A stretch of DNA of 64,000 bases from a virus (taxonomy: Duplodnaviria > Caudoviricetes): positions 69,462 through 133,461 of IMG/VR virus record IMGVR_UViG_3300031992_000031; one strand, given 5' to 3'. Below, piece by piece: positions 1 to 64,000 of this stretch. A program made the translations under genes and the position numbers. The notes under the pieces are model-generated. The model saw only the letters and a list, made by a program, of their open reading frames with translations. It was not told the origin of the DNA and did no database searches. How positions within the stretch are numbered: position 1 is the first letter of the stretch; each line of letters starts with the position of its first letter.

Positions 1-188
1 GTGATAATCCCGCAATGGAAGTATATAACTTGTTAGAAATGATGGATAGTTATCCAATGTATTCGCGTGCTCATCATTTAGCAAATTGTATGGGAATGGC
101 GCAAGTAAAAGATAAAGGAAAATTTATTAATGGTTTTAGAGAATGTAATAGGAATGCTGTAAACGTACCAACTATGGATAGGAGGTGA
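1..188 (+). CDS. 3' part of hypothetical early protein (truncated by window start)
   Basis: Open frame ...DNPAMEVYNLLEMMDSYP...PTMDRR ending at TGA 186-188. Confidence 0.5.
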   Translation, partial: DNPAMEVYNLLEMMDSYPMYSRAHHLANCMGMAQVKDKGKFINGFRECNRNAVNVPTMDRR

Positions 189-194
189 AAGAGG

Positions 195-371
195 ATGACC
201 ACAGAGGAATTGAAGAAATTTAAAAATGAAGTATTGTCTATAGCTGTTTTGCCTCCTTGGTGTGAAAGCATAGAAACATTAAAAATGTGGGTTGAGGGGT
301 TTGAAGCATGTCAAAGTCAAATTATTGAGATGATTGATTCGAAAATAAAAAATATGGATCAACAACATTGA
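195..371 (+). CDS. small hypothetical protein (58 aa)
   Basis: GGAGG/GAGG RBS, ATG at 195, MTTEELKKFKNEVLS...QQH, TGA; below the ORF-track cutoff. Confidence 0.55.
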   Translation: MTTEELKKFKNEVLSIAVLPPWCESIETLKMWVEGFEACQSQIIEMIDSKIKNMDQQH

Positions 372-465
372 AAAGACAGTGAAGTGAATGAGTAATATAT
401 TAATTTATTTATTATTTTTTATTGCTGGTATTCTTGTCGGCGCGGGTTTAGTAATATTAACTCAA

Positions 466-515
466 TAAATTTGAGGAGTTGAAACTTCAACCCCTCTTAT
501 TTGACTTTTGTAAAA
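466..515 (+). repeat. intergenic hairpin + TTGACT module, copy 1
   Basis: GAGGAGTTGAA-ac-TTCAACCCCTC hairpin followed by ttatTTGACTTTTGTAAAA; similar to 823-872. Confidence 0.55.
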
Positions 516-537
516 TGTATATTAGGAGGATCTAAAA

Positions 538-822
538 ATGTTTGAATCAAAAGAAATTCTAGAAGAAATGTTTCCAATTGGATATATTTATAAAGAAGAA
601 CAGGTGAATCAGCGCTTTTACTGCGCTGATGACGTAATCCTTGAAAAAATTAAAACTTATTATGGCTCTGAAAATGTAGAATGGATTTCGCCACATCATG
701 TAATGTATAAACATTATGTAGCCCATACAGTAGATGGATACATTTATGATGGAAAATACTGGTATCCTGCTACTAATGATGCCCAAGGATGGCATATAAT
801 TCCAAAAGAGCAGTTAAAGTAA
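538..822 (+). CDS. hypothetical protein (94 aa)
   Basis: AGGAGG RBS, ORF track. Confidence 0.7.
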   Translation: MFESKEILEEMFPIGYIYKEEQVNQRFYCADDVILEKIKTYYGSENVEWISPHHVMYKHYVAHTVDGYIYDGKYWYPATNDAQGWHIIPKEQLK

Positions 823-885
823 TAATTTAAGGGAGTCAAGACTCGACTCCTCTTACTTGACTTTTTATAAAAATTATACTATAAT
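823..885 (+). promoter_or_regulatory. hairpin + sigma70-type promoter (module copy 2)
   Basis: GGAGTC-aagactc-GACTCC hairpin, then TTGACT (857-862), 17 bp, TATAAT (880-885). Confidence 0.75.
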
Positions 886-912
886 ATATATAGATAGAAA
901 GGGGATATTTAT

Positions 913-1239
913 ATGGGAATGGATTTAAGTATCTATGCCGCGCCAAATCATGAAGTTTTTAATCATGATGGATGGTGGGAATCTGATAGCGTTGAAGAAA
1001 AATACTATGCTAGACGATATTGGGATTTAGTAAATCATTGTTCTTTTCTTGACAATTATACACCAGGGAGCTTTAAAGAACTAAATAAAAATAATATAGA
1101 AGAACTGGTTAAAATTGCCTGTGAATACCGTAATTATTGGTATACATATGATGATGTCCCGAAACTATGTGAATTGCGTGATGAATATGATTCAATTATA
1201 GAATCTGGTAAACATTTATACTTAGAGTATAATTACTAA
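913..1239 (+). CDS. hypothetical phage protein (108 aa)
   Basis: RBS AAAGGGG; MGMDLSIY start resembles common phage MGLD-type small proteins. Confidence 0.7.
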   Translation: MGMDLSIYAAPNHEVFNHDGWWESDSVEEKYYARRYWDLVNHCSFLDNYTPGSFKELNKNNIEELVKIACEYRNYWYTYDDVPKLCELRDEYDSIIESGKHLYLEYNY

Positions 1240-1241
1240 TA

Positions 1242-1266
1242 GCTTATCATTTGATAAGCATTTTTA
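1242..1266 (+). terminator. probable intrinsic terminator
   Basis: GCTTATCA-tt-TGATAAGC followed by a T-run. Confidence 0.5.
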
Positions 1267-1278
1267 TATATCGGAGGT

Positions 1279-1494
1279 GTGGGAATATTGATTGAGAAAA
1301 TTATAGAGCAATATAAAAAGTTTATGGAAGAGCATTATTCCAGTCAAGGTGAAGCCGCGGAAGATTTACATATTAGTCGTTCACATTTAAATAAAATAAT
1401 TAATCGCCGCGACAATCCTTCGCTTACTTTACTTATGAGAATGGAAGAGGTTATGGAAAATGGCAAATTTAAAAGCATTATCCCTAACCAGTGA
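1279..1494 (+). CDS. XRE/Cro-like helix-turn-helix regulator
   Basis: SQGEAAEDLHISRSHLNKIINRRDNPSLTLL is a typical XRE HTH. Confidence 0.8.
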   Translation: MGILIEKIIEQYKKFMEEHYSSQGEAAEDLHISRSHLNKIINRRDNPSLTLLMRMEEVMENGKFKSIIPNQ

Positions 1495-1792
1495 TATAGA
1501 TAAGAGTAAGTATGATGAAGGGGTTTATGGATATATTGCGCCAAAAATGTTTCAAAAAATCAATGAAAAAATTCCTGGTAAGAATGGAAATTGCCGTACA
1601 CTCCTATATTACTTAATTATGCAGAAACAAAATAGCGATTTCAAGCCTGCAGAAGATACTATTTGTAAAGCTTGCGGTTTTACTAGTACTTCTCGTTATA
1701 GAGAGGCTCGCGATAAATTATGTGAATGGGGTCTTATTACTCATATTCCATATAAAGAAATTAGAATAAATTATGAAAAGATAATGGAATAA
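1460..1792 (+). CDS. winged-helix DNA-binding protein, replication-initiator-like
   Basis: LLYYLIM...FKPAEDTICKACGF..SRYREARDKLCEWGLI resembles HTH_36/phage initiator N-terminal domains; immediately upstream of the iteron-like repeats. Confidence 0.55.
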   Translation: MANLKALSLTSDIDKSKYDEGVYGYIAPKMFQKINEKIPGKNGNCRTLLYYLIMQKQNSDFKPAEDTICKACGFTSTSRYREARDKLCEWGLITHIPYKEIRINYEKIME

Positions 1793-1965
1793 GTGACCGT
1801 TGAAAGGACGGACAGCCGCTGAACGGTCACTTAAATTTTACTATATCTATGGTGTCCGTTGAAAGGATGTACAACCGCTCAGCGATACGGAAGTGACCGG
1901 TGAACGGTCGTTGAAGTGTCCGTTGAGCGTACACATAACAAATAAAATATAATAAAACAAAATAA
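1791..1965. repeat. iteron-like repeat cluster plus AT-rich tract (putative replication origin)
   Basis: About seven copies of a CCG(T/C/G)T(G/C)A core, a 30-bp imperfect direct repeat (1793-1822 vs 1852-1881), inverted repeat AAGTGACCGTT/AACGGTCACTT, then an A-rich tract 1935-1965. Confidence 0.6.
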
Positions 1966-2012
1966 GCGTCGATGTGTGCCCTGGCGGGCACACCGCCGCG
2001 AAAGGGGCAAAT

Positions 2013-2249
2013 ATGAAAAACTTAACGGATAATAACTTTTTAAAAAATCAAACAAAAGAACAACTTATAATTTATCTTCATAATACAGAACTAGAGCTTG
2101 AGAGTTTACGTGATCGAATGTATAAAATAACAGGATGCCGTGATTTTGGTAATCTTGATGGAATGAATGGCACCTGTATTGATTGTTCTTATAATGAAAA
2201 AGAATTATTTGACAAATGTTGGAATTTTAAATTCAGTAAGGAGAAATAA
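2013..2249 (+). CDS. hypothetical protein
   Basis: Likely start ATG 2013 after AAAGGGG; C-terminal Cys cluster. Confidence 0.55.
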   Translation: MKNLTDNNFLKNQTKEQLIIYLHNTELELESLRDRMYKITGCRDFGNLDGMNGTCIDCSYNEKELFDKCWNFKFSKEK

Positions 2250-2456
2250 ATGAAAGTAAAAATTAAAATTTCTTACGAATGGGAAGAAGATATGACCGAA
2301 GCCTGGGAAGAGTGGAAATCCGATGGTTATTCTATTGAAGAATTTAAAGAAAAAGAAATATGTTATCAAGATACTATTTCACGATTAGATACCGCCGCGG
2401 ATAATCATATATGTTATGACTATAAAAGAAATTTAGAGGTAAAATGGGATGAGTAA
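2250..2456 (+). CDS. hypothetical protein (68 aa)
   Basis: AAGGAG RBS, ORF track. Confidence 0.6.
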   Translation: MKVKIKISYEWEEDMTEAWEEWKSDGYSIEEFKEKEICYQDTISRLDTAADNHICYDYKRNLEVKWDE

Positions 2457-2805
2457 AACAAATTGTTGTAACTGTGGTGCTGCTCTTGATATCTTTGCGC
2501 CAAAATGTGAATATTGTGGTACAAAGAATATTAATATGACTGATATCGATTTAGCTTCTGGCGAAGCCGCGAATTTCATTTTCAAATTACCAAATAATAT
2601 TAGTGTCAATGGTAATATATATATGTCTATGCTTGCTGTGCCAGAACTAAAAACATTAGAAATGACAAGTGAACCAATAAATATATATGGCGGTTGGAGC
2701 GATACTAAATTAGGCTATATAAATAGTTATTCATTAGAAATGGGACTAAATTTACGTGCTGTAAATCGTCCAGATAATTCTCTTTGTTATTTGACAACTA
2801 AATAA
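2449..2805 (+). CDS. zinc-ribbon protein
   Basis: N-terminal CxxC...CxxC (NCCNCGA...KCEYCG). Confidence 0.65.
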   Translation: MSKTNCCNCGAALDIFAPKCEYCGTKNINMTDIDLASGEAANFIFKLPNNISVNGNIYMSMLAVPELKTLEMTSEPINIYGGWSDTKLGYINSYSLEMGLNLRAVNRPDNSLCYLTTK

Positions 2806-2819
2806 AATTATGATATAAT
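2791..2819 (+). promoter_or_regulatory. sigma70-type promoter
   Basis: TTGACA, 17 bp, TGnTATAAT. Confidence 0.8.
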
Positions 2820-2841
2820 AAAAGAAAAAGAGGTATACAAA

Positions 2842-3273
2842 ATGGAAATTAATGCCGAAATGAACAAAGTATTTGGACAAGAGATGGCTAAACTTTTTGC
2901 CGCGACTATTGATGAAAAAGAATTAAAGGAAAAAGCGCAGCAAGTCTGGCGCGAAATGAATCATCAAGAAAGATCCTATTATAATCCTAGGACTAATTCA
3001 AGAATTGAAAGATATATCGAAGATCAGATACTTAATCGTCTTTATGAAAAAATCGAAACTATTCTAAAAGAACCAATTAATGAAGAGGTGCTTGAAAAGA
3101 AAGCGCGAGAAATAGTTGATAAAGCTAGACGTGCAGGAGAAGAAGCAATTATACGAGATATGGCTCACCATATGGCAAATAATGCTTTATCTATATATGG
3201 TCGTAATGAAAGTATTGTTCAAGAAATACTATCAGAAATGAGTCTACAAAAAGAAAATAATAGAATATACTAA
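2842..3273 (+). CDS. hypothetical protein (143 aa)
   Basis: GAGGT RBS, downstream of a promoter. Confidence 0.7.
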   Translation: MEINAEMNKVFGQEMAKLFAATIDEKELKEKAQQVWREMNHQERSYYNPRTNSRIERYIEDQILNRLYEKIETILKEPINEEVLEKKAREIVDKARRAGEEAIIRDMAHHMANNALSIYGRNESIVQEILSEMSLQKENNRIY

Positions 3274-3289
3274 CAGGCGGTGAAGTGGA

Positions 3290-3595
3290 ATGCGTGAATT
3301 AATATATCGTGATGATTGTGATCTCAATGCGCCATCTATGGATAGAGATGGCATGATACGTGATTTAATGAATGAATATTCTTTAAATTGGGAAGAATGC
3401 GATGAAGAGAAAGTCTTTGAATTCGCAAAAGAACTTATGGAGAAGGCACAAAATGTAATTAATACTGCACCTACCATTACCACAGATGAAGTAATTGCTT
3501 ATAAATGTCCTGAATGCAAAACAGTTAGTATCTTATATAATAACGATGAATTCTGTCCTGTTTGCGGTATTAGGAGGAAATATGGAAATTATTGA
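3290..3595 (+). CDS. hypothetical protein with C-terminal zinc ribbon
   Basis: APTI...YKCPEC...FCPVCG motif common in Bacillota phages. Confidence 0.65.
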   Translation: MRELIYRDDCDLNAPSMDRDGMIRDLMNEYSLNWEECDEEKVFEFAKELMEKAQNVINTAPTITTDEVIAYKCPECKTVSILYNNDEFCPVCGIRRKYGNY

Positions 3596-3908
3596 AACTA
3601 TTCCTATTTATGGCCCACCAATTTGGCCAGTTATTACTATTGTTATTGGTATTATAATTACAATTATCTCTATCTCGGCTTTACGTGATACCGAATATGT
3701 AGGAATAATTGTAGCTCTTATTGCTATTATAATTATATTAACTGGAATAATCTCTCTGATTATTTTACGGGAAAGTGAATTTGATCATAATGAATATGTA
3801 GTACGTATTACTGATATGCCAACTCAGGAATTTATAGAAAAATATGAAATAACAAAACATTTTGACTACTCTGATGTAATTCAAGTAAAGGAGATTGAAA
3901 ATAAATGA
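3582..3908 (+). CDS. two-TM membrane protein
   Basis: AGGAGG RBS before ATG 3582; two hydrophobic segments. Confidence 0.65.
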   Translation: MEIIETIPIYGPPIWPVITIVIGIIITIISISALRDTEYVGIIVALIAIIIILTGIISLIILRESEFDHNEYVVRITDMPTQEFIEKYEITKHFDYSDVIQVKEIENK

Positions 3909-4195
3909 AAGTAATTGCTCGCCCGCTAGGTACGGGTAAAACTAAAGAACTAATGGATATGGCACTTGAGGCTGATGGTATTATTCTTACTACAAATAAA
4001 CGAGCACTTCAAGTAAAAGCAGAAGCTTATGGCTTTGATTCTCTATGCATTATTGACCTTGCTGATTTATTTTATGGTGATTTTGACCATACTAAGCCGC
4101 TATTTGTGCATAAACTTGATGATGTTATGCAAGAATATTTTAAGGCAGATTTTGATCTCGATCTGCAAGGATTTAGTGTTAGAATGGGAGATTAA
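3905..4195 (+). CDS. small P-loop NTPase-like protein
   Basis: N-terminal ARPLGTGKT Walker A. Confidence 0.55.
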   Translation: MKVIARPLGTGKTKELMDMALEADGIILTTNKRALQVKAEAYGFDSLCIIDLADLFYGDFDHTKPLFVHKLDDVMQEYFKADFDLDLQGFSVRMGD

Positions 4196-4196
4196 T

Positions 4197-4610
4197 ATGT
4201 TTTATAGTTATAAAGATGGTATAAATACAACAATATGTTCTTCAGATGAACTAACAGAGTTAGTACATAATACCGTTAAATATTACGAAGAAAAGGTTGA
4301 AAAACTAATAAAGAAAAATAAACAATTATATTCAGATGCAGAATCTATTGTAAGAAAAGATTATGAAAAGCAAATTAATAGTCTTAAAGAACAATTAAGT
4401 CTATCATATGGTAAGTTTGCTTCACGAAAAGAAAAAGAAGCATATAAACAGTTCGCGGAAAAGCATATGCATGATAGACAAACATCTATATATAACGGCG
4501 GCCGTGCGCCTTATGTAATTCCAACTGGAACTGGTGTTGGTACTATTTTTAAGGTGATATGCCCCATTTGCGGGGAATCAAAGGATATTACAGATACAAA
4601 TGTGTGGTGA
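4197..4610 (+). CDS. hypothetical protein (coiled coil, C-terminal CPICG)
   Basis: GGGAG RBS before ATG 4197; PTGTGVG..VICPICGESKDITD tail. Confidence 0.65.
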   Translation: MFYSYKDGINTTICSSDELTELVHNTVKYYEEKVEKLIKKNKQLYSDAESIVRKDYEKQINSLKEQLSLSYGKFASRKEKEAYKQFAEKHMHDRQTSIYNGGRAPYVIPTGTGVGTIFKVICPICGESKDITDTNVW

Positions 4611-4616
4611 TGTTAT

Positions 4617-5012
4617 ATGGAAAAATATGATTATAAGCGCGCTCTTATAAATGATCTTAAAGATTGGATAGTAAATAATACTGATATTATGGAAACCAGT
4701 ATTGAAGATGGGCTTAGTGATGATATATTTAATTGGATTTATGATGAAACCTGGGGTGAAGATGAAATAACAGGCAATGGAATTTTTGGATATGCACCCG
4801 CAAGTAAATGTGAAGAATATCTTGCTGGTAATCTTCATCTCGCACTTGAAGCGCTAGACTCATTTGGAGCATCATTTAAAGACTTACTACCAAAAGCTAA
4901 TGATGAGTTTATTCGTTATCTAGATTGTACTATTAGATGTTATCTTCTAATGGATTGTATTTATATTGCCGTGGAGGAACTTAAAAATGAAATGGGAAGA
5001 TTATCAAAATAA
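4617..5012 (+). CDS. hypothetical phage protein (131 aa)
   Basis: ORF track; DEITGNG and DCTIRCYLL motifs. Confidence 0.65.
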   Translation: MEKYDYKRALINDLKDWIVNNTDIMETSIEDGLSDDIFNWIYDETWGEDEITGNGIFGYAPASKCEEYLAGNLHLALEALDSFGASFKDLLPKANDEFIRYLDCTIRCYLLMDCIYIAVEELKNEMGRLSK

Positions 5013-5169
5013 TCAATGGGAACTATATCAAAACCGTGAGAAAACAGATATTGAATGTCCTAAATGCGGCGCTCTGCTTTGGCGCCGAACAGATATGGTT
5101 CTTACAAGTTATCCGCCTCAGTTTAGATATGAATGCGATGCTTGCGGATGGGCGGGAAGTGGAAAATGA
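4987..5169 (+). CDS. small zinc-ribbon protein
   Basis: IECPKCG...LTSYPPQFRYECDACGW. Confidence 0.6.
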   Translation: MKWEDYQNNQWELYQNREKTDIECPKCGALLWRRTDMVLTSYPPQFRYECDACGWAGSGK

Positions 5170-5372
5170 CTGTAAAAGATTTAATTGATGAATTAAAAGA
5201 AATGCCGCAAGATTGGCCTGTATGTATTGACGACTATATAGGTTCTATTGAATCCACTGAGGAAACTATTAAAATAGAAAAGAAAAAGTATATTACTTTT
5301 CCTTTTACTAACAATGATGAATTTAATTATATAAATTTAAGAGGGCAAAAATTTGACTACTACCCTTACTGA
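5166..5372 (+). CDS. small hypothetical protein (MTVKDLIDELKEMPQD family)
   Basis: Overlapping ATGA start; N-terminus paralogous to 19950-20117. Confidence 0.6.
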   Translation: MTVKDLIDELKEMPQDWPVCIDDYIGSIESTEETIKIEKKKYITFPFTNNDEFNYINLRGQKFDYYPY

Positions 5373-5463
5373 TACTAATGAATTTAATTATATAAATTTA
5401 ATAGATAAAAGATTTAATTATTAATTTATTGTGAGTCAAATATTTAATAAACAAGACAGAGGT

Positions 5464-5491
5464 TTGACTTTTATAAAAATTATGTTATAAT
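5464..5491 (+). promoter_or_regulatory. sigma70-type promoter for nuclease/MTase pair
   Basis: TTGACT, 16 bp, TGnTATAAT. Confidence 0.65.
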
Positions 5492-5559
5492 AAATATAGA
5501 AAGGGAACAAGATGATGTTTAACTTTCATAAAATTTTTATAATATAAAGGAGAAAAAAT

Positions 5560-5979
5560 ATGACTCACGCTACTAGAAACACTACAACCGGACTACAGTT
5601 TGAAGAACAGGTACAAGTTAAATCTGAAGGTATTAATCTTACTAAATACAATCTTTATAAATATCTTGACCAAAATAAAATTAATTGGAAAGATATTATT
5701 AGTAAGAAATTGCTTCCAGATGAAGCTTACTTTAATCCAAAAACTAAAGAACTTAAAATTTATGAAAAAAAATTTCAGCAGACGGCAGGCTCTGCAGATG
5801 AAAAACCTCAGACTTGTGCTTTTAAAATTTATCAGTTTAGAAAAATTGGTAAAGCGATAGGCGCAGAAAAGGTTACTTATACTTATCTTTTAAGTTCTTG
5901 GTTTGCTAAACCTGAATATAAGGATATGCTTGATTATATCAAATCTGTAGAAGGATGTGATTATAAAATTATGGAGTGA
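5560..5979 (+). CDS. PD-(D/E)XK nuclease, restriction-endonuclease-like
   Basis: GLQFEE...LLPDEAYF...IYEKKFQQTAGSADEK shows E...PD...ExK catalytic spacing. Confidence 0.65.
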   Translation: MTHATRNTTTGLQFEEQVQVKSEGINLTKYNLYKYLDQNKINWKDIISKKLLPDEAYFNPKTKELKIYEKKFQQTAGSADEKPQTCAFKIYQFRKIGKAIGAEKVTYTYLLSSWFAKPEYKDMLDYIKSVEGCDYKIME

Positions 5980-5983
5980 TATT

Positions 5984-6511
5984 ATGGCTTTAAATAAAGG
6001 ATATTTAACTGCAAAAACCGATAAGGCTTCAGATGAAGTATATACACCAGCCTACGCGGTAAAACCAATTTTAAAATACATTAAACCTAATGATATAGTA
6101 TGGTGTCCATTTGATATGAATGATAGCGAATATGTTCAATTAATTCGTGCAAATGGAAATAAAGTAATTGCAACTCATATAGATACCGGTGAAAATTTTT
6201 TTGAATATGAACCTGAAGAACATTATGATGTAATTATTTCTAATCCCCCATTTTCTATTAAAGATGATATTATTAAGCATCTATATGAAATTGATAAACC
6301 TTATGCTATGTTGTTGCCAATTCCTTCGTTACAAGGACAAAAACGCTTCCAATACATGAAGGATTGTCAAGCTCTTATCTTTGATAAGCGCGTGAACTAC
6401 TACACAGACCCAACTAAGAAGGAAGTACAAAAAGGTGTTAGTTTTGGTTCGTTCTATCTTTGTCGAAACTTTTTACCTAAAGATTTAATTTTTGAAGAAC
6501 TAGAAGTTTGA
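5984..6511 (+). CDS. DNA N6-adenine methyltransferase (short phage type)
   Basis: DEVYTP, WCPFD and ISNPPFS (motif IV); ATG 5984 has the better RBS. Confidence 0.8.
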   Translation: MALNKGYLTAKTDKASDEVYTPAYAVKPILKYIKPNDIVWCPFDMNDSEYVQLIRANGNKVIATHIDTGENFFEYEPEEHYDVIISNPPFSIKDDIIKHLYEIDKPYAMLLPIPSLQGQKRFQYMKDCQALIFDKRVNYYTDPTKKEVQKGVSFGSFYLCRNFLPKDLIFEELEV

Positions 6512-6536
6512 CTTCTAGTTCAATTTATGTTATAAT
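6508..6536 (+). promoter_or_regulatory. sigma70-type promoter of topoisomerase operon, -35 inside an inverted repeat
   Basis: TTGACT, 17 bp, TGnTATAAT; GAACTAGAAGT-ttg-ACTTCTAGTTC spans the -35. Confidence 0.7.
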
Positions 6537-6567
6537 TAAATGTAAAGAGAAAGAAGGATGTGATGAA

Positions 6568-8439
6568 ATGCCAGAACAAGCATATGATATAAATTCAATT
6601 CAAAGTCTAGATTTTCGTGAAGGCGTTCGCACCCGTATACAAATGTATCTTGGTAGCGATGATATTGAAGGAACTTATCAGGCTTTGAAGGAAATCATCA
6701 ATAATAGTACAGATGAAGCATTAGCTGGATATGGCAATAAAATTGAAATTATGCTACATTCTGATAGAAATGGTATCCGCGTGCGTGACTATGGCCGTGG
6801 AGTTCCTTTTGGAATTCGTGAAGATGGAGAAAATGTTTTGGTATCCATCTATACAAAATCCCATACCGGTGGAAAATTTGACCATAACGTTTATAAAAAT
6901 GCCAGCGGGCTAAATGGCATTGGTGGCTCTTGTGTTTGTCTTTCTTCTTCATATTTTGAAATTACAAGTATTAGAGACGGCAAAAAGGCACAAGCAATAT
7001 TCAAGGAAGGAAACCTTGTATCCTATAAAGAGTCATCAGAAAAAGTTTTAAAAAGCGGTACAGATATTTATTTTGAACCAGACCCAAAAGTTTTTTCTAA
7101 TGGAGAAATACAATATGACTATGCTCGAATTTGTCAAGACATTGAAAATATTTCGTATCTATATCCTGGAATCACTTTTGTTGTAGAAGATAAGATATCT
7201 GGCGCAAAAAATACTTATTGCGCGAAAAATGGCATAATTGATTTTGTATCACAGGCTATAAAGAAACCATTACACAAACATATTATTACTGGTTCAGCTA
7301 CAGATGGAACAGATTCGCTTGAGATTGCTTTTCAATGGGGAACTCGTCATGAAACGGCATATGTATTTGTAAATGGTTTACGGTGTCCCGAAGGAGGTAG
7401 TCCCATTACGGGTGCTCGTGCCGCAATTACAAAGACATTTAATACTCTTGCGAATGCTTCTTTTGATGGAGAATATATTCGTAAAAATTTATTCTATGTT
7501 ATTAATTGCAATGTAGAAAATCCATCTTTTGCTAATCAGACAAAATCTAAAATAAATAATGCTTCTTTGCGGACATTGGCTTCTACCGCATTTACTAATG
7601 CTTTAAAGGATATGAATACTCAATATCCAAGCGAGTTTAATGTAGTGGCAGAAATGCTTACTAAGATTGAAAAAGCAGAAGCCGCTGCAACTCGTGCTCG
7701 TGAAGCCATTATGAATCATGAGAAAGAGATGGCTACCGCCGCGAAGAAGAAAGTTATTGATAATGATAAACTTCTTGAAGCGCGTAAATTAGGTGATGAT
7801 GCAATGCTTGTACTAGTTGAGGGTGAAAGCGCAGGCGGATCGGTAGCAAATGGACGACAAAAAGCTCCTGGTGGAGAAAAAGTTGGTATCCTTAAGTTAC
7901 GCGGAAAAGCAATTAATGCGCTCGCAAATCCGATAGATAAGGTACTTGAAAATGAAGAAGTAAAGTTATTATTGCAAGCATTAGGAATTACTTATGGACA
8001 AAAATATAACAGTAAGAAATTAAGATATGGAAAGATTGCAATTTGCTCTGACGCAGACTTCGATGGTTCTCATATTGGATTACTAGTTATGGCAATCATT
8101 CAAAAACTTTGTCCAGAATTTATACAAGAAGGTAGACTATACTGGTTAAAAGCGCCTGTATGTAAGTTAGAAAGTAAAGGAAAAACCTACTATTACTATA
8201 CGGAAGAAGAAGTTGAGAACCGTAAGGAAACAAGCGGTGAAATGACATTCTTCAAAGGTATAGGTCAAATGCAGAAAAAAGATTTACAGGAGTCACTTTT
8301 TAGTCCTGCAAATCAGCATCTTGAACAACTTAAACCCACAGGAGATGGAGTAGAAGTATTACTTGAACTTATGGGTGAAGATGTACAGCCGAGAAAAGAT
8401 TATGTACAAGGAATTGACTTTGGAGGATTTAGATTATGA
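6568..8439 (+). CDS. gyrB: type IIA topoisomerase subunit B (GyrB/ParE-like)
   Basis: GHKL motifs (EIINNSTDE, DYGRGVP, HTGGKF, GLNGIG) and TOPRIM motifs (VEGESAGG, LRGK, DADFDGSHI). Start corrected to ATG 6568. Confidence 0.92.
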   Translation: MPEQAYDINSIQSLDFREGVRTRIQMYLGSDDIEGTYQALKEIINNSTDEALAGYGNKIEIMLHSDRNGIRVRDYGRGVPFGIREDGENVLVSIYTKSHTGGKFDHNVYKNASGLNGIGGSCVCLSSSYFEITSIRDGKKAQAIFKEGNLVSYKESSEKVLKSGTDIYFEPDPKVFSNGEIQYDYARICQDIENISYLYPGITFVVEDKISGAKNTYCAKNGIIDFVSQAIKKPLHKHIITGSATDGTDSLEIAFQWGTRHETAYVFVNGLRCPEGGSPITGARAAITKTFNTLANASFDGEYIRKNLFYVINCNVENPSFANQTKSKINNASLRTLASTAFTNALKDMNTQYPSEFNVVAEMLTKIEKAEAAATRAREAIMNHEKEMATAAKKKVIDNDKLLEARKLGDDAMLVLVEGESAGGSVANGRQKAPGGEKVGILKLRGKAINALANPIDKVLENEEVKLLLQALGITYGQKYNSKKLRYGKIAICSDADFDGSHIGLLVMAIIQKLCPEFIQEGRLYWLKAPVCKLESKGKTYYYYTEEEVENRKETSGEMTFFKGIGQMQKKDLQESLFSPANQHLEQLKPTGDGVEVLLELMGEDVQPRKDYVQGIDFGGFRL

Positions 8440-10520
8440 TAACTGCTCGTAATATGGAAGAAGTTGTAACTGAAAATTTTGAGCGTTATGCAGGTAATGT
8501 AATCCTTGATCGCGCAATTTGTGATGTTCGTGATATGTTAAAACCTAGCGCGCGAATGTTAATGTATTCTCAGCAGCATATAACTAAAAATACTCATAAG
8601 AAACCGTTTATCAAAAGTGCTCGTGTAGTTGGTGATTGTCTGGGTCATTTATATGAGCATGGTGACTCTTCCTGCTATGGTGCGTATATTCGTATGGCTA
8701 AACCATATGCTATGCGCTATCCTCTTGAAGAATGTCAAGGTTCATATGGTACCATGATTACCAATGGTGATGAAGCATCTATGCGTTATACCGAATTGCG
8801 TTTAAATGAACTATCAAGTTACATTTATGGCGGCTTAGATGAAAACGCCATTGGCCCAGATGCCTGGAGAAATAACTTCGATGAAACAGAGCAATATCCT
8901 GGAGTTATGCCGAGTATTGGATATTTTAATATCTGTAATGGCACTCAGGGATTGGGCATAGCTATTTCGTCTTCAATTCCGCAATTTAATATCAAAGAAG
9001 TAAATGGTGCGATAGTTAAGTTAATTAAGGATCCAAACTCACCAGACGATCAGATTATTGTAATGCCAGATTTTGCAACTGGTGGAATCCTTACCAATCA
9101 GAAGGAAGTCTATGAATCACTTCGTCTTGGTAATGGTAAATCATGTCGCCTTCGCGCGAAAATTGATTATAATCCCGCAACAAATAGTTTAATTGTAACT
9201 GAAATTCCATATGGAGTTTATACAGAAAAAATCACAGGAGCAATTAAGGCTATGATCTTGGATGATGAAAATTGTGGAATTAAATCTGTAAATGATAATA
9301 GTGGTGATACTGCGGAAATTCATATTGAACTTGAAAAAGGTGTTAATCCGCAGAAAATGATAGCTAAATTATATCATGATACACCACTTGAATCTCATTT
9401 TACTATTAATATGTGGGTATTGAAAGATGGACGTTTTCCAACTCTAATGGGACTGCGGGAAATTTTTCATAGCTATATTGAACATATTAGAATTTGTAAG
9501 CGTCGTGAAATTGAATTTGAATTGAATAAAGCGCTGGCACGCGAAAACATTATCGAAGGATTACTATTAGCAATAGCAAATATTGATGATATTGTTGCTA
9601 TCATTAAGGGGAGCGATAGTCCCGCGGATGCAGCAAAAGCATTGATAGCAAAATATGGATTTAATAAAGAACAGGTAGACGCAATTCTTGCTATGAAGCT
9701 ATCTTCTTTATGCCGACTTGATGGCGTAAAATTAAATGATGAGCTAGCAGAAAAAAGAAGGTTTATTGCTGACTGTCACTACCTATTATCTGAGCCTACT
9801 GCCCTTGATGAAAAATTGATTGAAACTCTAGAAGAAGTAGCAAAACGTTTTGGTGACAATAGACGTACACAAATTACTAATATTCTTGGTGATGAAGAAG
9901 AACCTGAAGAAATAAAAGAACAAGATATTGCTGTTATTTATAATGGTAAAATTGTTAAATTAGTAGAAAAAGAAAAGGCTTCTAAAATCTCTAAACAAGA
10001 GGTAATTTATACTACAAATCTTGGTTCATTAACATTAATTACTGATGCCGGTAAAATGTATAATGCATCTTTAAGTAAATTAAAATTAAACAAAGATTAT
10101 AAATTAGGTGAAGTGTTTGAAATTGGAGGAGAACATCCGCGCCTACTGATTGATACATTATCATTTAATGCTTATAAAACTTTAACTTGTATTACAAGAA
10201 ATGGGTTTATTAAAAAGAGTTCTATTGCCGAATATACAGCACGTTCTAAAAAAGGTACAATTGTATTAAAACTAGATGAATCTGATTCTCTAATAGCAGT
10301 AATACTTAGTAGTGATGATAATGACAAAATTGTAATTATTGGAAATAATGATTATTATAATTGTTACCCATTAAAAGATATTAATTGCACCGGACGTGCT
10401 ACTAAAGGTGTAAAAGCTATTAAACTAGAAGAAAATGGATTTGTAAAAGAGGCCAAGTGGATAGGTGATAATTCATATAAAATTACCGGTCGAGCGGTAA
10501 AAGGAGTTAAAAATGGATAA
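8436..10520 (+). CDS. gyrA: type IIA topoisomerase subunit A (GyrA/ParC-like), short C-terminal domain
   Basis: RAICDVRDMLKP, KSARVVGD, HGDSS, ASMRYTE (catalytic Tyr), PDFATGG. Confidence 0.92.
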   Translation: MITARNMEEVVTENFERYAGNVILDRAICDVRDMLKPSARMLMYSQQHITKNTHKKPFIKSARVVGDCLGHLYEHGDSSCYGAYIRMAKPYAMRYPLEECQGSYGTMITNGDEASMRYTELRLNELSSYIYGGLDENAIGPDAWRNNFDETEQYPGVMPSIGYFNICNGTQGLGIAISSSIPQFNIKEVNGAIVKLIKDPNSPDDQIIVMPDFATGGILTNQKEVYESLRLGNGKSCRLRAKIDYNPATNSLIVTEIPYGVYTEKITGAIKAMILDDENCGIKSVNDNSGDTAEIHIELEKGVNPQKMIAKLYHDTPLESHFTINMWVLKDGRFPTLMGLREIFHSYIEHIRICKRREIEFELNKALARENIIEGLLLAIANIDDIVAIIKGSDSPADAAKALIAKYGFNKEQVDAILAMKLSSLCRLDGVKLNDELAEKRRFIADCHYLLSEPTALDEKLIETLEEVAKRFGDNRRTQITNILGDEEEPEEIKEQDIAVIYNGKIVKLVEKEKASKISKQEVIYTTNLGSLTLITDAGKMYNASLSKLKLNKDYKLGEVFEIGGEHPRLLIDTLSFNAYKTLTCITRNGFIKKSSIAEYTARSKKGTIVLKLDESDSLIAVILSSDDNDKIVIIGNNDYYNCYPLKDINCTGRATKGVKAIKLEENGFVKEAKWIGDNSYKITGRAVKGVKNG

Positions 10521-10899
10521 AAAATATATTACACTATTTAAGGATCTAGCGCAATCTACCGCATCTTCCGCAGAAACGGTAATGGATTATGACCGTGAGA
10601 AAAACGATCAGAAAGGGCTAGAAACAGCGCAAACTATGCGTGATGATTTTCAAGATCTAGCAAATAGAATTAATACAACTGAATATACTATGACAAAGAG
10701 TGATGCCGCAAAATTGCTAGTTGGGACAATGATTATAACCAATCAAATACAAGATCGTATTAATGGTTTAAAAAAAGCAATGACCGGATATCAAACAGAT
10801 GTAATTCCTAAATTACAAGAAATTGTAGACAATGCTAATACAGATGAAGAAGCTAATGAATTAGCAAATAAAAAATTTATAATTGAAGATAACGATTGA
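10513..10899 (+). CDS. hypothetical helical protein (128 aa)
   Basis: AAAGGAG RBS, overlaps the topoisomerase stop. Confidence 0.7.
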   Translation: MDKKYITLFKDLAQSTASSAETVMDYDREKNDQKGLETAQTMRDDFQDLANRINTTEYTMTKSDAAKLLVGTMIITNQIQDRINGLKKAMTGYQTDVIPKLQEIVDNANTDEEANELANKKFIIEDND

Positions 10900-10903
10900 A
10901 TAT

Positions 10904-10932
10904 TTGACTATTTTGAAAATTTATTGTATAAT
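10904..10932 (+). promoter_or_regulatory. sigma70-type promoter
   Basis: TTGACT, 17 bp, TATAAT. Confidence 0.75.
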
Positions 10933-10938
10933 AATAGT

Positions 10939-11021
10939 GTAAGAAGAGAAGCAGAGGAAGTCATGAGCCTCTGAGATAATGTGCCTCATCACAAGTCTCT
11001 TACGATTTTAATCAATGAGGT
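10939..11021 (+). promoter_or_regulatory. structured 5' leader able to sequester the endonuclease RBS
   Basis: GTAAGA/TCTTAC and CAGAGG/CCTCTG stems; GCCTCAT (10983-10989) is complementary to ATGAGGT (RBS, 11015-11021). Confidence 0.45.
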
Positions 11022-11029
11022 GATTAAAC

Positions 11030-11860
11030 ATGGGATATATTTATAAAATTACTAATTTAGTCAATAATAAGGCTTATGTTGGACAAACAAAATAGCCTAT
11101 TGAAATAAGGTGGGAAGCGCATGTATATGCGGCTTTCAGAGAAAATGACGATAATAGATATTATCTTCATCGTGCTATAAATAAATATGGTTTAGAAAAT
11201 TTTAAATTTGAAATAATTGAAGAAGTTCCCAATACTAAATTGGATGAAAGAGAAATTTATTGGATAGCACATTTTCACACATATAGATATGACGAAGAAG
11301 GAAATCAAGGTTATAATCTAACTCGTGGCGGTAAAGGTAACTGGAAATTTGAACCAGAAGCGCTATTGAAAGCATTTTTTAATAATAATGAACATTTAGG
11401 AAATACATGTAAAGATATTGGATGTGCAGAGCCAACTTTAATCAAGGTTTTACAAGAAAATGGATTATTTGGTAAAGGTAGTATGACTTCAGTATATCAA
11501 ATATCTTTGGTAGATGGAAGTATTATTAAGAAGTTTGATTCAGCCATAGAAGTTATGAAAACTTTTAATCGTTGTAAAACTGCAATATGTGATGCAATGA
11601 ATGGTAGACAGAAAACTGCTGCTGGATATATATGGTGTAAAGTAGAAGATTATCCTAATTTTAAACTTGAAGAACATATAGATAATAAGCAAAAGAAAGT
11701 ATTATGTGTGGAAAAGAATTTACAATTTAATATGATTAAAGATGCTGGCAAATGGGTATATGAAAATGGATATACGACTAGTAGAGAAGTAAATGCAAAT
11801 ATATGTAGAGCATGTAAAAAAGGTATAAAAGCATACGGCTTCCATTGGCAGTATGTATAA
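11030..11860 (+). CDS. free-standing GIY-YIG homing endonuclease with NUMOD1-type repeats (276 aa, one TAG=Gln)
   Basis: MGYIYKITNLVNNKAYVGQTK*PIEIRW...LHRAINKYG..NF...EREIYWI...GYNLTRGG; in-frame TAG at 11093-11095 (codon 22). The ORF track shows only the 3' part. Confidence 0.88.
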
Positions 11861-11893
11861 TAATAAAAATATTTATAAAAGAGGTAATGTAAA

Positions 11894-12517
11894 ATGACCA
11901 TAAACTATTGTGGCCTTGTAGAGTAATCTACATTGAATAACCTGTCTAATTCGGGGAAAATCTCTATGAGATAACCGCCGAGCTAAACTTCGTAAGAAGA
12001 AATGTGGAACGACTAGCTGAAAAGCGTAGCCTCAAGTGAGGCGAAAAGACAGGAACCCTACATTTTGAGGGTTGTGATATAGTCTGAACTTTATGGCGAC
12101 ATAAAGCAGTTCATAAGAGAACGAATATAGATTAACGACCTATATTGAACATTTTGTAATAGTGAACGTGTATTAAACTTTTTAAAGGAAAATTATGGCA
12201 AGGAATTTAGTAAGCAGGAAATCGCGGATGCCCTGGGCATTTCTCTATCTGCTGTAATTGGGAGCATCAATCCTCTAGAAAAGAAAGGTTATTCTCATGT
12301 AACCCGTGAAGAAGTAATTGAACTGGAGCCCGCTACGGAAACTCGTAAGGCAAAGACTAAGACCGTTAAGTATCATACTCTAACTGAAGAGGGTCTAGCT
12401 TATGATCCTATTGCTGAGGAAGCCGAAAAGATCGCCGCGAAGCAGGCAGAAAAAGAGCGTAAGGCCGCAGAAAAGGCAGCTGCGAAAGCCGCTAAGGAAG
12501 CAGAAGCAACATTTTAA
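11894..12517 (+). CDS. intron-split winged-helix protein with Ala/Lys-rich tail; join(11894..11901,12157..12517), 122 aa
   Basis: GAGGT RBS; ATG ACC AT | intron | T AAT AGT gives MTINSERVLNFLKENYGKEFSKQEIADALGISLSAVIGSINPLEKKGY...KAAEKAAAKAAKEAEATF. Exon 2 lacks its own ATG and is missing from the ORF track. Confidence 0.85.
11902..12156 (+). mobile_element. group I self-splicing intron (255 nt, no internal ORF)
   Basis: Core elements AATTCGGGGAA (P), AACCGCCGAGC (Q), GGAACGACTA (R), GATATAGTCT (S); 5' splice U.G pair in P1 (CCAU/GUGG); P10 ACUAUUG/UAAUAGU; terminal omega-G at 12156. Confidence 0.9.
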
Positions 12518-12557
12518 TTTATAACAAATCGAAGCAAAATAAAAGGAGAAAAGTAAA

Positions 12558-13460
12558 ATGAAAAGTATTCAGATTCAGTCAACTAACAAACTTAATTTGG
12601 CAGGTAAACTGTTGGATGTAACTACTGGTAGTGGAAGTCTGTCTGATGGACGTCCATATCAGCGTGCGACCGTAACGGTTCGCGTGACTCAGACTTATGG
12701 CGGAAAGGAAGAAACCAGTGATGTTCAGGTTGGCATGTTCGCGACCGAATTCACTTCTACTGGTAAGCCGAATCCCGCATGGAAGAGTCTAAATGACCTG
12801 AAACTCATGAAGACTGCGCAGAATGTAGGCATTGATAATGCTTCTCATGTGCGTCTTACAGGAGCAACTTTGCAGGAGAATAATTTTGTATCTAGGAGCG
12901 GTCAGCTAATTAATGGTTGGCAGATTCGTGGCAGCTTTATTAATGAAGCTAAGGTTGCGGATGTAGCTTCTTTTGTAACCGATATCTTTATAATGGATAT
13001 GCATGATGAAGTTGATCGTGAAGGCGACACAACTGGTCGTTTGATTATTAAGGGCGGTATTGTACAGTATGGTGGAAAGCTCGACGTTGTAGAGTTCATT
13101 GTTGAGGCTCCCGATACTGTTGAATATATTTCTCGTAACTGGGAAGTTAATGGTACAGTTACTGTTAAAGGACGTATTCGTGTTCTTTCTCAGGAAGAAG
13201 AAGTTCAGTCCAGTGGATGGGGCGAAGATGTACCTGAAACTACAACTCGCTTCGTGCGCGAACTGATTATCACTACTGGTGATGATGAATGTAAGGAAGA
13301 AGATTTCGCGTATGACCCAGTTGAGATTAAGAAAGCGTTTAATGACCGTAAGGCGGCTATTGAACAGCTTCAGATTAACGCACGGAACACAGCCCCGAAG
13401 CAGGGTGCTGGAAGTGCTAACTCTGCGGAAGCTTCCTCTAAGAAGTATGATTGGGAGTAA
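12558..13460 (+). CDS. single-stranded DNA-binding protein (tandem OB-fold, SPbeta YorF-like)
   Basis: Beta-rich repeats (NKLNLAGKL, TVTVKGRI), low-complexity tail ending YDWE, located just before the AAA ATPase. Confidence 0.65.
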   Translation: MKSIQIQSTNKLNLAGKLLDVTTGSGSLSDGRPYQRATVTVRVTQTYGGKEETSDVQVGMFATEFTSTGKPNPAWKSLNDLKLMKTAQNVGIDNASHVRLTGATLQENNFVSRSGQLINGWQIRGSFINEAKVADVASFVTDIFIMDMHDEVDREGDTTGRLIIKGGIVQYGGKLDVVEFIVEAPDTVEYISRNWEVNGTVTVKGRIRVLSQEEEVQSSGWGEDVPETTTRFVRELIITTGDDECKEEDFAYDPVEIKKAFNDRKAAIEQLQINARNTAPKQGAGSANSAEASSKKYDWE

Positions 13461-13571
13461 TTGTAAGTCAATCCAGTGGTAGGAGTGATTAAAAGCACAC
13501 CTGGCAATTGAAAACTTACAATGTGATAGAGGAAAAGGGCATAAGAATTGGCTTATGCCCTACCTCGGACA
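13461..13571 (+). promoter_or_regulatory. two-hairpin structured intergenic RNA
   Basis: TTGTAAGT/ACTTACAA enclosing CAAT/ATTG and CCAG/CTGG; second stem GAGG..AGGGCATAAG/CTTATGCCCT..CCTC; no U-tail. Confidence 0.5.
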
Positions 13572-13595
13572 TTCATATGAAAGGAGGAAAATAAA

Positions 13596-14594
13596 ATGGC
13601 AGATATTGATATTTTCTCTCTTGAACCATCAAAGATTTCAAGAGACTTGAAGGGTAAATTCCTTCTTATTTATGGTCAGCCAAAGACCGGTAAATCCACA
13701 TTTGGTAGCCAGCTACCCCGTGCGCTATTTATGAACTTCGAGCAAGGCACTAACGCGCTAGCTGGTATTAAGAGCCAGCCAATTCTGCGTTGGACTGATG
13801 CAAAAAAGGTTCTTACACAGCTACGAAAACCACAGGCAAGAGAAATCTATGATACAATTGTAGTTGATACTGCTTCTATTGCTTGGCAACTATGTGAAAA
13901 ATATATTTGCCAACGCGAGAATCAAGAAAGTATTCGGGATATAGCTTGGGGCCAAGGCTGGAATATGTTAAAGCAGGAATTTTCTGAGTTTTGGCGTGAA
14001 ATTACATTACTAGGATTCGGTATTTTATTCATTGCGCATAGTAAAGAAAAGCCAACTGAAATGCGTACAGAAGATGGCGAGACAATTACCGCTGTGTGTC
14101 CAGATTTGCCGAACCAGTGTTATACAATTATCAACTCTATTGTTGATATTATTGGTTACTTACAGGTTCAGATGAACCCTGATGGCACTTCAGAACGTTT
14201 CCTGTATACACGTTCTACACCTACAATATTTGCTGGTAGTCGTTATCAGTATCTTGCACCTAAGATTAAATTTGGTTATCAAGAACTTGTAGATGCAATT
14301 GGCGATGCAATTGATAAAGCGGTTGAGCTGGATGGCGCTGAAGTAACCGATCATACCGAGATGGCGCAGATTAAAGATCGTCCATTTGCTGAAGTTATGA
14401 CTGAAGCAAGAGAAGTATGGGGCGCATATCTTGGAAAAGCAATAAATGAGGAAGAAAAAGATCAGCATTTAGCGATTATGAAGGATATTATAAAGAGAGT
14501 ATTTGGTTCCGAAGATTTCAAGTTAAGTCAGGCAGTTCCTTCACAATCCTCACTTGTTGAATACTTTATTGATGAAGTAAAACAGTTGATGTAA
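13596..14594 (+). CDS. AAA_24 / Sak4-like ATPase (recombination, SPbeta YorG-like)
   Basis: YGQPKTGKST Walker A, TIVVDT Walker B, ILFIAH. Confidence 0.82.
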   Translation: MADIDIFSLEPSKISRDLKGKFLLIYGQPKTGKSTFGSQLPRALFMNFEQGTNALAGIKSQPILRWTDAKKVLTQLRKPQAREIYDTIVVDTASIAWQLCEKYICQRENQESIRDIAWGQGWNMLKQEFSEFWREITLLGFGILFIAHSKEKPTEMRTEDGETITAVCPDLPNQCYTIINSIVDIIGYLQVQMNPDGTSERFLYTRSTPTIFAGSRYQYLAPKIKFGYQELVDAIGDAIDKAVELDGAEVTDHTEMAQIKDRPFAEVMTEAREVWGAYLGKAINEEEKDQHLAIMKDIIKRVFGSEDFKLSQAVPSQSSLVEYFIDEVKQLM

Positions 14595-14597
14595 TAT

Positions 14598-14700
14598 AAA
14601 TATAGTGGCGGAATAGGTAGACGCTTGGACACGTGCAAGGAATGATACTGATTGTTACATGAACACATTCTATGTAAGGTGCGAATCCTTACCTATATTT
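14598..14700 (+). ncRNA. tRNA-like RNA lacking a canonical anticodon arm
   Basis: Acceptor-like stem AAATATAG/CTATATTT, Leu/Ser-type D-arm GCGGAATAGGTAGACGC, T-like arm GTAAGG-TGCGAAT-CCTTAC, and a central ~49 nt with a GGAATG/CATTCT stem. Confidence 0.6.
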
Positions 14701-14701
14701 T

Positions 14702-14722
14702 AGAGCCGAAAGGCTCTTTTTT
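14702..14722 (+). terminator. intrinsic terminator
   Basis: AGAGCC-GAAA-GGCTCT followed by a T-run. Confidence 0.85.
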
Positions 14723-14724
14723 AT

Positions 14725-14753
14725 TTGACTTTTTTTATAAATTATAGTATACT
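14725..14753 (+). promoter_or_regulatory. sigma70-type promoter of replisome operon
   Basis: TTGACT, 17 bp, TATACT. Confidence 0.7.
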
Positions 14754-14784
14754 TTATATAGAATAAAAGTATAGGAGTGGTTAT

Positions 14785-15270
14785 ATGAAACTAACCCGGA
14801 AATGTAAAGGTTGTGGACAAGAAATTCGTAAAGATGAAATGATTCAGTATGCTACGTTAAGCGGCAAAACCACATATTGGTTTTGTAAGCCTTGTTATGA
14901 AGAAAGAATGGAAAGAGAACGTTTTCAAAACAAGGTATGCCAAATTTTTGGAATAAAGTCTCCTGGGCCAATTATTTGGACACAAAGAAAAAAATTGCGG
15001 GATACATATGGCTATACTGATGATGCAATTGTAGATTGTTTAGATTATATTTATAATGTTCAGCATAAGAATATTCTGTCTGAATCATTGGTATTAATAA
15101 ATCCTAAAAGTATGAATCAAATGAAAGCATGGAAAGCTGAACAGCGTGGTAAGGCTGGAAGTATCGCGGCCGCAATCAATACGATGGAAGTAAAAGAATA
15201 TATTGTTCCAATTAGAGAAAATAAGAAGAAAAAAGAAGAAATAAATCTAGACGATGCGTTGCTAGAGTAA
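14785..15270 (+). CDS. zinc-finger protein upstream of helicase (YorH-like, possible loader)
   Basis: CKGCG...FCKPCY; synteny. Confidence 0.55.
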   Translation: MKLTRKCKGCGQEIRKDEMIQYATLSGKTTYWFCKPCYEERMERERFQNKVCQIFGIKSPGPIIWTQRKKLRDTYGYTDDAIVDCLDYIYNVQHKNILSESLVLINPKSMNQMKAWKAEQRGKAGSIAAAINTMEVKEYIVPIRENKKKKEEINLDDALLE

Positions 15271-15282
15271 AGGAGGAATTAT

Positions 15283-16878
15283 ATGACGCTATCCGATTCT
15301 TATGCTTATATGCAGGTTATCGGTTGCTTAATGTATAAACCTCTATTATTTTTGGAATATCCAGACATACAACCACAGGATTTTGATCTAAGACCTGCGA
15401 GGGTATGTCTTCTTGCTATTAAAAAATTATATGAGGCGGGCGCTACTGTATTGACCCCACTTGAAGTGGATCAAGAAATCGAAAGAAGTGGTGCCGCAGC
15501 GGCACAAGTATATAAGGCCGAAGGCGGCCTAGACTTTTTAAAAAATTCTTATGAATACGCCCAATTAGGCAACTTTGAATTACATTATAAAAGAGTAAAA
15601 AAGTATTCATTATTAAGAAGATTACAGAAAGCACATTATGATATTAGTAAATATTATATAGCAGATAAAGATGTCAAGGACCCTCAATTAGAGGTTGAAA
15701 TTATTGAGAGATTAGAAAAAGCATCATTAGAAGATATATTAAATAATGTAGAAAAAGAATATAGTGAAATTAGAAATGATTTTTTGAATGGCGGCAGAAC
15801 CAAGGGCGACCCAGCAGAAGGACTTACAACTCTAATTGAAGATTTACGTAAGTCTCCAAGTATTGGGCCAAGTCTTGAAGGAAAAATATTTAGTTCGGTA
15901 TGTAGAGGCGCGCGAGAAGGGTGCTTTTTCCTTAAAAGTGCTAGTACAAGTGCTGGTAAATCTCGTACAAGTATATTTGATGCTTGTCATATTGCATATC
16001 CAAAAAGATGGTCCCATGAAAAGAATACATTTATAGAAGAAATACAGGCAGATGGAACGCCGCGAGAGCCAAGAAAAGTATTATTCATCGTAACTGAAAT
16101 GGATAAAGAAGAACTTCAAACAATTATGTTGGCATATCTATCAGGAGTAGATGAAGATAATATTTTGACTGGAAATTATGACTTAGGAGAATTAACCAGA
16201 GTGCGCCAAGCCGCAAAGATAATTGAAGAATACAGTGGTTATTTTATAGTTGAAGAAATAAGCGATCCTAATCTTCAAAATGTCGAAGCTACGATTCGTA
16301 AGTATGCGACAGTAGATGAAGTTAAATATGTATTTTTTGATTATATTCATTCAACTGCGAGTATGATTAATCAATTTTCAAAAAATAATATCAGAGAAGA
16401 TGTTATTTTGATGATGATGGCAAACCAGCTGAAACAATTAGCAAAAGATTATGGTTTGTTTATCTTCTCAGCAACACAGGTTAATGCACTTGCAATGGGC
16501 GATGAGGAAATGAATTTTAAAGATGAAAAGAGTATCCGTGGTGCGAAAGCTATCGCTGATAAAGCAGATATGGGATATGTAATGACAAGAGTCCCAGAGA
16601 AGGGTTGGCAATCAATCGTTCCGACTTTAAAACAAGCTGCGAGAGAGGGCACAATAACAGCGGATATAATAGATAATCCTCCAACTCATGTATTGGATAT
16701 ATATAAAATGCGGCGTGGCCGCTATAAAATGATTAGAATATGGTGTAGAATCCATTTGGGCACAGGAGAAAGAAAAGATTTATTTATAACAAATGCGGTA
16801 AATCAACCGATTAGTGAGCCGATAGATATATTTTCAAGTGCGAGTGAGCGAATAATTACAATTTAGGAAGAAGGATGA
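15283..16878 (+). CDS. dnaB: replicative DNA helicase (DnaB family); ends at TAG 16866 in code 11 or TGA 16878 in code 15
   Basis: ASTSAGKSR Walker A, FIVTEM, YVFFDYIH, LKQLAKDYG..IFSATQVN, IRGAKAIADKAD. Confidence 0.88.
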
Positions 16879-16881
16879 TAA

Positions 16882-18003
16882 ATGACAGCATCATTACAAG
16901 GCTTAGATCCAGAATTAGAATTATTAGATATTACAATACAAGATATTATTAATTCAATTACATTAGATGATGTACGGATTTTTCTAGAAAGTTTAGGCGT
17001 AGATCAGATAGCGGTTTATGAAGATAAAGGATATCTGGTATGCCCAACCATCTGTCATAATCCATTAGATGAAGCAGAATCAATGAAATTATATTGGTAT
17101 CAAAATAATAAAATCTTTAAATGTTATACTGAATGTAATGAATCTATGTCAATCTTTACTCTATATCAAAAATTTATGAGAATAAATTATCATAGAGTAG
17201 AATTTAATGAAGCGGTTGATTATGTTAAGAAGTGTATAAAACATATTACATTATCTAATCAGAAAAAATATAAGTCGATTGTTGATTTTGACAGATATAA
17301 ATTTGATTCTTCGATTCCTAAACTTACAGAATACCCAAGACAAATGTTATCATATTTTCTTCCATATCATCATCCATTGTGGTTAAAAGATGGTATTCAA
17401 CCAGAGGTAATGGATAAGTTTCATATAGGTTTTTGGAATAGAGAAAATAAAATAACTATCCCGCATTTTGATATTAATGGAAGATTAGTTGGCATTCGCG
17501 CGCGAGCGCTTAACCAAGAAGAAGTAGAAGCATATGGAAAATATAGACCGGTTCAGATAGGAGATACATTATATGCTCATCCACTTCATTTTAACTTATA
17601 TGGAATATATGAGCATCAAAACGCTATTAGAAAGCGTAGAAGCGCAATAATCGCAGAGGGAGAAAAATCTGTATTGTTAGATGAAGGATATTATGGTGAC
17701 CTAAGTAATACAGTCGCATGTTGTGGTTCTAATTTAAATAAATTTCAAGTTAGCTTGCTAACAAATATACTCGGCGCAAATGAAATAACAATTGCCTTTG
17801 ATAAGGAATATGAGGATTGGCGCTCAAATGAAGCACGAGAATATCGTGTTAAAATAGAAAATATGTGTAAGAAATATAAATGGCAGGCTACTTTTTATTA
17901 TATATGGGACATGGATAATCTTTTAGGACATAAAGATAGTCCATTTGATAGGGGCAAAGAAGTTTTTGAAGAACTTTATAAACATAGGATAAGAGTGAGA
18001 TAA
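16882..18003 (+). CDS. dnaG: DNA primase
   Basis: Zn-binding CHN...CYTEC, ITIPH...LVGIRAR, TOPRIM EGEKS and IAFDKE. Confidence 0.85.
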   Translation: MTASLQGLDPELELLDITIQDIINSITLDDVRIFLESLGVDQIAVYEDKGYLVCPTICHNPLDEAESMKLYWYQNNKIFKCYTECNESMSIFTLYQKFMRINYHRVEFNEAVDYVKKCIKHITLSNQKKYKSIVDFDRYKFDSSIPKLTEYPRQMLSYFLPYHHPLWLKDGIQPEVMDKFHIGFWNRENKITIPHFDINGRLVGIRARALNQEEVEAYGKYRPVQIGDTLYAHPLHFNLYGIYEHQNAIRKRRSAIIAEGEKSVLLDEGYYGDLSNTVACCGSNLNKFQVSLLTNILGANEITIAFDKEYEDWRSNEAREYRVKIENMCKKYKWQATFYYIWDMDNLLGHKDSPFDRGKEVFEELYKHRIRVR

Positions 18004-18004
18004 T

Positions 18005-18172
18005 ATGAAATATAATTTAGAAATAGAAAAAAATAAACAATGTTGGTTATATAAATATAATTGTCCATGCCGTACTGGAGGCTGCTATGGATTACCAGAT
18101 GAAGGTTGTCCAGTATACGAATGGTTTAAACAAGTTATTGAATATCAAGAAAGGAGTAATGATATGAAATGA
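18005..18172 (+). CDS. small Cys-rich hypothetical protein (55 aa)
   Basis: MKYNLE...CWLYKYNCPCRTGGCYGLPDEGCPVY...; fills the gap and overlaps the recJ start (ATGA). Confidence 0.5.
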   Translation: MKYNLEIEKNKQCWLYKYNCPCRTGGCYGLPDEGCPVYEWFKQVIEYQERSNDMK

Positions 18173-19941
18173 AATATAGACTACGAAATAATTATAGTAC
18201 AAATCCTGATAAAGCATTAAAAGAAATATTAAAAGATAGAGGAGTCATAGATATTGAAAATTTTATGAATCCTACGCAGAATTGTGAATTAGACCCTTAT
18301 AATTTGGTTAATATTGATTCCGCCGCGGAAAGACTTCTCTACCATCTAAGAAAAAATAGTAAAATACTTTTTATTGTAGACGCTGATGCTGATGGATATA
18401 CAAGTAGTTCTATCTTGTGGCTGTATATTAAACATATTTTCCCAGAGGCACAATTAGAATTTACAGTGCATACTCATAAACAGCATGGTTTAGATGATAA
18501 AATAGATTGGATTTGTGATGAAGCACGCTGGGACTTGGTACTTTGTCCCGATGCCGCGAGTTATGATATAACAGAACATAAAATGCTCGGTGAACTTGGT
18601 ATGGATGTAATTTGTCTTGATCATCATGAGCAATTATACGATGAAAATGGAAATCCTGTAATTTCAAATATTCCAACAGCTATTATAGTAAATAATCAAC
18701 TATCACCTAATTATTCTAATAAATCATTATGTGGCGCAGGAGTGGTATATAAATTTTGTGAGGTTCTAGATGAAAAGCTAGGTATCCAACAGGCACATAA
18801 TTATATTGATTTAGCTGCGTTGGGTGAAATCGCTGATGTTATGGATAGAACAGATACTGAAACTAATTATATTATGATGGAAGGTCTAAAAAATATTCAT
18901 AATGAAGGATTCCGCACGCTAATTGAGGCTCAATCTTATAATTTGAAAGAAAAAGCTGTATCTCCATATCCAGGATTAAATCCAATAGATATAGCTTTCT
19001 ATATTGCTCCACTAATTAATGCTATCACCCGCGTTGGTACGCAGCAAGAAAAAGAAACACTATTTTATTGTTTCATAGAACCAAATAAAGCCATTCAAAG
19101 TAGTAAGCGTGGTGCTCGCCCAGGTGATATTGAATATGCCGCGGAACAAACAGCTCGTGTTGGTAAGAATGCGAAAGCGCGTCAAGATAGACTAAAAGAA
19201 CAGGCTATTGGTATTATTGATTTTAAAATTCAAAAAGATGGGCTAGACGATAATAATATTATTATCGTAGAGTTAGATGGGTCTGATAATATTCCGCAGG
19301 AATTAACTGGTCTAATTGCTATGAATATAGTAAATAAATATCATAAACCAGTTATGATTGGCCGCAGAAATAATCATAATGAAATACAGGGCAGTATCCG
19401 TTCTGATGGAAATTTTGCTGGATTGCCTAGTTTTAAAAAGTTCCTTGAAGATAGCGGATTAGTTACTTATACAGCTGGTCATGATAATGCCGCGGGTTGG
19501 GGCCTAAATGGAGATAAGTTAGATTCTCTACTTAAATACGCAAATAAGAATCTAAAAGTAGAAGATTTTGAAAATTGTTATATTGTGGATTATGTATTAG
19601 ACGGTAGTGATTATAACGATGAACTATTGGGCTGTTTGGCAGCGCATCCGGAGTACTTTGGTAATCATATAGAAGAGCCAATGTTTATCATTAAGAATAT
19701 TCCACTAATGAATATTATGGCAATGGGAACTAATAAAGATAGTATGAAAATTTCATATAACGGTATTGATTATGTGAAATTTAAAGATTTAGATTTTGTA
19801 GATGAAATTACTAAGAATCGCACAAAAAAGCTAACTGTCTATGGGCGCGCAAACCTTAATGAATGGATGGGCAAGCAATCAGTACAAGTCTTTATTACAG
19901 ATTATGAATTAGTAGAAGATACTAGTAAATATGAATTTTGA
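18169..19941 (+). CDS. recJ: RecJ-like ssDNA exonuclease
   Basis: DADADG, LDHH, LCGAGV, IADVM, GSIRS, GHDNAAG (DHH/DHHA1). Confidence 0.9.
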   Translation: MKYRLRNNYSTNPDKALKEILKDRGVIDIENFMNPTQNCELDPYNLVNIDSAAERLLYHLRKNSKILFIVDADADGYTSSSILWLYIKHIFPEAQLEFTVHTHKQHGLDDKIDWICDEARWDLVLCPDAASYDITEHKMLGELGMDVICLDHHEQLYDENGNPVISNIPTAIIVNNQLSPNYSNKSLCGAGVVYKFCEVLDEKLGIQQAHNYIDLAALGEIADVMDRTDTETNYIMMEGLKNIHNEGFRTLIEAQSYNLKEKAVSPYPGLNPIDIAFYIAPLINAITRVGTQQEKETLFYCFIEPNKAIQSSKRGARPGDIEYAAEQTARVGKNAKARQDRLKEQAIGIIDFKIQKDGLDDNNIIIVELDGSDNIPQELTGLIAMNIVNKYHKPVMIGRRNNHNEIQGSIRSDGNFAGLPSFKKFLEDSGLVTYTAGHDNAAGWGLNGDKLDSLLKYANKNLKVEDFENCYIVDYVLDGSDYNDELLGCLAAHPEYFGNHIEEPMFIIKNIPLMNIMAMGTNKDSMKISYNGIDYVKFKDLDFVDEITKNRTKKLTVYGRANLNEWMGKQSVQVFITDYELVEDTSKYEF

Positions 19942-19949
19942 GGTATAAT

Positions 19950-20117
19950 ATGACAGTAAAAGAGCTAGTTGAAAAATTACAAGAAATGCCGCAAGACTTA
20001 CTTGTGGTAGATTGGGGACATTTTCACATAGAAGGTTGTCATATTGTTGAAGGATATGAAGATGGAGATGGAGCTAATCCTAACTGTCCTATCTTAACTG
20101 TAGTAATGATTGATTGA
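19950..20117 (+). CDS. small hypothetical protein, paralog of 5166-5372
   Basis: MTVKELVEKLQEMPQD; GAGGT RBS. Confidence 0.6.
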   Translation: MTVKELVEKLQEMPQDLLVVDWGHFHIEGCHIVEGYEDGDGANPNCPILTVVMID

Positions 20118-20125
20118 GGTGTAGC

Positions 20126-20521
20126 ATGAAATTAATATTACTGTTTGTAATGATATTTTGCCATATTGTAGATGATTATTATTTACAAGGAATATTAGCA
20201 AAGATGAAACAAAGAAAATGGTGGATAGAGAATGCGCCAAATCCTATGTATAAAGGTGATTATAAAGTAGCCTTAATAGTACATGGTTTTTCTTGGGCTT
20301 TTATGATATTATTACCATTATTAGTTTATGGAATTATAAATAATTATGGTGAGATGTTTTTCTATTTTGATTATCCATTATTTCTACTGTGGAATACATT
20401 CTTGCACGCTTATATAGATAATGAAAAGGCAAATAAATTAGAGATAAATTTAATTACAGACCAAACATTACATTTAATTCAGATAGCTATAACATATATA
20501 GTATTTCTGTTTTGGCATTGA
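20126..20521 (+). CDS. DUF3307-like membrane protein
   Basis: HIVDDYYLQG..AKMK, HAYID, DQTLHL. Confidence 0.7.
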   Translation: MKLILLFVMIFCHIVDDYYLQGILAKMKQRKWWIENAPNPMYKGDYKVALIVHGFSWAFMILLPLLVYGIINNYGEMFFYFDYPLFLLWNTFLHAYIDNEKANKLEINLITDQTLHLIQIAITYIVFLFWH

Positions 20522-20546
20522 CAAAAGTTTAATTTTGTGATATAAT
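20518..20546 (+). promoter_or_regulatory. sigma70-type promoter of dnaE operon
   Basis: TTGACA, 17 bp, TGnTATAAT. Confidence 0.82.
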
Positions 20547-20571
20547 AGATATAGTAGAAAGAGGTGAGAAA

Positions 20572-23500
20572 ATGTCACAATATCCAGGTAGTGTGCACAA
20601 TCATACTGAATATAGTAATGAAACTTTGCGCGATTGTATTAACACTGTACAAGGTTTGATTGATTTAGCCATAGAACTTGGGCATGAGTGTGTTGCAATA
20701 ACAGACCATGAAACTATATCAAGTTATATTAAGGCAGAAAAATATTATAAGAAGATTAAAGAAAAGCATCCAGATTTTAAGTTGATTCGCGGCAATGAGA
20801 TTTATCTTACAAGAAATGGTTTAACCGCGAAAAATTATGACAAGACAAAAGATAAATATTTTCACTTTATTCTTCTCGCAAAAGATATTGAAGGATATAA
20901 ACAAATTTGTGAATTATCTACGAGAGCATGGCAGCGTTCATATATGAGTCGGCGCCAGCGTAGACGTCCAACTTATTATCAAGATTTGAAAGATATCGTA
21001 AAGCCGAATCAAGGGCATTTGATTGCAAGTAGTGCTTGTTTAGGCTCACAGTTGGATAAGTTCTTACTTCAATATATGGACACTGGTGATGAACAATATT
21101 TTGATACGGCTCGCCGCTGGTGCGAATACATTGAAGATATATTTGGTTCTGGAAACTTTTATCTTGAACTACAACCGTCTGATAATAAAGAACAGATATT
21201 TGTTAATAAACAACTGTTAAGATTGTCAGAAATGTTAGGTATCAATTATATCATAACAACTGATAGTCATTATGGACGTCCAGAAGATGCTCCAATTCAC
21301 GAAGCATTTCTTAACTCACAAGATGGTGATCGTGAAGTAAAAAGTTTTTATGCCACAACTTATATGATGAAAGATGAAGAGATTAGAAGTTTTCTTCCAT
21401 ATCTTACATCTGAACAGATTGAAGCGGCATATACAGCGATTCGAGAAATTAAGAATAAATGCGAAGATTTTAGTATCTTAAAGCCGCTAAAAATCCCAAG
21501 TTTGCCGTGGCGTGAGTTTGATGTAAGTAATGATGAAATTGAAGATGCTATTGAAAAGATTCCAGAACTTGAAAAGTTTTTAGCATCAGAATATCGAGCA
21601 GATAATAAATTGGTAGAAGCGGTTGTTGAAGGTATAAGAAAACATCCAGATTTACAAAATGAAAAAGCATATGAAGCATTAAATGAATGTCTTGAGATGA
21701 CTTGGGTGTCTTCAGAAGTAAATAAAGCACAATGGTCAGCATACTTCTTAAATCTTCAGAAAATTATTGATGAGTGTTGGAATGCTGGAACATTGGTTAT
21801 GCCAGCACGTGGTTCTGGTATGGGATTTGTTCTTCTGTATGCTTTGGATATTATTCAGATAAATTGTCTACGTGAAAAGACTAAAACTTATCCTTGGAGG
21901 TTTTTGAACCCGGCGCGTGTATCAGTACTTGATATTGATGTAGATATTGAGGGTGTTCGTAGAGCACAGGTTCTAGAACATTTAAGAAAGGTATATGGTG
22001 AAAATCGTGTATCTAATGTTGCGACGTTTAAGACAGAAAAATCTAAATCGGCGATTCAAACAGCTTGTCGTGGATTGGGTATTGATAATGATGAAGCGTC
22101 TTATATTTCAAATTTAATTCAAGCTGAACGTGGTCAGGTATTCACTTTGAAGCAAACATATTATGGTGATGAAGAAAATGGTTTGGCACCCAACCAAGCA
22201 TTTATAAATGAAGTGAGTAAGCATCCTGGACTTTGGGAAGTTGCTCAAAGAATTGAAGGATTGATTTGCGGTCAAGGTATCCATGCAGGTGGCGTAGTTT
22301 TCACAGATGAAGACTTTACAGAAAGTAGCGCATTGATGCGCGCGCCCGATGGCACAGTAATTACCCAATTTGAACTTCATGACCTTGAAGATGTTTCAAT
22401 GATTAAGATGGACTTGTTAAGCGTTGAAGCTGCGGATAAGATTCATACTTGTCTTGATTTGTTAGTAGAGCAAGGTTATATTAAACAATATCCAACTTTA
22501 AGAGAAACATATGAAAATGCTCTTGGAGTTTATAAAATAAATCGTGATGATAAAAAGATGTGGGACATGGTTCAGAACCATGAAATAGTCAGTTTGTTTC
22601 AGATGGAACAACAGAGTGGAGTTCGCGGGATTGCGTTGACACACCCGCGGAGTGTTGACGAACTAGCAGTTCTTAATTCTGTTATCCGTCTAATGGCTAC
22701 TGAAAAAGGCGCAGAAAGTCCATTGGATAAATATGCGAGATTTAGGGAGAATCCGAAAGCATGGGATAGAGAAATGCAACAGATGGGTTTAACCGAAGAA
22801 CAAAGAGCAATTATGCATCGTGAATTGGATATATCCGATGGTATGTCAATCACACAAGAACAGTTTATGCAGTTAGTTCAGTTGCCGGAATGCGGTGGCT
22901 GGGATTTACAATGGGCTGATAAACTTCGTAAATCAATTGCTAAAAAGAATCCTAAAGATTATGATGCCTTAACTAAACAGTTTTTTGATAACGTTAAGGA
23001 AAAGGGATTAAACGAAAAGTTCTGTCATTATGTATGGGATGTTGAAGTAGCATTGAGCCGTGGATATGGATTTAATGCGGCACACACTTACTCGTATTCA
23101 ATGATAGCACTTCAAGAAATGAATCTCGCACGATTCTATCCAATCATCTTCTGGAACACCGCGAACTTAATTGTAGATAGCGGTGGTATTCAAACTGAAG
23201 AGGTTGAAGATGAAGATGAGGGTTTAGATGTTGAACCCGAAGCTGAAGAAGAAGATGACGAAGATGAAGAAGAGTGGGAAGAGGAAAATGAGGTAACCGA
23301 GGGTGAAAAAGAGGATAAGAAAAAAGAAAAGACAAAATCTGTGGACTACGGCAAAGTGGCATCAGCGATTGGACGGTTCGATAGTTACGGAATTAAAGTT
23401 TCACCGCCCAACATTAACAGTTCTTCTTATAGTTTCACCCCAGTTGTGGAACGAAATGAAATCCTATATGGGTTGCGAGGTATCACACGGTTATCTACGT

Positions 23501-24528
23501 CCATTATTAAAGAGATTATGGAAATGCGCCCATTTGACTCATTGGAAGACTTCCTCGAAAGAGTTAAAGTAAATAAGATTCAAATGACTAATTTGATTAA
23601 GTGCGGGGCATTTGATGACATGATGAAGATTCCGCGTGAAAAAATCATGGAAAAGTATATTGATTTAGTTGCGGATAAAAAGCAGAGATTAACACTACAA
23701 AACATGCAGATGTTAATCAATTATAATTTAATCCCGGAAGAAATGAATTTTGGTAAGAAAGTATTTTTATTTAATAAGTTTTTGAAGCAACAAAAGAAAG
23801 TTGAGTATTATCAACTGAATGATGCCGCAATTAATTTTATAGCAGATAATTTTAGTGTAGATATTTTAAGAAATGGAACTGAATTATCAGCGGCGAAATG
23901 GGAACTTATTTATCAGAAAGCAATGGACCCAATGAGAATGTATTTAAAGGCACATAAAGATGAGATGCTTAAAGCATTAAATAATGCGTTATATAAAGAA
24001 GTGTATGATAAGTATGCTCTTGGTTCAATATCCCATTGGGAAATGGAAGCAGTTAGTTTTTATAGTCATTCTCATGAACTTGCAGAATCTCAATATTTAT
24101 ATGATGATTTCTTCAGTTTACCGGAAGAGCCTGAAATTGATTACAGTTTTGTTGGTAAAGACGGTAATGAAGTTAGAATATATAAATTGAGAAAAATTAT
24201 TGGAACCGTTATTGATAAAAGTAAAATGAAAAATACAGTTACATTATTAACTCCGACAGGAGTTGTAAATGTAAAAATTTATAAGAATCAATATGCGGGA
24301 TTCGATAAGCAACTATCACAAAAGGGCGCAGACGGCAAAAAGCATGTTATCGAGAAGAGTTGGTTCTCACGCGGTAGTTTGTTAATGGTTCAAGGCATTC
24401 GTAGAGGTTCTGATTTTATACCGAAGAAGCGCAAAGATAGTTTTTATCCAGTTATTTCAAAAATAATTAATGTACATGATGATGGGACATTAGAGTTTCA
24501 GACAGAGCGGGCGGTGATAGAAGAGTGA
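20572..24528 (+). CDS. dnaE: DNA polymerase III alpha subunit (family C)
   Basis: PHP domain HNHTEYS/AITDHE/TTDSHY, RGSG, DIDVD, HAGG, KMDLL, YGFNAAH; internal acidic insertion. Confidence 0.93.
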   Translation: MSQYPGSVHNHTEYSNETLRDCINTVQGLIDLAIELGHECVAITDHETISSYIKAEKYYKKIKEKHPDFKLIRGNEIYLTRNGLTAKNYDKTKDKYFHFILLAKDIEGYKQICELSTRAWQRSYMSRRQRRRPTYYQDLKDIVKPNQGHLIASSACLGSQLDKFLLQYMDTGDEQYFDTARRWCEYIEDIFGSGNFYLELQPSDNKEQIFVNKQLLRLSEMLGINYIITTDSHYGRPEDAPIHEAFLNSQDGDREVKSFYATTYMMKDEEIRSFLPYLTSEQIEAAYTAIREIKNKCEDFSILKPLKIPSLPWREFDVSNDEIEDAIEKIPELEKFLASEYRADNKLVEAVVEGIRKHPDLQNEKAYEALNECLEMTWVSSEVNKAQWSAYFLNLQKIIDECWNAGTLVMPARGSGMGFVLLYALDIIQINCLREKTKTYPWRFLNPARVSVLDIDVDIEGVRRAQVLEHLRKVYGENRVSNVATFKTEKSKSAIQTACRGLGIDNDEASYISNLIQAERGQVFTLKQTYYGDEENGLAPNQAFINEVSKHPGLWEVAQRIEGLICGQGIHAGGVVFTDEDFTESSALMRAPDGTVITQFELHDLEDVSMIKMDLLSVEAADKIHTCLDLLVEQGYIKQYPTLRETYENALGVYKINRDDKKMWDMVQNHEIVSLFQMEQQSGVRGIALTHPRSVDELAVLNSVIRLMATEKGAESPLDKYARFRENPKAWDREMQQMGLTEEQRAIMHRELDISDGMSITQEQFMQLVQLPECGGWDLQWADKLRKSIAKKNPKDYDALTKQFFDNVKEKGLNEKFCHYVWDVEVALSRGYGFNAAHTYSYSMIALQEMNLARFYPIIFWNTANLIVDSGGIQTEEVEDEDEGLDVEPEAEEEDDEDEEEWEEENEVTEGEKEDKKKEKTKSVDYGKVASAIGRFDSYGIKVSPPNINSSSYSFTPVVERNEILYGLRGITRLSTSIIKEIMEMRPFDSLEDFLERVKVNKIQMTNLIKCGAFDDMMKIPREKIMEKYIDLVADKKQRLTLQNMQMLINYNLIPEEMNFGKKVFLFNKFLKQQKKVEYYQLNDAAINFIADNFSVDILRNGTELSAAKWELIYQKAMDPMRMYLKAHKDEMLKALNNALYKEVYDKYALGSISHWEMEAVSFYSHSHELAESQYLYDDFFSLPEEPEIDYSFVGKDGNEVRIYKLRKIIGTVIDKSKMKNTVTLLTPTGVVNVKIYKNQYAGFDKQLSQKGADGKKHVIEKSWFSRGSLLMVQGIRRGSDFIPKKRKDSFYPVISKIINVHDDGTLEFQTERAVIEE

Positions 24529-25616
24529 TAGGTTTAGTAGACTTACAATTGTAGAGTTGGCAGAAACCTTCACTCTGCCCTCCCAATTTAGAAATAATGA
24601 AGTTAGCTACATATTATACAACAGAAGAAAATAAGTTCTGTCGTTTAATCAATTTAGATGAAACTGAATTTGGCGGCTATGAAAAAGTATATATATTTAG
24701 TGAATCAAAAGATTTTATTACTGTGCCCGAAGCATTTAAACGAGCATCAAATGTAATATATGGAGGTTCAGCCTTTACAAACGGTAAATACATTCCATTC
24801 TAGAATAAACTAATAGATTATACTATCGCTCGGCCGCGAATCTATGCTAACTTTCTTAAAGAAAAATACCAAGCTGGATTAAGAGAAATTGAAATAACAA
24901 GATTATTAGATAATACTTATTATAGATGGCACGCTGGAAAAGAAGTTTTACCGCTTCCTGCTATTAAAAAACGTCATCGAATTTATATATACGATTTAGA
25001 TTTCTTTTAGGAAGGTTGGCGCAATATTATAGATAGAATAATAAAGCGTTCTCCCTCCTCTATAAATTTTATACATCCAGCACATTATAAAAAGATTTCA
25101 GATTTTCTGGAAGTACGTGAAAACTCATTAATTGCCAAAGGAAATGATGCTTACTTGGATTTAAACATTCCGCTAAAAGAAACGCCTATTTTAATGAAAC
25201 ATTATAAAAATCGTTTATTAGCAGTAATAAATCCTAGCGCGCAAGTATATTTATCTTTAGGCGGTTCATTCCATTATCAATCTGACTATTTAAAAGATAT
25301 TATTTATAAATTAAATTTACTATATGTATTTTGGAGTTGTAAAATTCCTTTAAAAATAAAATATGAAGAACCGGCATTAGGATGTTTTAATCCAATACCG
25401 GATCTTTCAAAATTAATATCAACTTGGACGCAAGGTGATACTTGTAATTATAAAAGTATTATAGATAGAATACCAAAAGATAAAAGTTTAACTGATATAC
25501 GCCCTGAGCGCGAACAGTTAAGACAAATATTAGATAGGTATCCTTCATATGAAACCTTGTTTCGTCAAACCACAGGAACAGTTAGAAAAGGAGGTCTTTG
25601 GAAGTATGGATATTAA
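24525..25616 (+). CDS. degenerate radical-SAM-like protein (363 aa, 3 TAG=Gln)
   Basis: GTG overlaps the dnaE stop; MIGLVDLQL*SW..PPNLEIMKLATYY...YEKVYIF...IYGGSAF. ORF fragments 24597 and 25155 share a frame separated only by TAG. Confidence 0.65.
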
Positions 25617-25812
25617 TAGTATTAAAGTACAATATGAAACCTTAAATAAAGATTTAAAGCAGGCACTAAGCCGCATGGAACGCACTGATAGGGTATTTAT
25701 TATAAAAGAAGCAATGAATGATCTATAGAAAATGTGCCCGCATGATAATGGATCATTTGATTTCTCTACAACCGAATATTGCCCGTATTGTGGAAAAAAG
25801 TTTGGGAAGTGA
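25606..25812 (+). CDS. small zinc-finger protein (68 aa, 1 TAG=Gln)
   Basis: AGGAGG RBS; ...MNDL*KMCPH...YCPYCGKKF, TGA. Confidence 0.7.
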
Positions 25813-25816
25813 TATT

Positions 25817-28099
25817 ATGGAATTACAAATTAAAAAACGAACAGGAGAATTAGTTCCATTTAATAAAGAAAAAATTGAAACGGCTATTTGTAAAGCATGG
25901 CATGAAGTTTATCCCAATGAACAAGGTAAACCTTCTTATGGGCAAGAAATAGCTGACATGGTAGAAAATGTAGCAAAAGAATTAGATGAGTCTATTGGAG
26001 TTGAAGATATTCAAGAATTAGTTGAAGATTATTTAACTGATTATGATCTAAAAGTTGGTAAAGCGTATATTAAATACAGATACAAGCATGGTATTATGCG
26101 TGCGAATTCTACTGAATTTATTCGCGCTATTAGTGAGAAACTTCGCGCTTCTAATGTTCAGAATCAAAATGCTAATGTAGATGAACATTCATTTGGTGGC
26201 CGTGTTGGTGAAGCCTCAGATGAAATGATGAAGCAGTATGCTCTTGATTTTTGTATGTCTAATATGGCAAAACAGAATCATTTAAATAATGAAATTTATA
26301 TTCATGATTTGAGCGCTTATGCTGTTGGTATGCATAACTGTTTGAGTATTCCATTTGATGACTTACTTGCTAATGGATTTAATACTAGGCAAACTGATGT
26401 GCGTCCTGCTAATTCAATTAATACTGCTTTCCAGCTTGTAGCGGTTATCTTCCAACTTCAAAGCTTAATGCAGTTCGGCGGCGTGAGTGCAACTCACCTA
26501 GATTGGACTATGGTGCCTTATGTAAGAAAGAGTTATTTTAAGCATTTACAAGAAGTATGCACAATAGTACAAAATAATGATAATTGTACTTGGACTGTTG
26601 GTTCTCTTGAAAAGAAAACTCTTCCAGAGATATTTGAAATACAAACTAAGAATAAAAAGCCGGAAGATATTAGTATAAATGATTCAGAAACATATGGTTA
26701 CCTTCCAGAGTCTATATGTGATAGCGCATTAGAAATGACTAAAAAAGAACTACAACAAGCGGTTGAGGGCATGTATCATAACTTAAATACACTTCAATCT
26801 CGTAGCGGAAATCAGTTACCTTTTACATCAATTAACTATGGTACATGTACATTACCAGAAGGTCGTATGGTAACAAAGGCATTACTCGAAGGCTCAATTA
26901 AAGGTGTTGGTAAGTTCCATAAAACTCCTATTTTTCCATGCGGTATCTTCCAGTGTATGAAAGGAATCAATCGTGCGCCCGGCGATCCTAATTATGATTT
27001 ATTTAGACTAGCACTAGAATCAACCGCAAAGCGGATTTACCCTAATTATGCGAATGTTGATTGGAGCGGCAATGCCGGGTATGATGTAAATGACCCAAAG
27101 ACGTACTTCTCTACGATGGGCTGTAGAACAGCGAACGGAGCAGATATAAATGCTGAGCCCGGAGTTAATCCTCAGACAAAGGATGGTCGTGGTAATATTT
27201 GTCCTGTTACAATTATTATGCCAACACTTGCTATGCTAGCAAAACAAGACGTAGAAAACGGCTGCCAAACTCCTATTGAAGAAATTTTCTTAAATATTCT
27301 AGATAAAAAAATTCATGAAGCAAAAGATATGCTATTAGAGCGCTTTAATTGGATTTGTAGTCAAGATGCTTCTTCCGCTAAATTTATGTATGAAAATCAT
27401 ACAATGCTTGGATACCATCCAGAAGAAGGTATTCGTTCAGCGTTAAAACACGGTACGATAGTTATCGGCCAATTAGGATTGGCTGAAACACTTCAAATTC
27501 TAATTGGTAAAGACCATACAACAGAAGAGGGTATGGCGTTAGCGAAACGTATTGAATCATTATTCAAGCAACGTTGTGCTGAATTTAAGCAAGAATATAA
27601 ATTAAACTTTGGCGTTTATTATACTCCTGCAGAAAATCTTTGCTATACAGCAATGAAGAAATTCAAAGCTAAATACGGTGAAATTCCTAATGTCTCCGAC
27701 CGTGAATATTTTACAAATAGTATTCATGTCCCGGTATGGCATGAGATTTCAATCTTTGACAAGATTGATATAGAAGCACAACTTACAGGATATTCTAGCG
27801 CAGGTTGCATCACATACGTAGAAGTTCCTAGTGGTGTAAAGAATAACATAGATGCGCTTGAAATAATAGTAAATTATGCGATGGATAAGGACATACCGTA
27901 CTTCGCGCTTAATGTACCGCTAGATAGCTGTAATGACTGCGGTTATCAGGATGAAATTGGAGAAAAGTGCCCACAATGTGGAAGCACAAATATATCAAGA
28001 CTTAGACGCGTAACCGGATATTTAACCGGAAATTATAAAACTGCTTTTAATAGGGGCAAACAAGCAGAAACTGAAGAACGCGTTAAGCATATACATTAA
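25817..28099 (+). CDS. nrdD: anaerobic (class III) ribonucleotide reductase
   Basis: N-terminal ATP cone (IKKRTGELVPFNKEKI), HNCL, TMGCRT, TPAENL, CxxC..CxxC, RRVTGYL glycyl-radical loop. Start corrected to ATG 25817. Confidence 0.95.
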   Translation: MELQIKKRTGELVPFNKEKIETAICKAWHEVYPNEQGKPSYGQEIADMVENVAKELDESIGVEDIQELVEDYLTDYDLKVGKAYIKYRYKHGIMRANSTEFIRAISEKLRASNVQNQNANVDEHSFGGRVGEASDEMMKQYALDFCMSNMAKQNHLNNEIYIHDLSAYAVGMHNCLSIPFDDLLANGFNTRQTDVRPANSINTAFQLVAVIFQLQSLMQFGGVSATHLDWTMVPYVRKSYFKHLQEVCTIVQNNDNCTWTVGSLEKKTLPEIFEIQTKNKKPEDISINDSETYGYLPESICDSALEMTKKELQQAVEGMYHNLNTLQSRSGNQLPFTSINYGTCTLPEGRMVTKALLEGSIKGVGKFHKTPIFPCGIFQCMKGINRAPGDPNYDLFRLALESTAKRIYPNYANVDWSGNAGYDVNDPKTYFSTMGCRTANGADINAEPGVNPQTKDGRGNICPVTIIMPTLAMLAKQDVENGCQTPIEEIFLNILDKKIHEAKDMLLERFNWICSQDASSAKFMYENHTMLGYHPEEGIRSALKHGTIVIGQLGLAETLQILIGKDHTTEEGMALAKRIESLFKQRCAEFKQEYKLNFGVYYTPAENLCYTAMKKFKAKYGEIPNVSDREYFTNSIHVPVWHEISIFDKIDIEAQLTGYSSAGCITYVEVPSGVKNNIDALEIIVNYAMDKDIPYFALNVPLDSCNDCGYQDEIGEKCPQCGSTNISRLRRVTGYLTGNYKTAFNRGKQAETEERVKHIH

Positions 28100-28593
28100 T
28101 GAGCAAAATTGCTGGTATCTATTGGGATGATACCGCGGCGGCGCCCGGTATCTCCCTATCAGTATATTTTTCGGGATGTCATTTCCATTGCCCCGGATGT
28201 CATAATCCCGAAGCGCAAGACTTTAATTATGGCCGTGAATATGATTTAGATATCCGTCAAGAAATAATGCAAAAGCTAGGAAAAAATGGAGTTATGAGAA
28301 CTCTTAGTATTCTTGGCGGCGAACCATTAAATGAAGAAAATATTGAAGATGTAATTAATCTAATCGGTTGGTGTAAACTAGATTATCCAGATTTAAAAAT
28401 ATATGTTTGGACCGGTTATACAATAGAAGAACTTGAAGCACGTAATGATGATAATGTGAGGGCGGTGTTAGGAAATATTACCTGCTTAATAGATGGACGC
28501 TATGAGCAGGATAAAAGAGATACGACGCTGGCGTTACGTGGTTCTTCAAACCAAAGAATTATTATGATGGAGGACTATTGGCGTGATAAATAA
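28099..28593 (+). CDS. nrdG: anaerobic RNR activating enzyme (radical SAM)
   Basis: GCHFHCPGCHN, LGGEP, WTGY, DGRY, RGSSNQ. Confidence 0.93.
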   Translation: MSKIAGIYWDDTAAAPGISLSVYFSGCHFHCPGCHNPEAQDFNYGREYDLDIRQEIMQKLGKNGVMRTLSILGGEPLNEENIEDVINLIGWCKLDYPDLKIYVWTGYTIEELEARNDDNVRAVLGNITCLIDGRYEQDKRDTTLALRGSSNQRIIMMEDYWRDK

Positions 28594-29137
28594 ATTATGC
28601 AAAGCCTGTGTTGCTGGTATAGCAATAGCGTTGGGCGGTTGGGCCTACTTATCCGCATCTAATCCAATTGTAGGAGCAGTTATATTCGCTTGTGGATTAT
28701 TAACTGTTAGACTCTATGAACTACATTTATTTACTGGAAAAGTTCAATTTATAACAACTAAAGATGAGCCGTGGTATTATTATCCATTAATATTACTCTG
28801 TAATTTCATTGGAGTAGCAATGATGGTTTTAATTTCATATAGAGCCATACACGAGTCCGCAGCAACGATTGCTATAGCTAAAGCCGCGCAAGACCCAACC
28901 ATTTCTTTGATTAAAGGAATTGGATGCGGTATGTTAATGTCTCTTGCCACTTATAAAGAAACTCCATTATGGGTTACAGTATTGGCAGTAGCAACATTTA
29001 TTCTGGCAGGTTTCAATCACTGTATCGCTGATTTTTATTATATGCTAGCAGGAGCACATTTAAGTTGGAATTTACTTTTAACAATTTTAGGAAATATTTT
29101 TGGCGGCATTATTTTAAGTGGACGTTTAATAAAGTAA
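28583..29137 (+). CDS. formate/nitrite transporter (FNT, FocA-like)
   Basis: AGIAIALGG, FACGL, LFTG, NFIG, GIGCG, FILAGFNHCIAD, LGNIFGG are FNT motifs. Confidence 0.85.
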   Translation: MINKLCKACVAGIAIALGGWAYLSASNPIVGAVIFACGLLTVRLYELHLFTGKVQFITTKDEPWYYYPLILLCNFIGVAMMVLISYRAIHESAATIAIAKAAQDPTISLIKGIGCGMLMSLATYKETPLWVTVLAVATFILAGFNHCIADFYYMLAGAHLSWNLLLTILGNIFGGIILSGRLIK

Positions 29138-29141
29138 ATAT

Positions 29142-29170
29142 TTGACAAAATCCTAGAAATCTGTTATAAT
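29142..29170 (+). promoter_or_regulatory. sigma70-type promoter
   Basis: TTGACA, 17 bp, TGnTATAAT. Confidence 0.82.
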
Positions 29171-29198
29171 TAAGTATAAAGAAAAAAGTGGTGATTTG

Positions 29199-30233
29199 AT
29201 GATATACGCTTTAATTGGATGCTTAGTTATAATCGGATTTCTAGGATTTAAACTTTTTTAGAAATAGAAAATTGATAAAGAAGAATATTAGCTTTATCAA
29301 GATGAGTTAAAGTAGGTTAAACAAGATGTAAAAGATACTTGGGTGGAGTTTCACTTAGCATCAGATAACTTACAATCAGCTTAGAATACTTTAAGTCATA
29401 TTCAAGAAAAAACTAAATATGAGAAATGTAAACTTGAAGAATGTAAAAAAGATTTACAAGCCACTTTAGATGTTTATCAAGATTTAACAGATAATAAACT
29501 AAAAGAAATTGACGCTTCAATTGAAGAACAGCGGTTAAAACGTCAAGAAGAACTAGAACAAGCATTAGCTGATAAATAGGCTTACTACAATAAATTACTT
29601 GAGGATACTATTAATCAATGTAATTTATAGGATGAAACAATTAAAGAAGCATCTGAAACCAAATGGCGTGAAGCTATGGAACAAATTGAACAATATAATA
29701 AATCTATAGCTGATGCTAAAGAACGATTTGAAAGTATTGAACGTACTTTAAGGTAGTATGATGCTGAACAACAAGCAAAATTATTCTATACAATTCAATT
29801 GTCAGAAGAATTTCAAGAAGATATAGAATTTTTACTTACTACTGTCGCGGCAAAAGTATAGCATCCAGATATAATTAGTAAATTAGTTTGGCAAGAATAT
29901 GTTAAGCCTAATCTTGAAAATACATTTAAACGCATTGAAATAAAATCAGATCCTGGAATATATAAATTAACAAGCTTAATAAATGGAAAATGTTATGTAG
30001 GAAAAAGTGTTGATGTAAAAAAGAGAATTGCAGACCACTTTAAATCAGTCGTTGGCATCAAATCCATTGCAGATCAAGCGGTTCATCACGCAATACTTAA
30101 AGAAGGATTTTGGAACTGGCAAATTGAAATAATCACTTATTGTGATAAAGATAAATTAAACGAACTTGAAAAATATTATATAGAGTTTTTTAAAGCACAA
30201 GAATTCGGTTATAATAAAACAGGAGGCGGCTAA
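29199..30233 (+). CDS. membrane-anchored coiled-coil protein with C-terminal GIY-YIG nuclease (344 aa, 9 TAG=Gln)
   Basis: MIYALIGCLVIIGFLGF TM segment; coiled coil; PGIYKLTSLINGKCYVGKSVDVKKRIADH...LEKYYI...FGYN. Only TAG interruptions; absent from the ORF track. Confidence 0.85.
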
Positions 30234-30640
30234 TGGAAACTGAAATTAATGAGGTTAAAGAACCTAATACAGAAATAAATGAAAAATTAACTAAAGAAGA
30301 GTTAATTGAACGATATGCTAAAATACAACAAATTAGTATTGAAGAAGCAGAAGAACAAGTTGGTGCGCCAACCGAAGAAGAAATTCTTAAAAAAATAGAA
30401 CAAAAAACTATTGAGAAAATTAATTCAACTCGGGTGCCGATGAACAGAGCGCAAAGACGTGCTTTACGTAAGAAAGTTGGCGCAAAAAAATATGCTGAAA
30501 TGGTGGCCGAAGGTGGCGATGTGGTTAGCGCAGTAAGCGAAACCGCAAAGAAACTTAATTATATAGATTTAATACAAAAACTAAGAAAATTAAATGAGGA
30601 GAATGAAAAAAATGGCAAGACAACTATTGAAAACAACTGA
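30233..30640 (+). CDS. hypothetical protein (135 aa)
   Basis: AGGAGG RBS; MNRAQRRA motif. Confidence 0.7.
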   Translation: METEINEVKEPNTEINEKLTKEELIERYAKIQQISIEEAEEQVGAPTEEEILKKIEQKTIEKINSTRVPMNRAQRRALRKKVGAKKYAEMVAEGGDVVSAVSETAKKLNYIDLIQKLRKLNEENEKNGKTTIENN

Positions 30641-30818
30641 TGTATGGCTAACTGAAAGTGAAGAAGAGGCTATGGAAATGATTGAAGATGCGAAGAATCA
30701 ATCATCTAATGGTGGCTATACGGTAACTAAATCTGGATATACTGCTAAGCCTAAGAAATCTAAAGGCGAAATTCTATATATTGAATATAAGGTTACAATT
30801 GAAAAAACCTTTGATTAA
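30612..30818 (+). CDS. small hypothetical phage protein
   Basis: GAGGAG RBS; ESEEEA...KKSKGEI motif. Confidence 0.65.
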   Translation: MARQLLKTTDVWLTESEEEAMEMIEDAKNQSSNGGYTVTKSGYTAKPKKSKGEILYIEYKVTIEKTFD

Positions 30819-30825
30819 CTGGTAG

Positions 30826-31608
30826 GTGAATTATATGAATGAATTAGAAGTTTTATTAGAAGCTATACAGAATTTAACTGATATCGAAGAGGATAAGCTC
30901 AATGATGATATGATTAAAGAGATTTTAGATAATTTGGATAATCAATTTACGCCACAAATTGTATCGCAGGCAATTAATCAAATTATTAAAAATCTTGAAG
31001 ATCAAGGTTTAGATAGAATTGGCGCAAAAGAAGCAATATCAACATTAAATGAAACATTAAAAGAATTGGTATATGGAGAAGAACAATTTACGCCTAGTAA
31101 AAAAATTCTTGTAGATGCAATTTTAGATAAACTCTTTAATATTTTTAATACGGCAGTGGAAAAATATCACTCATACGCTATTGAACTTCCAATGACACTA
31201 GATACCGGCGCGAAAGAACCAACTTATGCTCATGATACTGATGCCGCTGCTGACCTATATGCTCGTGAAGATCAAATTATTCCAGCCCACTCCTATGGAA
31301 ATATGATTAAAACTGGGGTAAAGATTCAACTACCAGAAGGCTGGTTGGCAATGATTCTTCCGCGTTCTAGTATGGGTGTAAAAACTCCATTACGTTTAAG
31401 TAATAGTGTGGGCCTAATTGATAGTGGCTATCGCGGCGAATTGGGAGTTATTTATGATAATACCTCTGATAATGATTATTCTATCACAGCCGGTGATAGA
31501 ATTGCTCAGCTACTAGTGATGCCAAGCTATCGCTTCCAGGCAAAAGTAGTAGATATTCTAACAGATTCAGACCGCGGTGAAGGCGGATTTGGTGCCTCTG
31601 GTAAATAA
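30826..31608 (+). CDS. dut: trimeric dUTPase with ~120-aa N-terminal extension
   Basis: AAADLY, PRSS, GLIDSGYRGEL, GDRIAQL, RGEGGFGASG. Confidence 0.9.
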   Translation: MNYMNELEVLLEAIQNLTDIEEDKLNDDMIKEILDNLDNQFTPQIVSQAINQIIKNLEDQGLDRIGAKEAISTLNETLKELVYGEEQFTPSKKILVDAILDKLFNIFNTAVEKYHSYAIELPMTLDTGAKEPTYAHDTDAAADLYAREDQIIPAHSYGNMIKTGVKIQLPEGWLAMILPRSSMGVKTPLRLSNSVGLIDSGYRGELGVIYDNTSDNDYSITAGDRIAQLLVMPSYRFQAKVVDILTDSDRGEGGFGASGK

Positions 31609-32360
31609 TGGGTACAATTAATGTATATACCGTAAGAAATGCTCTGGAAGCGGAAGGCTGGTCATTAGTTAGTGAAATTTATAAAAATTTAAAAACTCCA
31701 CTAGAAATGATTTGTCCTGTTGGGCATAAATAGGAATAGACTTTTGATAACTGGCGAAAACATAAAATATGTGATATATGTATGGCTGGCGATCCATATA
31801 AAGTCAAAAAAAATAAGGTTCCCAAAAAGGGAACAGATACACAGCGTATTTTAGCATTAGACGCTGCGACAAGTATAACTGGATATTCAATATATGATGA
31901 TAAGGTGCTAGTTGGATATGGAACATTTAAAACTAATTCCTCGCTATCGGCAACTGAGCGCATTAATCAAGTTAAAAATTGGTTAAAAGCTGCTTTAAAT
32001 GAATGGCAGCCAGATTTTGTAGGAATTGAGAATATTTAGTTATAGAAATACGGCGCGAAAGCGACTGATGTTTAGGTTAAAACCTTTTAGACACTAGCAA
32101 ATTTACAGGGTGTCTTATTAGATATAATATTTGAGGCTTGTATAGACCACGATTTGGTTTATCCTAGTGAATGGCGTTCGTACTGCGGCATAAATGACGG
32201 TGATACGCATCGTGATGCTAAAAAGAAACAGGCGCAGGCAAAAGTAAAAATCTGGTATAATATGGACTGTACAGAAGATGAATCTGATGCTATCTGTATT
32301 GGAAAGTTCTTCTGTGGAAAATTAAAATCCAATAAGATAAAATGGGGTGAAGATATATGA
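31608..32360 (+). CDS. RuvC-like Holliday junction resolvase with N-terminal Zn module (250 aa, 6 TAG=Gln)
   Basis: CPVGH...CDIC; ILALDAATSITGYS, GIENI*L*, TF*TLANLQGVL, PSEWR, DESDAICIG. ORF fragments 31782 and 32154 are in one frame. Confidence 0.85.
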
Positions 32361-32746
32361 TTAAGGTAAAATTATCAGAATTGTTAAACAGTACTGAAAC
32401 CTTAAAGAAATTATCTCAAAAAGACTTTAAAGCTAAATTAGCTTGGTCTATTAGCAGGCTATTAAAAGCTGCTGAACAAGAAATTCAAGAGTTCAATGAT
32501 ACTCGTATGAATTTAATTAATAAATATGGTGAAAAAGGTGATAATGGGCAATTAGTTACTGATGAAAAAGGTAATTGCCGTATTATACCTGAGAATATTC
32601 AAGAGTTTAGTAATGAATTGAATGAACTAATAAACACAGAAGTAGAAATCAATGCTAACCCAATTGATATTGAATTACTTGAAGATTTAGAGTTTACTCC
32701 TACAGAAATGACTCAGTTAGAGCCATTCATTAATATGGGAGAATAA
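32357..32746 (+). CDS. DUF1617-like phage protein
   Basis: AKLAWSISR...R..LINKYGEK...NELINTEVEI. Confidence 0.6.
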   Translation: MIKVKLSELLNSTETLKKLSQKDFKAKLAWSISRLLKAAEQEIQEFNDTRMNLINKYGEKGDNGQLVTDEKGNCRIIPENIQEFSNELNELINTEVEINANPIDIELLEDLEFTPTEMTQLEPFINMGE

Positions 32747-32783
32747 AAATAAGAGCCCGGGCTTTTGCCCGGGCTTATTTTTT
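32746..32783. terminator. bidirectional intrinsic terminator between the convergent arms
   Basis: A-run, AGCCCGGGC-TTTT-GCCCGGGCT, T-run. Confidence 0.85.
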
Positions 32784-35700
32784 ATCTATAATAATAAACA
32801 GTACATGGTACTCGTGATGAATTAACAGCATCACACGATGCAGTTATTTTACCCTAATCCACCATACATCTATAACCAGTACCATTATTAATTACTGATA
32901 ATGAAATTGTACGAGAAGCACTATTTGTACTTCCTAATAAATTATATGAAGAAGTAATTGTAATTTCTTTCCATGCCCATCCAGAATATACCTAAAAAGT
33001 ACCAGTATCACCAGTAATTTCGCGTGTAGTACCTGTTGCATCAACTCCTGTTAATTTAAGCGTCAGATTCGCATTTTTTGAATTACCATTCGTCTAATTT
33101 GTAGAACATAAAACTGCGACTTTATATGTATAACTACTTACAGTTCCAAACACTTCTGCATCGGTATAAGTGGTATTAAATAAAGTAACATAACTTTCCA
33201 TAGTTTGAGTGCTTCGACCTAATGAGCTACCAATATATGACCAAGATGCATCATAATACGGTTTAATTAATACCCAATCATGTTTTCCAGTCTAGCGAGT
33301 TTCTATAGTTGATACTTCTTTTCTCCATGCATTATCTCCAGTCGCATTTGGATTCATAATAATAATATCATCACGGCTCCACTCCTACTGACCATTAATT
33401 TTTATATGCTAGCCTTTCATATCAATACCACTACTATTCATATGAATATACGTATTCGAATTAACATCTAAATTTAATGTATTATCAGTTAATTTTAAAC
33501 TAGTAGAACTAGTAGCAGATTTAACTGATGCCCAAATTTCCGCATCTGTCATTTTAAACGAAGCCGCTTTTGTATCAATACGTTCGTCTACATAATTAGC
33601 TACATTTTTATTACTTATACTAAGACTACTTACATTTATTGTTAAATTGCCATTTGCTGTATAAGTTAAATATGCGGTATTTCCATTTTTTAACTAAAAT
33701 ACAGTATTAGAACCGTTAGCCTAAGAATTAAGCACCATATCATTTGTATTTATTTTTAAATATCCACTGCTTCCAATAATAACTCCGGCACCGGAAATCT
33801 ATACAAATGATCCAGTAGTTTCATTAGTTTTAGGTGTAATACCACTTCCAATAATAACACCATCAGTTTGATTCATAAGCACTACTGTTCTCGTAGCATT
33901 ATTACCTATTGAAAGACCAAATGAATCTTTTGTTATTTTTAAGCCTGTTAATGTACTATTAGCATTATAAGTTAAAGTAACATTTTTATTTTGGCTAGCC
34001 GCGGTCGTTCCAGATGCTAACACTAAATAACTAGGTTTAATCTCAAATACCGAACTGGCATTACCGCTAGCAACTCCCATTATAATTTGTTCAGGATTTA
34101 TAGAAACATTTGCTCCGCCACTTGTACCATCAGTATTAGAATACATATTAATAGATTTATTGGAGCCAATCCAAATACCTTTTGAGCCATCTAATTCAAT
34201 TGCTGAAACGCTAGTATTTTTTCCAGTTAGCATTGTAATCTTCGCACCCGCCATATAAATCTATGTTGGGTCTATTAAAACTCTAGAGGAGGATATTCCA
34301 TTCTCTGTAATATTATCATAACTAGTAGCATAAATATTTACTGCTCCCTACTACGCAGTACCATTAATAGTATTAGAACCTATATTAATAATTGTACCGC
34401 CTATATTTACAGACTAATTACCAACAATATTAACATCTTGTGCGGCGATATCAATTTTACCAGCCTAAGCATCTACGTTTAATACAGCTCCTTCAATCTA
34501 TGATAATGATCCATTATAAGTCTTCATCCACCCATATCCATTACGAGCATTATCAGAATCAGATACAGCAAGATAAGTATTTTTAGTTACACCGGTATTG
34601 CTATCAACTTCAATCCAAATATCGCCTTTCTTAAATTCATCCGGCTAGTCTGGCTAACGAAAGACTGAAGGCACTAATTCATTTTGAATTTGTTCAGCAA
34701 AACCGTTTAGAATAGTACTATTTGCCGATGACAAACTCTATATTTGATTTAATGCGTTGGTGCTATCGCCTAATATTGCCCCAGCTTCATAAAATAAATT
34801 ATATAACATTTCTTGTACAGTATTACTCTCTGAAAAATATTTATCAAGATAAGTATTCATTTCAGTAGAATTTAATGTATTAGATAAGCCCGTACCAGAA
34901 AGAGCATACTACCCTCGCGCGATTCTATTTAACAATCCTTCATTACGCTACATATTTTCTGTCTAAGCAACGATCGTACTAAATAAATCTTCAAATTTTG
35001 TAGTATAATTTTTAACCTCGATAGTATCTTTATCTGGAAAATCTAAATCTAAGACTAATTTTGATATGTAACCATAAGCATCTTTTAATTTTAATTGAGC
35101 ATCATTAATATGAACAATCCAACTTAATTTATTATAAAGCGTTCTTATCATCGCCTTACTTAAAATATTTGGATCAATTGTATAAGATACTTTCGGATAA
35201 GCATTTTCTTTCTCAATTTTTAATGCGTCTAAATAAATACTTGTACTAGCATTGGATAGTACATAATCTATCATAATATTATTAGACGTCTGATTATTGC
35301 TAATAGCAAAACATTCAGGTTTAATAGTAATAAGATATTCTGGCTGATAATTCATCTATGCTATGCTTCTTGTTCTAATATAATAGTCTTCAAACTATTC
35401 TAGTGGCTAATTAACAAATCGAATAAATAAATTTGTTGGATCAGTTTTTAGCATTAATGAAGAAAATTTAATACGAGGATATACCATTGAACAAGGATTC
35501 ATTGTCGATTGAATGAAATCATTAGATAAAGTAGATGAATCAACAGGATAAAAAGTCCAATAAGTAATATCAGATAATGATATCGGATTCGCTTCAATAG
35601 TGGTAATAATATTTCCATTATTAACAGTAGTATTAATAATTCCTAATCGTGGATCTCCATCTGTTAGCATAAAATTAATCTATTCTATAGTCATATTTTT

Positions 35701-38100
35701 CGCGCCGGTAAGTACTAAAGCAGGTACTATTTCCCCATTATTATAAATATAACTAAAGACTGCTTCTCCTCCGCGATTAGCATTAATAGAAAAATTACGA
35801 ATATATTTAATATTATTTTTCTCTTTATCTGTAATTGACTAATAATAATTATTATTAAAAATAAAACTATATTCAAATAATCTAGGCTGAATAGTAGCGT
35901 AAATACTACTTAAATTAATACAAGGATAATAAACAATAGACTAATCTATACCAGATTCATATTTGATATCAATTTCTTCATCAAATAATATATCATCCCA
36001 CCCAACTACAAATTTATCTTTAGTATCATTATTTAAAACATGTGTAAAATGAAATCCTAAATTATATGATTCATTATAATGTCGCCCATAAGTTTCATAT
36101 TTTTCAGGCTGCCAATATCCTTCGCGTAAAGCGGGGCCCATTAAATTATTAAATTTCTTAATAATCTACTGTTTTTCAGAAATTTTTTCTTCAAGCGTTT
36201 TCTTCGCATGAGTAATCATATAATTTAAACTATTTTCATATGCTTGTACACGAGCAGAATTTTTTTCACTCTCCGAGGCATCATTGTATGAAGTATGATA
36301 ATATCCTTGAGCATACTGTGAATAAACCGTAGCTAAATCATATTCAAGGTCTGAAGCTGACTCTGGTCCCAGAGTTAGTAATGCTTTTTTATACTTTTCC
36401 TAATCTGCGCCTAGCTTTATCTCCCAAACCTTTAAAACATTATCATAATATAAATGAGGTTCATACTCATATGCCATATAGACTTTATTAGAGTTATTCT
36501 CTCCTGGCGTAACTCCATAGATCGAAACTGGATTTCCGTATTCATCATACACAATTTTAAAGCCGGTAATTTCATTAGAGAATTTCTAATTACTATTGGG
36601 AGAATAATTACGATAAATTTCAATACTATCAGTCTTAATGCCCTTCTATTTAGTTTTTAAATTAATATAATAAGCACCAGAAGCATCTTGTAAAATAAAT
36701 CCCTAATCTGGATGTTCATCATTAAAGACATCTATATACTAGCTTCCATCACCATATTTCGCCGAGAGCGCCTAAGCTAAATCACTATTCTGATTAATCT
36801 ATTCCTTATCCAATGTAATAGAATTTCTATAAGTAGTTACCTTTGCTTCTAAATCTATTTTCTATCGCTCATACTCTGCTATTTTGTTCTATAATGGAAT
36901 AATAATATTATTAATTTCATGAATATCTAATTCATATTTTTCTATTGCTTCAATCTATTCATTAGTTAAATTACCAGTTTCCTTTAGATAATCAAAATTT
37001 AATATATAATCATCACCAATTTTATTAGCACTACAATAGGTAATATTTGCTTCGCCTAATAAAACGCTAGAATCTTCCATAGAACGCACATACATTTTCG
37101 TTACTATATCTTTACTATCTACTTCACGAGTTACTTTTTTAGATGAGTGTGGATATGTAAATCCTATAATTAATTCATTGCCGTCATCACCATGTAAGCA
37201 GTTATTAAAAAATACAACAGTTTTATAAATTATATGATTGTTTCTATCATGCTTATATTCATAGCGGCAAAAAATACCAAATTGTTTAGCTATTTCCTAA
37301 GTAATATTATATATATTACTTTCATGTACTTCAATTGTACGTTCTTTTTCATATAATTGTTCAACTTTTGAAGGACTAAGATCATCATTCCATTCCGATA
37401 CAAAAGGTTCTTCATAAACAATATTTTTACTTCGCTTTACGCCGCCAACAGAATTCCAATTCATATCAATTTTATAATACCACTAAGATGATTTAATTAA
37501 ATTAGAGTCTGAAGGTAAAGGTTCTAATCCTATTAATTCACACCAGAATTGTACATTCTATTTTGGACGATTCTATTCTGTGCCATCTTCTTCAAGCCAT
37601 TTTTTATATACTAAATCATAATCGTCCAATGATAGTGAAATAGTATAACCTATTTTTCCTAGTTCATGAAAAGCAAGTCCTTCACATTCAATATCACAAG
37701 TTAATTTATCACTTTCGTGCGATTCAGTAACTTTTGTAATTAAAAATTCAAAAATTTTCTCATCAATACTTTGCTTATTAAAAATAACTTTAATTTTTCG
37801 CAAATTAATAGCAATATTACCATTTCGAGTGTTATACCAAATAGGATTCTCAACTAACTTTTCTCCATCATATAAATACATAGGAATTGAAAATTTAAAT
37901 TCCTAAGTACCATCATCAGCAATAGTTAGCTAGGGATTCTATATTCTTCCTTTTTGCTCTACATCTGACCACTTCAGGACGGTAATAAACTCGTCCTGAA
38001 GGGTCCAAATAGAGACTTCATAACTACGGACTTCTTTTTTCTCTACGCCTTGCTCATACATTTGTATATATGAACGAGCTATCTATCTGTCAGTAATCAT
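32782..38100 (-). CDS. large tail-tip/baseplate hub-fibre protein (~1,772 aa, many TAG=Gln)
   Basis: AAGGAGGAG RBS, ATG 38100. Fragments at 37573, 35941, 35407, 34963 and 33799 are in one frame broken only by TAG. SNIYNIT*EIAKQF, DIVTKMYV, FR*PD*P..KKGDIW motifs. Confidence 0.8.
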
Positions 38101-38121
38101 ATAATCTCCTCCTTTTACTCA

Positions 38122-40242
38122 TTATAAATACATATTTCTGTATAAAATCTATACATTCTAAATAGAAAATAAAAAATTATGATATATTCTATGTGAATAT
38201 GTTCTACCTTCTTCAGTATTCATCCAATGTAAGAATCGGCCATTCTTGTTCGGATAATTTCGTTCTCGTATGAAAATATTATTAGATAATAGCATATCAC
38301 CAGCATCTTCTTCCTCAACATGTAGAAGCTAACTACTTCTATGAATATCTCCAGTTACCCTAAATATAGTTGGAATTTCTTCTTTGTTTTGAATTTTACT
38401 ATCAACATATTTACAGAAAGCTTTTACCGCTTGAGTATAAGTAGCTGAATCTCCCGCGGTGGGAACAATATTTTGATGAGTTGAAGAGCTGATACAATAA
38501 TTACTCCATCCCCAAGTAACTAAATTTTCATATCTCTATTCATCAGTTAAGTTAGGGTCCTCTGACTAAATTGTATTTATTTTATTTATCGCATTTTCTT
38601 CATATACAATATCTAATAAACTAATAGTATTAATTGGTTTTCGACAATTATATGTTACAAATGCCTCACCTGTTTTACTATTAAAGACGAAATGGAAAGG
38701 AGTATATTCATCTTCATCATTTAACCAAAAACTCTTCATACGATTCTAAATATCTTTATAAATAACCTAAGAAGATTTACCAGTAGCATCTAATAAAGCA
38801 TTAACCCAAGCACGCACAGCCGGGTGTTTAACTTTTTCAATAATCATTTCTTTTAAATCTGGAATTGACATTGTTGAAAAATAATGTGTTAATAATATAT
38901 TTAATGCTTTATTATAACTAGCAATGATATTAGGCGCGGTAAGTCTAAGTTCCTATGTTTTAACTGATTCAATAAAAATAGAATTATAAGGGTTATTCTG
39001 ATTATCAAACTCATTATTAATACTATAAAAATATCCAGCATCATCAAATGCTGGCTATAAATCAAATGATATAATTGTCGGTGCGGGAGCTGTTCCAGCA
39101 TAAAAGAAATATCCAGCATTACTCGCGCCGGCCGGTAATTCTAGAATACCATTTCCATTTGCGTCCACAATTGCGCCAGCAATCTTACCGATATATCGTC
39201 CAGGAAGACATTCAAGGCTAGTAGGAACAAAATCACTATCTTTGTCTAAAAATAACTATTCATTATCTTCTGACTAAATACTGCGCCAATCCTCTGCTAC
39301 TAAAGTCGTTTGAGAACGCTAGTTAAAACCTTTCTCATTTAATACATTATTTACCCACACTCCATCCAATGTTAAGGTGCCATCAATACGCGCGCCCTCA
39401 CCAGTAGGCACTCCATCTGTCCACGCAATTGAATTTTCTGGAATAGACCAAATTAATGATTCAACATTTCCTTCAACATTCGCAAAAGCGCCATTACCTA
39501 ATAACATATTATTTTCAATCATACTACCAAGAGGAATACCATCTTCATATAAAATTTTTAACGCATCCTTAGAAGCAAAAATGCTAACTTCAGCACCATT
39601 TGCGTCTGTCCAATAATCAATATAACGATTACCAGACTTTTTACCCAATATATTATTTATGGCATACCAATGTGGGTCATCTGATATTAATTCTAATATA
39701 ATCTCACCTTTATATAAAGTAGTGCTGGTTTTATATACATCGCCGGAAATATTAATATCTGCCTCTGATTCAAAAGGTAATAAAGATAAAGCCGGTGGTT
39801 TAGATACTCGCGCCATTATAGCGCGGTTCGGATGTTCTGATAACACTAGTTCACGACTTACCCCAGCTGAGAACCAATTTAAAAAATTATCTAATTTGCG
39901 CTAATCAATACCATCAGTAGCTAAATTAAAAGTAATTGTGTTATTAGAATAATGAGTGTTCCAATAAAATTGTCCATCTAAATTATCATATGTACTAACA
40001 TTATCATTAAAACCAGCATATCCATCTCTTGATAATCTATTACTAGTAATTGTAGCAATTAAATCAAAATCTTCAATATGCTTATTTCCATATGTAAAGC
40101 TAATAAAAGAACGGTTCATATATGGCAAACGTTTTACACCATCATGAGTAGCCTAATATACCTGTCCATATCGAACTGTATTAATAGGGGTATCGGTTAA
40201 ACCGATACCCCCAATTTGTCCATAATCTCTATAATTTTCCAT
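38122..40242 (-). CDS. distal tail protein (Dit)-like with insertions (706 aa, TAG=Gln)
   Basis: SFTYGNKHIEDFDLI, DGQFYW..HY, YAGTAPAPTI; directly follows the tape measure; fragments 39901 and 39319 are in frame. Confidence 0.75.
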
Positions 40243-40250
40243 AACTCATT

Positions 40251-43200
40251 TTACCCCCCTATTCTATTCCAACCTTGCGACTTACGTGCTATTTGGATCA
40301 TGCGGTCAAGCGCTTGCTCGCCCGCGCGTTGAGCATCATAATCGTTCGCAATTTGAGAAACATTCATTTCAACAGTTGCATTCTCTATTATAATGCCGCC
40401 ATCGGACGGTCCAATCACACTATTTGTTGCGTTTGAAATATTATTATATGCGTCCCTAAAGTCGGTTAGCAGACTTAATAGGGAAGTTGGTTTATTGCTT
40501 AGAATATCGTTGCGTAAGGTTGCAGTTTGTGAAGCCGTTAGAACAGATTCTTTTGCATGAACTAAAGCTGGTCCAGTTTCATCAACAATACCACCTTTAT
40601 CGAACGTAGCTAATGTTGCCAAAGCTAATTGTGACAAGCGCCTTGCTTCCATTCCTGATTTTGGATTGTTCCCGGTAGTCATTATATCATTGCCAAGCTA
40701 AGTTATCTTTAAGACTGCTGCCTATTTGGCGGCTTCTTTAGTATCAAATCCATCCTATTCAAAACGCTTACCATTATATACAAATGAATATTTGTGCTTT
40801 TTATCATTACTAGAATTATTCGAGCTAGTTCCATTACCGCCATTACCACCGCCATTGCCGCCAGCAGTAGAAGCAGCAAAGTTTCCTTCGGTCTTGGCCT
40901 TCTCCTCAGCCTCTTTCTTCTCTTTTTCAGCTTTCTTCTTGGCAACTTCATCACCATACAAGGTAGTAAGAATGTCCAATCCGCCATCCAGCGTTTCTTG
41001 AAGCTCCTTAAAACGCTAAATCTCAAATAAATCTTCACGAATTGTTTTTGTTAATTCTGTTGGTGATTGTCCCCAATATTCTTTTGTATTTTCTTTAATG
41101 AACTCTGAAATACTTTCGGGAGAACCTTGTAATACTTCATATACAGCATTCCAAAGTAATCCATTCTCTTTCTCATATTCAAGCTATTCAGTCATTATTT
41201 CAATCTAATGGTCTAAGCGCTCTAATTGATTATCAGAAGCTTTCTACAATGCATCAATCTACTACTACTAGGCATCAAAATACATATTTTGTTGCTTTTC
41301 ACTAATCTAGCGTTGTAAATCAGTAATTTGAGAAGCAGAGCCACCAGAGCGCTATAAAATAGCCAACTGCCGCTGTAGCTTACCAAACTCATCAGCTTCC
41401 TACTAATTAGAATACATTTGTTTTTCAAGATTGAGCTACTCACTTAATCCATCAATTAATGCTTTAGAAGACTTTTCAATTGCATCGCGTTCTTTCTAGA
41501 ATTCATCAATTTCGCGCTATCTACTATCTTCAATAGCTTTCAATACTTTCTATTCTACATTAATTTGATTATCTTCAATATCTCGAATAATTTCATTAAT
41601 GCTAGCTTGAGATTCAAGAACTGCGTTTCTATGTTCTTCAACAGAGTCATGTAATGACTGCATTTCTTCTTTATCCGCGTCTATTTTATCCCAAAAAGCT
41701 TGTAGTGCGGTGTTATACCAATCTGTACCTTCCTGTTTAATTTCATTACCGGAAGAATCATACTTCATAGCAAATTCAAATCCAGCATCAACTAACCGCT
41801 TATATTGTTCTTCAGCAGTATAATTAGCTTCACCAGTAGTAGCATTGCGACCTGATAAATCAGATAGCCAAGCTAATGCTCCATCTTTATAATAAAGCTA
41901 ACCACTTTCACCAAATCCATATAAGGCACTAAATGCGCTCTACTCATTAAGCTCTTTACGACGTTTTTCGAAATATTCGTACTAAGAATCTGCTAAAGAC
42001 TAATGTACTACTAACTATTGTTGTAAAGCCTTTAAAGTCTTCATTTGACTCTTATAATAATCTTGCCCATGAGCAATCATATCAGATTGAATTTTAGCGC
42101 GCTCTTTTTCTTCATGTGTAATTTCTTTTTCTAGCTAAGCAATTTGCTGTAACCAGTTATACCACTTTTCTAGATCTTTTAAGAAGGCTTTTGGATCACC
42201 GCCGCCTCCACCACCGCCACCTTTACCAGCTAAATCTTTTGTGGTTAAGGACTCTAATGCTTTCCATTGCGCACGTAGCTATTTTAATGCATTTAAAGCT
42301 GCGCTAGCAGATGCTTTTGCAGGGCCGCCATGTATATTACCTTTCGCATAAGAAACAGCATTTCTTTCATTAGTAACCGCTCTTCCGCGTCCAGAAGACA
42401 TTCCTTTTTCAAGAAGTGATTTAGTTTGTAAATGATTAAATACTATTGCATCATTTGCCAGATTAACCATTTCAGGGCCATTCTAACCAACGATGGAATA
42501 ACGGCCATTAGAAACTACAAGTTCTGGGCCGAGTTCTCCCATTAGCGTACCCTATGCCCTTGCTAGGCCGACAGTACCTTTTGCGACATTTGAACCTTCG
42601 CTTGACGGCTAATCAGAATTACTAGTATTATCAGTTGTTGTAGTTAATACTTTAGATTTTGGCGTCCAATTATCCCAATCTGCTTTAAGAGTTTCAATTT
42701 TTGATGTCGCAGTCTAAGTATCAACTTTTACTTCTATAGAACTTTCTTGAACATCATTTTTTAAAGCATCAAATTTATCTTTTGCATCTTCAGAAGTCTT
42801 TGCTACTTGCTCAATCTTACTATCGTCTATATTTGTAAACGCATCTTTAATACCCTCAGAAACAGTCTCTTTTAATCCTAAATCCATTCCAAGGAGCTGC
42901 TCACGAATATAGGTTTCTAATTTACTAGTATCAATATGACCCTCTGCATCCGCGATCTCTGCTCCAGAAATAGTAATTTTAGCTCCACCTAATGTTAATT
43001 CTAATTCGCCATTAGGATTTAATCCATCGATTATTTGACTACGCCATGCACCAGATTCTAAATCTTTTTTAACACTTTCTCTAATGTCGCTTGGATTCTT
43101 TAAATCGACCTTTGTATCACCAACTGTAACAGTCGTTTCAGTATGAACATATTCTCCAAAATGCCAATAAGCTTGCTTCTTCGCCTCTAGATCATTAGAG

Positions 43201-46200
43201 AAATCTTTCAACTCATTACCTTGATGTTGACTATTCCACCAATTAAGAGCTAATTCATTAATATTTTTTCCGTAATGCCCTTCATTATCAGTATAAATAC
43301 GATTACTATCTTCGTCATATTCAACAAAAACCTTAGCCTTTCCTTCAACAGCAGTTTGTAGCTATATTTGCTATGGTTCCTCGGTAAAATCAATATTATC
43401 AGGAATTATCGCGTTAATACCATCTAAAAGTGCAGTCCACAAAGCTATATTCTTTCTTGCTTCCGGATTTGATGTATCTGATGTATTAAATGTATAACTT
43501 TTTCCATTAATATTGGCTGTAATTTTATCCTAATCAATAGTTAGTTTATCCTCTATCTATAATATAGTCTCAAGAGTCGTAGAATCTTGCACTGCTTGCC
43601 CATTATGATATTTCTAAATTTCTTCTTGTAAATCTTCCTACTTTTTTCCAGTTTCTTTCTTCCATTTTTCTAAGACTTCTTTTGTATTTGAATCATCCCA
43701 ATCAATCTAGGTAATCTATCCACCACTAATAATAAGAGTAGTATTATCAAGTTGAATAACTAAATCTTCACCTAATCCAGATTCCTAAGCAATTGAGGCC
43801 AAACTATCATATAGATTATCTAAGTCCCATTCACCGGATTGATACATTTTCCACATAGAATCAAGAACTGAAGTTAAAGCTTGAGCATCATCAATACTGA
43901 TCTCATCCTTTTTCGCATTTGTTAATAGAGTTCTTAATGATTGATTATTAACTTTAATCTGATCTAATGCTTTATACAAATCATTTTCTTTATCATCTAA
44001 TTCTAATAAAGAATTAACCCATTTTGTGACGCTAGAATTAGCAGTATTTAATCCAGCAAATCCGCCGCCTAAATCAGTAAAGAAATCACCAAAATCAATT
44101 TTGCTATTTTCTCCAGTAATATCACCAAGTTTTTCCATCTAAACAATTACTTCAAGTAATCGTATCATGCCATCAAGCATTTTAACTTGTGATTTTGCCA
44201 TTGACGCAATACCAGCATTAATTCCGCTAGACATTTCTCCGCTGCCAGCTTCAAAATCAACACCAATTTTTCCTAGTGCTACTTTAATATTACCAGTACT
44301 ATCAACAGTTAATGCTTTCGCGCCCTTCTGAATTAAAGCTGCGGCAGCTTCCATAGAACCATCTAATTTAATACCAGCAACCTCAAAATCTTGACCTAGC
44401 GCCGCAATATTATTCATTTCAGTAACAATATTATACCAATCCTAATAATTAATGAGACCCTTATCTTTACCATTAGTTTTATTTAAAGCTGTATCTAATG
44501 TTTGAATTGCTTGTGCCCAGTTATTAAAATAATTAATAGGATTATTTTGCGCTCCAGGAATCTTATTGGACATAAAATTAAATCCTTCATCTTCAGAAGT
44601 AGAGCGAGTTGCAAGAATTTGTTTAGCTAAATCTAATTCTTGTTGATACTCTTTTGAACGAGCGTCTGGAGCAATCTTTTCTAGCTCTATAATTCTTGCC
44701 TAAATATCACTAATGCTCTTATAATGTTCATTAGTTTCTTTTAAACTATTATTAAGTTCATTAAATATTAATTCAGCTTGAATAGCATCAATATCTTTAA
44801 CTTTATTATATAATGCAATAGCCTAATTAGTAGATAATTTTAAACCTTCAGTTGTTTTAGTAAAATCTAATTTAATATTAAATTGATCCGCCCAGGACTA
44901 TAATTTCTGCGCTTGAACATTTGTAAGGCTACCAGAAATACCACCTTTAATTAAATCAATAATACCATTAATATAATCATTAACAGCATCAGCTAATTCA
45001 GCGAGTTCTTCCGGTAGTAATCCGGCATTTTCGCTTGCTAATTGAGCAATAGTATTAACTAATTCCGGAATATTGGTTTCAGATGAAATTTCTAAAATTC
45101 TGTCATTAACGGATGCGCCCAATTTATTAAAATAGACGTTATTAAGCGCGGCTTCAGCCATTCCTAATTTGTCTACTAGATAAGTTACATTAATTCTATC
45201 TCCTGCTTTAGCTTCAGTGATAGCTTTAACTTCTTCAGTTATATTTTCACCAATCTTCTTATCTAAAGCAATTAAAGAATCGTTATAAGCTTTATAGGCT
45301 TCTGTATATGCTTCAGAATCAGGCCTCCAGTGCATTTTACTAGCAAATGCATTAAAATCATAAATCTAAACCTAACCATTACCTAAAGAGCGTAATCCAT
45401 AATCAGCGGAATTAGCAATAGCACTTTCTAATGTAACACCATACTTAGCAAGCATTTCGCCCAAGGCTTCATATGACATTCCCATTGCATCATTTAACAC
45501 TGAAATTGCATCAGTTTCTGGCTATTCTATCGCTGTTAAGAATTTAGCATATAAACTATTTAATTGAGAAGTAGTTTTTGCGCTATCAGCATCCATCTAG
45601 GCATATAATCTTGAATATGCATCAGCCATATTAGTTACAGAAGTAATTACAACACTTCCATCATCTAATTTAATAGTTTCAATTCCATCGCTTACTTCCT
45701 CCGCGATATTCGCTGCCATACCAGTAAGAACCGTCCCTTCGCCCTGTTCAAGCGATTCCATAGCTGTGTTAATACGATTTATTCCGGCATGATATACAGC
45801 ATCAATTTCATCAGGAGCAAGTTCATCACCTTTAAGTTCTTTAATCCATTTAACCGCGTCAGCACCGCCAGCATCAATAATAGAAAGAATTTTTTCTACA
45901 GTGGCATCAGCTATATTTCCACCCTAAGCATTATACCAATTTTTAATCTGCTGTCCTAAATTATTAGCCGCTTTATGCTTTTCAGTAGGATTAGTAGCAT
46001 TAATAAAACCAGCAATATCCATATTCTACTAAATCATAGTTAAAGTTTGATCTTTAATATATTCATTAATAGCATCTCCAGACATGCCTAATTTCTCTAA
46101 TTCTTTTCTCTAAGCTTCAAAATATGTTTTTAATACATCAGCCTTTAAAGTAAACTAATCCAAATTGGTATCATACTAGAAAGCATCTTTTATACTTAAA

Positions 46201-49200
46201 TTACTATTTTCTACTATTTTATTATATTCATCAACAAATTTCTACATATCTGAAATACTATTAGTTCCCTAATATGTATAACCACCCGCAGTAGAAATCG
46301 AAGATAAAATATTATTTTGAGCGTCTGCAATTGTTTCTTTAATATGATTGGCTAATGCTTCATCTATACCAGATAAAGCCTCTACTAATCCAGAAACATC
46401 TAATTGACCTGCATCGGTTATAAACTCACTATATTCATCGCCAAGCACACTTAAACTATCTTTTAGACTATCTCTAAATATCTTAAGATCAGCATCGGTT
46501 GCTGTGCCACTTAGAACCTTATCCCAATTTAAACCACTAATATTATCAAATACTGCCTGCTGTGCTTGGGCCATAGCTTTATTATAAGCATTAGAATCTA
46601 TTTGACCATTAACGCTCATTGCCTTAGCAAGCTCGAGAGCATAATCACTAAGTGTCATCACATAATGGTCTCCAACCTCTTTTAATTTACCTTCTTCTCC
46701 GATATCACCAATCTTTAAGCCACCCTTATCAATTAGTGTAGAAACCTAATCAGCAGTAATTGTAAATAAGTTAGAGCCAATTCCAGCCCAAGCATCTTTA
46801 GACTAAGTAAGAACTGTTTGCATAGCTTTCCAATTCTTAGCTAAATCTTCAGAAGTCCAACCTGTTTTTTGATATAAGTAATATGGATTTTTAGCAGAAA
46901 GTTCAGCAAAATATTTCTAAGCGTTTTGAGCATACTATAAAGCATTTGTAACTCTAAGAATACCATTATCAATAATAGCAGCACCATTAGCTTTTAGCTC
47001 ACGCTAAACGTCTTGTGATAACTAAGACACATTCATTTCTTTAAATAAAGAAACTGAATTAAAAGCATTATCATAGGATTTTTTAATTAAATCTTGGAAC
47101 TGAGTGTCAAGGGTAATTATACCATCAACATAGGATGAATAAGCATTTTGATAGTCAAAAGTCTATTTAAAATCACTAAACTATTGATCATCCATGCCCA
47201 TAGCTTCTTGTAACTTAGAAGCAAATCTCTGCCAATTAATAATTTTAGTTTTTCCAAACTAATTTGTTTCTAGTACATTTTCAAAACCATTTGTCCATGT
47301 TAAATTATCAGTTAAATAATCTGATAATTTTAAATTAAATTTAGTAAATGTATCTTTTAAAGTATCAATATCTAATGATGCACCCGATGCAATAACGGTA
47401 ATTGCCTAGTTAGCCTATTCATAATTTTTAGTTAAAATAGAACTATAAGCTTCATTAGCCTCTGCAGTTGAGTTAAAATGTTCTTGTACATTTCTATATA
47501 ATGTAATCGCACTTTGTACTAGATTATCGCTCGCCGCGAGCAAGCCTTGATTATCTAATTCACTCAACCCAGCATCTTCCAATAGTCCTCTTGTGGTATC
47601 AGATAACTTACTACCCGTCCCACTAAAAATTTCATTAATCGCTGTAGTTGCCGACTATGCAAGATTAATTTTCTTTTCAGACTAATAAGCTGTCATTGCC
47701 GCTTTAAAGCCTGCCTCATCGAACTATGTTATTTTTTGGCCTTCTTCATTAAAGCCTGTTTTAGTATATATTGTCCTTAAATATTCCTCATAAACAAGTT
47801 CATCTAAATTAGCTGAATTGTTCATTTTTTCATCTGAAATATTTAATGCTTTTCCTAAGGCACGTAAATTTCGTGTATTTTTTCCAGTTAAATCAGCTCC
47901 AGGAGTATATAAAGCAGACCAATCAATATTCTAAAACAAAGCATTTTGATAATCTTTTTCTTGCGCATCATACATAGCCTAAATTTGTTCAGCAAGCTAT
48001 TCATCACTTTGCTATTTCTCTTCAAGCCATGTAAAAAAGTTATCTAAAGTTTTTTCTTGTGTTTCATCAGTATAAAATTCTTCTATTAAGTCTTGTAAAA
48101 TTTGTCGACTAGCTGTATCCTCTTCATTTAATGACATTAATTCATTTATATGCTTTTCAAAATCAGCTTTATCATCTTTAAAGTCTTTTGTTGGATCAAA
48201 AGTGATAATTTCTTCTGTCTAGGTATATTGATTTATACCGCTTTCTAATTGTGTAAGAAATTCATAATCCTCTACATCCTTCCACTCTAATACTTTATCA
48301 TTTAAAACGTTTAATAAATTCTCAGAATTTGAAAAAGTATTTGCCAGTTCATCATCTGTCATAGACATAACATTATTAAAGAAAAGATCCCATTCATCCT
48401 CGGTAAAATTTACATTAAATAATTCACTTATTAAAGCCTACTATGCTGAACGTACTGTATCTCTAGTTAAACCTCTATCAAAGTCAGAACTTGGTATAGT
48501 ACTAGCAACACTACTTATAAGATCTAAAGATCTCGCATTATATTTTCGATAAGCTGCCGCAGCAGCGCCACCGACCGTATCAGGATTCGTTCCATTTAAG
48601 AAATGCTTATCATAATCCTCAGAATCTGTATAATAAGTACTGCTATTTCCTGGATTAAAAAGTGCTTTATCTTCATCGGTTAAAGTGTAAAACTCATCTG
48701 ATGATTCTCCTACTCTTTCTAAAAAGCTTCCTAATTCAATTATTCGTTCTGGAGTAACTTTTTCTTGATTCATGTACTCGGTTACCATAGATAATGTATC
48801 ATTATCTTTATTTGCGTCAAATTCTGGTAGCTTTAAAACTTGACGGGATATTTTTTGCTATCCCGTAGGAAGATTACCCTTTTTTCCACTTAAATTATCT
48901 ATTAATTCTTTCCTCTATTTAATTTTTGCTTCTGTATCTTCCTTAGTTTTAATAAAATTATTTCTCCTAGCTTCTATACTCTTTTCTAAACCTTCTTCTG
49001 TCATTACATATTTTTTTAAGATCGGATCAAATACAAATAAGTCATTAAAATTTAAATCAGAACCGTCAGATAATAATTTTACTACTTCTTCAAATTCTTC
49101 TACCGCTTTTTCAAATTCAATACCAGATTTATTAATTGATAATGAAGAATTTAACTTTTTAGAAAGATCTTTAACTTGTTTAATACTATCCTCATAAATA

Positions 49201-52200
49201 GTATTTAAATTATAATTAATACTATTTATTATACTTTGTCTTACTGTTTCAAGTCCTTCCTTATTCTAAAATTCATCATGAGTATTTGCATAACTAGACA
49301 TATCATCAAAGACTTTATTAATTTCTTCTGGATTAGAAAAATTTATATTAATAATCATATTAAATAATTCATTTTGTATATCATCAGTCTATTGCCCTAC
49401 TATATACATAATCTAATCCAATGCGTTTAATCTAGCCTAAGCAAGAGCTGTATATCCATCTTCAGCAAATCTATTTATCTATGCAAACTAATCAGTAACA
49501 AAATCGGAATATATAGATAATACATGAGTATCAGAGTCGTCCATAAAACGTTCTTTAATCCACATTATCTAATCTTCTGTGGTATATTCTTGTTTACTAT
49601 CATTCCATGTACCTTTATTTTTATTCTGAAGAATTTTCTTTAAACCTAATAGATTAGAATTAACTTTTCCAGTAGTCTAATTAAACACAGTAGAAAGAAA
49701 TCTATCTAAATTATCTTTTCTTGCATCTATTAATAACTGATTAAAACTTTTATATAAAGCATTATCTTCATTTAATTGTAAATCGAAATATTCTAATAAT
49801 TCATTTATATTACTAAATTCGCCATAATTAACAGAAGTAAGCTTTTCTCTCTAAGTTTCTGTTAGGCCCTTAATTGCAGATAAGAAATCTCTCTTTGAAC
49901 CACCTTTTTTATAAAATGTTTCATACAATTTAAGATATGACTCATTTGATTCTAATTCATTTTTATAATCATACGATAAAGAAAAATCATCATTAATAAT
50001 ATCATAAAGTTCCTATCTTCTTTCAGCCGTAGATCGTTCCTATTTTGCTGTAGTATAATTCCGTCTCGCTGATCTCTAAAAACTCTCAACCAGCTTTGCG
50101 GCTTTATTAACACCAGAGGAAGTCAAATCATCATAGTCAAGTACGCCTGCCAACTGTTTAAATTCAGTTGCCCCACCAAAAATATCAGAATATTTTGAAA
50201 AATAATCTTCATCTAATTCTTTTGCAATACCTTTTACATTAAAGCCCTATTGCATAAGAGCAATTTTACGTTGTACCTCATCAATTACTTGTAACTCATA
50301 ATCTCTGGTCACTACTTGAACATTAGCCTAATCCGCGGCAGTCTGAGCACTAACAGAACGCTCATCCACTAATTTTTTCTCTGCTGCAATTAAATTAATA
50401 ATAGCATTTCCAGCTGCATCATAACTCGAGATTAATTCAGGATACTATGCTGCCATAGAGCTCATTGCACTAGTATATGCATCCATATCTTCTTGTGAGT
50501 TATACATTGATTTACGTAATTCTTTAATATTATCAATAGAAGAAGATAGCTCTGTTACTCTTGCTTGCTATTTCTAATTTCTTTCTTTAGCGGCATCTAG
50601 CATTTTTCTAGCGTCAGCTAATTTTTCACTAAGAGTATACTTTAAACCATCAAGTATACTTCCAAGTCCCCCGACAAGAAATCCTGCTATACCGCCAATC
50701 GCAGCGCCCCACGGGCCAAACATTGCCCCCATTGATACTCCGGTAGCTGCGCCAGAAAGGCCCTAGCCTGCACCAGCTATCAATTTATCATTTTCAGTAT
50801 TTCTATTTTTTATATCTTCTACATCTTTAACACCATAATTTGCAGAAGCTCCAATTATCACTGGGGCAATTAATCTTGCAATATTTGAAGCAAGCATTAC
50901 TCCTTGACGTTTATTACTGCCCTATTTCCATTTAAAATGCTTGCCATACTTCGCACCCATATTATGTCGCCAATTAGTAAATCGTGCACGCATGGTAGGA
51001 TTGGCCGCGTCAACTTCCTCTTCTCCGGATTCAGTTGGCTCTACATTACCTTCCGGCGGGACAGCACCGCCTGGCGGAACAACACCACCTGAAGTAGCAT
51101 GAGTGCGCATTGCATTTGTATCTTGGCCGACTACAGTGGTATGCTACTACATTGTAGTCGCTCCTTGTTGAGTCGTGTCTTTTAAGCGTTCTATTGGCTA
51201 AGAAGCACCCTAAGCTACCTTACGAAGTTCTTCTAGCTCTGGCGTTGCAGCGCCCGTAGCATTAGCTGCTTCACCTATTTTTGCAACGAATTGATCAATA
51301 GCTGCATAATTAGCATCATTTTGACTCAAGCCAAGATTATTTAAAACTCCTTGACGATAGTTAGCATCATTTAAGAATGGTGCCTCACTTACTAATGTAG
51401 AAGCAATTGTTCCTTTATCGGCCATCCATCCTTCACTATTAAGCATGTCCTAAACAGTAGTAATTTTAACTGCAACTGGAGTACTCTCTACATTACTCTT
51501 GAGCTAATTTATTTCTTCTCTAGCCTAATTAGTATCTGCCTAAACAGGCTGTGTTACAGGAAGTAAATCATTTATAGTAACCTAGCCAACTACCTACTCT
51601 ACTTTCTATTGTACAACTTCGGGTGATTCTGGCTCAAGCTGAAGAGGAACCACCTAAAGATTATTTGGTCCTAAATTATTAAGATCAAACTATAATTGGC
51701 CACTAGTTCCTACTTCAGGTATAGGCGTAGGCTAATTATTTACCACTGGCGTGTTACCTAAAGGAGACTCATTATTTACAACTGGAGGAGTATTAATATT
51801 TTCTAAAGGAGGATTATTTGTTTTCTAATCCGTTGATAAAGGAATTTTAATTTCTTTTTCTTCCGCGTCCTTCCTTTCTTTATCTATTGCCTCTTTCACT
51901 CCAGTGGTATCAGCAGTAACTTTTACTTTCCAGTCTTCAGCAAGTCTACTTTTAGATTCTTCAAGTTGTCGAGTGCCGTAAGATTCCGCAGTTTTACCAA
52001 AAACCGACTATGCATCTAAAAATTCCTATCTTTTTAATTGGCGTTCTTCCTATGCTTTCTAAATTGCATTCTAGAATGTTGCATTTGCTTCGGTGAAAGT
52101 CTCCCTAGATGTAGCTGTTTTTAATTCTGACCAAGAAGCCAACTAAACTCTAGGTGTACTAGATGGTGAAACATTACCCGCAAATCCCTCTCTATCTGTA

Positions 52201-55200
52201 GGTGAAATTAATGTAGGATTATTTGCAACTCCCATTATAATGCCCATATTATTTGGTATTCCTGGACTAACTGGAGCGGTAACTCTAGCCATTGCTTCAC
52301 GACCCAATCGTGCCTATTCTTCTTTGTAACGATTTTCTTCTGCTGCTTTTCTTTCCGCTTCTTCTCTAGCCCTTCTTGCGGCTGCCTCTTCTTGAGCCTT
52401 TCTTTCTGCTTCTTTCGCCCTTCTTTCTGCTTCTTCTTTAACTTTTCTTTGTTCTTCTTCTATTCTTGCTCTGCGGTCAGCTTCCTCTTGCGCTTTTCGT
52501 GCGGCTTCTTCTTCTTGTGCCTTTTTTGCAGCTTCTTCCTATTCTGCTTTCTATGTCGCTACAGTAGAAACTACAGTTCCCTTGCCATATTGTTTTTCAA
52601 GTGCTGACTATACTTCATTGTCTCTTATAACATCTCGTAATGCTCTATTACTAGTACGTCCTCCATAGCCAAGCATATTATAAAGTTGACTTAAACCAAC
52701 ATCTCTAATAGCTGATGGTAAAATAGGAGCATTTTCTGGTGTCATATTGCTATATTGATTATTTAAATTATTATATCTCTATAACAATTCTTCGGCTCTC
52801 TAAGAATTAGAACCAGCGGCTTCCCAATCACTTCGTGCCGATTTAACTTCTTTTCCTAATCTTTCTCTACCAGTTCTATAAGAAGTTTCCTAAATAGCAT
52901 TAAAAGTTTCTTCACCAAAAATACTTCTTAATTCATCTTTACTATGGGTCGCCATAGTTTTAGCAAATCCATTTAAAGCAGTTTCTAATTTAACCTATAA
53001 ACCGCTTAAATCAATTTCACCATTATTAATTGATTGAGCTAAACTCTATAATACCGTTTTACCAATTTCTGCTGAAGATGCCCCCGCCTCTTTCGCGGCC
53101 TTCATCATTGCCTAAACTGCTGCGCCGCCAACTCCAGTTTCTAACATAGCCATAATTAATGGAGAAGGAGAATGAATATCTAATGAGCTTCGTATACCTT
53201 CAAGAATAGACTATCCTAATGTTTGAGCTGCACTACCCGTAATACCAGCAGAATTTAGCATACCAGTTATTAAGCTTAATGCAACATTAGATCCAATTAC
53301 TTCTATCTATCCTTTAATTCCTTCCATACCAGATAAAGAATTTAATATCTACCCCTTAATTTCTTCCATTGTTCCTTCAAAATTAACAGTTGGAGTAATA
53401 GAAGTTAATGTCTAACTAAAGGCCATCGCTGCAGTTTCTTGAACTCCATTTAACCCAGTTCTAAAAATATCAGCAATTTCAGTAATTTTTGCTGTAATTG
53501 CTGGATTCTATGATAATGACTATAACAATCCCTATATTGCACTATTACCAGCATTAGAAAAAGAAGATATTAATTTTGGAGCCAATTCATTCGAGCCATT
53601 TATAATTTCTTCAACATTTTGTCTAAAATTAGTAGCCCATTCAGGATTGGTAAAATCAATTGAATTCAAACTATTCTATAACTGGCCTAAAACTGTTGGG
53701 TCAATTGCATCTACTAAATTAAGTCTAGCTTTTAATTCTACTTCATTTAAACCAAGTTCCGCAGCCTAAGACTAAATTTGAGCTTTTAAATCTTCTATAT
53801 TTAAATTTAAATTAGAATTAGTCTATGTACCTAATTCACTAGTATCCGCTTTTACTTTAACAGGCATTTCTCGATTCTATTTAATCTTCTCATCTAATTC
53901 CTTTAAAGAATTTTCTGCATCAGTTTTATCAATTTTAAGCTTTTCAACTCTTTCCTATTGTTCTCCAACTCTTTTCTAATATGCCTCTTTTCCCATATTG
54001 ATAAGATTTTTTGCGCCTATACCCGCATTTACCACCGAGAATAGAGTTGGTAATATTCCTTTAAAAGTACCTAATTTTCCTATTAAAGTAATAAGTTTAG
54101 TTAACCATTCATATGTTCCCTTTAAAGCATCTTCAAAATGAAGATCTAAATATAATTGTGAAAATGCATTTTTTAACTAATTAGCTTTAGACTCTAAGGA
54201 ATCCATAGCTTTTGCTGTCTAGACCATACCAGCATTTTCAGCATTACTAGACGTATCTATTGCACGTTTTAATTCATCATAATTAGATACTAATGCAATA
54301 AAACGAGATTGTTGTCTATTACCAGCCATAACCGTAGCAACATATCTCTATGTATTATTATCTAATGTATTCCATTTTTTTGCTAATTCTAAAATTACAT
54401 CATCAAAATCACGAAATTGGCCAGCGCTATCTTTAAGAGAAATACCAATAGATTTTAAAGCTGTATCAACTTTATTAAATGCCACTTCTTCTCCATCAAC
54501 ATTTAATAATGTACTTGGCGATGCTTTCATTTCGCCATAACGAGAAATAATAGATTTTAAAGCAGAACCAATATTTTGCGCGCCTTCACGAGTGGTCTGC
54601 TCCATAACACTAATAAAAGCAGAAGTCGTCTATAATGACATGCCTACATTCGCCGCAGAAGAAGCGGTCTTTTCCATAGCATTTGCAATTTCTGCTGAGC
54701 TAACGGCAAATTTTGCCGCTAAAGCGCTATATGTATCAGTTACTTGCGCGGCATTTTCCATATCAATGTTAAACGCACGAATAGCAACAGTCATAGCATT
54801 AGTTGCTTCGGTATAATCCATACCAGAAACCTTAGCCATTTTTAGTGTTTCAGTTGTTAAAGCCATTACCTCATTAGTCTATAAACCTTGTTGATAGAAT
54901 AACTGAGAAACTGTATATACATCTTTTGTTGCAACACCAAACTATTGTGCTGTCTATGTATATTGTCCAATTTTACCCCAAAGTTCTTTTTGAGACATAT
55001 TTGTAACAATAGCAATATTAGTTATACTTTGATCCAATTCCTTTATATTACTAATAGCACTTTTAATAAATTGTGATACTTTTCTAACAACAGCATAAAC
55101 GCCAATATAACGATTAATAAAATTTTGTATCCCCTATAATTTATTAAGTGTCTAATTCATTCTAGCTAACTTAGCTTCTCCTTCATTAACAGCGAGACCT

Positions 55201-56441
55201 AATGCTCTTACTTCATTACCGGCCTACGCCATTGCTGCGCTAAATTGTGGAGAACTCTAAACAGACTAAAGTAAATTATTTTTCAAATTACTTAACTCTT
55301 GCTAAGGTATACGTAAGGCTTCAGCGAGTTCCTGCGCTTTAGAAGCAATTTCCTTATTCGGAAGATCAAATGCAGAGACTACTTTATTATAAGCATCAGA
55401 TTTTGTCTAAGTTTTATCTAATTCCTATTTCGCGCGTTCAACTTCTTTTAACTATTCAGCATAGTTATTTTTTGCCAATTCAATATTTGTTTTATTAGAA
55501 CCAAAAAGCATATTCGCAGCAAAATCGCTGTCTGTTCCCATTTTTTTCCAGGCACCTTTCATGCCGTTTTCTAAAGTTTTCGCCTATTCTTCCATTCTTT
55601 GAAGCATTTCTTGTGTTTGTTGAGGAGTCAATTCAAATCTTGCGCGAAGCTCTTTTAAAAAGCGATTTTCTCCTACCACACCACGGTTGAAACCAGAAAA
55701 TTCAGAAATTCCCTTATTATTAATGTCAAATTTCATATAAGAAGACATTAATTCCTATATTTCATTCTTTTTTCCTTCTTTTGGTATCTATTTAAAAGCA
55801 TCTTGTAAAAAACTTACAGCGCCCCACTAAGTCATACTTTGTTTTCCATTAGAATTCTAAGTAATCTTTTTCTAAGCTTCCTCGTACGCTATTGATTGTA
55901 CTTTTAATAAAGCATTAATACTGGTCATTTTATTATTAATAACTTTATATAATTCATCATAGCCCTTTTCTAATATTTTCGCCGCAGCAGCAGGCCCTTC
56001 TGCAATATTTAAATTAGATAAAAATGTCTAATCATTAAGAATTTTGTCCTTCTAAGTTCCTTTAAATGAAATTAAACTATTCTATAGCTAATTAATACGA
56101 GAATTTAATCCATCAATTTTAGACTATATATCATCTGGAATTTTTAAATCTTCAAAACGAAGATTTTTTGAAGCATTTTGAATACGATTAATACCAAGTT
56201 CTATTGCATCTACATCTTTCTAAATAGATTTAAAACTACTATCAGTATTTAATGAAATTTGTGACTTAGCAGAAATCTATTCTAATCTGCTCATTATTTT
56301 ATTTAACTCTTGTTCAAATTTTTTGCCGCCAAGAGAATCAGCTAAAAGATTTTTACCAGCAAATGCTTTTAACTAATTTGTAATATCCTATAAATTTTTA
56401 ATCTACAATGATACTGGAAGTTCAATGCCCTAAGTCACCAT
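40251..56441 (-). CDS. giant tail tape-measure protein (~5,396 aa, dense TAG=Gln)
   Basis: AAAGGAG RBS, ATG 56441, TAA 40251. Fourteen ORF-track fragments share the frame, and a manual read found only TAG in frame. TMP motifs YQQG, TRE..NIGSALKSIISRY, MAGNRQQSRF, DIHSPS, GELGPEL, FDKGG. Confidence 0.88.
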
Positions 56442-56468
56442 AAAACCTCATCTCCTTTAACACATAAT

Positions 56469-56499
56469 AAAAAAAGAGCCACTTTCCTAAGAAAGTGGC
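56469..56499 (-). terminator. intrinsic terminator upstream of TMP
   Basis: GCCACTTTC/GAAAGTGGC hairpin with a U-run on the - strand. Confidence 0.75.
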
Positions 56500-56502
56500 A
56501 TA

Positions 56503-57408
56503 TTAAAAGTCCGCATCTAGTTCTGTCCCTAGACGCGTAATTTCCATAATTAAATTTTTCTAATCTCCAACAGTTTCTGGTAATCCAATGATATTAAAAG
56601 TAGAAACAGTGGGATCGGCCCTTTCTCCCAATCGTAAGTTAATATTACTTACAATCCTAACTTTCGGCATATACAATATATTTGTATAATTATTGCCCTC
56701 ATTTTCATCCTTTGAGTAGAACTTAGCCTCAAGTGTGAAAAGACCATTAAATCTTTCTTTTTGTACACTATAAATTAAGGCTCCATCTTCCTCCTCATAT
56801 TTATAGTAATAGTCGATTAAAAATTCATCACTAATTTTTACTGGCTCTGTACAATTTTTATCTTCGTATAATGAGATTCTATGTACAGGATTTTCAAAAC
56901 CATCAACTATATTAGGTTCTCTTTTGCCATAAACTTTTTTCTAAATAGCATTTCTAGCATAATTAAAAATAAAAGTTTTCTTAATGCTAGCATCAACCGG
57001 TTCATGTTTTACATCAATATATAAATACTTTATTTCCTTAGTATCCTAATCTATTTCTTTCTAAGGCTTAAAAGGGCCTTCTTTCATATTTATATAAAGT
57101 GGCTATTTTTCTTTTTCAGAAATAACGTTTGCGCCAAGTAAAATACTCATTCCAACCGAAGACATAACACCATCTGATAACTAAAACTACACTTCGCTTC
57201 TTTCATCCCAAATTACTCGTGGCATATTTGCCCAACCACCACGCGCAAATACAGGACGATTCTATTCAGTTAAAAGTGACATATTTACATTATCAAAATA
57301 TAATACAGGTTCATCTTTTTCAATATATCTATCACCAAATTGCATCGGCTATTTAGCGCGTAATACAACTTCATATAAGTCTTTATGGCCAAAATACTAT
57401 TCCATCAT
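56503..57408 (-). CDS. minor tail-tube paralog (301 aa, TAG=Gln)
   Basis: FGHKDLYEV, PVLYFDNV, ARGGWANMPRVIWD, ADPTVSTF align with the major tail protein; absent from the ORF track. Confidence 0.78.
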
Positions 57409-57428
57409 ATTACATATCACCGCCATTC

Positions 57429-57463
57429 TAAAAAAAATAAAGGGCTTCCCATTTGGGAAGCCC
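57429..57463 (-). terminator. intrinsic terminator after major tail gene
   Basis: GGGCTTCCC-aaat-GGGAAGCCC with a U-run on the - strand. Confidence 0.8.
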
Positions 57464-57478
57464 CGTTATTTAGTTCAA

Positions 57479-58429
57479 TTAGGAACCAGAGACAGAGCCA
57501 TAGTCATCTTCAGCTACGCCACTTGTGCTGCTGCTGATATTGTAACGAACTAGCTTCATCATCTCATTTTCACCCTGTTCGTTGGTAGAACGAAGCACAT
57601 TCAGGGTCATTTCAAAGGTAGAAGGATCGCCTTCAGCCTGTAGAGTAATAGTAACATTACTCTGTACCTTTGCCTTATTGATAACGAACTGGAATGGCTC
57701 ATCCTTACCGGTCTTTTCAGAACGCATGAAGGTATCGCCAATTACCTTATAAGTTCCAGGGAAGGTATCAGGAGAAATTGTAACTTCAACCGCGGTCTCA
57801 CTACCGGTGTTATTCTGTAGGACTTCTTCCCAGAAAATACGAATATGATCGCCTTTAGCAGAAGATACTGGAGAATCACCAATCATCTTAGGATTCTTGA
57901 AGGAAACAGAATGTGCACCATCAATAGCAGGAGCAGTTTGACCAGCAGCATAAACTAACTGAGTACGAGCACCTGTGGTTAGATTGATTAGACGAATTGG
58001 ATGTCCATCGGTAGCTTTTGGGGTTAAAGCAACACCAGTTAAATGATCTTTTGGCTGAGGTAGAATACCACCTTCACCGCAAACTACTTCTTCAGTATGA
58101 CGAACAATAACTGGGGCGTCAGCAGCTGGCTTTTTAATAGCGCCACCTAACATGAAACGAAGAGACTCAAGAGATAATAGAGCATCTTCTAGAGTGATGT
58201 TAATTTCCTTACCATAGTCCCATTGTACTAGCTTAGGATTGCCCCAGCCGCCCTGTGCAGCAGTGTTTTCAGCAGTAGTTTCAATGGTGGAAACTTTTAA
58301 GGTATCTAGGAATAGAACGATATCACCAGCATATACGCCAGCAGCAAGATCATCGTCTAGAGCTTCAAAGTATACGTTAGCAACCTCTTTAATACCATAC
58401 TTATCAAAAATATTAACGTTACTTGCCAT
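57479..58429 (-). CDS. major tail tube protein (no TAG)
   Basis: KYGIKEVANV, AQGGWGNPKLVQWD, TFPGTYKVIGDT, LQAEGDPSTFEMTL; strong RBS. Confidence 0.82.
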   Translation of the reverse strand: MASNVNIFDKYGIKEVANVYFEALDDDLAAGVYAGDIVLFLDTLKVSTIETTAENTAAQGGWGNPKLVQWDYGKEINITLEDALLSLESLRFMLGGAIKKPAADAPVIVRHTEEVVCGEGGILPQPKDHLTGVALTPKATDGHPIRLINLTTGARTQLVYAAGQTAPAIDGAHSVSFKNPKMIGDSPVSSAKGDHIRIFWEEVLQNNTGSETAVEVTISPDTFPGTYKVIGDTFMRSEKTGKDEPFQFVINKAKVQSNVTITLQAEGDPSTFEMTLNVLRSTNEQGENEMMKLVRYNISSSTSGVAEDDYGSVSGS

Positions 58430-58445
58430 AAGAGTTTACCTCCTT

Positions 58446-59219
58446 TTATTTATCTCCACTAGCAATGGAACGCATCCAATGCTTTAGTTGAGATTTATTG
58501 ATTTTTGCGCCCGCGAGGGCAGCTCTCTAATTTATATTAAACTAATCACGCCAGCCCATCCGCTTTAGCTAATCATGAAGAGCATAATATGTAATATCCC
58601 AAATATTCGACATATTTAGGCCGCAATCATTGATAGTTATACTACCAATTAAATCGGATAGTTTCATATCAGAACCGTCCTATTTAGATTGTCGTGCTTT
58701 TGCGCGACGAACTTTCTCACGGTTCGCGCGCATTTGCATTTTCAATCTTTTTGTAGCAGGATCATCATCATCATATATAATGATTTCTTCTCCTTCCTAT
58801 TCCATAAAGTACATTCTTTTAAGAATACGCTACAAATCATAAAAATGTGCCTCATCTAATACATGCTATTCTTCTAATGGTCCAAGCATAATTTGAGGAG
58901 GATCTAATAGAAAAGATGCTTGTGAATGAGTGAAAAATTGAAATGCCTATTTTACTAAAAAATTGACCGTAGAATCCATTGATACCATCAGTAGCAAGTA
59001 CTAAAAATCACTAATGCTATTCAACATTTCACGTAATTCATTATCACCTTTTACATCCGTAGGTTTAGTAGAAGTTAAAATGCTTAAATACTACTAAAAT
59101 TTATCATATCCTATATCAATTATTTCACCTAATTTTGCAGGATATACTGCGCAAATATCTTCTAATAATACTGGACTTCCACGAAGAAACTTTAAAGTTT
59201 CATTATCAGTTAAATTCAT
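58446..59219 (-). CDS. tail assembly chaperone-like protein (257 aa, TAG=Gln)
   Basis: MNLTDNETLKFLRGSP...YPAKLGEIIDIGYDKF**YL...NIWDITYYALHD*L...AALAGA...KHWM; tandem TAG TAG at 59091-59096. Confidence 0.65.
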
Positions 59220-59712
59220 TGATTGAATATGTCATTGTATAGCCGCCAATTTGAGAAGTAAATACTGTTCTATCTGCTCGTACAAACTTTAAAGTACCAA
59301 TACCAGCCATTTGTGCGCCATTAAACATCTTATCAATTTCTTCCATAAGAAGATAAGGACGCAAAGAGTTTTCATCTAAAACCCATTCATCATATGGACA
59401 AGCTACATCTATACCGATTGTACTTATTTTAAAATCTTTATTAAGCATATTAGTAACAAAAGTATTAAATAAAGCAACTATATAAGACGTTTTCTCCGTA
59501 CTTTCATCCCAAATTTTGGGAGTAATCATAATCTATTTGTTTAGAAGTAAGATACCATCCACATCATCATACTTCTATTCATTAAATGGATCGCGTACCT
59601 AATATTTTAGAAGGCGACATATGCGCTAATTTGACATTAGTTTATTGGCCATGTTAAATGCATTTTTACCCATGACCGAAAACCGGCGCTATGTTGGATC
59701 AGAAATAGGCAT
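59206..59712 (-). CDS. tail completion/terminator-like protein (168 aa, TAG=Gln)
   Basis: GAGGTGAG RBS; NKLMSN*RICRLLKY...RPYLLMEEIDKMFNG...GIGTLKF. Confidence 0.7.
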
Positions 59713-59722
59713 TTAACTCACC

Positions 59723-61051
59723 TCACCACAATGGAATAATTTTAACTGTTTTTTCATACGTAGCAATAATAATATATTCATTATCAACTTTTCTCTAATG
59801 CTAGGCAGTTAAAATTAATTCACCAATTTTATTTTTTGTATTAGCATGTAATACTTGAGCATAAGGAATTAAGTTATTATCTTTATCATACGCCGGAGAT
59901 ACAGTAGCGAGAGGAACTTTTTCATCGGTTTTATTAGTGATAAAAAATTCAACTTTTTCATCGAGATCAGAATTTAGTATTAATGGCTAATTTTCATTAC
60001 TAACTACTTGATATTTCGCATAGCGATCTAACCGCAAAGTATCTGGGCCATCAATTAAAAATACAGGTTCTTCTTCTCGTCCAACAATATTAATTTCAAC
60101 TGTTTTAGTCACTGCAGGTCTATTTTTTAAACGCATAGTAATCATGCATGAACCTACTGCAGTAGAGCGTGAATGTAATTCTGAATACCATTTTTCCTTC
60201 TCATTTAGTTCTTCTGGTAATTCATCTACTAAACTAAAATCAGATGGTCTTAATTCAATTTCCCACTAATTTAAAGTATCAGCTTCAAACTAAGGAATTA
60301 TTAAATCCCCAGCCCGATATAAAGTAGACAAAGTAGGAAATTTATATTTATCAGTTGCCGCGACATCAATATCACGATCATCATACTGATAATTTACCTT
60401 ACTTTCAGTTAATGACATATAAACAATTCCTTCAACACTTGTCCAATCGCACTCAATTACAACCCATCCTTCATTTTCAATAATAAAAGTAACACCACGC
60501 ATTAATTCATCGTAATCCGCACTTTTCTCTCTAAAAATAGGACGAGGCATTATAATTTCAGCAAACTTATTGGGCTGTGGTGAAATAAGTGAATGCCACA
60601 TTCTAAAATTGCCTTTAACCTTGCTATCTACTGAACTAACAGCATAAGCCCAAGATTTACGCAAATAACCATCAGTATCAATCCACTTTAATTCATAATT
60701 ACACTTAATAATCTAAAATGTTTGATACTATTCATGTACCTTATGTATTTTCTATAATAAAAGCCATTTTTCAATAGCTCCATTATCTTGTCTCCATGTA
60801 AGTATATCGCCAACAACAATTGGAATGTCATTAGCAACATATAAATACATGATTTTTAATTCTTCCTTATCCTTACTAGTTTGGATTATGCCGCTAAAAT
60901 ATAATCCTCTCTCAACGGATAAGTCTTCAACTGTAAAAGGAGATTGCGCTTTCCACTTTTCAAAAGCCTCAATCCCACTATTTTTTATACGTTCAGCATA
61001 TGTTTCTCCAAAATGATTTACACGGGAAAAATACACATCAAGATAATTCAT
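59723..61051 (-). CDS. head-closure/neck protein (442 aa, TAG=Gln)
   Basis: Fragments 60752 and 60290 are in frame; VGDILTW...WLL...IIKCNYELKWID; ends KIIPLW TGA. Confidence 0.7.
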
Positions 61052-61373
61052 CTGGTATGTTTAATCCAGTTACTAAATTAATACATTCAAAAATATTCTT
61101 TCTGAAGTATTCATATGAAAGATAACGTAAAAGCGCCAATTTTCCTAACAAGGGCCACCAGTTAATCGAATTCGCGCCCAGCCCCATCAATTCAATAATA
61201 ATTGAATCAAGAAATTTTTCCCATTCGCCATCTTTTTCACGCTCACATAATAAGCCATATAAACGACCTTTTAATTTATTTTTATAACCATCAAAGGTTA
61301 TATCAGTCAGATTGTCTTTTCCCTGCCAATTTTCTGAATATCTCAGCAGGGGAGCCTCCACGCGATTTGTCAT
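61038..61373 (-). CDS. small neck-region protein (start uncertain)
   Basis: YKNKLKGRLYGLL..RE...FRKNIFECINLV; the real start may be near 61310. Confidence 0.55.
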   Translation of the reverse strand: MTNRVEAPLLRYSENWQGKDNLTDITFDGYKNKLKGRLYGLLCEREKDGEWEKFLDSIIIELMGLGANSINWWPLLGKLALLRYLSYEYFRKNIFECINLVTGLNIPDELS

Positions 61374-61794
61374 AATCGTCTTTTGCTCCTTCGCATTCTA
61401 TAGCGACTGATTTTTCAAGATCGTTTAACTTATCGAGGTGATTTGCAGCGGAAAAATCTTTTGAAGTATAAAGCTGACCTATATGATCCCAACTAGCAAC
61501 GCAACGTTTAATCCACTCATGTTTCATATAAGTAGCAAGCACTTGAATTTCTGCGTTAGTAAGATCATTTTTAAACTAATATATTTTAAGTTGAGGAGCC
61601 ATCTCAGATACTTCAGCGGCAGATACTTCCTCAAACTCTAAATTCACACGAGGATATTTAAATCGAGCAATGGCCATTTTGAGAAGTTCTTGCCAATCTC
61701 GTTCAACGATAGCTAACTCTTCTTCCAATGTCCACTCGTCGGCTGTAATCCGTGCGAGAAACGCGTCGTAAACTTTTAAGAAGGGTGTTGCCAT
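61303..61794 (-). CDS. head-tail adaptor/connector (163 aa, 1 TAG=Gln)
   Basis: MATPFLKVYDAFLARIT...IY*FKNDLTNAEIQVLATYMKHEW...YTSKDFSAANHL; joins ORF-track 61576 and 61303. Confidence 0.75.
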
Positions 61795-61800
61795 ATTTCA

Positions 61801-62241
61801 TCACTTCTCTTCTGCGTCATGTTTAGCGGCAATAGCCTGAATAACATCAACATCGCAGTATTTCTTAATTAGGGCCACAATACCAGCATTGGTAATCTTG
61901 TGCTCTACAGCAAGAGTAACAGCACTTTCTTTTTCCGCATCAGTTGCACGTGGAATAAACTTAGCAAATGCAGTTACATCACCTTTAACTAACATCTTTT
62001 CAATTTCAGAAGCTTCAAATACATTTTCAACAACTTCTACTTGTTGTTCTTCTTCTAAACCATTAACCTTAATATAATGTCCATTAACAAGAGACATAAA
62101 TCCAGTATCAAAAGTCATTTCTTCATATTCCTCATCATTAACTGGAATTTCGCGTCCTGGCATTAATTCACGATTAAAACGAATAGCTGGAAAATATAAT
62201 GAAACTAAACTTGTACTAATATTTTTAATTGTAATAGCCAT
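61801..62241 (-). CDS. virion/assembly protein downstream of MCP
   Basis: AAAGGAGG RBS before MAITIKN; no TAG. Confidence 0.7.
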   Translation of the reverse strand: MAITIKNISTSLVSLYFPAIRFNRELMPGREIPVNDEEYEEMTFDTGFMSLVNGHYIKVNGLEEEQQVEVVENVFEASEIEKMLVKGDVTAFAKFIPRATDAEKESAVTLAVEHKITNAGIVALIKKYCDVDVIQAIAAKHDAEEK

Positions 62242-62263
62242 AATTGTTCCTCCTTTTATCTCC

Positions 62264-62300
62264 AAAAAGAAATCTGGGAGGGAGAGATTACCTCCCTCCC
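62264..62300 (-). terminator. probable terminator after MCP
   Basis: GGGAGGGAG/CTCCCTCCC hairpin with a U-rich tail on the - strand. Confidence 0.6.
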
Positions 62301-62313
62301 ATTATATTACTAA

Positions 62314-63414
62314 TTAATTAGTAATTGTAGTATTTGCCATTAATGCTGTATTTTCGGTTTCCCAACCACTACCCTGAGATAGTGCAGCATTGTAATAGAT
62401 ACCCCAATAGTTAGGAGTAGTAAATAGACCAACACCAACTTTTACATAACCCTGTAATACAAAGCTGTTATCGCCTTCATGGTCATCCCACTCACGGAAG
62501 TAAGGAGAGCCTTCGAAAGCCATCTTAATAATCTTTTCCTTGCCAGCAGGTAGTACATAAGCGAAAGCTGGATTGAACTGTAATTTAGTATTGGTTTCAT
62601 CAGTCCAAGACTGTGGCATTACAACAACTGGAGTGCCATAGAACTTGCCAATATAACCACGATCACGGATTTCTTGCATATCAACATCAGATAACTTTAC
62701 TGTAGTGGTACTATTAACATTATATACTAATGCATTTACCATTTCAGCCGCAAATTCTGGAGTGCAATAAATAATTGGGCTGCCATAAGGAGCAACGGTG
62801 TTGCATAGTTTCTTCATAGCAGTAGGATTGAACTGGTTGGTTGCAACCTTGTTGCGAGCTGGACGACCAGCAGCGTTCCAAGAATTTAGTAAGCAACCCT
62901 GCACCATTTCGAATAGACGATCAACAATACCTTCCTGGATTACTTCGTAGATATCAGTCATAGACTCTAAACCATCTAAATAACGCTCGAAATCGACATA
63001 GCCAGCGCCACCAATAGCCTGGATATATAGATCGAAACGATCACGGTCTAGACGGAAGGTCTCATAGTTACCAGATTCAGTAGCACGAGTTACGAACTGC
63101 TTGCCACGAACCTTACCGCGAACTACGCGGAACTCTGGGCGCTGACCCTGAGCATAATTCTTTACTTCAACGAACATATCAAGAGCACTCTTGACATTCT
63201 GTGGTAGAACTTCCTGTAGATTTTCTTCTAATAGTTCAAATACATCTTCCTTATTACGATTGAAGACGTGACGATTGAAGTGTACGCCATCCTTAGTCAT
63301 TAGCTTTGCTAATTCATCACGGAGAGCGGCTTCATAATCATAATTTTCTGCTGCGAATTCAGCAGGAACGGCACGACCAAATACGCCGTTCATTAACATA
63401 CGTAGCTTATTCAT
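62314..63414 (-). CDS. major capsid protein (no TAG)
   Basis: Size, position and motifs (FELLEE..QEVLP, FVEVKNYAQG, IGGAGYVDFERYLDG, GYIGKFYGTPVV) fit an SPbeta-like MCP; GGAGG RBS before ATG 63414. Confidence 0.82.
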   Translation of the reverse strand: MNKLRMLMNGVFGRAVPAEFAAENYDYEAALRDELAKLMTKDGVHFNRHVFNRNKEDVFELLEENLQEVLPQNVKSALDMFVEVKNYAQGQRPEFRVVRGKVRGKQFVTRATESGNYETFRLDRDRFDLYIQAIGGAGYVDFERYLDGLESMTDIYEVIQEGIVDRLFEMVQGCLLNSWNAAGRPARNKVATNQFNPTAMKKLCNTVAPYGSPIIYCTPEFAAEMVNALVYNVNSTTTVKLSDVDMQEIRDRGYIGKFYGTPVVVMPQSWTDETNTKLQFNPAFAYVLPAGKEKIIKMAFEGSPYFREWDDHEGDNSFVLQGYVKVGVGLFTTPNYWGIYYNAALSQGSGWETENTALMANTTITN

Positions 63415-63428
63415 AAGTCGCACCTCCA

Positions 63429-64000
63429 TTATAGTTTTATAATCTGATACTTAACGCCTTTGCCGCCATTAGGAACGGTGTAATATTTTACAACCTTGGC
63501 AACAATGCCGCTATAGTTATCAATGTCAGCAGTAATCTGAGGAACTGGAGAACCAGCTACAGCGATAACATATAGAGGATTAGCAGCTAAATCTTTATTT
63601 AGTTCAGTCTCTAATGCAGCAAAAGTAGCGAACTCTTCTTCATCATACTGTAAGCAGTTGGTGGTTACGGTATCACCTAGGCCAAAGATACCAACACGAG
63701 GATAATCCCCAGCGATCTTGCGGCCAAAACGTTGTAGACCATAGTGTTCACGGTCATATTCTTTTTCTGTAGTATAAACAATACCAATGGGAGAATCGGT
63801 TGCAGCAGCAGGAGCTTTGATAGCGCCAGCGGCTTTGTCAGCAACGACCCACATACCGTTTTCACAAGGATTAGCCTTGGTGAAAGCAGCTCCGAGAGGA
63901 GTCTGAGAAACTACCATACCAGTCTTTGGGAATGCTACCTGGTTTAGTTCTAGGCTGGCATATAGCTTTTCATCGGGATCACGATGCTGATCAACTAGAT
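63429..64000 (-). CDS. capsid decoration-like protein (5' end outside window)
   Basis: Frame open to the window edge (LVDQHRDPDEKLYASLELNQVAFPKTG...); CENGM, YPRVG...GDTVTTN; directly upstream of MCP. Confidence 0.65.
   Translation of the reverse strand, partial: LVDQHRDPDEKLYASLELNQVAFPKTGMVVSQTPLGAAFTKANPCENGMWVVADKAAGAIKAPAAATDSPIGIVYTTEKEYDREHYGLQRFGRKIAGDYPRVGIFGLGDTVTTNCLQYDEEEFATFAALETELNKDLAANPLYVIAVAGSPVPQITADIDNYSGIVAKVVKYYTVPNGGKGVKYQIIKL

Follow-up and report, generated by a model that had tools for sequence, protein, structure and literature searches.

Does a free-standing homing endonuclease gene that adjoins an ORF-less intron act as its partner in homing, and does a stop codon inside the catalytic domain of such an endonuclease serve as a timer? 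Both questions are raised by a locus in a 64,000-nucleotide stretch of phage DNA (the window), which a first-pass annotation had read as collaborative homing under a double expression lock. The explanation favoured here, with a probability of about 0.7, is that the locus holds two independent selfish elements 41 bases apart, namely a leader-locked nuclease gene with a tolerated TAG and a separate intron. The two are regarded as independent passengers because relatives of the phage carry the nuclease without the intron. The locus is a well-documented fresh example of mechanisms that are already known.

The source phage belongs to a group with genomes of about 180 kb in which TAG is read as Gln in late genes. 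Coding cover is 62% when the standard code is applied and 95% when TAG is taken as sense. TAG accounts for 270 of the 501 TAG, CAA and CAG codons in late genes, for none of the 247 in 24 early plus-strand ORFs and for 1 of 9 in the window nuclease. A search for relatives of the late gene at 38122-40245 found none and a Pfam search of eight late proteins returned no families; the meaning of TAG was read instead from related genomes, where the codons aligned to late-gene TAGs are chiefly TAG (42), CAA (27) and CAG (4). The use of TAG as sense in late genes, its avoidance in early neighbours and an encoded suppressor tRNA, tRNA(CUA) at G000:23445-23532, together identify stop-codon recoding. It is the sole tRNA(CUA) detected, and its variable arm is long, an unusual feature for a tRNA that accepts Gln.

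The nuclease site lies in the replication module, between a resident promoter and the opening gene of an operon encoding, in order, a winged-helix protein, a 300-aa protein and an AAA_24 ATPase. All the features listed in the first-pass annotation were found; the promoter lies on the plus strand at 10903-10932 (sigma-70-type, TTTGACT-N17-TATAAT, 11/12 match to consensus), and six sites of this type occur on that strand, against 0.5 expected by chance. The same promoter is found in nuclease-free relatives (contigs L064-L080), with the winged-helix gene directly under its control, and in this arrangement it is not private to the nuclease.

The nuclease gene itself (11030-11860, plus strand, 276 codons) is identified as a free-standing GIY-YIG homing endonuclease by matches to Pfam (GIY-YIG, PF01541, E = 5e-8, 33.6 bits, above the cut-off of 22.6), PHROG (314, homing endonuclease, 3.8e-30) and PDB. 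Its N-terminal ~85 residues align with the catalytic domain of I-TevI (PDB 1MK0, 1LN0), at an E-value of only 2e-7, and keep GIY, YVG, Arg, His and Glu, the last three equivalent to Arg27, His31 and Glu75. The C-terminal DNA-binding part differs from that of I-TevI, having two NUMOD-like repeats and no detected zinc finger or HTH. The earlier description of a GIY-YIG/NUMOD1 gene therefore stands for GIY-YIG, while NUMOD is found in the window protein only below the cut-off (PF22083, E = 0.029); PF07453 NUMOD1 is present in the homologues P0005, P0019, P0025, P0033 and P0043, and PF22083 in P0007, P0037 and P0044. The dN/dS among nuclease alleles is about 0.19, with values of 0.18-0.23 for all pairs of six alleles but one, TAG/TAG pairs included (the exception, L003/L004, compares nearly identical sequences), indicating that the nuclease is under purifying selection. 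Among 45 loci sampled for the nuclease and the intron, the nuclease is present at the same site on 12 related contigs, two of which (L003 and L005) are sequence-identical, and absent from about 33. It always lies between orf128 and the winged-helix gene, a presence/absence polymorphism at one genomic site such as is expected of a homing endonuclease.

Between promoter and nuclease lies a leader (10939-11029, plus strand) that probably folds as a pseudoknot, as judged from alignment and pair counts across alleles. It comprises an outer stem (10939-10947 with 10996-11003), a hairpin (10952-10957 with 10968-10973) and an anti-SD, GCCTCAT (10983-10989), complementary to ATGAGGT (11015-11021), which overlaps the SD GAGGTG (11017-11022). 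The proposal that this leader sequesters the RBS is supported by covariation across 11 nuclease alleles, in which the 7-bp anti-SD/SD helix has 96% of cells paired and compensatory changes in 5 of its 7 pairs. Over all leader pairs, 92.6% of cells are paired and nine pairs show double changes, a count matched by 2 of 500 shuffles. The pairing is kept even in L089 and L092, whose proteins are 35-37% identical, with other letters (CTCCCA/TGGGAG and CTCCAC/GTGGAG). Folding energy gives no signal against shuffled sequence (MFE z = -0.33), so the case for the leader is carried entirely by covariation; the anti-SD pairing forms a pseudoknot, which the folding program used cannot score. In pseudoknot-free folding, an alternative local hairpin with the SD exposed in the loop (11008-11014 with 11021-11027; compensatory changes in 2 of 7 pairs) comes to within 1.6 kcal/mol of the fold that locks the SD. 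A mini-ORF of three codons in the hairpin of the leader (ATG AGC CTC TGA) was dropped as a candidate, since neither L089 nor L092 conserves it.

RNA structures that sequester the RBS are known from T4-type free-standing homing endonucleases (segB, and mobE of Aeh1) and from the intron-encoded I-TevI/II/III (PMC2988022). The present gene resembles them in its intergenic site within a polycistronic early/middle transcript, in an SD that precedes the AUG by about 8 nt and is paired with an upstream complement, and in its variable presence between related phages. It differs in that the anti-SD lies within a 5'-terminal stem-loop domain, giving a predicted pseudoknot lock in place of the simple hairpin of the T4-type genes. 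Inspection by eye recognised no RBS-freeing late promoter between anti-SD and SD, and the regions that precede 12 late genes, also examined by eye, yielded no usable shared late-promoter motif. The phage group, with its ~180-kb genomes, Pol III alpha and TAG recoding, is also unrelated to T4.

The only internal stop of the nuclease ORF is the in-frame TAG at codon 22 (11093-11095, plus strand), which is read as Gln and replaced by CAG in some relatives. The codon belongs to a variable loop that separates the YVG motif from the catalytic Arg; residue 22 is inserted in comparison with I-TevI, which has a gap there in the alignment, and 44 standard-code homologues have Q or N at the corresponding position. 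As previously noted, the TAG falls within the catalytic domain and translation under the standard code ends there; full-length nuclease should therefore need the TAG-reading state of the phage. That the TAG might mark a decaying pseudogene, or that the true start of the ORF might lie downstream of it, would fit the standard-code stop and the next possible start, a TTG at 11240 that would yield 206 aa. However, TAG is sense in this genome, no further stop or frameshift is present, the catalytic residues are intact, the dN/dS of 0.19 includes a comparison of two TAG-bearing alleles, and a product starting at 11240 would be without the entire GIY...YVG...Arg...His portion of the active site. The pseudogene reading was rejected on dN/dS, and the two possibilities together are extremely improbable.

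At codon 22, the window and four relative contigs have TAG and five others (L002, L006, L008, L009 and L010) have CAG, with switches between the two in alleles whose N-termini are otherwise identical. The number of TAGs per nuclease allele ranges from 0 to 7; the allele with seven (L010) has one at the invariant Gln of the GQT motif, and five genes neighbouring it have none. This mixture at codon 22 and the existence of TAG-free alleles indicate that the recoded stop is not preferentially kept across the endonuclease family. The TAG lock thus appears to be real in effect but not conserved, and the notion of a designed lock did not survive a check of conservation, since TAG and CAG exchange freely and several alleles contain no TAG.

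Selection might keep the TAG as a second timer, independent of RBS sequestration. Across 24 kb of early genes, an internal TAG occurs in the nuclease ORF alone, the same-site nucleases of relatives have 11 TAGs among 80 TAG, CAA and CAG codons, genes flanking the window-like nucleases of L002-L011 have zero, and the same argument has been published for Agate phages (Borges et al.). Such a selected double lock is nevertheless unlikely, as full-length TAG-free genes occur in alleles from at least four contigs (L002, L006, L089 and L092) and in about 40 homologues in public data, codon 22 flips between TAG and CAG behind otherwise identical N-termini, and GIY-YIG genes elsewhere in the same phages are nearly TAG-free (1/70). 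Relaxed avoidance of TAG fits the pattern equally well.

The first-pass annotation was aware of no earlier account of stop-codon recoding as a timer for homing endonucleases, but Borges et al. had already proposed that in-frame recoded stops delay a homing endonuclease in Agate phages (bioRxiv 10.1101/2021.08.26.457843). In both systems the endonuclease sits among standard-code early genes and carries in-frame recoded stops, which should block its synthesis until the code switch. The systems differ in the recoding (TAG to Gln here, TGA to Trp there) and in the nuclease, which is free-standing here and intron-encoded there, and the window gene has one TAG, polymorphic with CAG among alleles and without family-wide preference. 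The Agate-phage work was reportedly published in Nat Microbiol in 2022.

According to the preferred explanation, the first of the two independent elements would be a cassette, consisting of the leader and the free-standing GIY-YIG gene, inserted at one site. Leader DNA is 88-99% identical between relatives and the flanking orf128 protein 49-74%, and conservation of the cassette beyond its flanks would be the mark left by homing into genomes without the nuclease. Since the cassette is carried on an early/middle polycistronic mRNA, translation of the nuclease would be held down by the leader pseudoknot, much as in the T4 seg, mob and I-Tev genes, and full-length enzyme would be made only once the phage tRNA(CUA) is active. 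The nuclease, not being needed early, would be free to drift between CAG and TAG, and the TAG would be a tolerated consequence of late expression, not a purpose-built lock. Within one gene family, an RBS-sequestering structure is kept by compensatory changes and a recoded stop comes and goes; this preservation of the structure and lability of the TAG argue that the RNA structure is the selected control and the TAG a by-product permitted by late expression. The locus may thereby serve as a clean natural example of how selfish nucleases stay quiet in code-switching phages.

The second element interrupts the winged-helix gene, which starts 33 nt downstream of the nuclease (spacer 11861-11893) with an RBS, AGAGG, at 11879-11883 and a start codon at 11894-11896. 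The spacing given in the first-pass annotation for this intron-split gene was right, and the start, exon and intron coordinates are slightly corrected here. Exon 1, ATGACCAT (11894-11901, plus strand), is defined by its sequence, by P1 pairing and by an intronless junction in the relative L011; the intron follows these 8 coding bases, within codon 3, in a poorly conserved stretch. It is a 255-nt group I intron without an ORF (11902-12156, plus strand), with boundaries set by L011. Its score against RF00028 is 77.4 bits (gathering score 50, E = 1.7e-19, model positions 1-253), and it was detected only by a local Rfam scan and genome search, having been missed by whole-window Rfam scans at gathering and E-value thresholds. 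In the Rfam alignment, the U at the 5' exon end, at the splice site, pairs with a G in P1, and phage BLAST shows a similarity at the level of the core to phage introns of the Twort type and others. L011 carries the predicted junction of the ligated exons, ATGACCAT joined to TAATAGTG, without interruption. Exon 2 (12157-12517, plus strand) encodes a winged-helix DNA-binding protein with a Lys/Ala-rich tail (Pfam HTH_24, 2e-5) and has no in-frame start codon of its own before 12402; the spliced product would be 122 aa. With a complete core, the P1 U.G pair, a terminal G (12156) and an exact intronless counterpart, the element has the features by which a group I intron is recognised.

None of the 10 nuclease-bearing relatives open to judgement, namely those with the downstream gene on the contig, has the intron, nor does any of the approximately 33 nuclease-free relatives. 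It is absent from all 43 related loci in which the contig includes the beginning of the winged-helix gene, and uninterrupted orthologues are seen in 42 related loci. Three IMG/VR pattern scans and one metagenome scan found no close copies, and five related genomes (50-100% complete) have no RF00028 match above the cut-off. The intron is a singleton, because nuclease-bearing and nuclease-free relatives alike are without it. L011 has a nuclease 99% identical to that of the window and an identical, intact junction, and the intron therefore appears neither to be needed for self-immunity nor to travel with the nuclease. The short intronless contigs L004, L010 and L011 could be RNA-derived and represent spliced transcripts instead of intronless alleles, in which case independence rests on L002, L003, L005, L006 and L007 (contigs of at most 38 kb), L089 and L092. 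As far as the data allow, the distributions of nuclease and intron are independent.

These comparisons bear directly on the collaborative homing that had been proposed for this locus, with cleavage at ATGACCAT/TAATAGT. In its strict form, the nuclease target would be the intron insertion site, the intron would protect it and the pair would spread as a unit, as in collaborative homing by F-CphI and the psbA intron of cyanophage S-PM2 and T7-like phages (PMC3984707). The elements do adjoin, with 41 nt from the nuclease stop codon to the intron, and the tract shared with L011 stops about 26 nt past the intron site, making a nearby break conceivable. However, the convergence of target and insertion site is contradicted by the 10 of 10 judgeable nuclease-bearing relatives, L011 among them, in which the gene is uninterrupted; genomes of the L011 type would cut themselves. 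The scans made found no second copy of the intron, and codon 3 is a poorly conserved place for an insertion, whereas collaborative pairs typically use a conserved site. Strict collaborative homing is accordingly very improbable. A free-standing nuclease adjoining an ORF-less intron is insufficient to infer collaborative homing, and allele comparison across metagenomes provides a direct test of that inference.

Slightly less improbable, though still doubtful, is that the window catches the first step in the making of a collaborative pair. The nuclease would cut nuclease-free genomes no more than a few tens of bases from where the winged-helix gene begins, the intron would have just landed there and be spread only by the nuclease's breaks, and the covarying, SD-sequestering pseudoknot and suppressor-dependent TAG would doubly gate expression, so that breaks would occur only when many genome copies were available for repair.

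Under the preferred explanation of independent elements, the 255-nt intron would be a separate arrival or a survivor, found only in this genome. Splicing would remove it from codon 3 of the winged-helix gene, and the genome would not depend on it for protection against the nuclease. The intron may be dragged along by co-conversion during nuclease homing, and of the possible homing links this looser trans homing alone seems plausible from the sequence comparisons. The nuclease would cut nuclease-free genomes near its insertion site and the intron would be copied within the co-conversion tract, a scenario that needs no immunity role for the intron and is compatible with two independent elements. 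Trans homing has precedents (PMC2988022), including mobilisation of the nrdB intron by T4 MobE (PMC2790892). Every other nuclease-bearing genome seen, the closest included, is without the intron, leaving no detectable co-transfer, and hitch-hiking of this kind is a tentative possibility, ahead of a selected double lock in likelihood. It is favoured by the close linkage of nuclease and intron, by a cassette more conserved than its flanks and by identity boundaries that fall some tens of bases inside the gene downstream. The window and L011 are 98-100% identical over the nuclease, the spacer and the initial 25 nt of exon 2, and 68-90% identical beyond that point; this drop just past the intron site is compatible with a nuclease cut near there.

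The most useful new point from this locus is that, within one gene family, a leader structure is kept by covariation whereas a recoded stop is not kept. The family is that of the free-standing GIY-YIG homing endonuclease (nuclease; 11030-11860, + strand), whose sole internal stop is the TAG at 11093-95 (codon 22). It is preceded by the promoter sequence TTTGACT-N17-TATAAT (10903-10932, +), a type that occurs six times in the window. The protein passes the Pfam GIY-YIG threshold, matches PHROG homing-endonuclease families over its whole length and, aligned with the catalytic domain of I-TevI, retains the GIY, YVG, Arg, His and Glu positions, with residue 22 inside an insertion relative to I-TevI. 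Promoter and TAG-bearing GIY-YIG gene are as the first-pass annotation described them; the NUMOD module it also named is sub-threshold in the window protein and scored in several homologues. The split gene it placed 33 nt downstream is likewise present, encoding a winged-helix protein whose tail is rich in Lys and Ala: exon 1 (ATGACCAT; 11894-11901, +) begins 33 bases past the nuclease stop codon and is followed by a 255-nt group I intron lacking an ORF (11902-12156, +), which matches the full RF00028 model (77.4 bits, E = 1.7e-19), follows a U and ends in G. Exon 2 runs from 12157 (+), and its first start codon lies only at 12402. The intron bounds derive from the related contig L011, in which ATGACCAT is joined directly to TAATAGTGAACG without interruption. 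A 1.7-kb scan found this 77-bit intron, and a genome search agreed; Rfam scans run across all 64 kb of the window missed it, a size at which introns can be hidden by speed filters.

In the nuclease leader, 11 sequences were aligned and pairs were counted in three helices: a 5'-terminal stem, an internal hairpin, and a helix of the anti-SD GCCTCAT (10983-89) with ATGAGGT (11015-21), which overlaps the Shine-Dalgarno (SD) sequence. Together the helices are paired in 92.6% of cells, dropping to 28-63% when partners are slid by one to three columns, and nine pairs are changed on both sides, a count reached in 2 of 500 shuffles. The anti-SD helix shows compensatory changes in five of its seven pairs, its four states being CCTCAT/ATGAGG, CCTTAT/ATAAGG, CTCCAC/GTGGAG and CTCCCA/TGGGAG. 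A local hairpin leaving the SD in its loop has compensatory changes in two of seven pairs and lies at most 1.6 kcal/mol from the locked fold in pseudoknot-free folding. The covariation in the anti-SD helix bears out the pairing of leader and ribosome-binding site (RBS) proposed earlier and argues that the RBS lock on the nuclease is real. Because the terminal stem encloses the domain in which the anti-SD sits, the lock would be a pseudoknot, which is why ordinary folding overlooks it. The logic of RBS sequestration is the same as in T4 segB, mobE and I-TevI (PMC2988022).

The window (G+C 34%) covers bases 69462-133461 of a 133-kb IMG/VR record from a phage with a recoded TAG. Long open frames cover 95% of the window with TAG as sense versus 62% under the standard code. 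In-frame TAGs crowd the minus-strand block 32782-61060, with about 170 in one 5,399-codon frame, and are absent from the plus-strand replication block encoding GyrA (topoisomerase subunit), AAA_24 ATPase, DnaB-like helicase, RecJ, Pol III alpha and NrdD. As a share of TAG+CAA+CAG, TAG accounts for 0 of 247 codons in 24 early ORFs (1258-24528) and 270 of 501 in seven late ORFs. Late-gene TAG columns hold TAG (42), CAA (27) and CAG (4) in five related genomes, every other codon occurring fewer than 10 times, indicating that TAG is read as Gln in late genes. An 88-nt tRNA whose anticodon is CUA is encoded upstream of the window's start and hence outside it (G000:C1:23445-23532, G000 being the whole record); its long variable arm and 3-bp D stem give it a Ser/Leu-like shape, though the codon alignments give Gln. 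No second tRNA(CUA) was found in the 133-kb record, but as this is only some 75% complete, there may be a further suppressor; relatives with complete genomes measure 181-183 kb and have terminal repeats. On the plus strand, a RuvC-like resolvase (31605-32360) has six TAGs and its neighbours nrdD (25718-28099) and the dUTPase frame (30727-31608) have none and one, indicating that TAG use varies gene by gene, not strand by strand. A DnaB-like early gene (15283-16878) stops at a TAG, and the recoded state would add four codons, to a TAA or TGA at 16876-78. The frame 29133-30233, with 10 in-frame TAGs, encodes a second GIY-YIG domain at its C-terminal end, and its start adjoins a further copy of the early promoter (29141-29170).

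Codon 22 of the nuclease is TAG in the window and four relatives (L003, L004, L005, L007) and CAG in five (L002, L006, L008, L009, L010), in disagreement with a conserved TAG. Apart from this codon, residues 1-55 are identical between the window and L002 proteins, and the pair L003/L008 is comparably close. The L007 allele has a second TAG, at a position that is Gln in five others. Seven TAGs occur in L010, one replacing the GQT-motif Gln that is invariant in 43 homologues; its TAG share (7 of 13) is that of late genes, and five genes neighbouring it have none. Several nuclease alleles and about 40 public homologues lack TAG, and the GIY-YIG genes at other sites of these phages are nearly free of it. 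In the window genome, full-length nuclease does depend on the suppressor through its TAG, which would make this TAG effective, if not conserved. In our reading, the nuclease is dispensable until the suppressor becomes active, and TAG, not being selected against, drifts in and out. The double expression lock proposed in the first-pass annotation holds for its RBS part, by covariation, and for suppressor dependence in this genome; the TAG itself is not conserved. Recoding as a timer for homing endonucleases, considered new there, had already been proposed for Agate phages (Borges et al., bioRxiv 10.1101/2021.08.26.457843).

Collaborative homing, the proposed relationship between nuclease and intron, is defined by a nuclease target that is the intron insertion site (PMC3984707). 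Related loci were gathered by two IMG/VR searches, with the nuclease and a conserved 300-aa protein encoded downstream as queries, and then compared with window parts by BLAST, giving 45 loci with the common order GyrA, orf128, [nuclease], winged-helix gene, orf300, AAA_24. The nuclease occupies exactly the window's site on 12 contigs (one pair sequence-identical), with 55-99% protein identity in L002 to L011 and 35-37% in L089 and L092, and is missing from about 33 loci. BLAST found the intron in none of the 45. The expected co-occurrence is not borne out: the 10 nuclease-bearing loci reaching the winged-helix gene contain 0 introns, and their gap between nuclease and exon-2-matching part is about 45-75 nt versus 297 nt in the window. 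The L011 nuclease is 99% identical to the window's over the 140 residues present, and identity is complete across the spacer, exon 1 and the opening 25 nt of exon 2, with the intron absent. A nuclease cutting this type of junction would cut its own carrier genome, which argues against the intron being its immunity device. L004, L010 and L011 are short contigs, in which splicing could account for the missing intron if they derive from RNA, but the absence of the intron beside the nuclease would still stand on L002, L003, L005, L006 and L007 (contigs of 4 to 38 kb). These comparisons indicate that the intron has not spread with the nuclease, and indirectly contradict coincidence of target and insertion site here. 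A looser trans-homing route, as for MobE and the nrdB intron (PMC2988022; PMC2790892), may apply to the window intron, because just 41 nt separate it from the nuclease gene. The original observation is confirmed and its interpretation partly supported, and the elements belong to kinds already known: a GIY-YIG homing endonuclease that is free-standing and under RBS sequestration, an endonuclease with amber recoding, and a phage group I intron lacking an ORF.

Searches for intron copies by phage BLAST, three IMG/VR pattern scans and one metagenome pattern scan turned up, at most, core-level similarity with other introns, and RF00028 on five related genomes gave nothing beyond such similarity. 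Two metagenome introns (L105:1839-3211 and L107) are 83-96% identical to the 3' part (P7-P9) of the window intron over 48-99 nt, and are adjoined on the same strand by a GIY-YIG ORF 28-33% identical to the window nuclease. Inserts of 1.0-1.25 kb split the AAA_24 ATPase gene in L091 (5525-6574; after about codon 30) and L093 (3224-4473; after about codon 95); the former carries a 279-aa LAGLIDADG ORF without TAG, and the Rfam group I model did not match the AAA_24-gene insert.

The nuclease itself is probably a mobile cassette lodged within a 5' UTR. In relatives that lack it, the same promoter stands directly 5' of the winged-helix gene and is followed by a leader of their own, 60-150 nt long, indicating that the promoter is resident. 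Among alleles, the nuclease leader is 88-99% identical (DNA) and the adjoining orf128 only 49-74% (protein), and sliding identity reveals a high-similarity block that begins at about 10880 and extends as far as the start of the winged-helix gene, between more diverged flanks. Values of dN/dS among six alleles are 0.18-0.23 for all pairs but one, including pairs in which both carry TAG, indicating working genes. In L092, another GIY-YIG gene has the same kind of leader and a promoter copy on either side, its TGA stop lying within the -35 box of the second copy. Seven nuclease-free loci (L065, L066, L074, L075, L077, L078 and L080) share a structured 5' UTR element before the winged-helix gene, for which Rfam gave no match; it comprises a 5' stem strand, a GCCCGUGUGCGGG-type hairpin and then GAUAAAGUAAUG, resembling the first half of the nuclease leader. 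This L092 gene (1640-2640) and that of L089 stand at the nuclease's site, encode 248 aa, are 35-37% identical to the window nuclease, and have other C-terminal HTH repeats and the same kind of anti-SD leader.

Follow-up and report, generated by a model that had tools for sequence, protein, structure and literature searches.

The locus raises the questions of which amino acid is read at TAG and how a tRNA that reads TAG is charged in a phage of this kind. The window, which is the whole stretch of 64,000 nucleotides analysed here, had been described in a sequence-only reading as dual-coded, with 13 genes interrupted by TAG, TAG standing for glutamine, and a suppressor encoded outside the window. 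The coverage of the window by open reading frames increases from 0.559 under code 11 to 0.941 when TAG is read, a large gain that is absent when TGA is read instead (0.588), and the coverage of the whole contig increases from 0.52 to 0.90 once TAG is read. All six motifs quoted earlier are present in the window, the run of four successive TAGs is found at 41259–41270 on the minus strand, and the codon count for 29199–30233 was reproduced at 9 TAG and 1 CAG, together with 19 CAA. As shown in Table 1, twelve genes, namely all the TAG-bearing entries except the DnaB-like helicase gene, have secure internal TAG codons, 290 in total. The count of 13 stands for these twelve, while the thirteenth is either the gene at 61038–61418, which depends on the choice of start, or the DnaB gene. 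The tape measure gene, with 5396 codons and 176 TAG, has no in-frame TAA or TGA.

Table 1. Genes of the window relevant to the reading of TAG, with coordinates in the window.
Coordinates	Strand	Product and codons	Match or basis
11030..11860	+	GIY-YIG homing endonuclease, 1 TAG (codon 22)	
15283..16878	+	DnaB-like helicase, one TAG three codons ahead of TGA, near full length in either code	
24525..25616	+	Conserved 363-aa protein, 3 TAG	Family search: no match
29199..30233	+	344-aa protein, GIY-YIG domain at C-terminus, 9 TAG	
31608..32360	+	RuvC-like Holliday junction resolvase, 6 TAG	
32782..38100	-	1772-aa protein downstream of tape measure gene, 46 TAG	Putative tail tip, by position; family search: no match
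38122..40242	-	706-aa protein adjoining tape measure gene, 14 TAG	Putative distal tail, by position
40251..56441	-	Tape measure protein, 5396 aa, 176 TAG including the four in a row	PF10145 E=1e-29
56503..57426	-	Virion structural protein, 10 TAG	phrog_2729
57479..58429	-	Virion structural protein, paralog of the 56503 gene, probable major tail, TAG-free, CAG 8 : CAA 2	phrog_2729
58446..59219	-	phrog_4051 protein, 11 TAG	phrog_4051
59206..59712	-	Virion structural protein, 5 TAG	phrog_6123
59723..61051	-	Conserved protein within structural block, 8 TAG	
61303..61794	-	phrog_3853 protein, 1 TAG, 30 Q among aligned homologs	phrog_3853
62314..63429	-	Probable major capsid protein, TAG-free, CAG 13 : CAA 1	Weak matches, annotated Bacillus phage capsids

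The homolog columns favor glutamine at TAG. The residues facing the TAGs of the window are Q (679), TAG (385), K (243), T (229) and E (218), and against a standard-code relative the share of Q is 36% in TAG columns, compared with 44% in CAA/CAG columns and 5% in Glu columns. TAG largely substitutes for CAG, which accounts for 1.67% of codons in TAG-free genes and 0.48% in TAG genes (Fisher p=7e-11), while CAA is equal in both sets at 2.15–2.17% and the GAG/GAA control for this shift gives p=0.94. The drop in CAG at constant CAA largely bears out the proposal that TAG arose from CAG. The content of Gln plus TAG increases from 3.8% to 5.4% and conservation is lower at TAG columns, which indicates that part of the TAGs probably derive from non-Gln codons. 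The assignment of TAG to glutamine is practically certain, and such recoding is already known in phages from Borges et al., Peters et al. and phAss-1. Serine, selenocysteine or pyrrolysine at TAG, as might be read from the long arm, the G73, the ARAGORN Pyl label and the Rfam Sec match of the tRNA described below, was ruled out by the homolog columns. TAG apparently faces Trp in one gene, where each locus of the otherwise TAG-free sisters has a single TAG, which is most likely a true stop.

The term dual-coded is an overstatement, as the single code 15 fits all genes, some of which simply have no TAG. Of 109 ORFs for which homologs exist, a single one carries TAG exclusively where the homology ends or beyond that point, compared with 14 of 165 stops that are TAG in the standard-code sisters. 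The core replisome (gyrase, helicase, primase region, DNA polymerase and NrdD) is readable by the host, as had been proposed, and the concentration of TAG in late and structural genes with a spared replication core is true in bulk. However, the division into early and late genes was not borne out, and its exceptions run in both directions. The major capsid gene (0 TAG, 13 CAG), the structural gene at 57479 and the genes at 61801 and 63429 are TAG-free, and RuvC, the two GIY-YIG genes and the 24525 gene, together with PhoH, YcaO and a glycosyltransferase outside the window, are recoded. The phage is a large tailed phage of gut/rumen type, with a genome that is 75% complete, corresponding to a whole size of about 180 kb. 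Annotated Bacillus phage capsids are weak matches to the probable major capsid protein, phages related by capsid infect Firmicutes, and the host is probably a member of the Firmicutes.

The suppressor predicted outside the window was found as a tRNA(CUA) gene at genome positions 23445–23532 on the plus strand, 46 kb away. It is 88 nt long, with a 7/5 acceptor branch and a 19-nt variable region, and its best Rfam match is tRNA-Sec at 35.7 bits, where the gathering score is 47. The loop of arm 1 (23474–23480) contains the anticodon CUA, and a second loop, CU-CUG-AA (23489–23495), is a copy of a glutamine anticodon loop, so arranged that arm 2 stands as far from the T arm as an anticodon normally does. 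In this genome, stem 2 is held by no more than 2 standard pairs and contributes little to the folding energy. The acceptor and T stems of the two-arm tRNA show compensatory changes among relatives. A search for release factor 2 and a Gln-tRNA synthetase had also been suggested; neither was found, as release factor and Gln/Glu-tRNA synthetase families (PF00472, PF03462 and PF00749) are absent from the contig and four near-complete relatives. The second hairpin of the suppressor is apparently undescribed, and no relevant description of a two-anticodon tRNA design was returned by a literature search with most subscription journals outside its reach.

Of 8 near-complete code-15 relatives, 7 carry the two-arm tRNA, which introns split in two cases, and none of 6 near-complete standard-code sisters carries it; in the complete code-15 relative G024 no two-arm tRNA was found. 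For TGA-type phages, the mirror image of this design was predicted beforehand and then found, namely a tRNA(UCA) whose second loop is that of Trp (CCA). In scans run without specifying arm 2, with shuffle controls that ignore relatedness, long CUA tRNAs have a Gln (YUG) loop in 23 of 31 cases (shuffle 1.8) and a CCA loop in 1 of 31, and long UCA tRNAs have CCA in 29 of 60 (shuffle 1.6) and YUG in 5 of 60 (shuffle 4.4). The triplet of the second loop thus tracks the CUA or UCA type (Fisher p=3e-10), whereas about 190 sense Leu/Ser/Tyr tRNAs gave approximately 7 YUG and 0 CCA. The end of loop 2 is mostly 9 nt ahead of the T stem, compared with 9–10 nt for ordinary Gln/Trp anticodon loops, and the spacer from arm 1 to loop 2 varies in length. 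Because arm 2 is out of register in the MAFFT alignment, its pairs were counted on sets anchored at the loop and at the T stem; pairs 1–2 of stem 2 are pre-filtered in one count, and in a separate unfiltered count the stem-2 pairs are above shuffles, with G-C/C-G swaps. Arm 2 is conserved and covaries. Among distinct phage CUA tRNAs, 63 of 94 are short, which indicates that code 15 does not depend on arm 2. The TGA-type carriers belong to the same capsid family at 26–38%, the Agate representative GiantTortoise_AD_1_scaffold_344 has a two-arm UCA tRNA, and TGA=Trp is clear in only 2 of the 4 UCA carriers checked. A Glu second loop predicted for the TAG=Glu sister IMGVR_UViG_3300021399_000108 failed to appear; this sister has a single-arm tRNA(CUA) with a tRNA-Glu-like body.

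The activity of close homologs is documented in a published E. coli cell-free suppressor screen (bioRxiv 10.1101/2025.10.30.685624, supplement), which was re-analysed by the number of arms. In this comparison, which spans different backbones and related sequences, with single values and rows classed by eye, UGA suppression reached at least 26.7k RFU for 13 of 13 two-arm UCA tRNAs and 2 of 12 single-arm ones (p=2e-5), and at least half of the wild type was reached by 19 of 24 two-arm and 71 of 138 single-arm CUA tRNAs (p=0.014). CUA-147 and CUA-148, which are of the subtype of this phage's tRNA, gave 54k and 57k, where the wild type is 66k and the background 2k. Two-arm tRNAs thus suppress without phage proteins, although E. 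coli GlnRS often charges amber tRNAs even when they have a single arm.

In the explanation proposed here, TAG is read as glutamine throughout the phage, and genes are terminated by TAA and TGA. The host, still unmodified, would read the genes of the entry stage, which have no TAG; the tRNA(CUA) of the phage would then be expressed, presumably out-competing RF1, and unlock the genes that contain TAG, namely those for low-copy virion proteins, the resolvase, homing endonucleases and accessory functions. Proteins made in very large amounts avoid TAG, presumably since read-through is costly, and the abundant genes favor CAG (Table 1). In the tRNA itself, arm 1 would decode UAG, and arm 2 (CUG) most likely supplies the host glutamine-charging system with the Gln anticodon identity that CUA lacks, in which case a phage synthetase would be unneeded. 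The anticodon bases are among the major identity elements of both Gln and Trp tRNAs (PMC9976931). We consider this explanation as a whole, comprising the code and the role of arm 2 as a synthetase handle, reasonably probable; the broader statement that the two-arm architecture splits decoding from identity, with the second triplet setting the amino acid at the stop without a phage enzyme, is only slightly favored.

Arm 2 may have a role other than charging: it might support or stabilise the structure, recruit a modification enzyme or act as a decoy for host anticodon nucleases. The frequent activity of single-arm CUA tRNAs is consistent with such a role, as are loop positions 32, 33, 37 and 38, which likewise stay anticodon-like. 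However, a generic stabiliser has no need of a triplet that follows the amino acid of the stop, Gln or Trp, and UGA suppression by host enzymes strongly tracks arm 2; we regard this role as unlikely. It is more doubtful still that arm 2 decodes, with the tRNA flipping to place CUA or CUG in the ribosomal A site, so that UAG and CAG would both be read, or UGA and UGG by the Trp type. Removal of arm 1 in silico leaves a recognisable tRNA-Gln in 39 of 53 and a tRNA-Trp in 31 of 35 cases, the five genomes yielded no intact tRNA-Gln(CUG), and the preference of abundant genes for CAG would fit. Against this, stem 2 of the CUA type has only 2–3 standard pairs, which is short for an A-site anticodon stem, and CAG and UGG are already read by the host, so the gain is unclear.

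The two-arm RNA would be a mere precursor if phage enzymes cut out one arm to leave an ordinary suppressor or tRNA-Gln, and tRNA genes with nested inserts do occur in this genome; the strong suppression by two-arm tRNAs in E. coli extract, where phage proteins are absent, makes this very improbable. A host that itself reads TAG as Gln, with a merely adapted phage and an accessory suppressor, would account for TAG being essentially never required as a stop in this genome. It would also account for the tape measure gene, whose 176 TAGs need approximately 99% read-through per codon (0.99^176=0.17; 0.95^176=1e-4) with no release-factor gene found. However, TAG is absent from 7171 codons of TAG-free genes including the replisome, sisters with the standard code, TAG=Gln and TAG=Glu coexist at 63–99% capsid identity, and the suppressor co-occurs with recoding, so that a recoded host is scarcely probable.

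A stand-alone 23S rRNA L11-binding mimic at about 44.95–45.10 kb of the genome was considered as a partner that weakens RF1, an idea that reportedly goes back to Van Dyke, Xu and Murgola in 2002. Its link to code 15 failed, as the mimic is present in the standard-code sisters G025, G027, G028 and G030 as well as two carriers of tRNA(UCA), and the complete code-15 genomes G002–G004, G018 and G024 yielded none.

The synthetase uses the extra arm of Ser and Sec tRNAs as a handle. A long extra arm is shared by the present suppressor, type II tRNAs (Ser, Leu and Tyr), tRNA-Sec and allo-tRNAs (Mukai et al., PMC5389517). However, its branch is 7/5 rather than the 8/5, 8/4 or 9/3 of tRNA-Sec and allo-tRNAs, its score is below the Sec gathering score, its residue is Gln and not Ser or Sec, and the loop at the tip of its extra arm is a 7-nt Gln anticodon loop, which is rare in sense type II tRNAs. 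Pyrrolysine decoding differs in its short tRNA with a minimal variable loop, and here TAG replaces CAG and aligns with Gln. A further analogy is offered by anticodon-mimic RNA elements that bind synthetases, such as the E. coli thrS operator, where an anticodon mimic is the recognition site of the synthetase and a switch of the triplet changes the enzyme (PMC9976931). Both have a copy of an anticodon loop outside the decoding position, proposed here as a synthetase site, although the operator is a regulatory mRNA element and the present mimic would act inside a translating tRNA.

Code-15 gut phages with TAG=Gln include crAss-like, Lak, Agate and other phages (Borges et al., bioRxiv 10.1101/2021.08.26.457843), and in crAss-like phages the assignment is proven by proteomics (Peters et al., PMC9523058). 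Those phages resemble the present one in TAG=Gln in structural and homing-endonuclease genes, a TAG-free replication core and their own suppressor tRNA, usually with no synthetase or RF2, and Agate likewise has sister phages with codes 11, 15 and 4. In the parts of those papers covered by the search, a second anticodon-like arm is undescribed. The TAG-free capsid and probable major tail genes are a difference of the present phage. Unlike the code-change modules of Jade and some Lak/Agate phages, no phage RF2 or cognate synthetase accompanies the suppressor here. The recoding by itself adds one further code-15 phage; the tRNA bears on how phages bringing no synthetase have their suppressor tRNAs charged, which Borges et al. 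state to be an open question. If the proposal is true, a tRNA that keeps its identity anticodon apart from the anticodon used in decoding would represent a new form of cloverleaf, which would help explain the switching of sister phages among codes 11, 15 and 4 and could provide a modular scaffold for genetic code engineering.

The phage phAss-1, of the proposed Phassvirus (Babkin et al. 2023, PMC10607447; OQ749652), is likewise a large code-15 phage, with a presumed Clostridia host, a very long tape measure, a tRNA-SUP-CTA and no synthetase. Its capsid is only 35% identical, its suppressor has a different D-arm subtype, and the genomes of the present group are larger (about 165–190 kb in complete relatives). 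A two-arm tRNA is present in phAss-1 at 62442–62534, where it is annotated merely as tRNA-TERM.

Reading TAG as a sense codon raised the mechanical ORF coverage of the window from 55.9% to 94.1%, compared with 58.8% when TGA was read; the virus record is linear (133,461 nt, 75% complete), and the window is its last part (69,462-133,461). The tape measure gene, identified by a PF10145 match, contains 176 TAG and no TAA or TGA in 5,396 codons, as the sequence-only reading had described for the recoded frames, and such a frame is far beyond chance. All six motifs quoted in that reading were found, as was a run of four TAGs. Twelve of the 13 TAG-interrupted genes that it counted are secure, with 290 internal TAGs in total; the thirteenth would be either 61038-61418, given a suitable start, or the DnaB gene, whose TAG sits three codons ahead of its TGA.

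The amino acid read at TAG was examined using 71 related loci fetched by capsid protein similarity. The residues opposite the window TAGs were Q 679, TAG 385, K 243, T 229 and E 218, in agreement with the assignment to Gln. Against a complete standard-code sister, the TAG columns (36% Q, 11% E) resembled the CAA/CAG columns (44% Q, 12% E) and not the Glu columns (5% Q, 57% E). As had been proposed, TAG stands mostly in place of CAG, because the CAG share of codons falls from 1.67% in TAG-free genes to 0.48% in TAG genes (p=7e-11) with CAA unchanged; the GAG/GAA control gave p=0.94. The total of Gln plus TAG rises from 3.8% to 5.4% in TAG genes, which suggests that part of the TAGs descended from other codons.

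The description of the phage as dual-coded is an overstatement. TAG as a needed stop gave one candidate among 109 ORFs with homologs, versus 14 of 165 stops in the standard-code sisters. Since TAG is almost never required as a stop, a single code fits the whole genome, with a TAG-free subset legible to the unmodified host. The replisome is TAG-free, as claimed for replication genes in general, but RuvC, two GIY-YIG genes and gene 24525 in the replication block are recoded. The supposed early/late split fails on both sides: the late capsid gene and the structural gene at 57479 are TAG-free, and genes beyond the window for PhoH, YcaO and a glycosyltransferase are recoded. Absence of TAG from genes needed at entry or in bulk appears to suit the pattern better. 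The preference for CAG over CAA is extreme in two TAG-free genes (Table), despite the AT-rich genome, and five genomes yielded no gene for tRNA-Gln(CUG). Two adjacent phrog_2729 paralogs of opposite codon usage suggest that TAG load tunes copy number. The GC skew changes sign where two gene blocks converge, as in bidirectionally replicating Agate-like genomes.

A phage suppressor, predicted to lie outside the window, was found there by ARAGORN as an 88-nt tRNA(CUA). Its best Rfam match is tRNA-Sec (35.7 bits, below cut-off), and its acceptor and T stems show compensatory changes among relatives. The first five genomes all carry a suppressor tRNA with a common CU-CUG-AA loop in the variable region, which is the loop of tRNA-Gln(CUG). 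This second anticodon-like hairpin is termed arm 2, and the decoding arm is termed arm 1. Of eight near-complete code-15 relatives, seven carry a two-arm suppressor, as against none of six standard-code relatives. In two relatives the suppressor anticodon is interrupted between U35 and A36, and their code switch would hinge on splicing.

Coordinates of the features discussed (plain numbers, window; L002 and L003, stretches of the same phage genome outside the window; L085 and L532, loci of the related genomes G001 and G018; all L loci in their own coordinates)
Location	Feature	Detail
12558-13460	TAG-free gene	15 CAG, 0 CAA
29199-30233	recoded gene	9 TAG and 1 CAG, as claimed, plus 19 CAA
~32400-32780	GC-skew sign change	
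41259-41270	four consecutive TAGs	minus strand
56503-58429	phrog_2729 paralogs	10 TAG/0 CAG and 0 TAG/8 CAG
62314-63429	capsid gene	13 CAG, 1 CAA, 0 TAG
L002:3445-3532 (genome 23,445-23,532)	tRNA(CUA)	7-bp acceptor from A1-U72, G2-C71, C3-G70; G73; 5-nt D loop; 19-nt variable region
L002:3557-9446	RiPP-like cluster in a phage, directly 3' of suppressor	YcaO (PF02624, recoded); 442-aa protein with 18 TAG; 4Fe-4S (Fer4_12) protein; second TAG-free ORF
L002:13864-13983	tRNA-Asn	46-nt anticodon-loop insert
L003:5301-5458	tRNA-Gln(UUG)	86-nt anticodon-loop insert, identical in relative G003
L085:729-991	G001 suppressor	group I intron, E=1.4e-7
L532:1157-1540	G018 suppressor	insert at the same site
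L003:296-620	tmRNA	above Rfam cut-off
L002:11587-11653; L002:2994-3056	weak YrlA-like match; cow-rumen-4 RNA	
L003:4945-5098 (genome ~44,945-45,098)	stand-alone copy of 23S rRNA L11-binding hairpins	insert ~105 nt

If arm 2 marks identity, TGA-recoding phages were expected beforehand to carry a tRNA(UCA) with a CCA second loop, and such tRNAs were found. Arm 2 was left free in the scans, whose only fixed parts were arm 1 and the T loop. Among the matches listed, a 7-nt YUG-centred loop occurred in 23 of 31 long-variable CUA tRNAs (shuffle 1.8) and CCA in one, and 60 long UCA tRNAs gave 29 CCA (shuffle 1.6) and 5 YUG (shuffle 4.4); the remaining UCA tRNAs often resemble true tRNA-Sec. The association of triplet with tRNA type in these matches gave Fisher p=3e-10. 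In sense tRNAs for Leu, Ser and Tyr, about 190 in number, there were ~7 YUG and no CCA. The triplet of loop 2 is constant (CUG or UUG) and its flanking bases vary. Loop 2 ends 9 nt ahead of the T stem in 42 of 53 and 29 of 35 cases, the distance in ordinary Gln and Trp anticodon loops, and the spacer from arm 1 can be anywhere between 3 and 12 nt long. Stem-2 pairing, counted without filtering, exceeded that of shuffles, which ignore kinship. The excess covers pairs 1-3 of CUA-type and 1-6 of UCA-type tRNAs, and G-C/C-G swaps were seen. The design also occurs in phAss-1, crAss-like phage cr113_1 and a set of seven MAG contigs, which are mostly low in GC and often tRNA-rich, as these phages are.

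In a preprint (10.1101/2025.10.30.685624), 213 suppressor tRNAs of phages were screened in E. coli extract; a word search of its main text finds no mention of a variable arm or loop. The data were re-analysed by classing the supplementary rows by eye. All 13 two-arm UCA tRNAs reached 26.7-58.9k RFU (background 5.4k, wild type 69k); of 12 plausible single-arm UCA tRNAs, two did so (p=2e-5). At least half of wild-type activity was reached by 19 of 24 two-arm CUA tRNAs versus 71 of 138 others (p=0.014); loop 2 is degenerate in three of the five weak two-arm CUA tRNAs, and arm 1 is broken in another. CUA-147 and CUA-148, of the short-D-loop subtype of the present phage's tRNA, gave 54k and 57k. 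Row tRNACUA-44, an amber tRNA with a Trp loop in arm 2, is active (56k RFU). Mass spectrometry in that study found Gln for 28 of 29 CUA and Trp for 13 of 13 UCA tRNAs, totals over those tested there, whatever their arm type. Given this activity in extract, two-arm tRNAs decode stops by host enzymes alone. In the UGA case, arm 2 tracks host charging closely, as a correlation across backbones rather than among mutants.

Most likely, TAG-free entry genes would be made first by the host machinery and the two-arm tRNA then transcribed; the host Gln-charging enzyme would recognise its acceptor stem and the CUG loop of arm 2, and arm 1 would read UAG, so that TAG-bearing genes are produced next. We regard this whole sequence as probable. 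The CUG loop is taken as a recognition site because anticodon bases are major identity elements (PMC9976931). Against the necessity of arm 2, stem 2 of the present tRNA has two standard pairs only, and most phage CUA tRNAs are single-arm, many being accepted by E. coli GlnRS. A non-charging role of arm 2 is unlikely, decoding by both arms is less likely still, and both excision of one arm from the RNA and recoding of the host itself are highly improbable. No description of the two-arm design was found in the literature searched; new here are its presence or absence across sister phages of differing codes, the fixed register of loop 2 to the T arm and the tie to the activity screen.

A full-length tape measure requires ~99% read-through per TAG codon (0.99^176=0.17; 0.95^176=1e-4). 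The suggested search for a phage release factor 2 and Gln-tRNA synthetase came back empty: no RF-1, PCRF or GlnRS/GluRS domain was found in the present contig and four near-complete relatives. The phage tmRNA could, speculatively, free ribosomes stalled in the code switch. Thirteen or more phage genomes, differing in code type, keep the L11-binding hairpin copy with varying closing stems; it is a real element with no tie to TAG recoding.

The capsid is similar to those of phAss-1 (35%), Enterococcus phages EF1/VRE9 (31%) and Bacillus phages such as Kirov (26%). Among close relatives, ~35 loci use TAG=Gln, ~20 look standard-code and 2 align TAG with Glu; TGA=Trp phages occur among more distant capsid relatives. 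Code 15 in phages is already published, and the present phage adds another case. The mixed codes and recoded homing endonucleases of these relatives match the Agate clade of Borges et al.; the code-15 phage of Babkin et al. is in line with the placement, and the proteomic proof of TAG=Gln by Peters et al. with the recoding. In the two Glu sisters, G005 (IMGVR_UViG_3300021399_000108, locus L050) and G006 (IMGVR_UViG_3300021399_000154, locus L074), 40% and 35% E stand opposite TAG, versus <=4% Q. The tRNA(CUA) of G005 (genome 63845-63919) is single-arm and has the tRNA-Glu features U11-A24, U13-G22, A46 and no nucleotide 47.

Follow-up and report, generated by a model that had tools for sequence, protein, structure and literature searches.

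A small winged-helix gene in this phage DNA appears to be split after only eight coding nucleotides, which raises the question whether the interruption is a genuine group I intron and, if so, whether it gates the gene as a regulatory switch or is a selfish passenger. For the window, by which we mean the whole stretch of 64,000 nucleotides analysed here, the initial annotation had proposed a 255-nt group I intron at 11902-12156 with a P/Q/R/S core, to be checked by an Infernal search with group I models and by a look for intronless alleles. Both checks spoke for the proposal. A covariance model scan (cmscan) of positions 11700-12400 revealed a match to RF00028 at 11892-12106 on the plus strand, the strand of all features below unless stated otherwise, with 77.4 bits (gathering score 50; E 7e-20) over the full model (1-253), including the conserved core of P3-P8, and the intron is missing from L017, L002-L007 and many other loci. 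An RF00028 search of the whole 133,461-base viral record gave a single match, located at the same place, and the 291-nt intron region folds better than shuffled controls (z = -3.9). An Rfam scan of the entire 64-kb window at the gathering threshold returned no match and thereby missed the intron; given the 77.4 bits obtained in the targeted scan, this empty result is an artefact of the speed filter. That a routine scan overlooked the intron shows how easily such an element escapes annotation. As a side observation, negative whole-window Rfam scans warrant caution, since a 77-bit intron escaped one.

The predicted boundaries of the intron are fixed, independently of the covariance model, by an allele with an empty site on an IMG/VR contig (L017), in which no intron was detected with Rfam. 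This allele reads ...AAAATGACCAT|TAATAGTGAACGTGTATTAAAC..., with exactly 255 nt missing and flanks that are otherwise identical to those of the window; the context of its junction is GGTAATGTAAAATGACCAT followed by TAATAGTGAACGTGTATTAAAC, or ATGACCAT^TAATAGTG in short form. Because the two junctions do not carry the same bases, comparison of L017 with the window fixes the splice junction to the base. A second intron allele was found at the same site of a 66-kb ENA contig (L008); it is 82% identical to that of the window and matches RF00028 with 78.7 bits. In both intron alleles, the 5′ splice site follows a U (U11901 in the window) that forms the U.G wobble of P1 with G11910, and the final intron base, G12156 as defined by the empty-site allele, is the omega-G, so that these two splice signals stand as initially annotated. 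P1 consists of GACCAUAA (11896-11903) paired with UUGUGGCC (11908-11915) and contains one mismatch, A.C at A11897/C11914. In P10, ACUAUU (11904-11909) pairs with AAUAGU (12158-12163), again in both alleles, through six Watson-Crick pairs. The P10 of 7 bp claimed earlier has to be shortened accordingly, because its seventh pair would reuse G11910, which is already paired with U11901 in P1.

The insertion leaves a first exon that is extremely short. Downstream of a Shine-Dalgarno-like AGAGGT (11880-11885), which lies 8 nt upstream of the ATG and whose GAGG is conserved in related loci, the coding part of exon 1 is limited to ATGACCAT (11894-11901), i.e. Met, Thr and two bases of codon 3; the same 8 nt are present in L008 and L017. 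Exon 2 (12157-12517) completes codon 3 with its third base, continues with 119 codons to the stop, and encodes both the helix-turn-helix (HTH) and the C-terminal helix. Joining of the exons (ATGACCAT|TAATAGT junction) results in a 122-aa ORF, MTINSERVLNF..., MTINSERVLNFLKENYGKEF..., and this product, predicted in the initial annotation, is 100% identical to a homologous protein (P0002). With exon 2 alone as the query against 5.8 billion proteins, 759 relatives were obtained; most of the best 120 are 122 aa long, three residues longer than the query, and intronless homologue clusters of this length number more than 100. Among the 13 homologues read from the best 120 clusters, ten begin with MT(I/V)NSERVLN, and the others are a protein starting with MNSERV, one starting with MSINSERV and, in L008, a chimera of 147 aa. 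The family consensus derived from about 140 representative clusters is MTxNS..VL.FLK. Homologues starting inside exon 2 had been named as an observation that would speak against the intron; the N-termini found favour it.

Reading of the unspliced RNA from the same start codon gives the 10-aa peptide MTINYCGLVE, which ends at a TAA (11924-11926) in the frame of exon 1. This stop lies in the GUAA loop of P2 and is conserved in L008. In the frame of exon 2, no ATG, GTG or TTG opens an ORF of at least 30 aa. The short unspliced peptide and the missing ATG in exon 2 had been described correctly. As translation cannot begin within exon 2 and the unspliced RNA yields 10 aa, the protein can be made only after splicing; the sequence thus supports the splicing-dependent expression suggested before. 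Exon 2 itself is intact, without stop or frameshift, and the protein is 93-100% identical to intronless homologues. Gene callers do miss this arrangement, as had been expected: no exon 2 ORF is listed in the window, and the public gene call in L008 (4001-4444) is the 147-aa chimera mentioned above, which under TAG=Q starts within the intron with MIQSELYGDIEQSNKDGYRITNCIEHNC and then continues with NSERV... Standard annotation either loses the gene, as in the window, or yields a chimeric protein, as in L008. A larger intron that would also enclose the upstream endonuclease gene described below was considered and rejected; alleles with the endonuclease gene and no intron share with alleles lacking both a start codon located downstream of the endonuclease position.

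The secondary structure model comprises, besides P1, the helices P2 (11917-11932), P3 (11941-11947/12047-12053), P4 (11950-11956/11975-11982), P5 (11960-11972), P6 (11988-11999), P7 (about 12011-12015/12080-12084), P7.1 (12016-12025), P7.2 (12029-12042), P8 (12054-12073), P9 (12089-12106), P9.1 (12109-12122) and P9.2 (12124-12146), with the omega-G at 12156. RNAalifold analysis of the two intron sequences, window and L008, revealed 70 pairs, of which 14 are maintained by double compensatory changes and one by a single G-U change, while none is broken. The compensatory changes are located in P2, P3, P6, P7.1, P7.2, P9, P9.1 and P9.2; the strands of the core do not vary. The covariation represents one pairwise comparison of the two available alleles, whose flanks (exon 2, 85%; YorF-like gene, 82%) show about the same identity as the introns (82%). 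The ribozyme is very probably functional, for which this covariation from one sequence pair provides strong indirect evidence.

The best nucleotide matches of the core (71-76%) were the three introns of orf142 of the Staphylococcus phage Twort, other introns of Staphylococcus myoviruses and an intron region of a crAss-like phage. Two hairpins that carry compensatory changes, 12016-12025 and 12029-12042, follow the 5′ strand of P7 and precede the 3′ strand of P3. We take them to correspond to P7.1 and P7.2 of subgroup IA2 in the established group I nomenclature. The predicted architecture is thus IA2-like, and the nearest characterised relatives appear to be the Twort introns. These belong to IA2, reside in a tail tube gene, are likewise compact, phage-borne and devoid of an ORF, and match RF00028 with 64-101 bits; their P7.1/P7.2 hairpins are placed between P7 and P3′, as are the two candidate hairpins of the window intron, and the 71-76% identity extends over about 150-250 nt. 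However, the sequence likeness is confined to the core. Moreover, the Twort host gene is structural and carries three introns in its middle, whereas the window has one intron, which interrupts a small winged-helix gene at codon 3, and the phage lineages differ, as the phage of the window has SPbeta-like replication genes and uses TAG as a Gln codon. Searches with short core sequences did not add further relatives: an 18-mer and a 16-mer detected 8 loci among viral contigs and a 17-mer detected 120 loci among metagenome contigs, none of which contained a related intron by blastn and Rfam, and we regard these loci as chance matches. An 18-mer covering the P1 site had no match in viral contigs.

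In the minimum-energy fold of the window, UAAAAUG (11890-11896), which includes the start codon, pairs with the last seven bases of the intron, CAUUUUG (12150-12156). The equivalents in L008, AAAUUAUG and CACAAUUG, keep most of the pairs by two A-U to U-A swaps; the helix is absent from the fold of L008, which favours a different pairing. It is either a chance pairing or a helix that masks the start codon.

The protein encoded by the split gene was analysed by sequence and structure comparison. Pfam reported HTH_24 above the cut-off (E 2e-5), and a profile of 43 sequences matched TFE, DeoR, MarR and Z-alpha winged helices with E around 1e-3. The AlphaFold model (mean pLDDT 88.5) comprises helices at residues 3-14, 22-29 and 33-45, a wing formed by a long beta-hairpin and, at the C-terminus, a helix of 35 residues (87-121). 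Foldseek retrieved MarR/TFE-type winged helices with probability 1.00, with TM values of only about 0.45-0.53. Sequence searches of the PDB and Foldseek comparison with PDB structures yielded generic winged-helix regulators and no specific function. The protein is thus modelled as a DNA-binding winged-helix protein with a long charged helix, encoded within a replication module. All four lines of evidence (HTH_24, profile, AlphaFold and Foldseek) agree with the winged helix initially described, and the Ala/Lys tail is confirmed as an Ala/Lys/Glu-rich helix. The designation as nucleoid-like is not supported; Glu, Lys and Ala are balanced in the tail helix, unlike in a basic H1-like tail, and the fold is of the generic MarR/TFE type. 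A 123-aa gene found at the same relative position upstream of yorF in the SPbeta-like phage Goe13 was compared and is not homologous.

The split winged-helix gene is preceded, in this order, by genes for topoisomerase subunits, a 128-aa ORF, a promoter and a GIY-YIG gene, and is followed by genes for YorF-like, Sak4/AAA_24 and YorH-like proteins and for a DnaB/YorI-like helicase. This helicase shares about 32% identity with yorI, and by its gene content the region appears to be a distant SPbeta-like replication module. The yorI-like helicase and the SPbeta-like module suggest that the phage probably infects Firmicutes. The promoter is a candidate of the sigma-70 type, TTGACT-17-TATAAT (10904-10932), with 11 of 12 matches to the consensus; the same putative promoter directly precedes the winged-helix gene in loci without the endonuclease (L002, L003 and L005 were compared). 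Between promoter and split gene, the GIY-YIG gene (11030-11860) encodes a putative free-standing, I-TevI-like homing endonuclease of 276 aa, as judged from Pfam (GIY-YIG, E 5e-8), PDB (I-TevI catalytic domain 1mk0, E 2e-7) and PHROG (314, homing endonuclease). Its stop codon lies 41 nt upstream of the intron. Among relatives, the replication module appears to be a hot spot for homing endonucleases.

The source phage is a gut or rumen phage of a poorly known lineage with a recoded stop codon. In the region 29142-61051, which is mostly coded on the minus strand, almost no long ORFs exist under translation table 11. We conclude that the phage uses TAG for Gln because three ORFs, of 1772, 706 and 5396 aa, appear on the minus strand once TAG is translated as Gln. 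The longest of them (40251-56441, minus strand) holds 176 TAG codons, which is remarkable in itself. ARAGORN detected no tRNA gene in the window and hence no suppressor tRNA. Recoding of this type in phages is a known phenomenon (bioRxiv 10.1101/2021.08.26.457843). The endonuclease gene is also affected: its codon 22 (11093-11095) is an in-frame TAG that aligns with CAA or CAG Gln codons of homologues. Of 13 full-length endonuclease copies that were compared, 7 contain an in-frame TAG, which occupies codon 22, 53 or 194 and in each case aligns with Gln codons elsewhere; this variation was noted for the copies of the window and of L008, L019, L021, L022, L025 and L167. For the 'Agate' phages, an intron endonuclease with in-frame reassigned stops has been described and argued to be produced with a delay until the code switch (bioRxiv 10.1101/2021.08.26.457843). 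These are, like the phage of the window, alternatively coded gut phages with reassigned stops within an endonuclease gene. In 'Agate', however, TGA is read as Trp and the endonuclease is intron-encoded, whereas in the window TAG is read as Gln, the endonuclease gene is free-standing and the TAG varies among homologues. The variable TAG fits the published idea that recoding delays the production of homing endonucleases, as a trait that is not fixed.

The distribution of intron and endonuclease gene was determined in a sample of about 42 loci (14 with and 28 without the endonuclease gene), which were partly chosen for the presence of the endonuclease. Neither element is present in 28 of the 42 loci; 12 carry the endonuclease gene and no intron, including L017 and L167 with endonucleases 99% and 93% identical to that of the window; and only the window and L008 contain both. 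The intron thus occurs in two of the 14 loci with and in none of the 28 without endonuclease gene, an association that is not significant (hypergeometric p about 0.1) and is subject to biased sampling. Further sampling of endonuclease homologues had contributed five of these loci, all without intron. The intron is also absent from hundreds of homologues of the winged-helix gene, and because it is missing from nearly all alleles, this gene is normally expressed without it.

Comparison with L017 further revealed a mosaic of identity. Identity is about 99% between 11438 and about 12225 and drops to 70-78% thereafter. The near-identical tract takes in the 3′ half of the endonuclease gene together with the spacer and exon 1, and extends past the insertion site to include about 70 nt of exon 2. 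A recombination boundary of the endonuclease cassette would accordingly be located about 70 nt past the insertion site. Such a mosaic, with the insertion site inside, is what would be expected from homing with co-conversion of the flanks. In addition, the first 32 nt of exon 2 (window 12157-12188, L008 4084-4115) are identical in the window, L008 and L017, whereas window and L008 diverge by 15-20% downstream. This stretch far exceeds the 6 nt required by P10 and could be a co-conversion tract, a constrained sequence or a target or immunity sequence of the endonuclease.

The explanation offered in the initial annotation was an evolved post-transcriptional switch, sensitive to GTP and Mg, which gates a regulator or nucleoid-like protein. 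Such a role would suit a gene whose second exon has no start and whose unspliced product is 10 aa long, and also the position of P1 (11896-11915), which overlaps the start codon so that ribosome binding and P1 formation should exclude each other. A regulatory group I ribozyme beside a start codon is indeed known from Clostridioides difficile (PMC3984707). This c-di-GMP-dependent allosteric ribozyme resembles the window intron in its location at a translation start and in that splicing decides on a translatable mRNA; yet it relies on a c-di-GMP aptamer and on alternative 5′ splice sites which make or remove a ribosome-binding site (PMC3984707), and neither was found in the window. Rfam cmscan of 11700-12400 matched no family of riboswitches or aptamers, although E values up to 10 were allowed, and alternative splice sites were not evident. 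Unlike the regulatory ribozyme of C. difficile, the window intron is sporadic, being present in 2 of about 42 loci and missing from near-identical alleles in which the gene works without it. Its patchy occurrence among the closest relatives speaks for a selfish insertion that was gained and/or precisely lost, and against an evolved switch. The genetic neighbourhood, with the endonuclease cassette here and GIY-YIG genes scattered over the module of relatives, is that of mobile DNA, and a neighbouring homing endonuclease is the usual signature of selfish elements. A switch evolved for regulation is therefore very improbable. We give hardly any credence to the opposite assumption of a decayed relic that no longer splices and has turned the winged-helix gene into a pseudogene. 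The A.C mismatch in P1 and the small size of a possibly dispensable gene would be compatible with decay; on the other hand, the two alleles have all 70 pairs in common despite differences at 18% of positions, 14 of these pairs being retained by double changes, both cores score well above the Rfam threshold (77.4 and 78.7 bits) and the intact exon 2 encodes a protein 93-100% identical to intronless homologues.

A mobile intron may spread in different ways, and one of them is homing in trans: the free-standing GIY-YIG enzyme would cut intronless or endonuclease-less alleles near the insertion site, repair would copy both the endonuclease gene and the intron, and the intron would disrupt the target and protect its carrier. 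Precedents exist in two phage systems (PMC3984707; PMC2790892). Collaborative pairs on record are the psbA intron of cyanophage S-PM2 with F-CphI and the nrdA intron of Aeromonas phage Aeh1 with MobE (PMC3984707), to which T4 mobE with the nrdB intron is a related case (PMC2790892). As in these collaborative pairs, an ORF-less intron in the window stands next to a free-standing endonuclease gene, with 41 nt between the stop codon and the intron; a tract resembling co-conversion, near-identical between window and L017, covers the insertion site; and both intron-containing loci possess the endonuclease gene, whereas no intron was found in the 28 loci without it. The known partners are Endo VII-like or HNH enzymes, in contrast to the GIY-YIG protein of the window, a candidate for cleavage at the insertion site, and the gene arrangement differs in that the endonuclease gene of the window is located upstream, between the promoter and the split gene. 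Furthermore, most carriers of the endonuclease among the sampled loci (12 of 14) are intronless, including L017 with identical exon flanks and L167. Intronless alleles with endonuclease gene and identical exons, such as L017, speak against a need for the intron in self-immunity against the endonuclease. The association of the two elements is not significant in a sample partly selected for the endonuclease, and no consistent target-site polymorphism near the insertion site separates alleles with and without endonuclease gene. Homing in trans is thus a tentative and somewhat doubtful explanation. A more elaborate version, which we consider unlikely, treats the approximately 1.1-kb cassette 11030-12156, composed of endonuclease gene, 41-nt spacer and intron, as one mobile unit and as a third, GIY-YIG-based case of collaborative homing, complemented by a delay through TAG and by exclusion between P1 and initiation. 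The spacer of this cassette would hold the ribosome-binding site and the start codon. If this version were true, the in-frame TAG would hold the endonuclease back until the switch from TAG as stop to TAG as Gln, and with P1 formed over the start codon, initiation and splicing would be mutually exclusive on each precursor molecule.

Taken as a whole, the sequence evidence makes it highly likely that the element is a genuine selfish intron without ORF, a sporadic mobile insertion which is under selection for splicing and possibly carried along with the endonuclease cassette, and not a conserved regulatory device. The selfish nature of group I introns is the standard view (PMC3984707). The intron is very probably splicing-competent, as judged from its sequence. 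According to this selfish-intron interpretation, the locus would be transcribed from the promoter at 10904-10932, probably jointly with the upstream endonuclease gene. The ribozyme would fold, an exogenous guanosine would attack after U11901 as in the canonical mechanism, P10 would align exon 2, and the omega-G12156 would be released with ligation of the exons to ATGACCAT|TAATAGT. Only the ligated mRNA would encode the winged-helix protein. Ribosomes on unspliced RNA should halt after 10 codons at the conserved TAA in the loop of P2, before they reach the catalytic core; an early in-frame stop past the 5′ splice site is a known feature of group I introns, which allows folding of the core without interference by ribosomes (PMC3984707). 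Selection for splicing would keep the intron functional, and the endonuclease cassette, when spreading, would likely take it along, because it lies 41 nt from the endonuclease gene and inside the recombination tract of the cassette.

The location of P1 deserves attention in this mechanism. P1 starts at the G of the AUG, with the Shine-Dalgarno-like sequence 8 nt upstream of the start codon, so that a bound 30S subunit should block P1 on the precursor; conversely, the formation of P1 should cover some of the start region, and splicing and initiation could compete. The overlap is a by-product of the insertion position. Nevertheless, a 30S footprint over P1 might lower the efficiency of splicing or translation, and some regulatory consequence is possible.

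The system of the window is a phage ORF-less group I intron located next to a free-standing homing endonuclease gene, which is a known kind of arrangement and not a new one. Its unusual features are the position at codon 3 and the small winged-helix host gene, both atypical for phage introns, and the background of a recoded phage. With this element, a poorly known lineage of recoded gut or rumen phages gains an intron that is well documented, both by structural covariation and by an allele with an exact empty site. Together with the nearby GIY-YIG gene, it provides a natural test case for ORF-less introns mobilised in trans, and the same locus also offers a test of stop-codon recoding as a timer of selfish-element activity. 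Further free-standing GIY-YIG/NUMOD genes occupy other intergenic sites of the module in relatives, behind the AAA_24 gene and ahead of the topoisomerase A gene; they were observed in L002 (6445-7521), L005 (1-1399 and 6546-7613), L170 (5808 onwards) and L019 (3533-4162).
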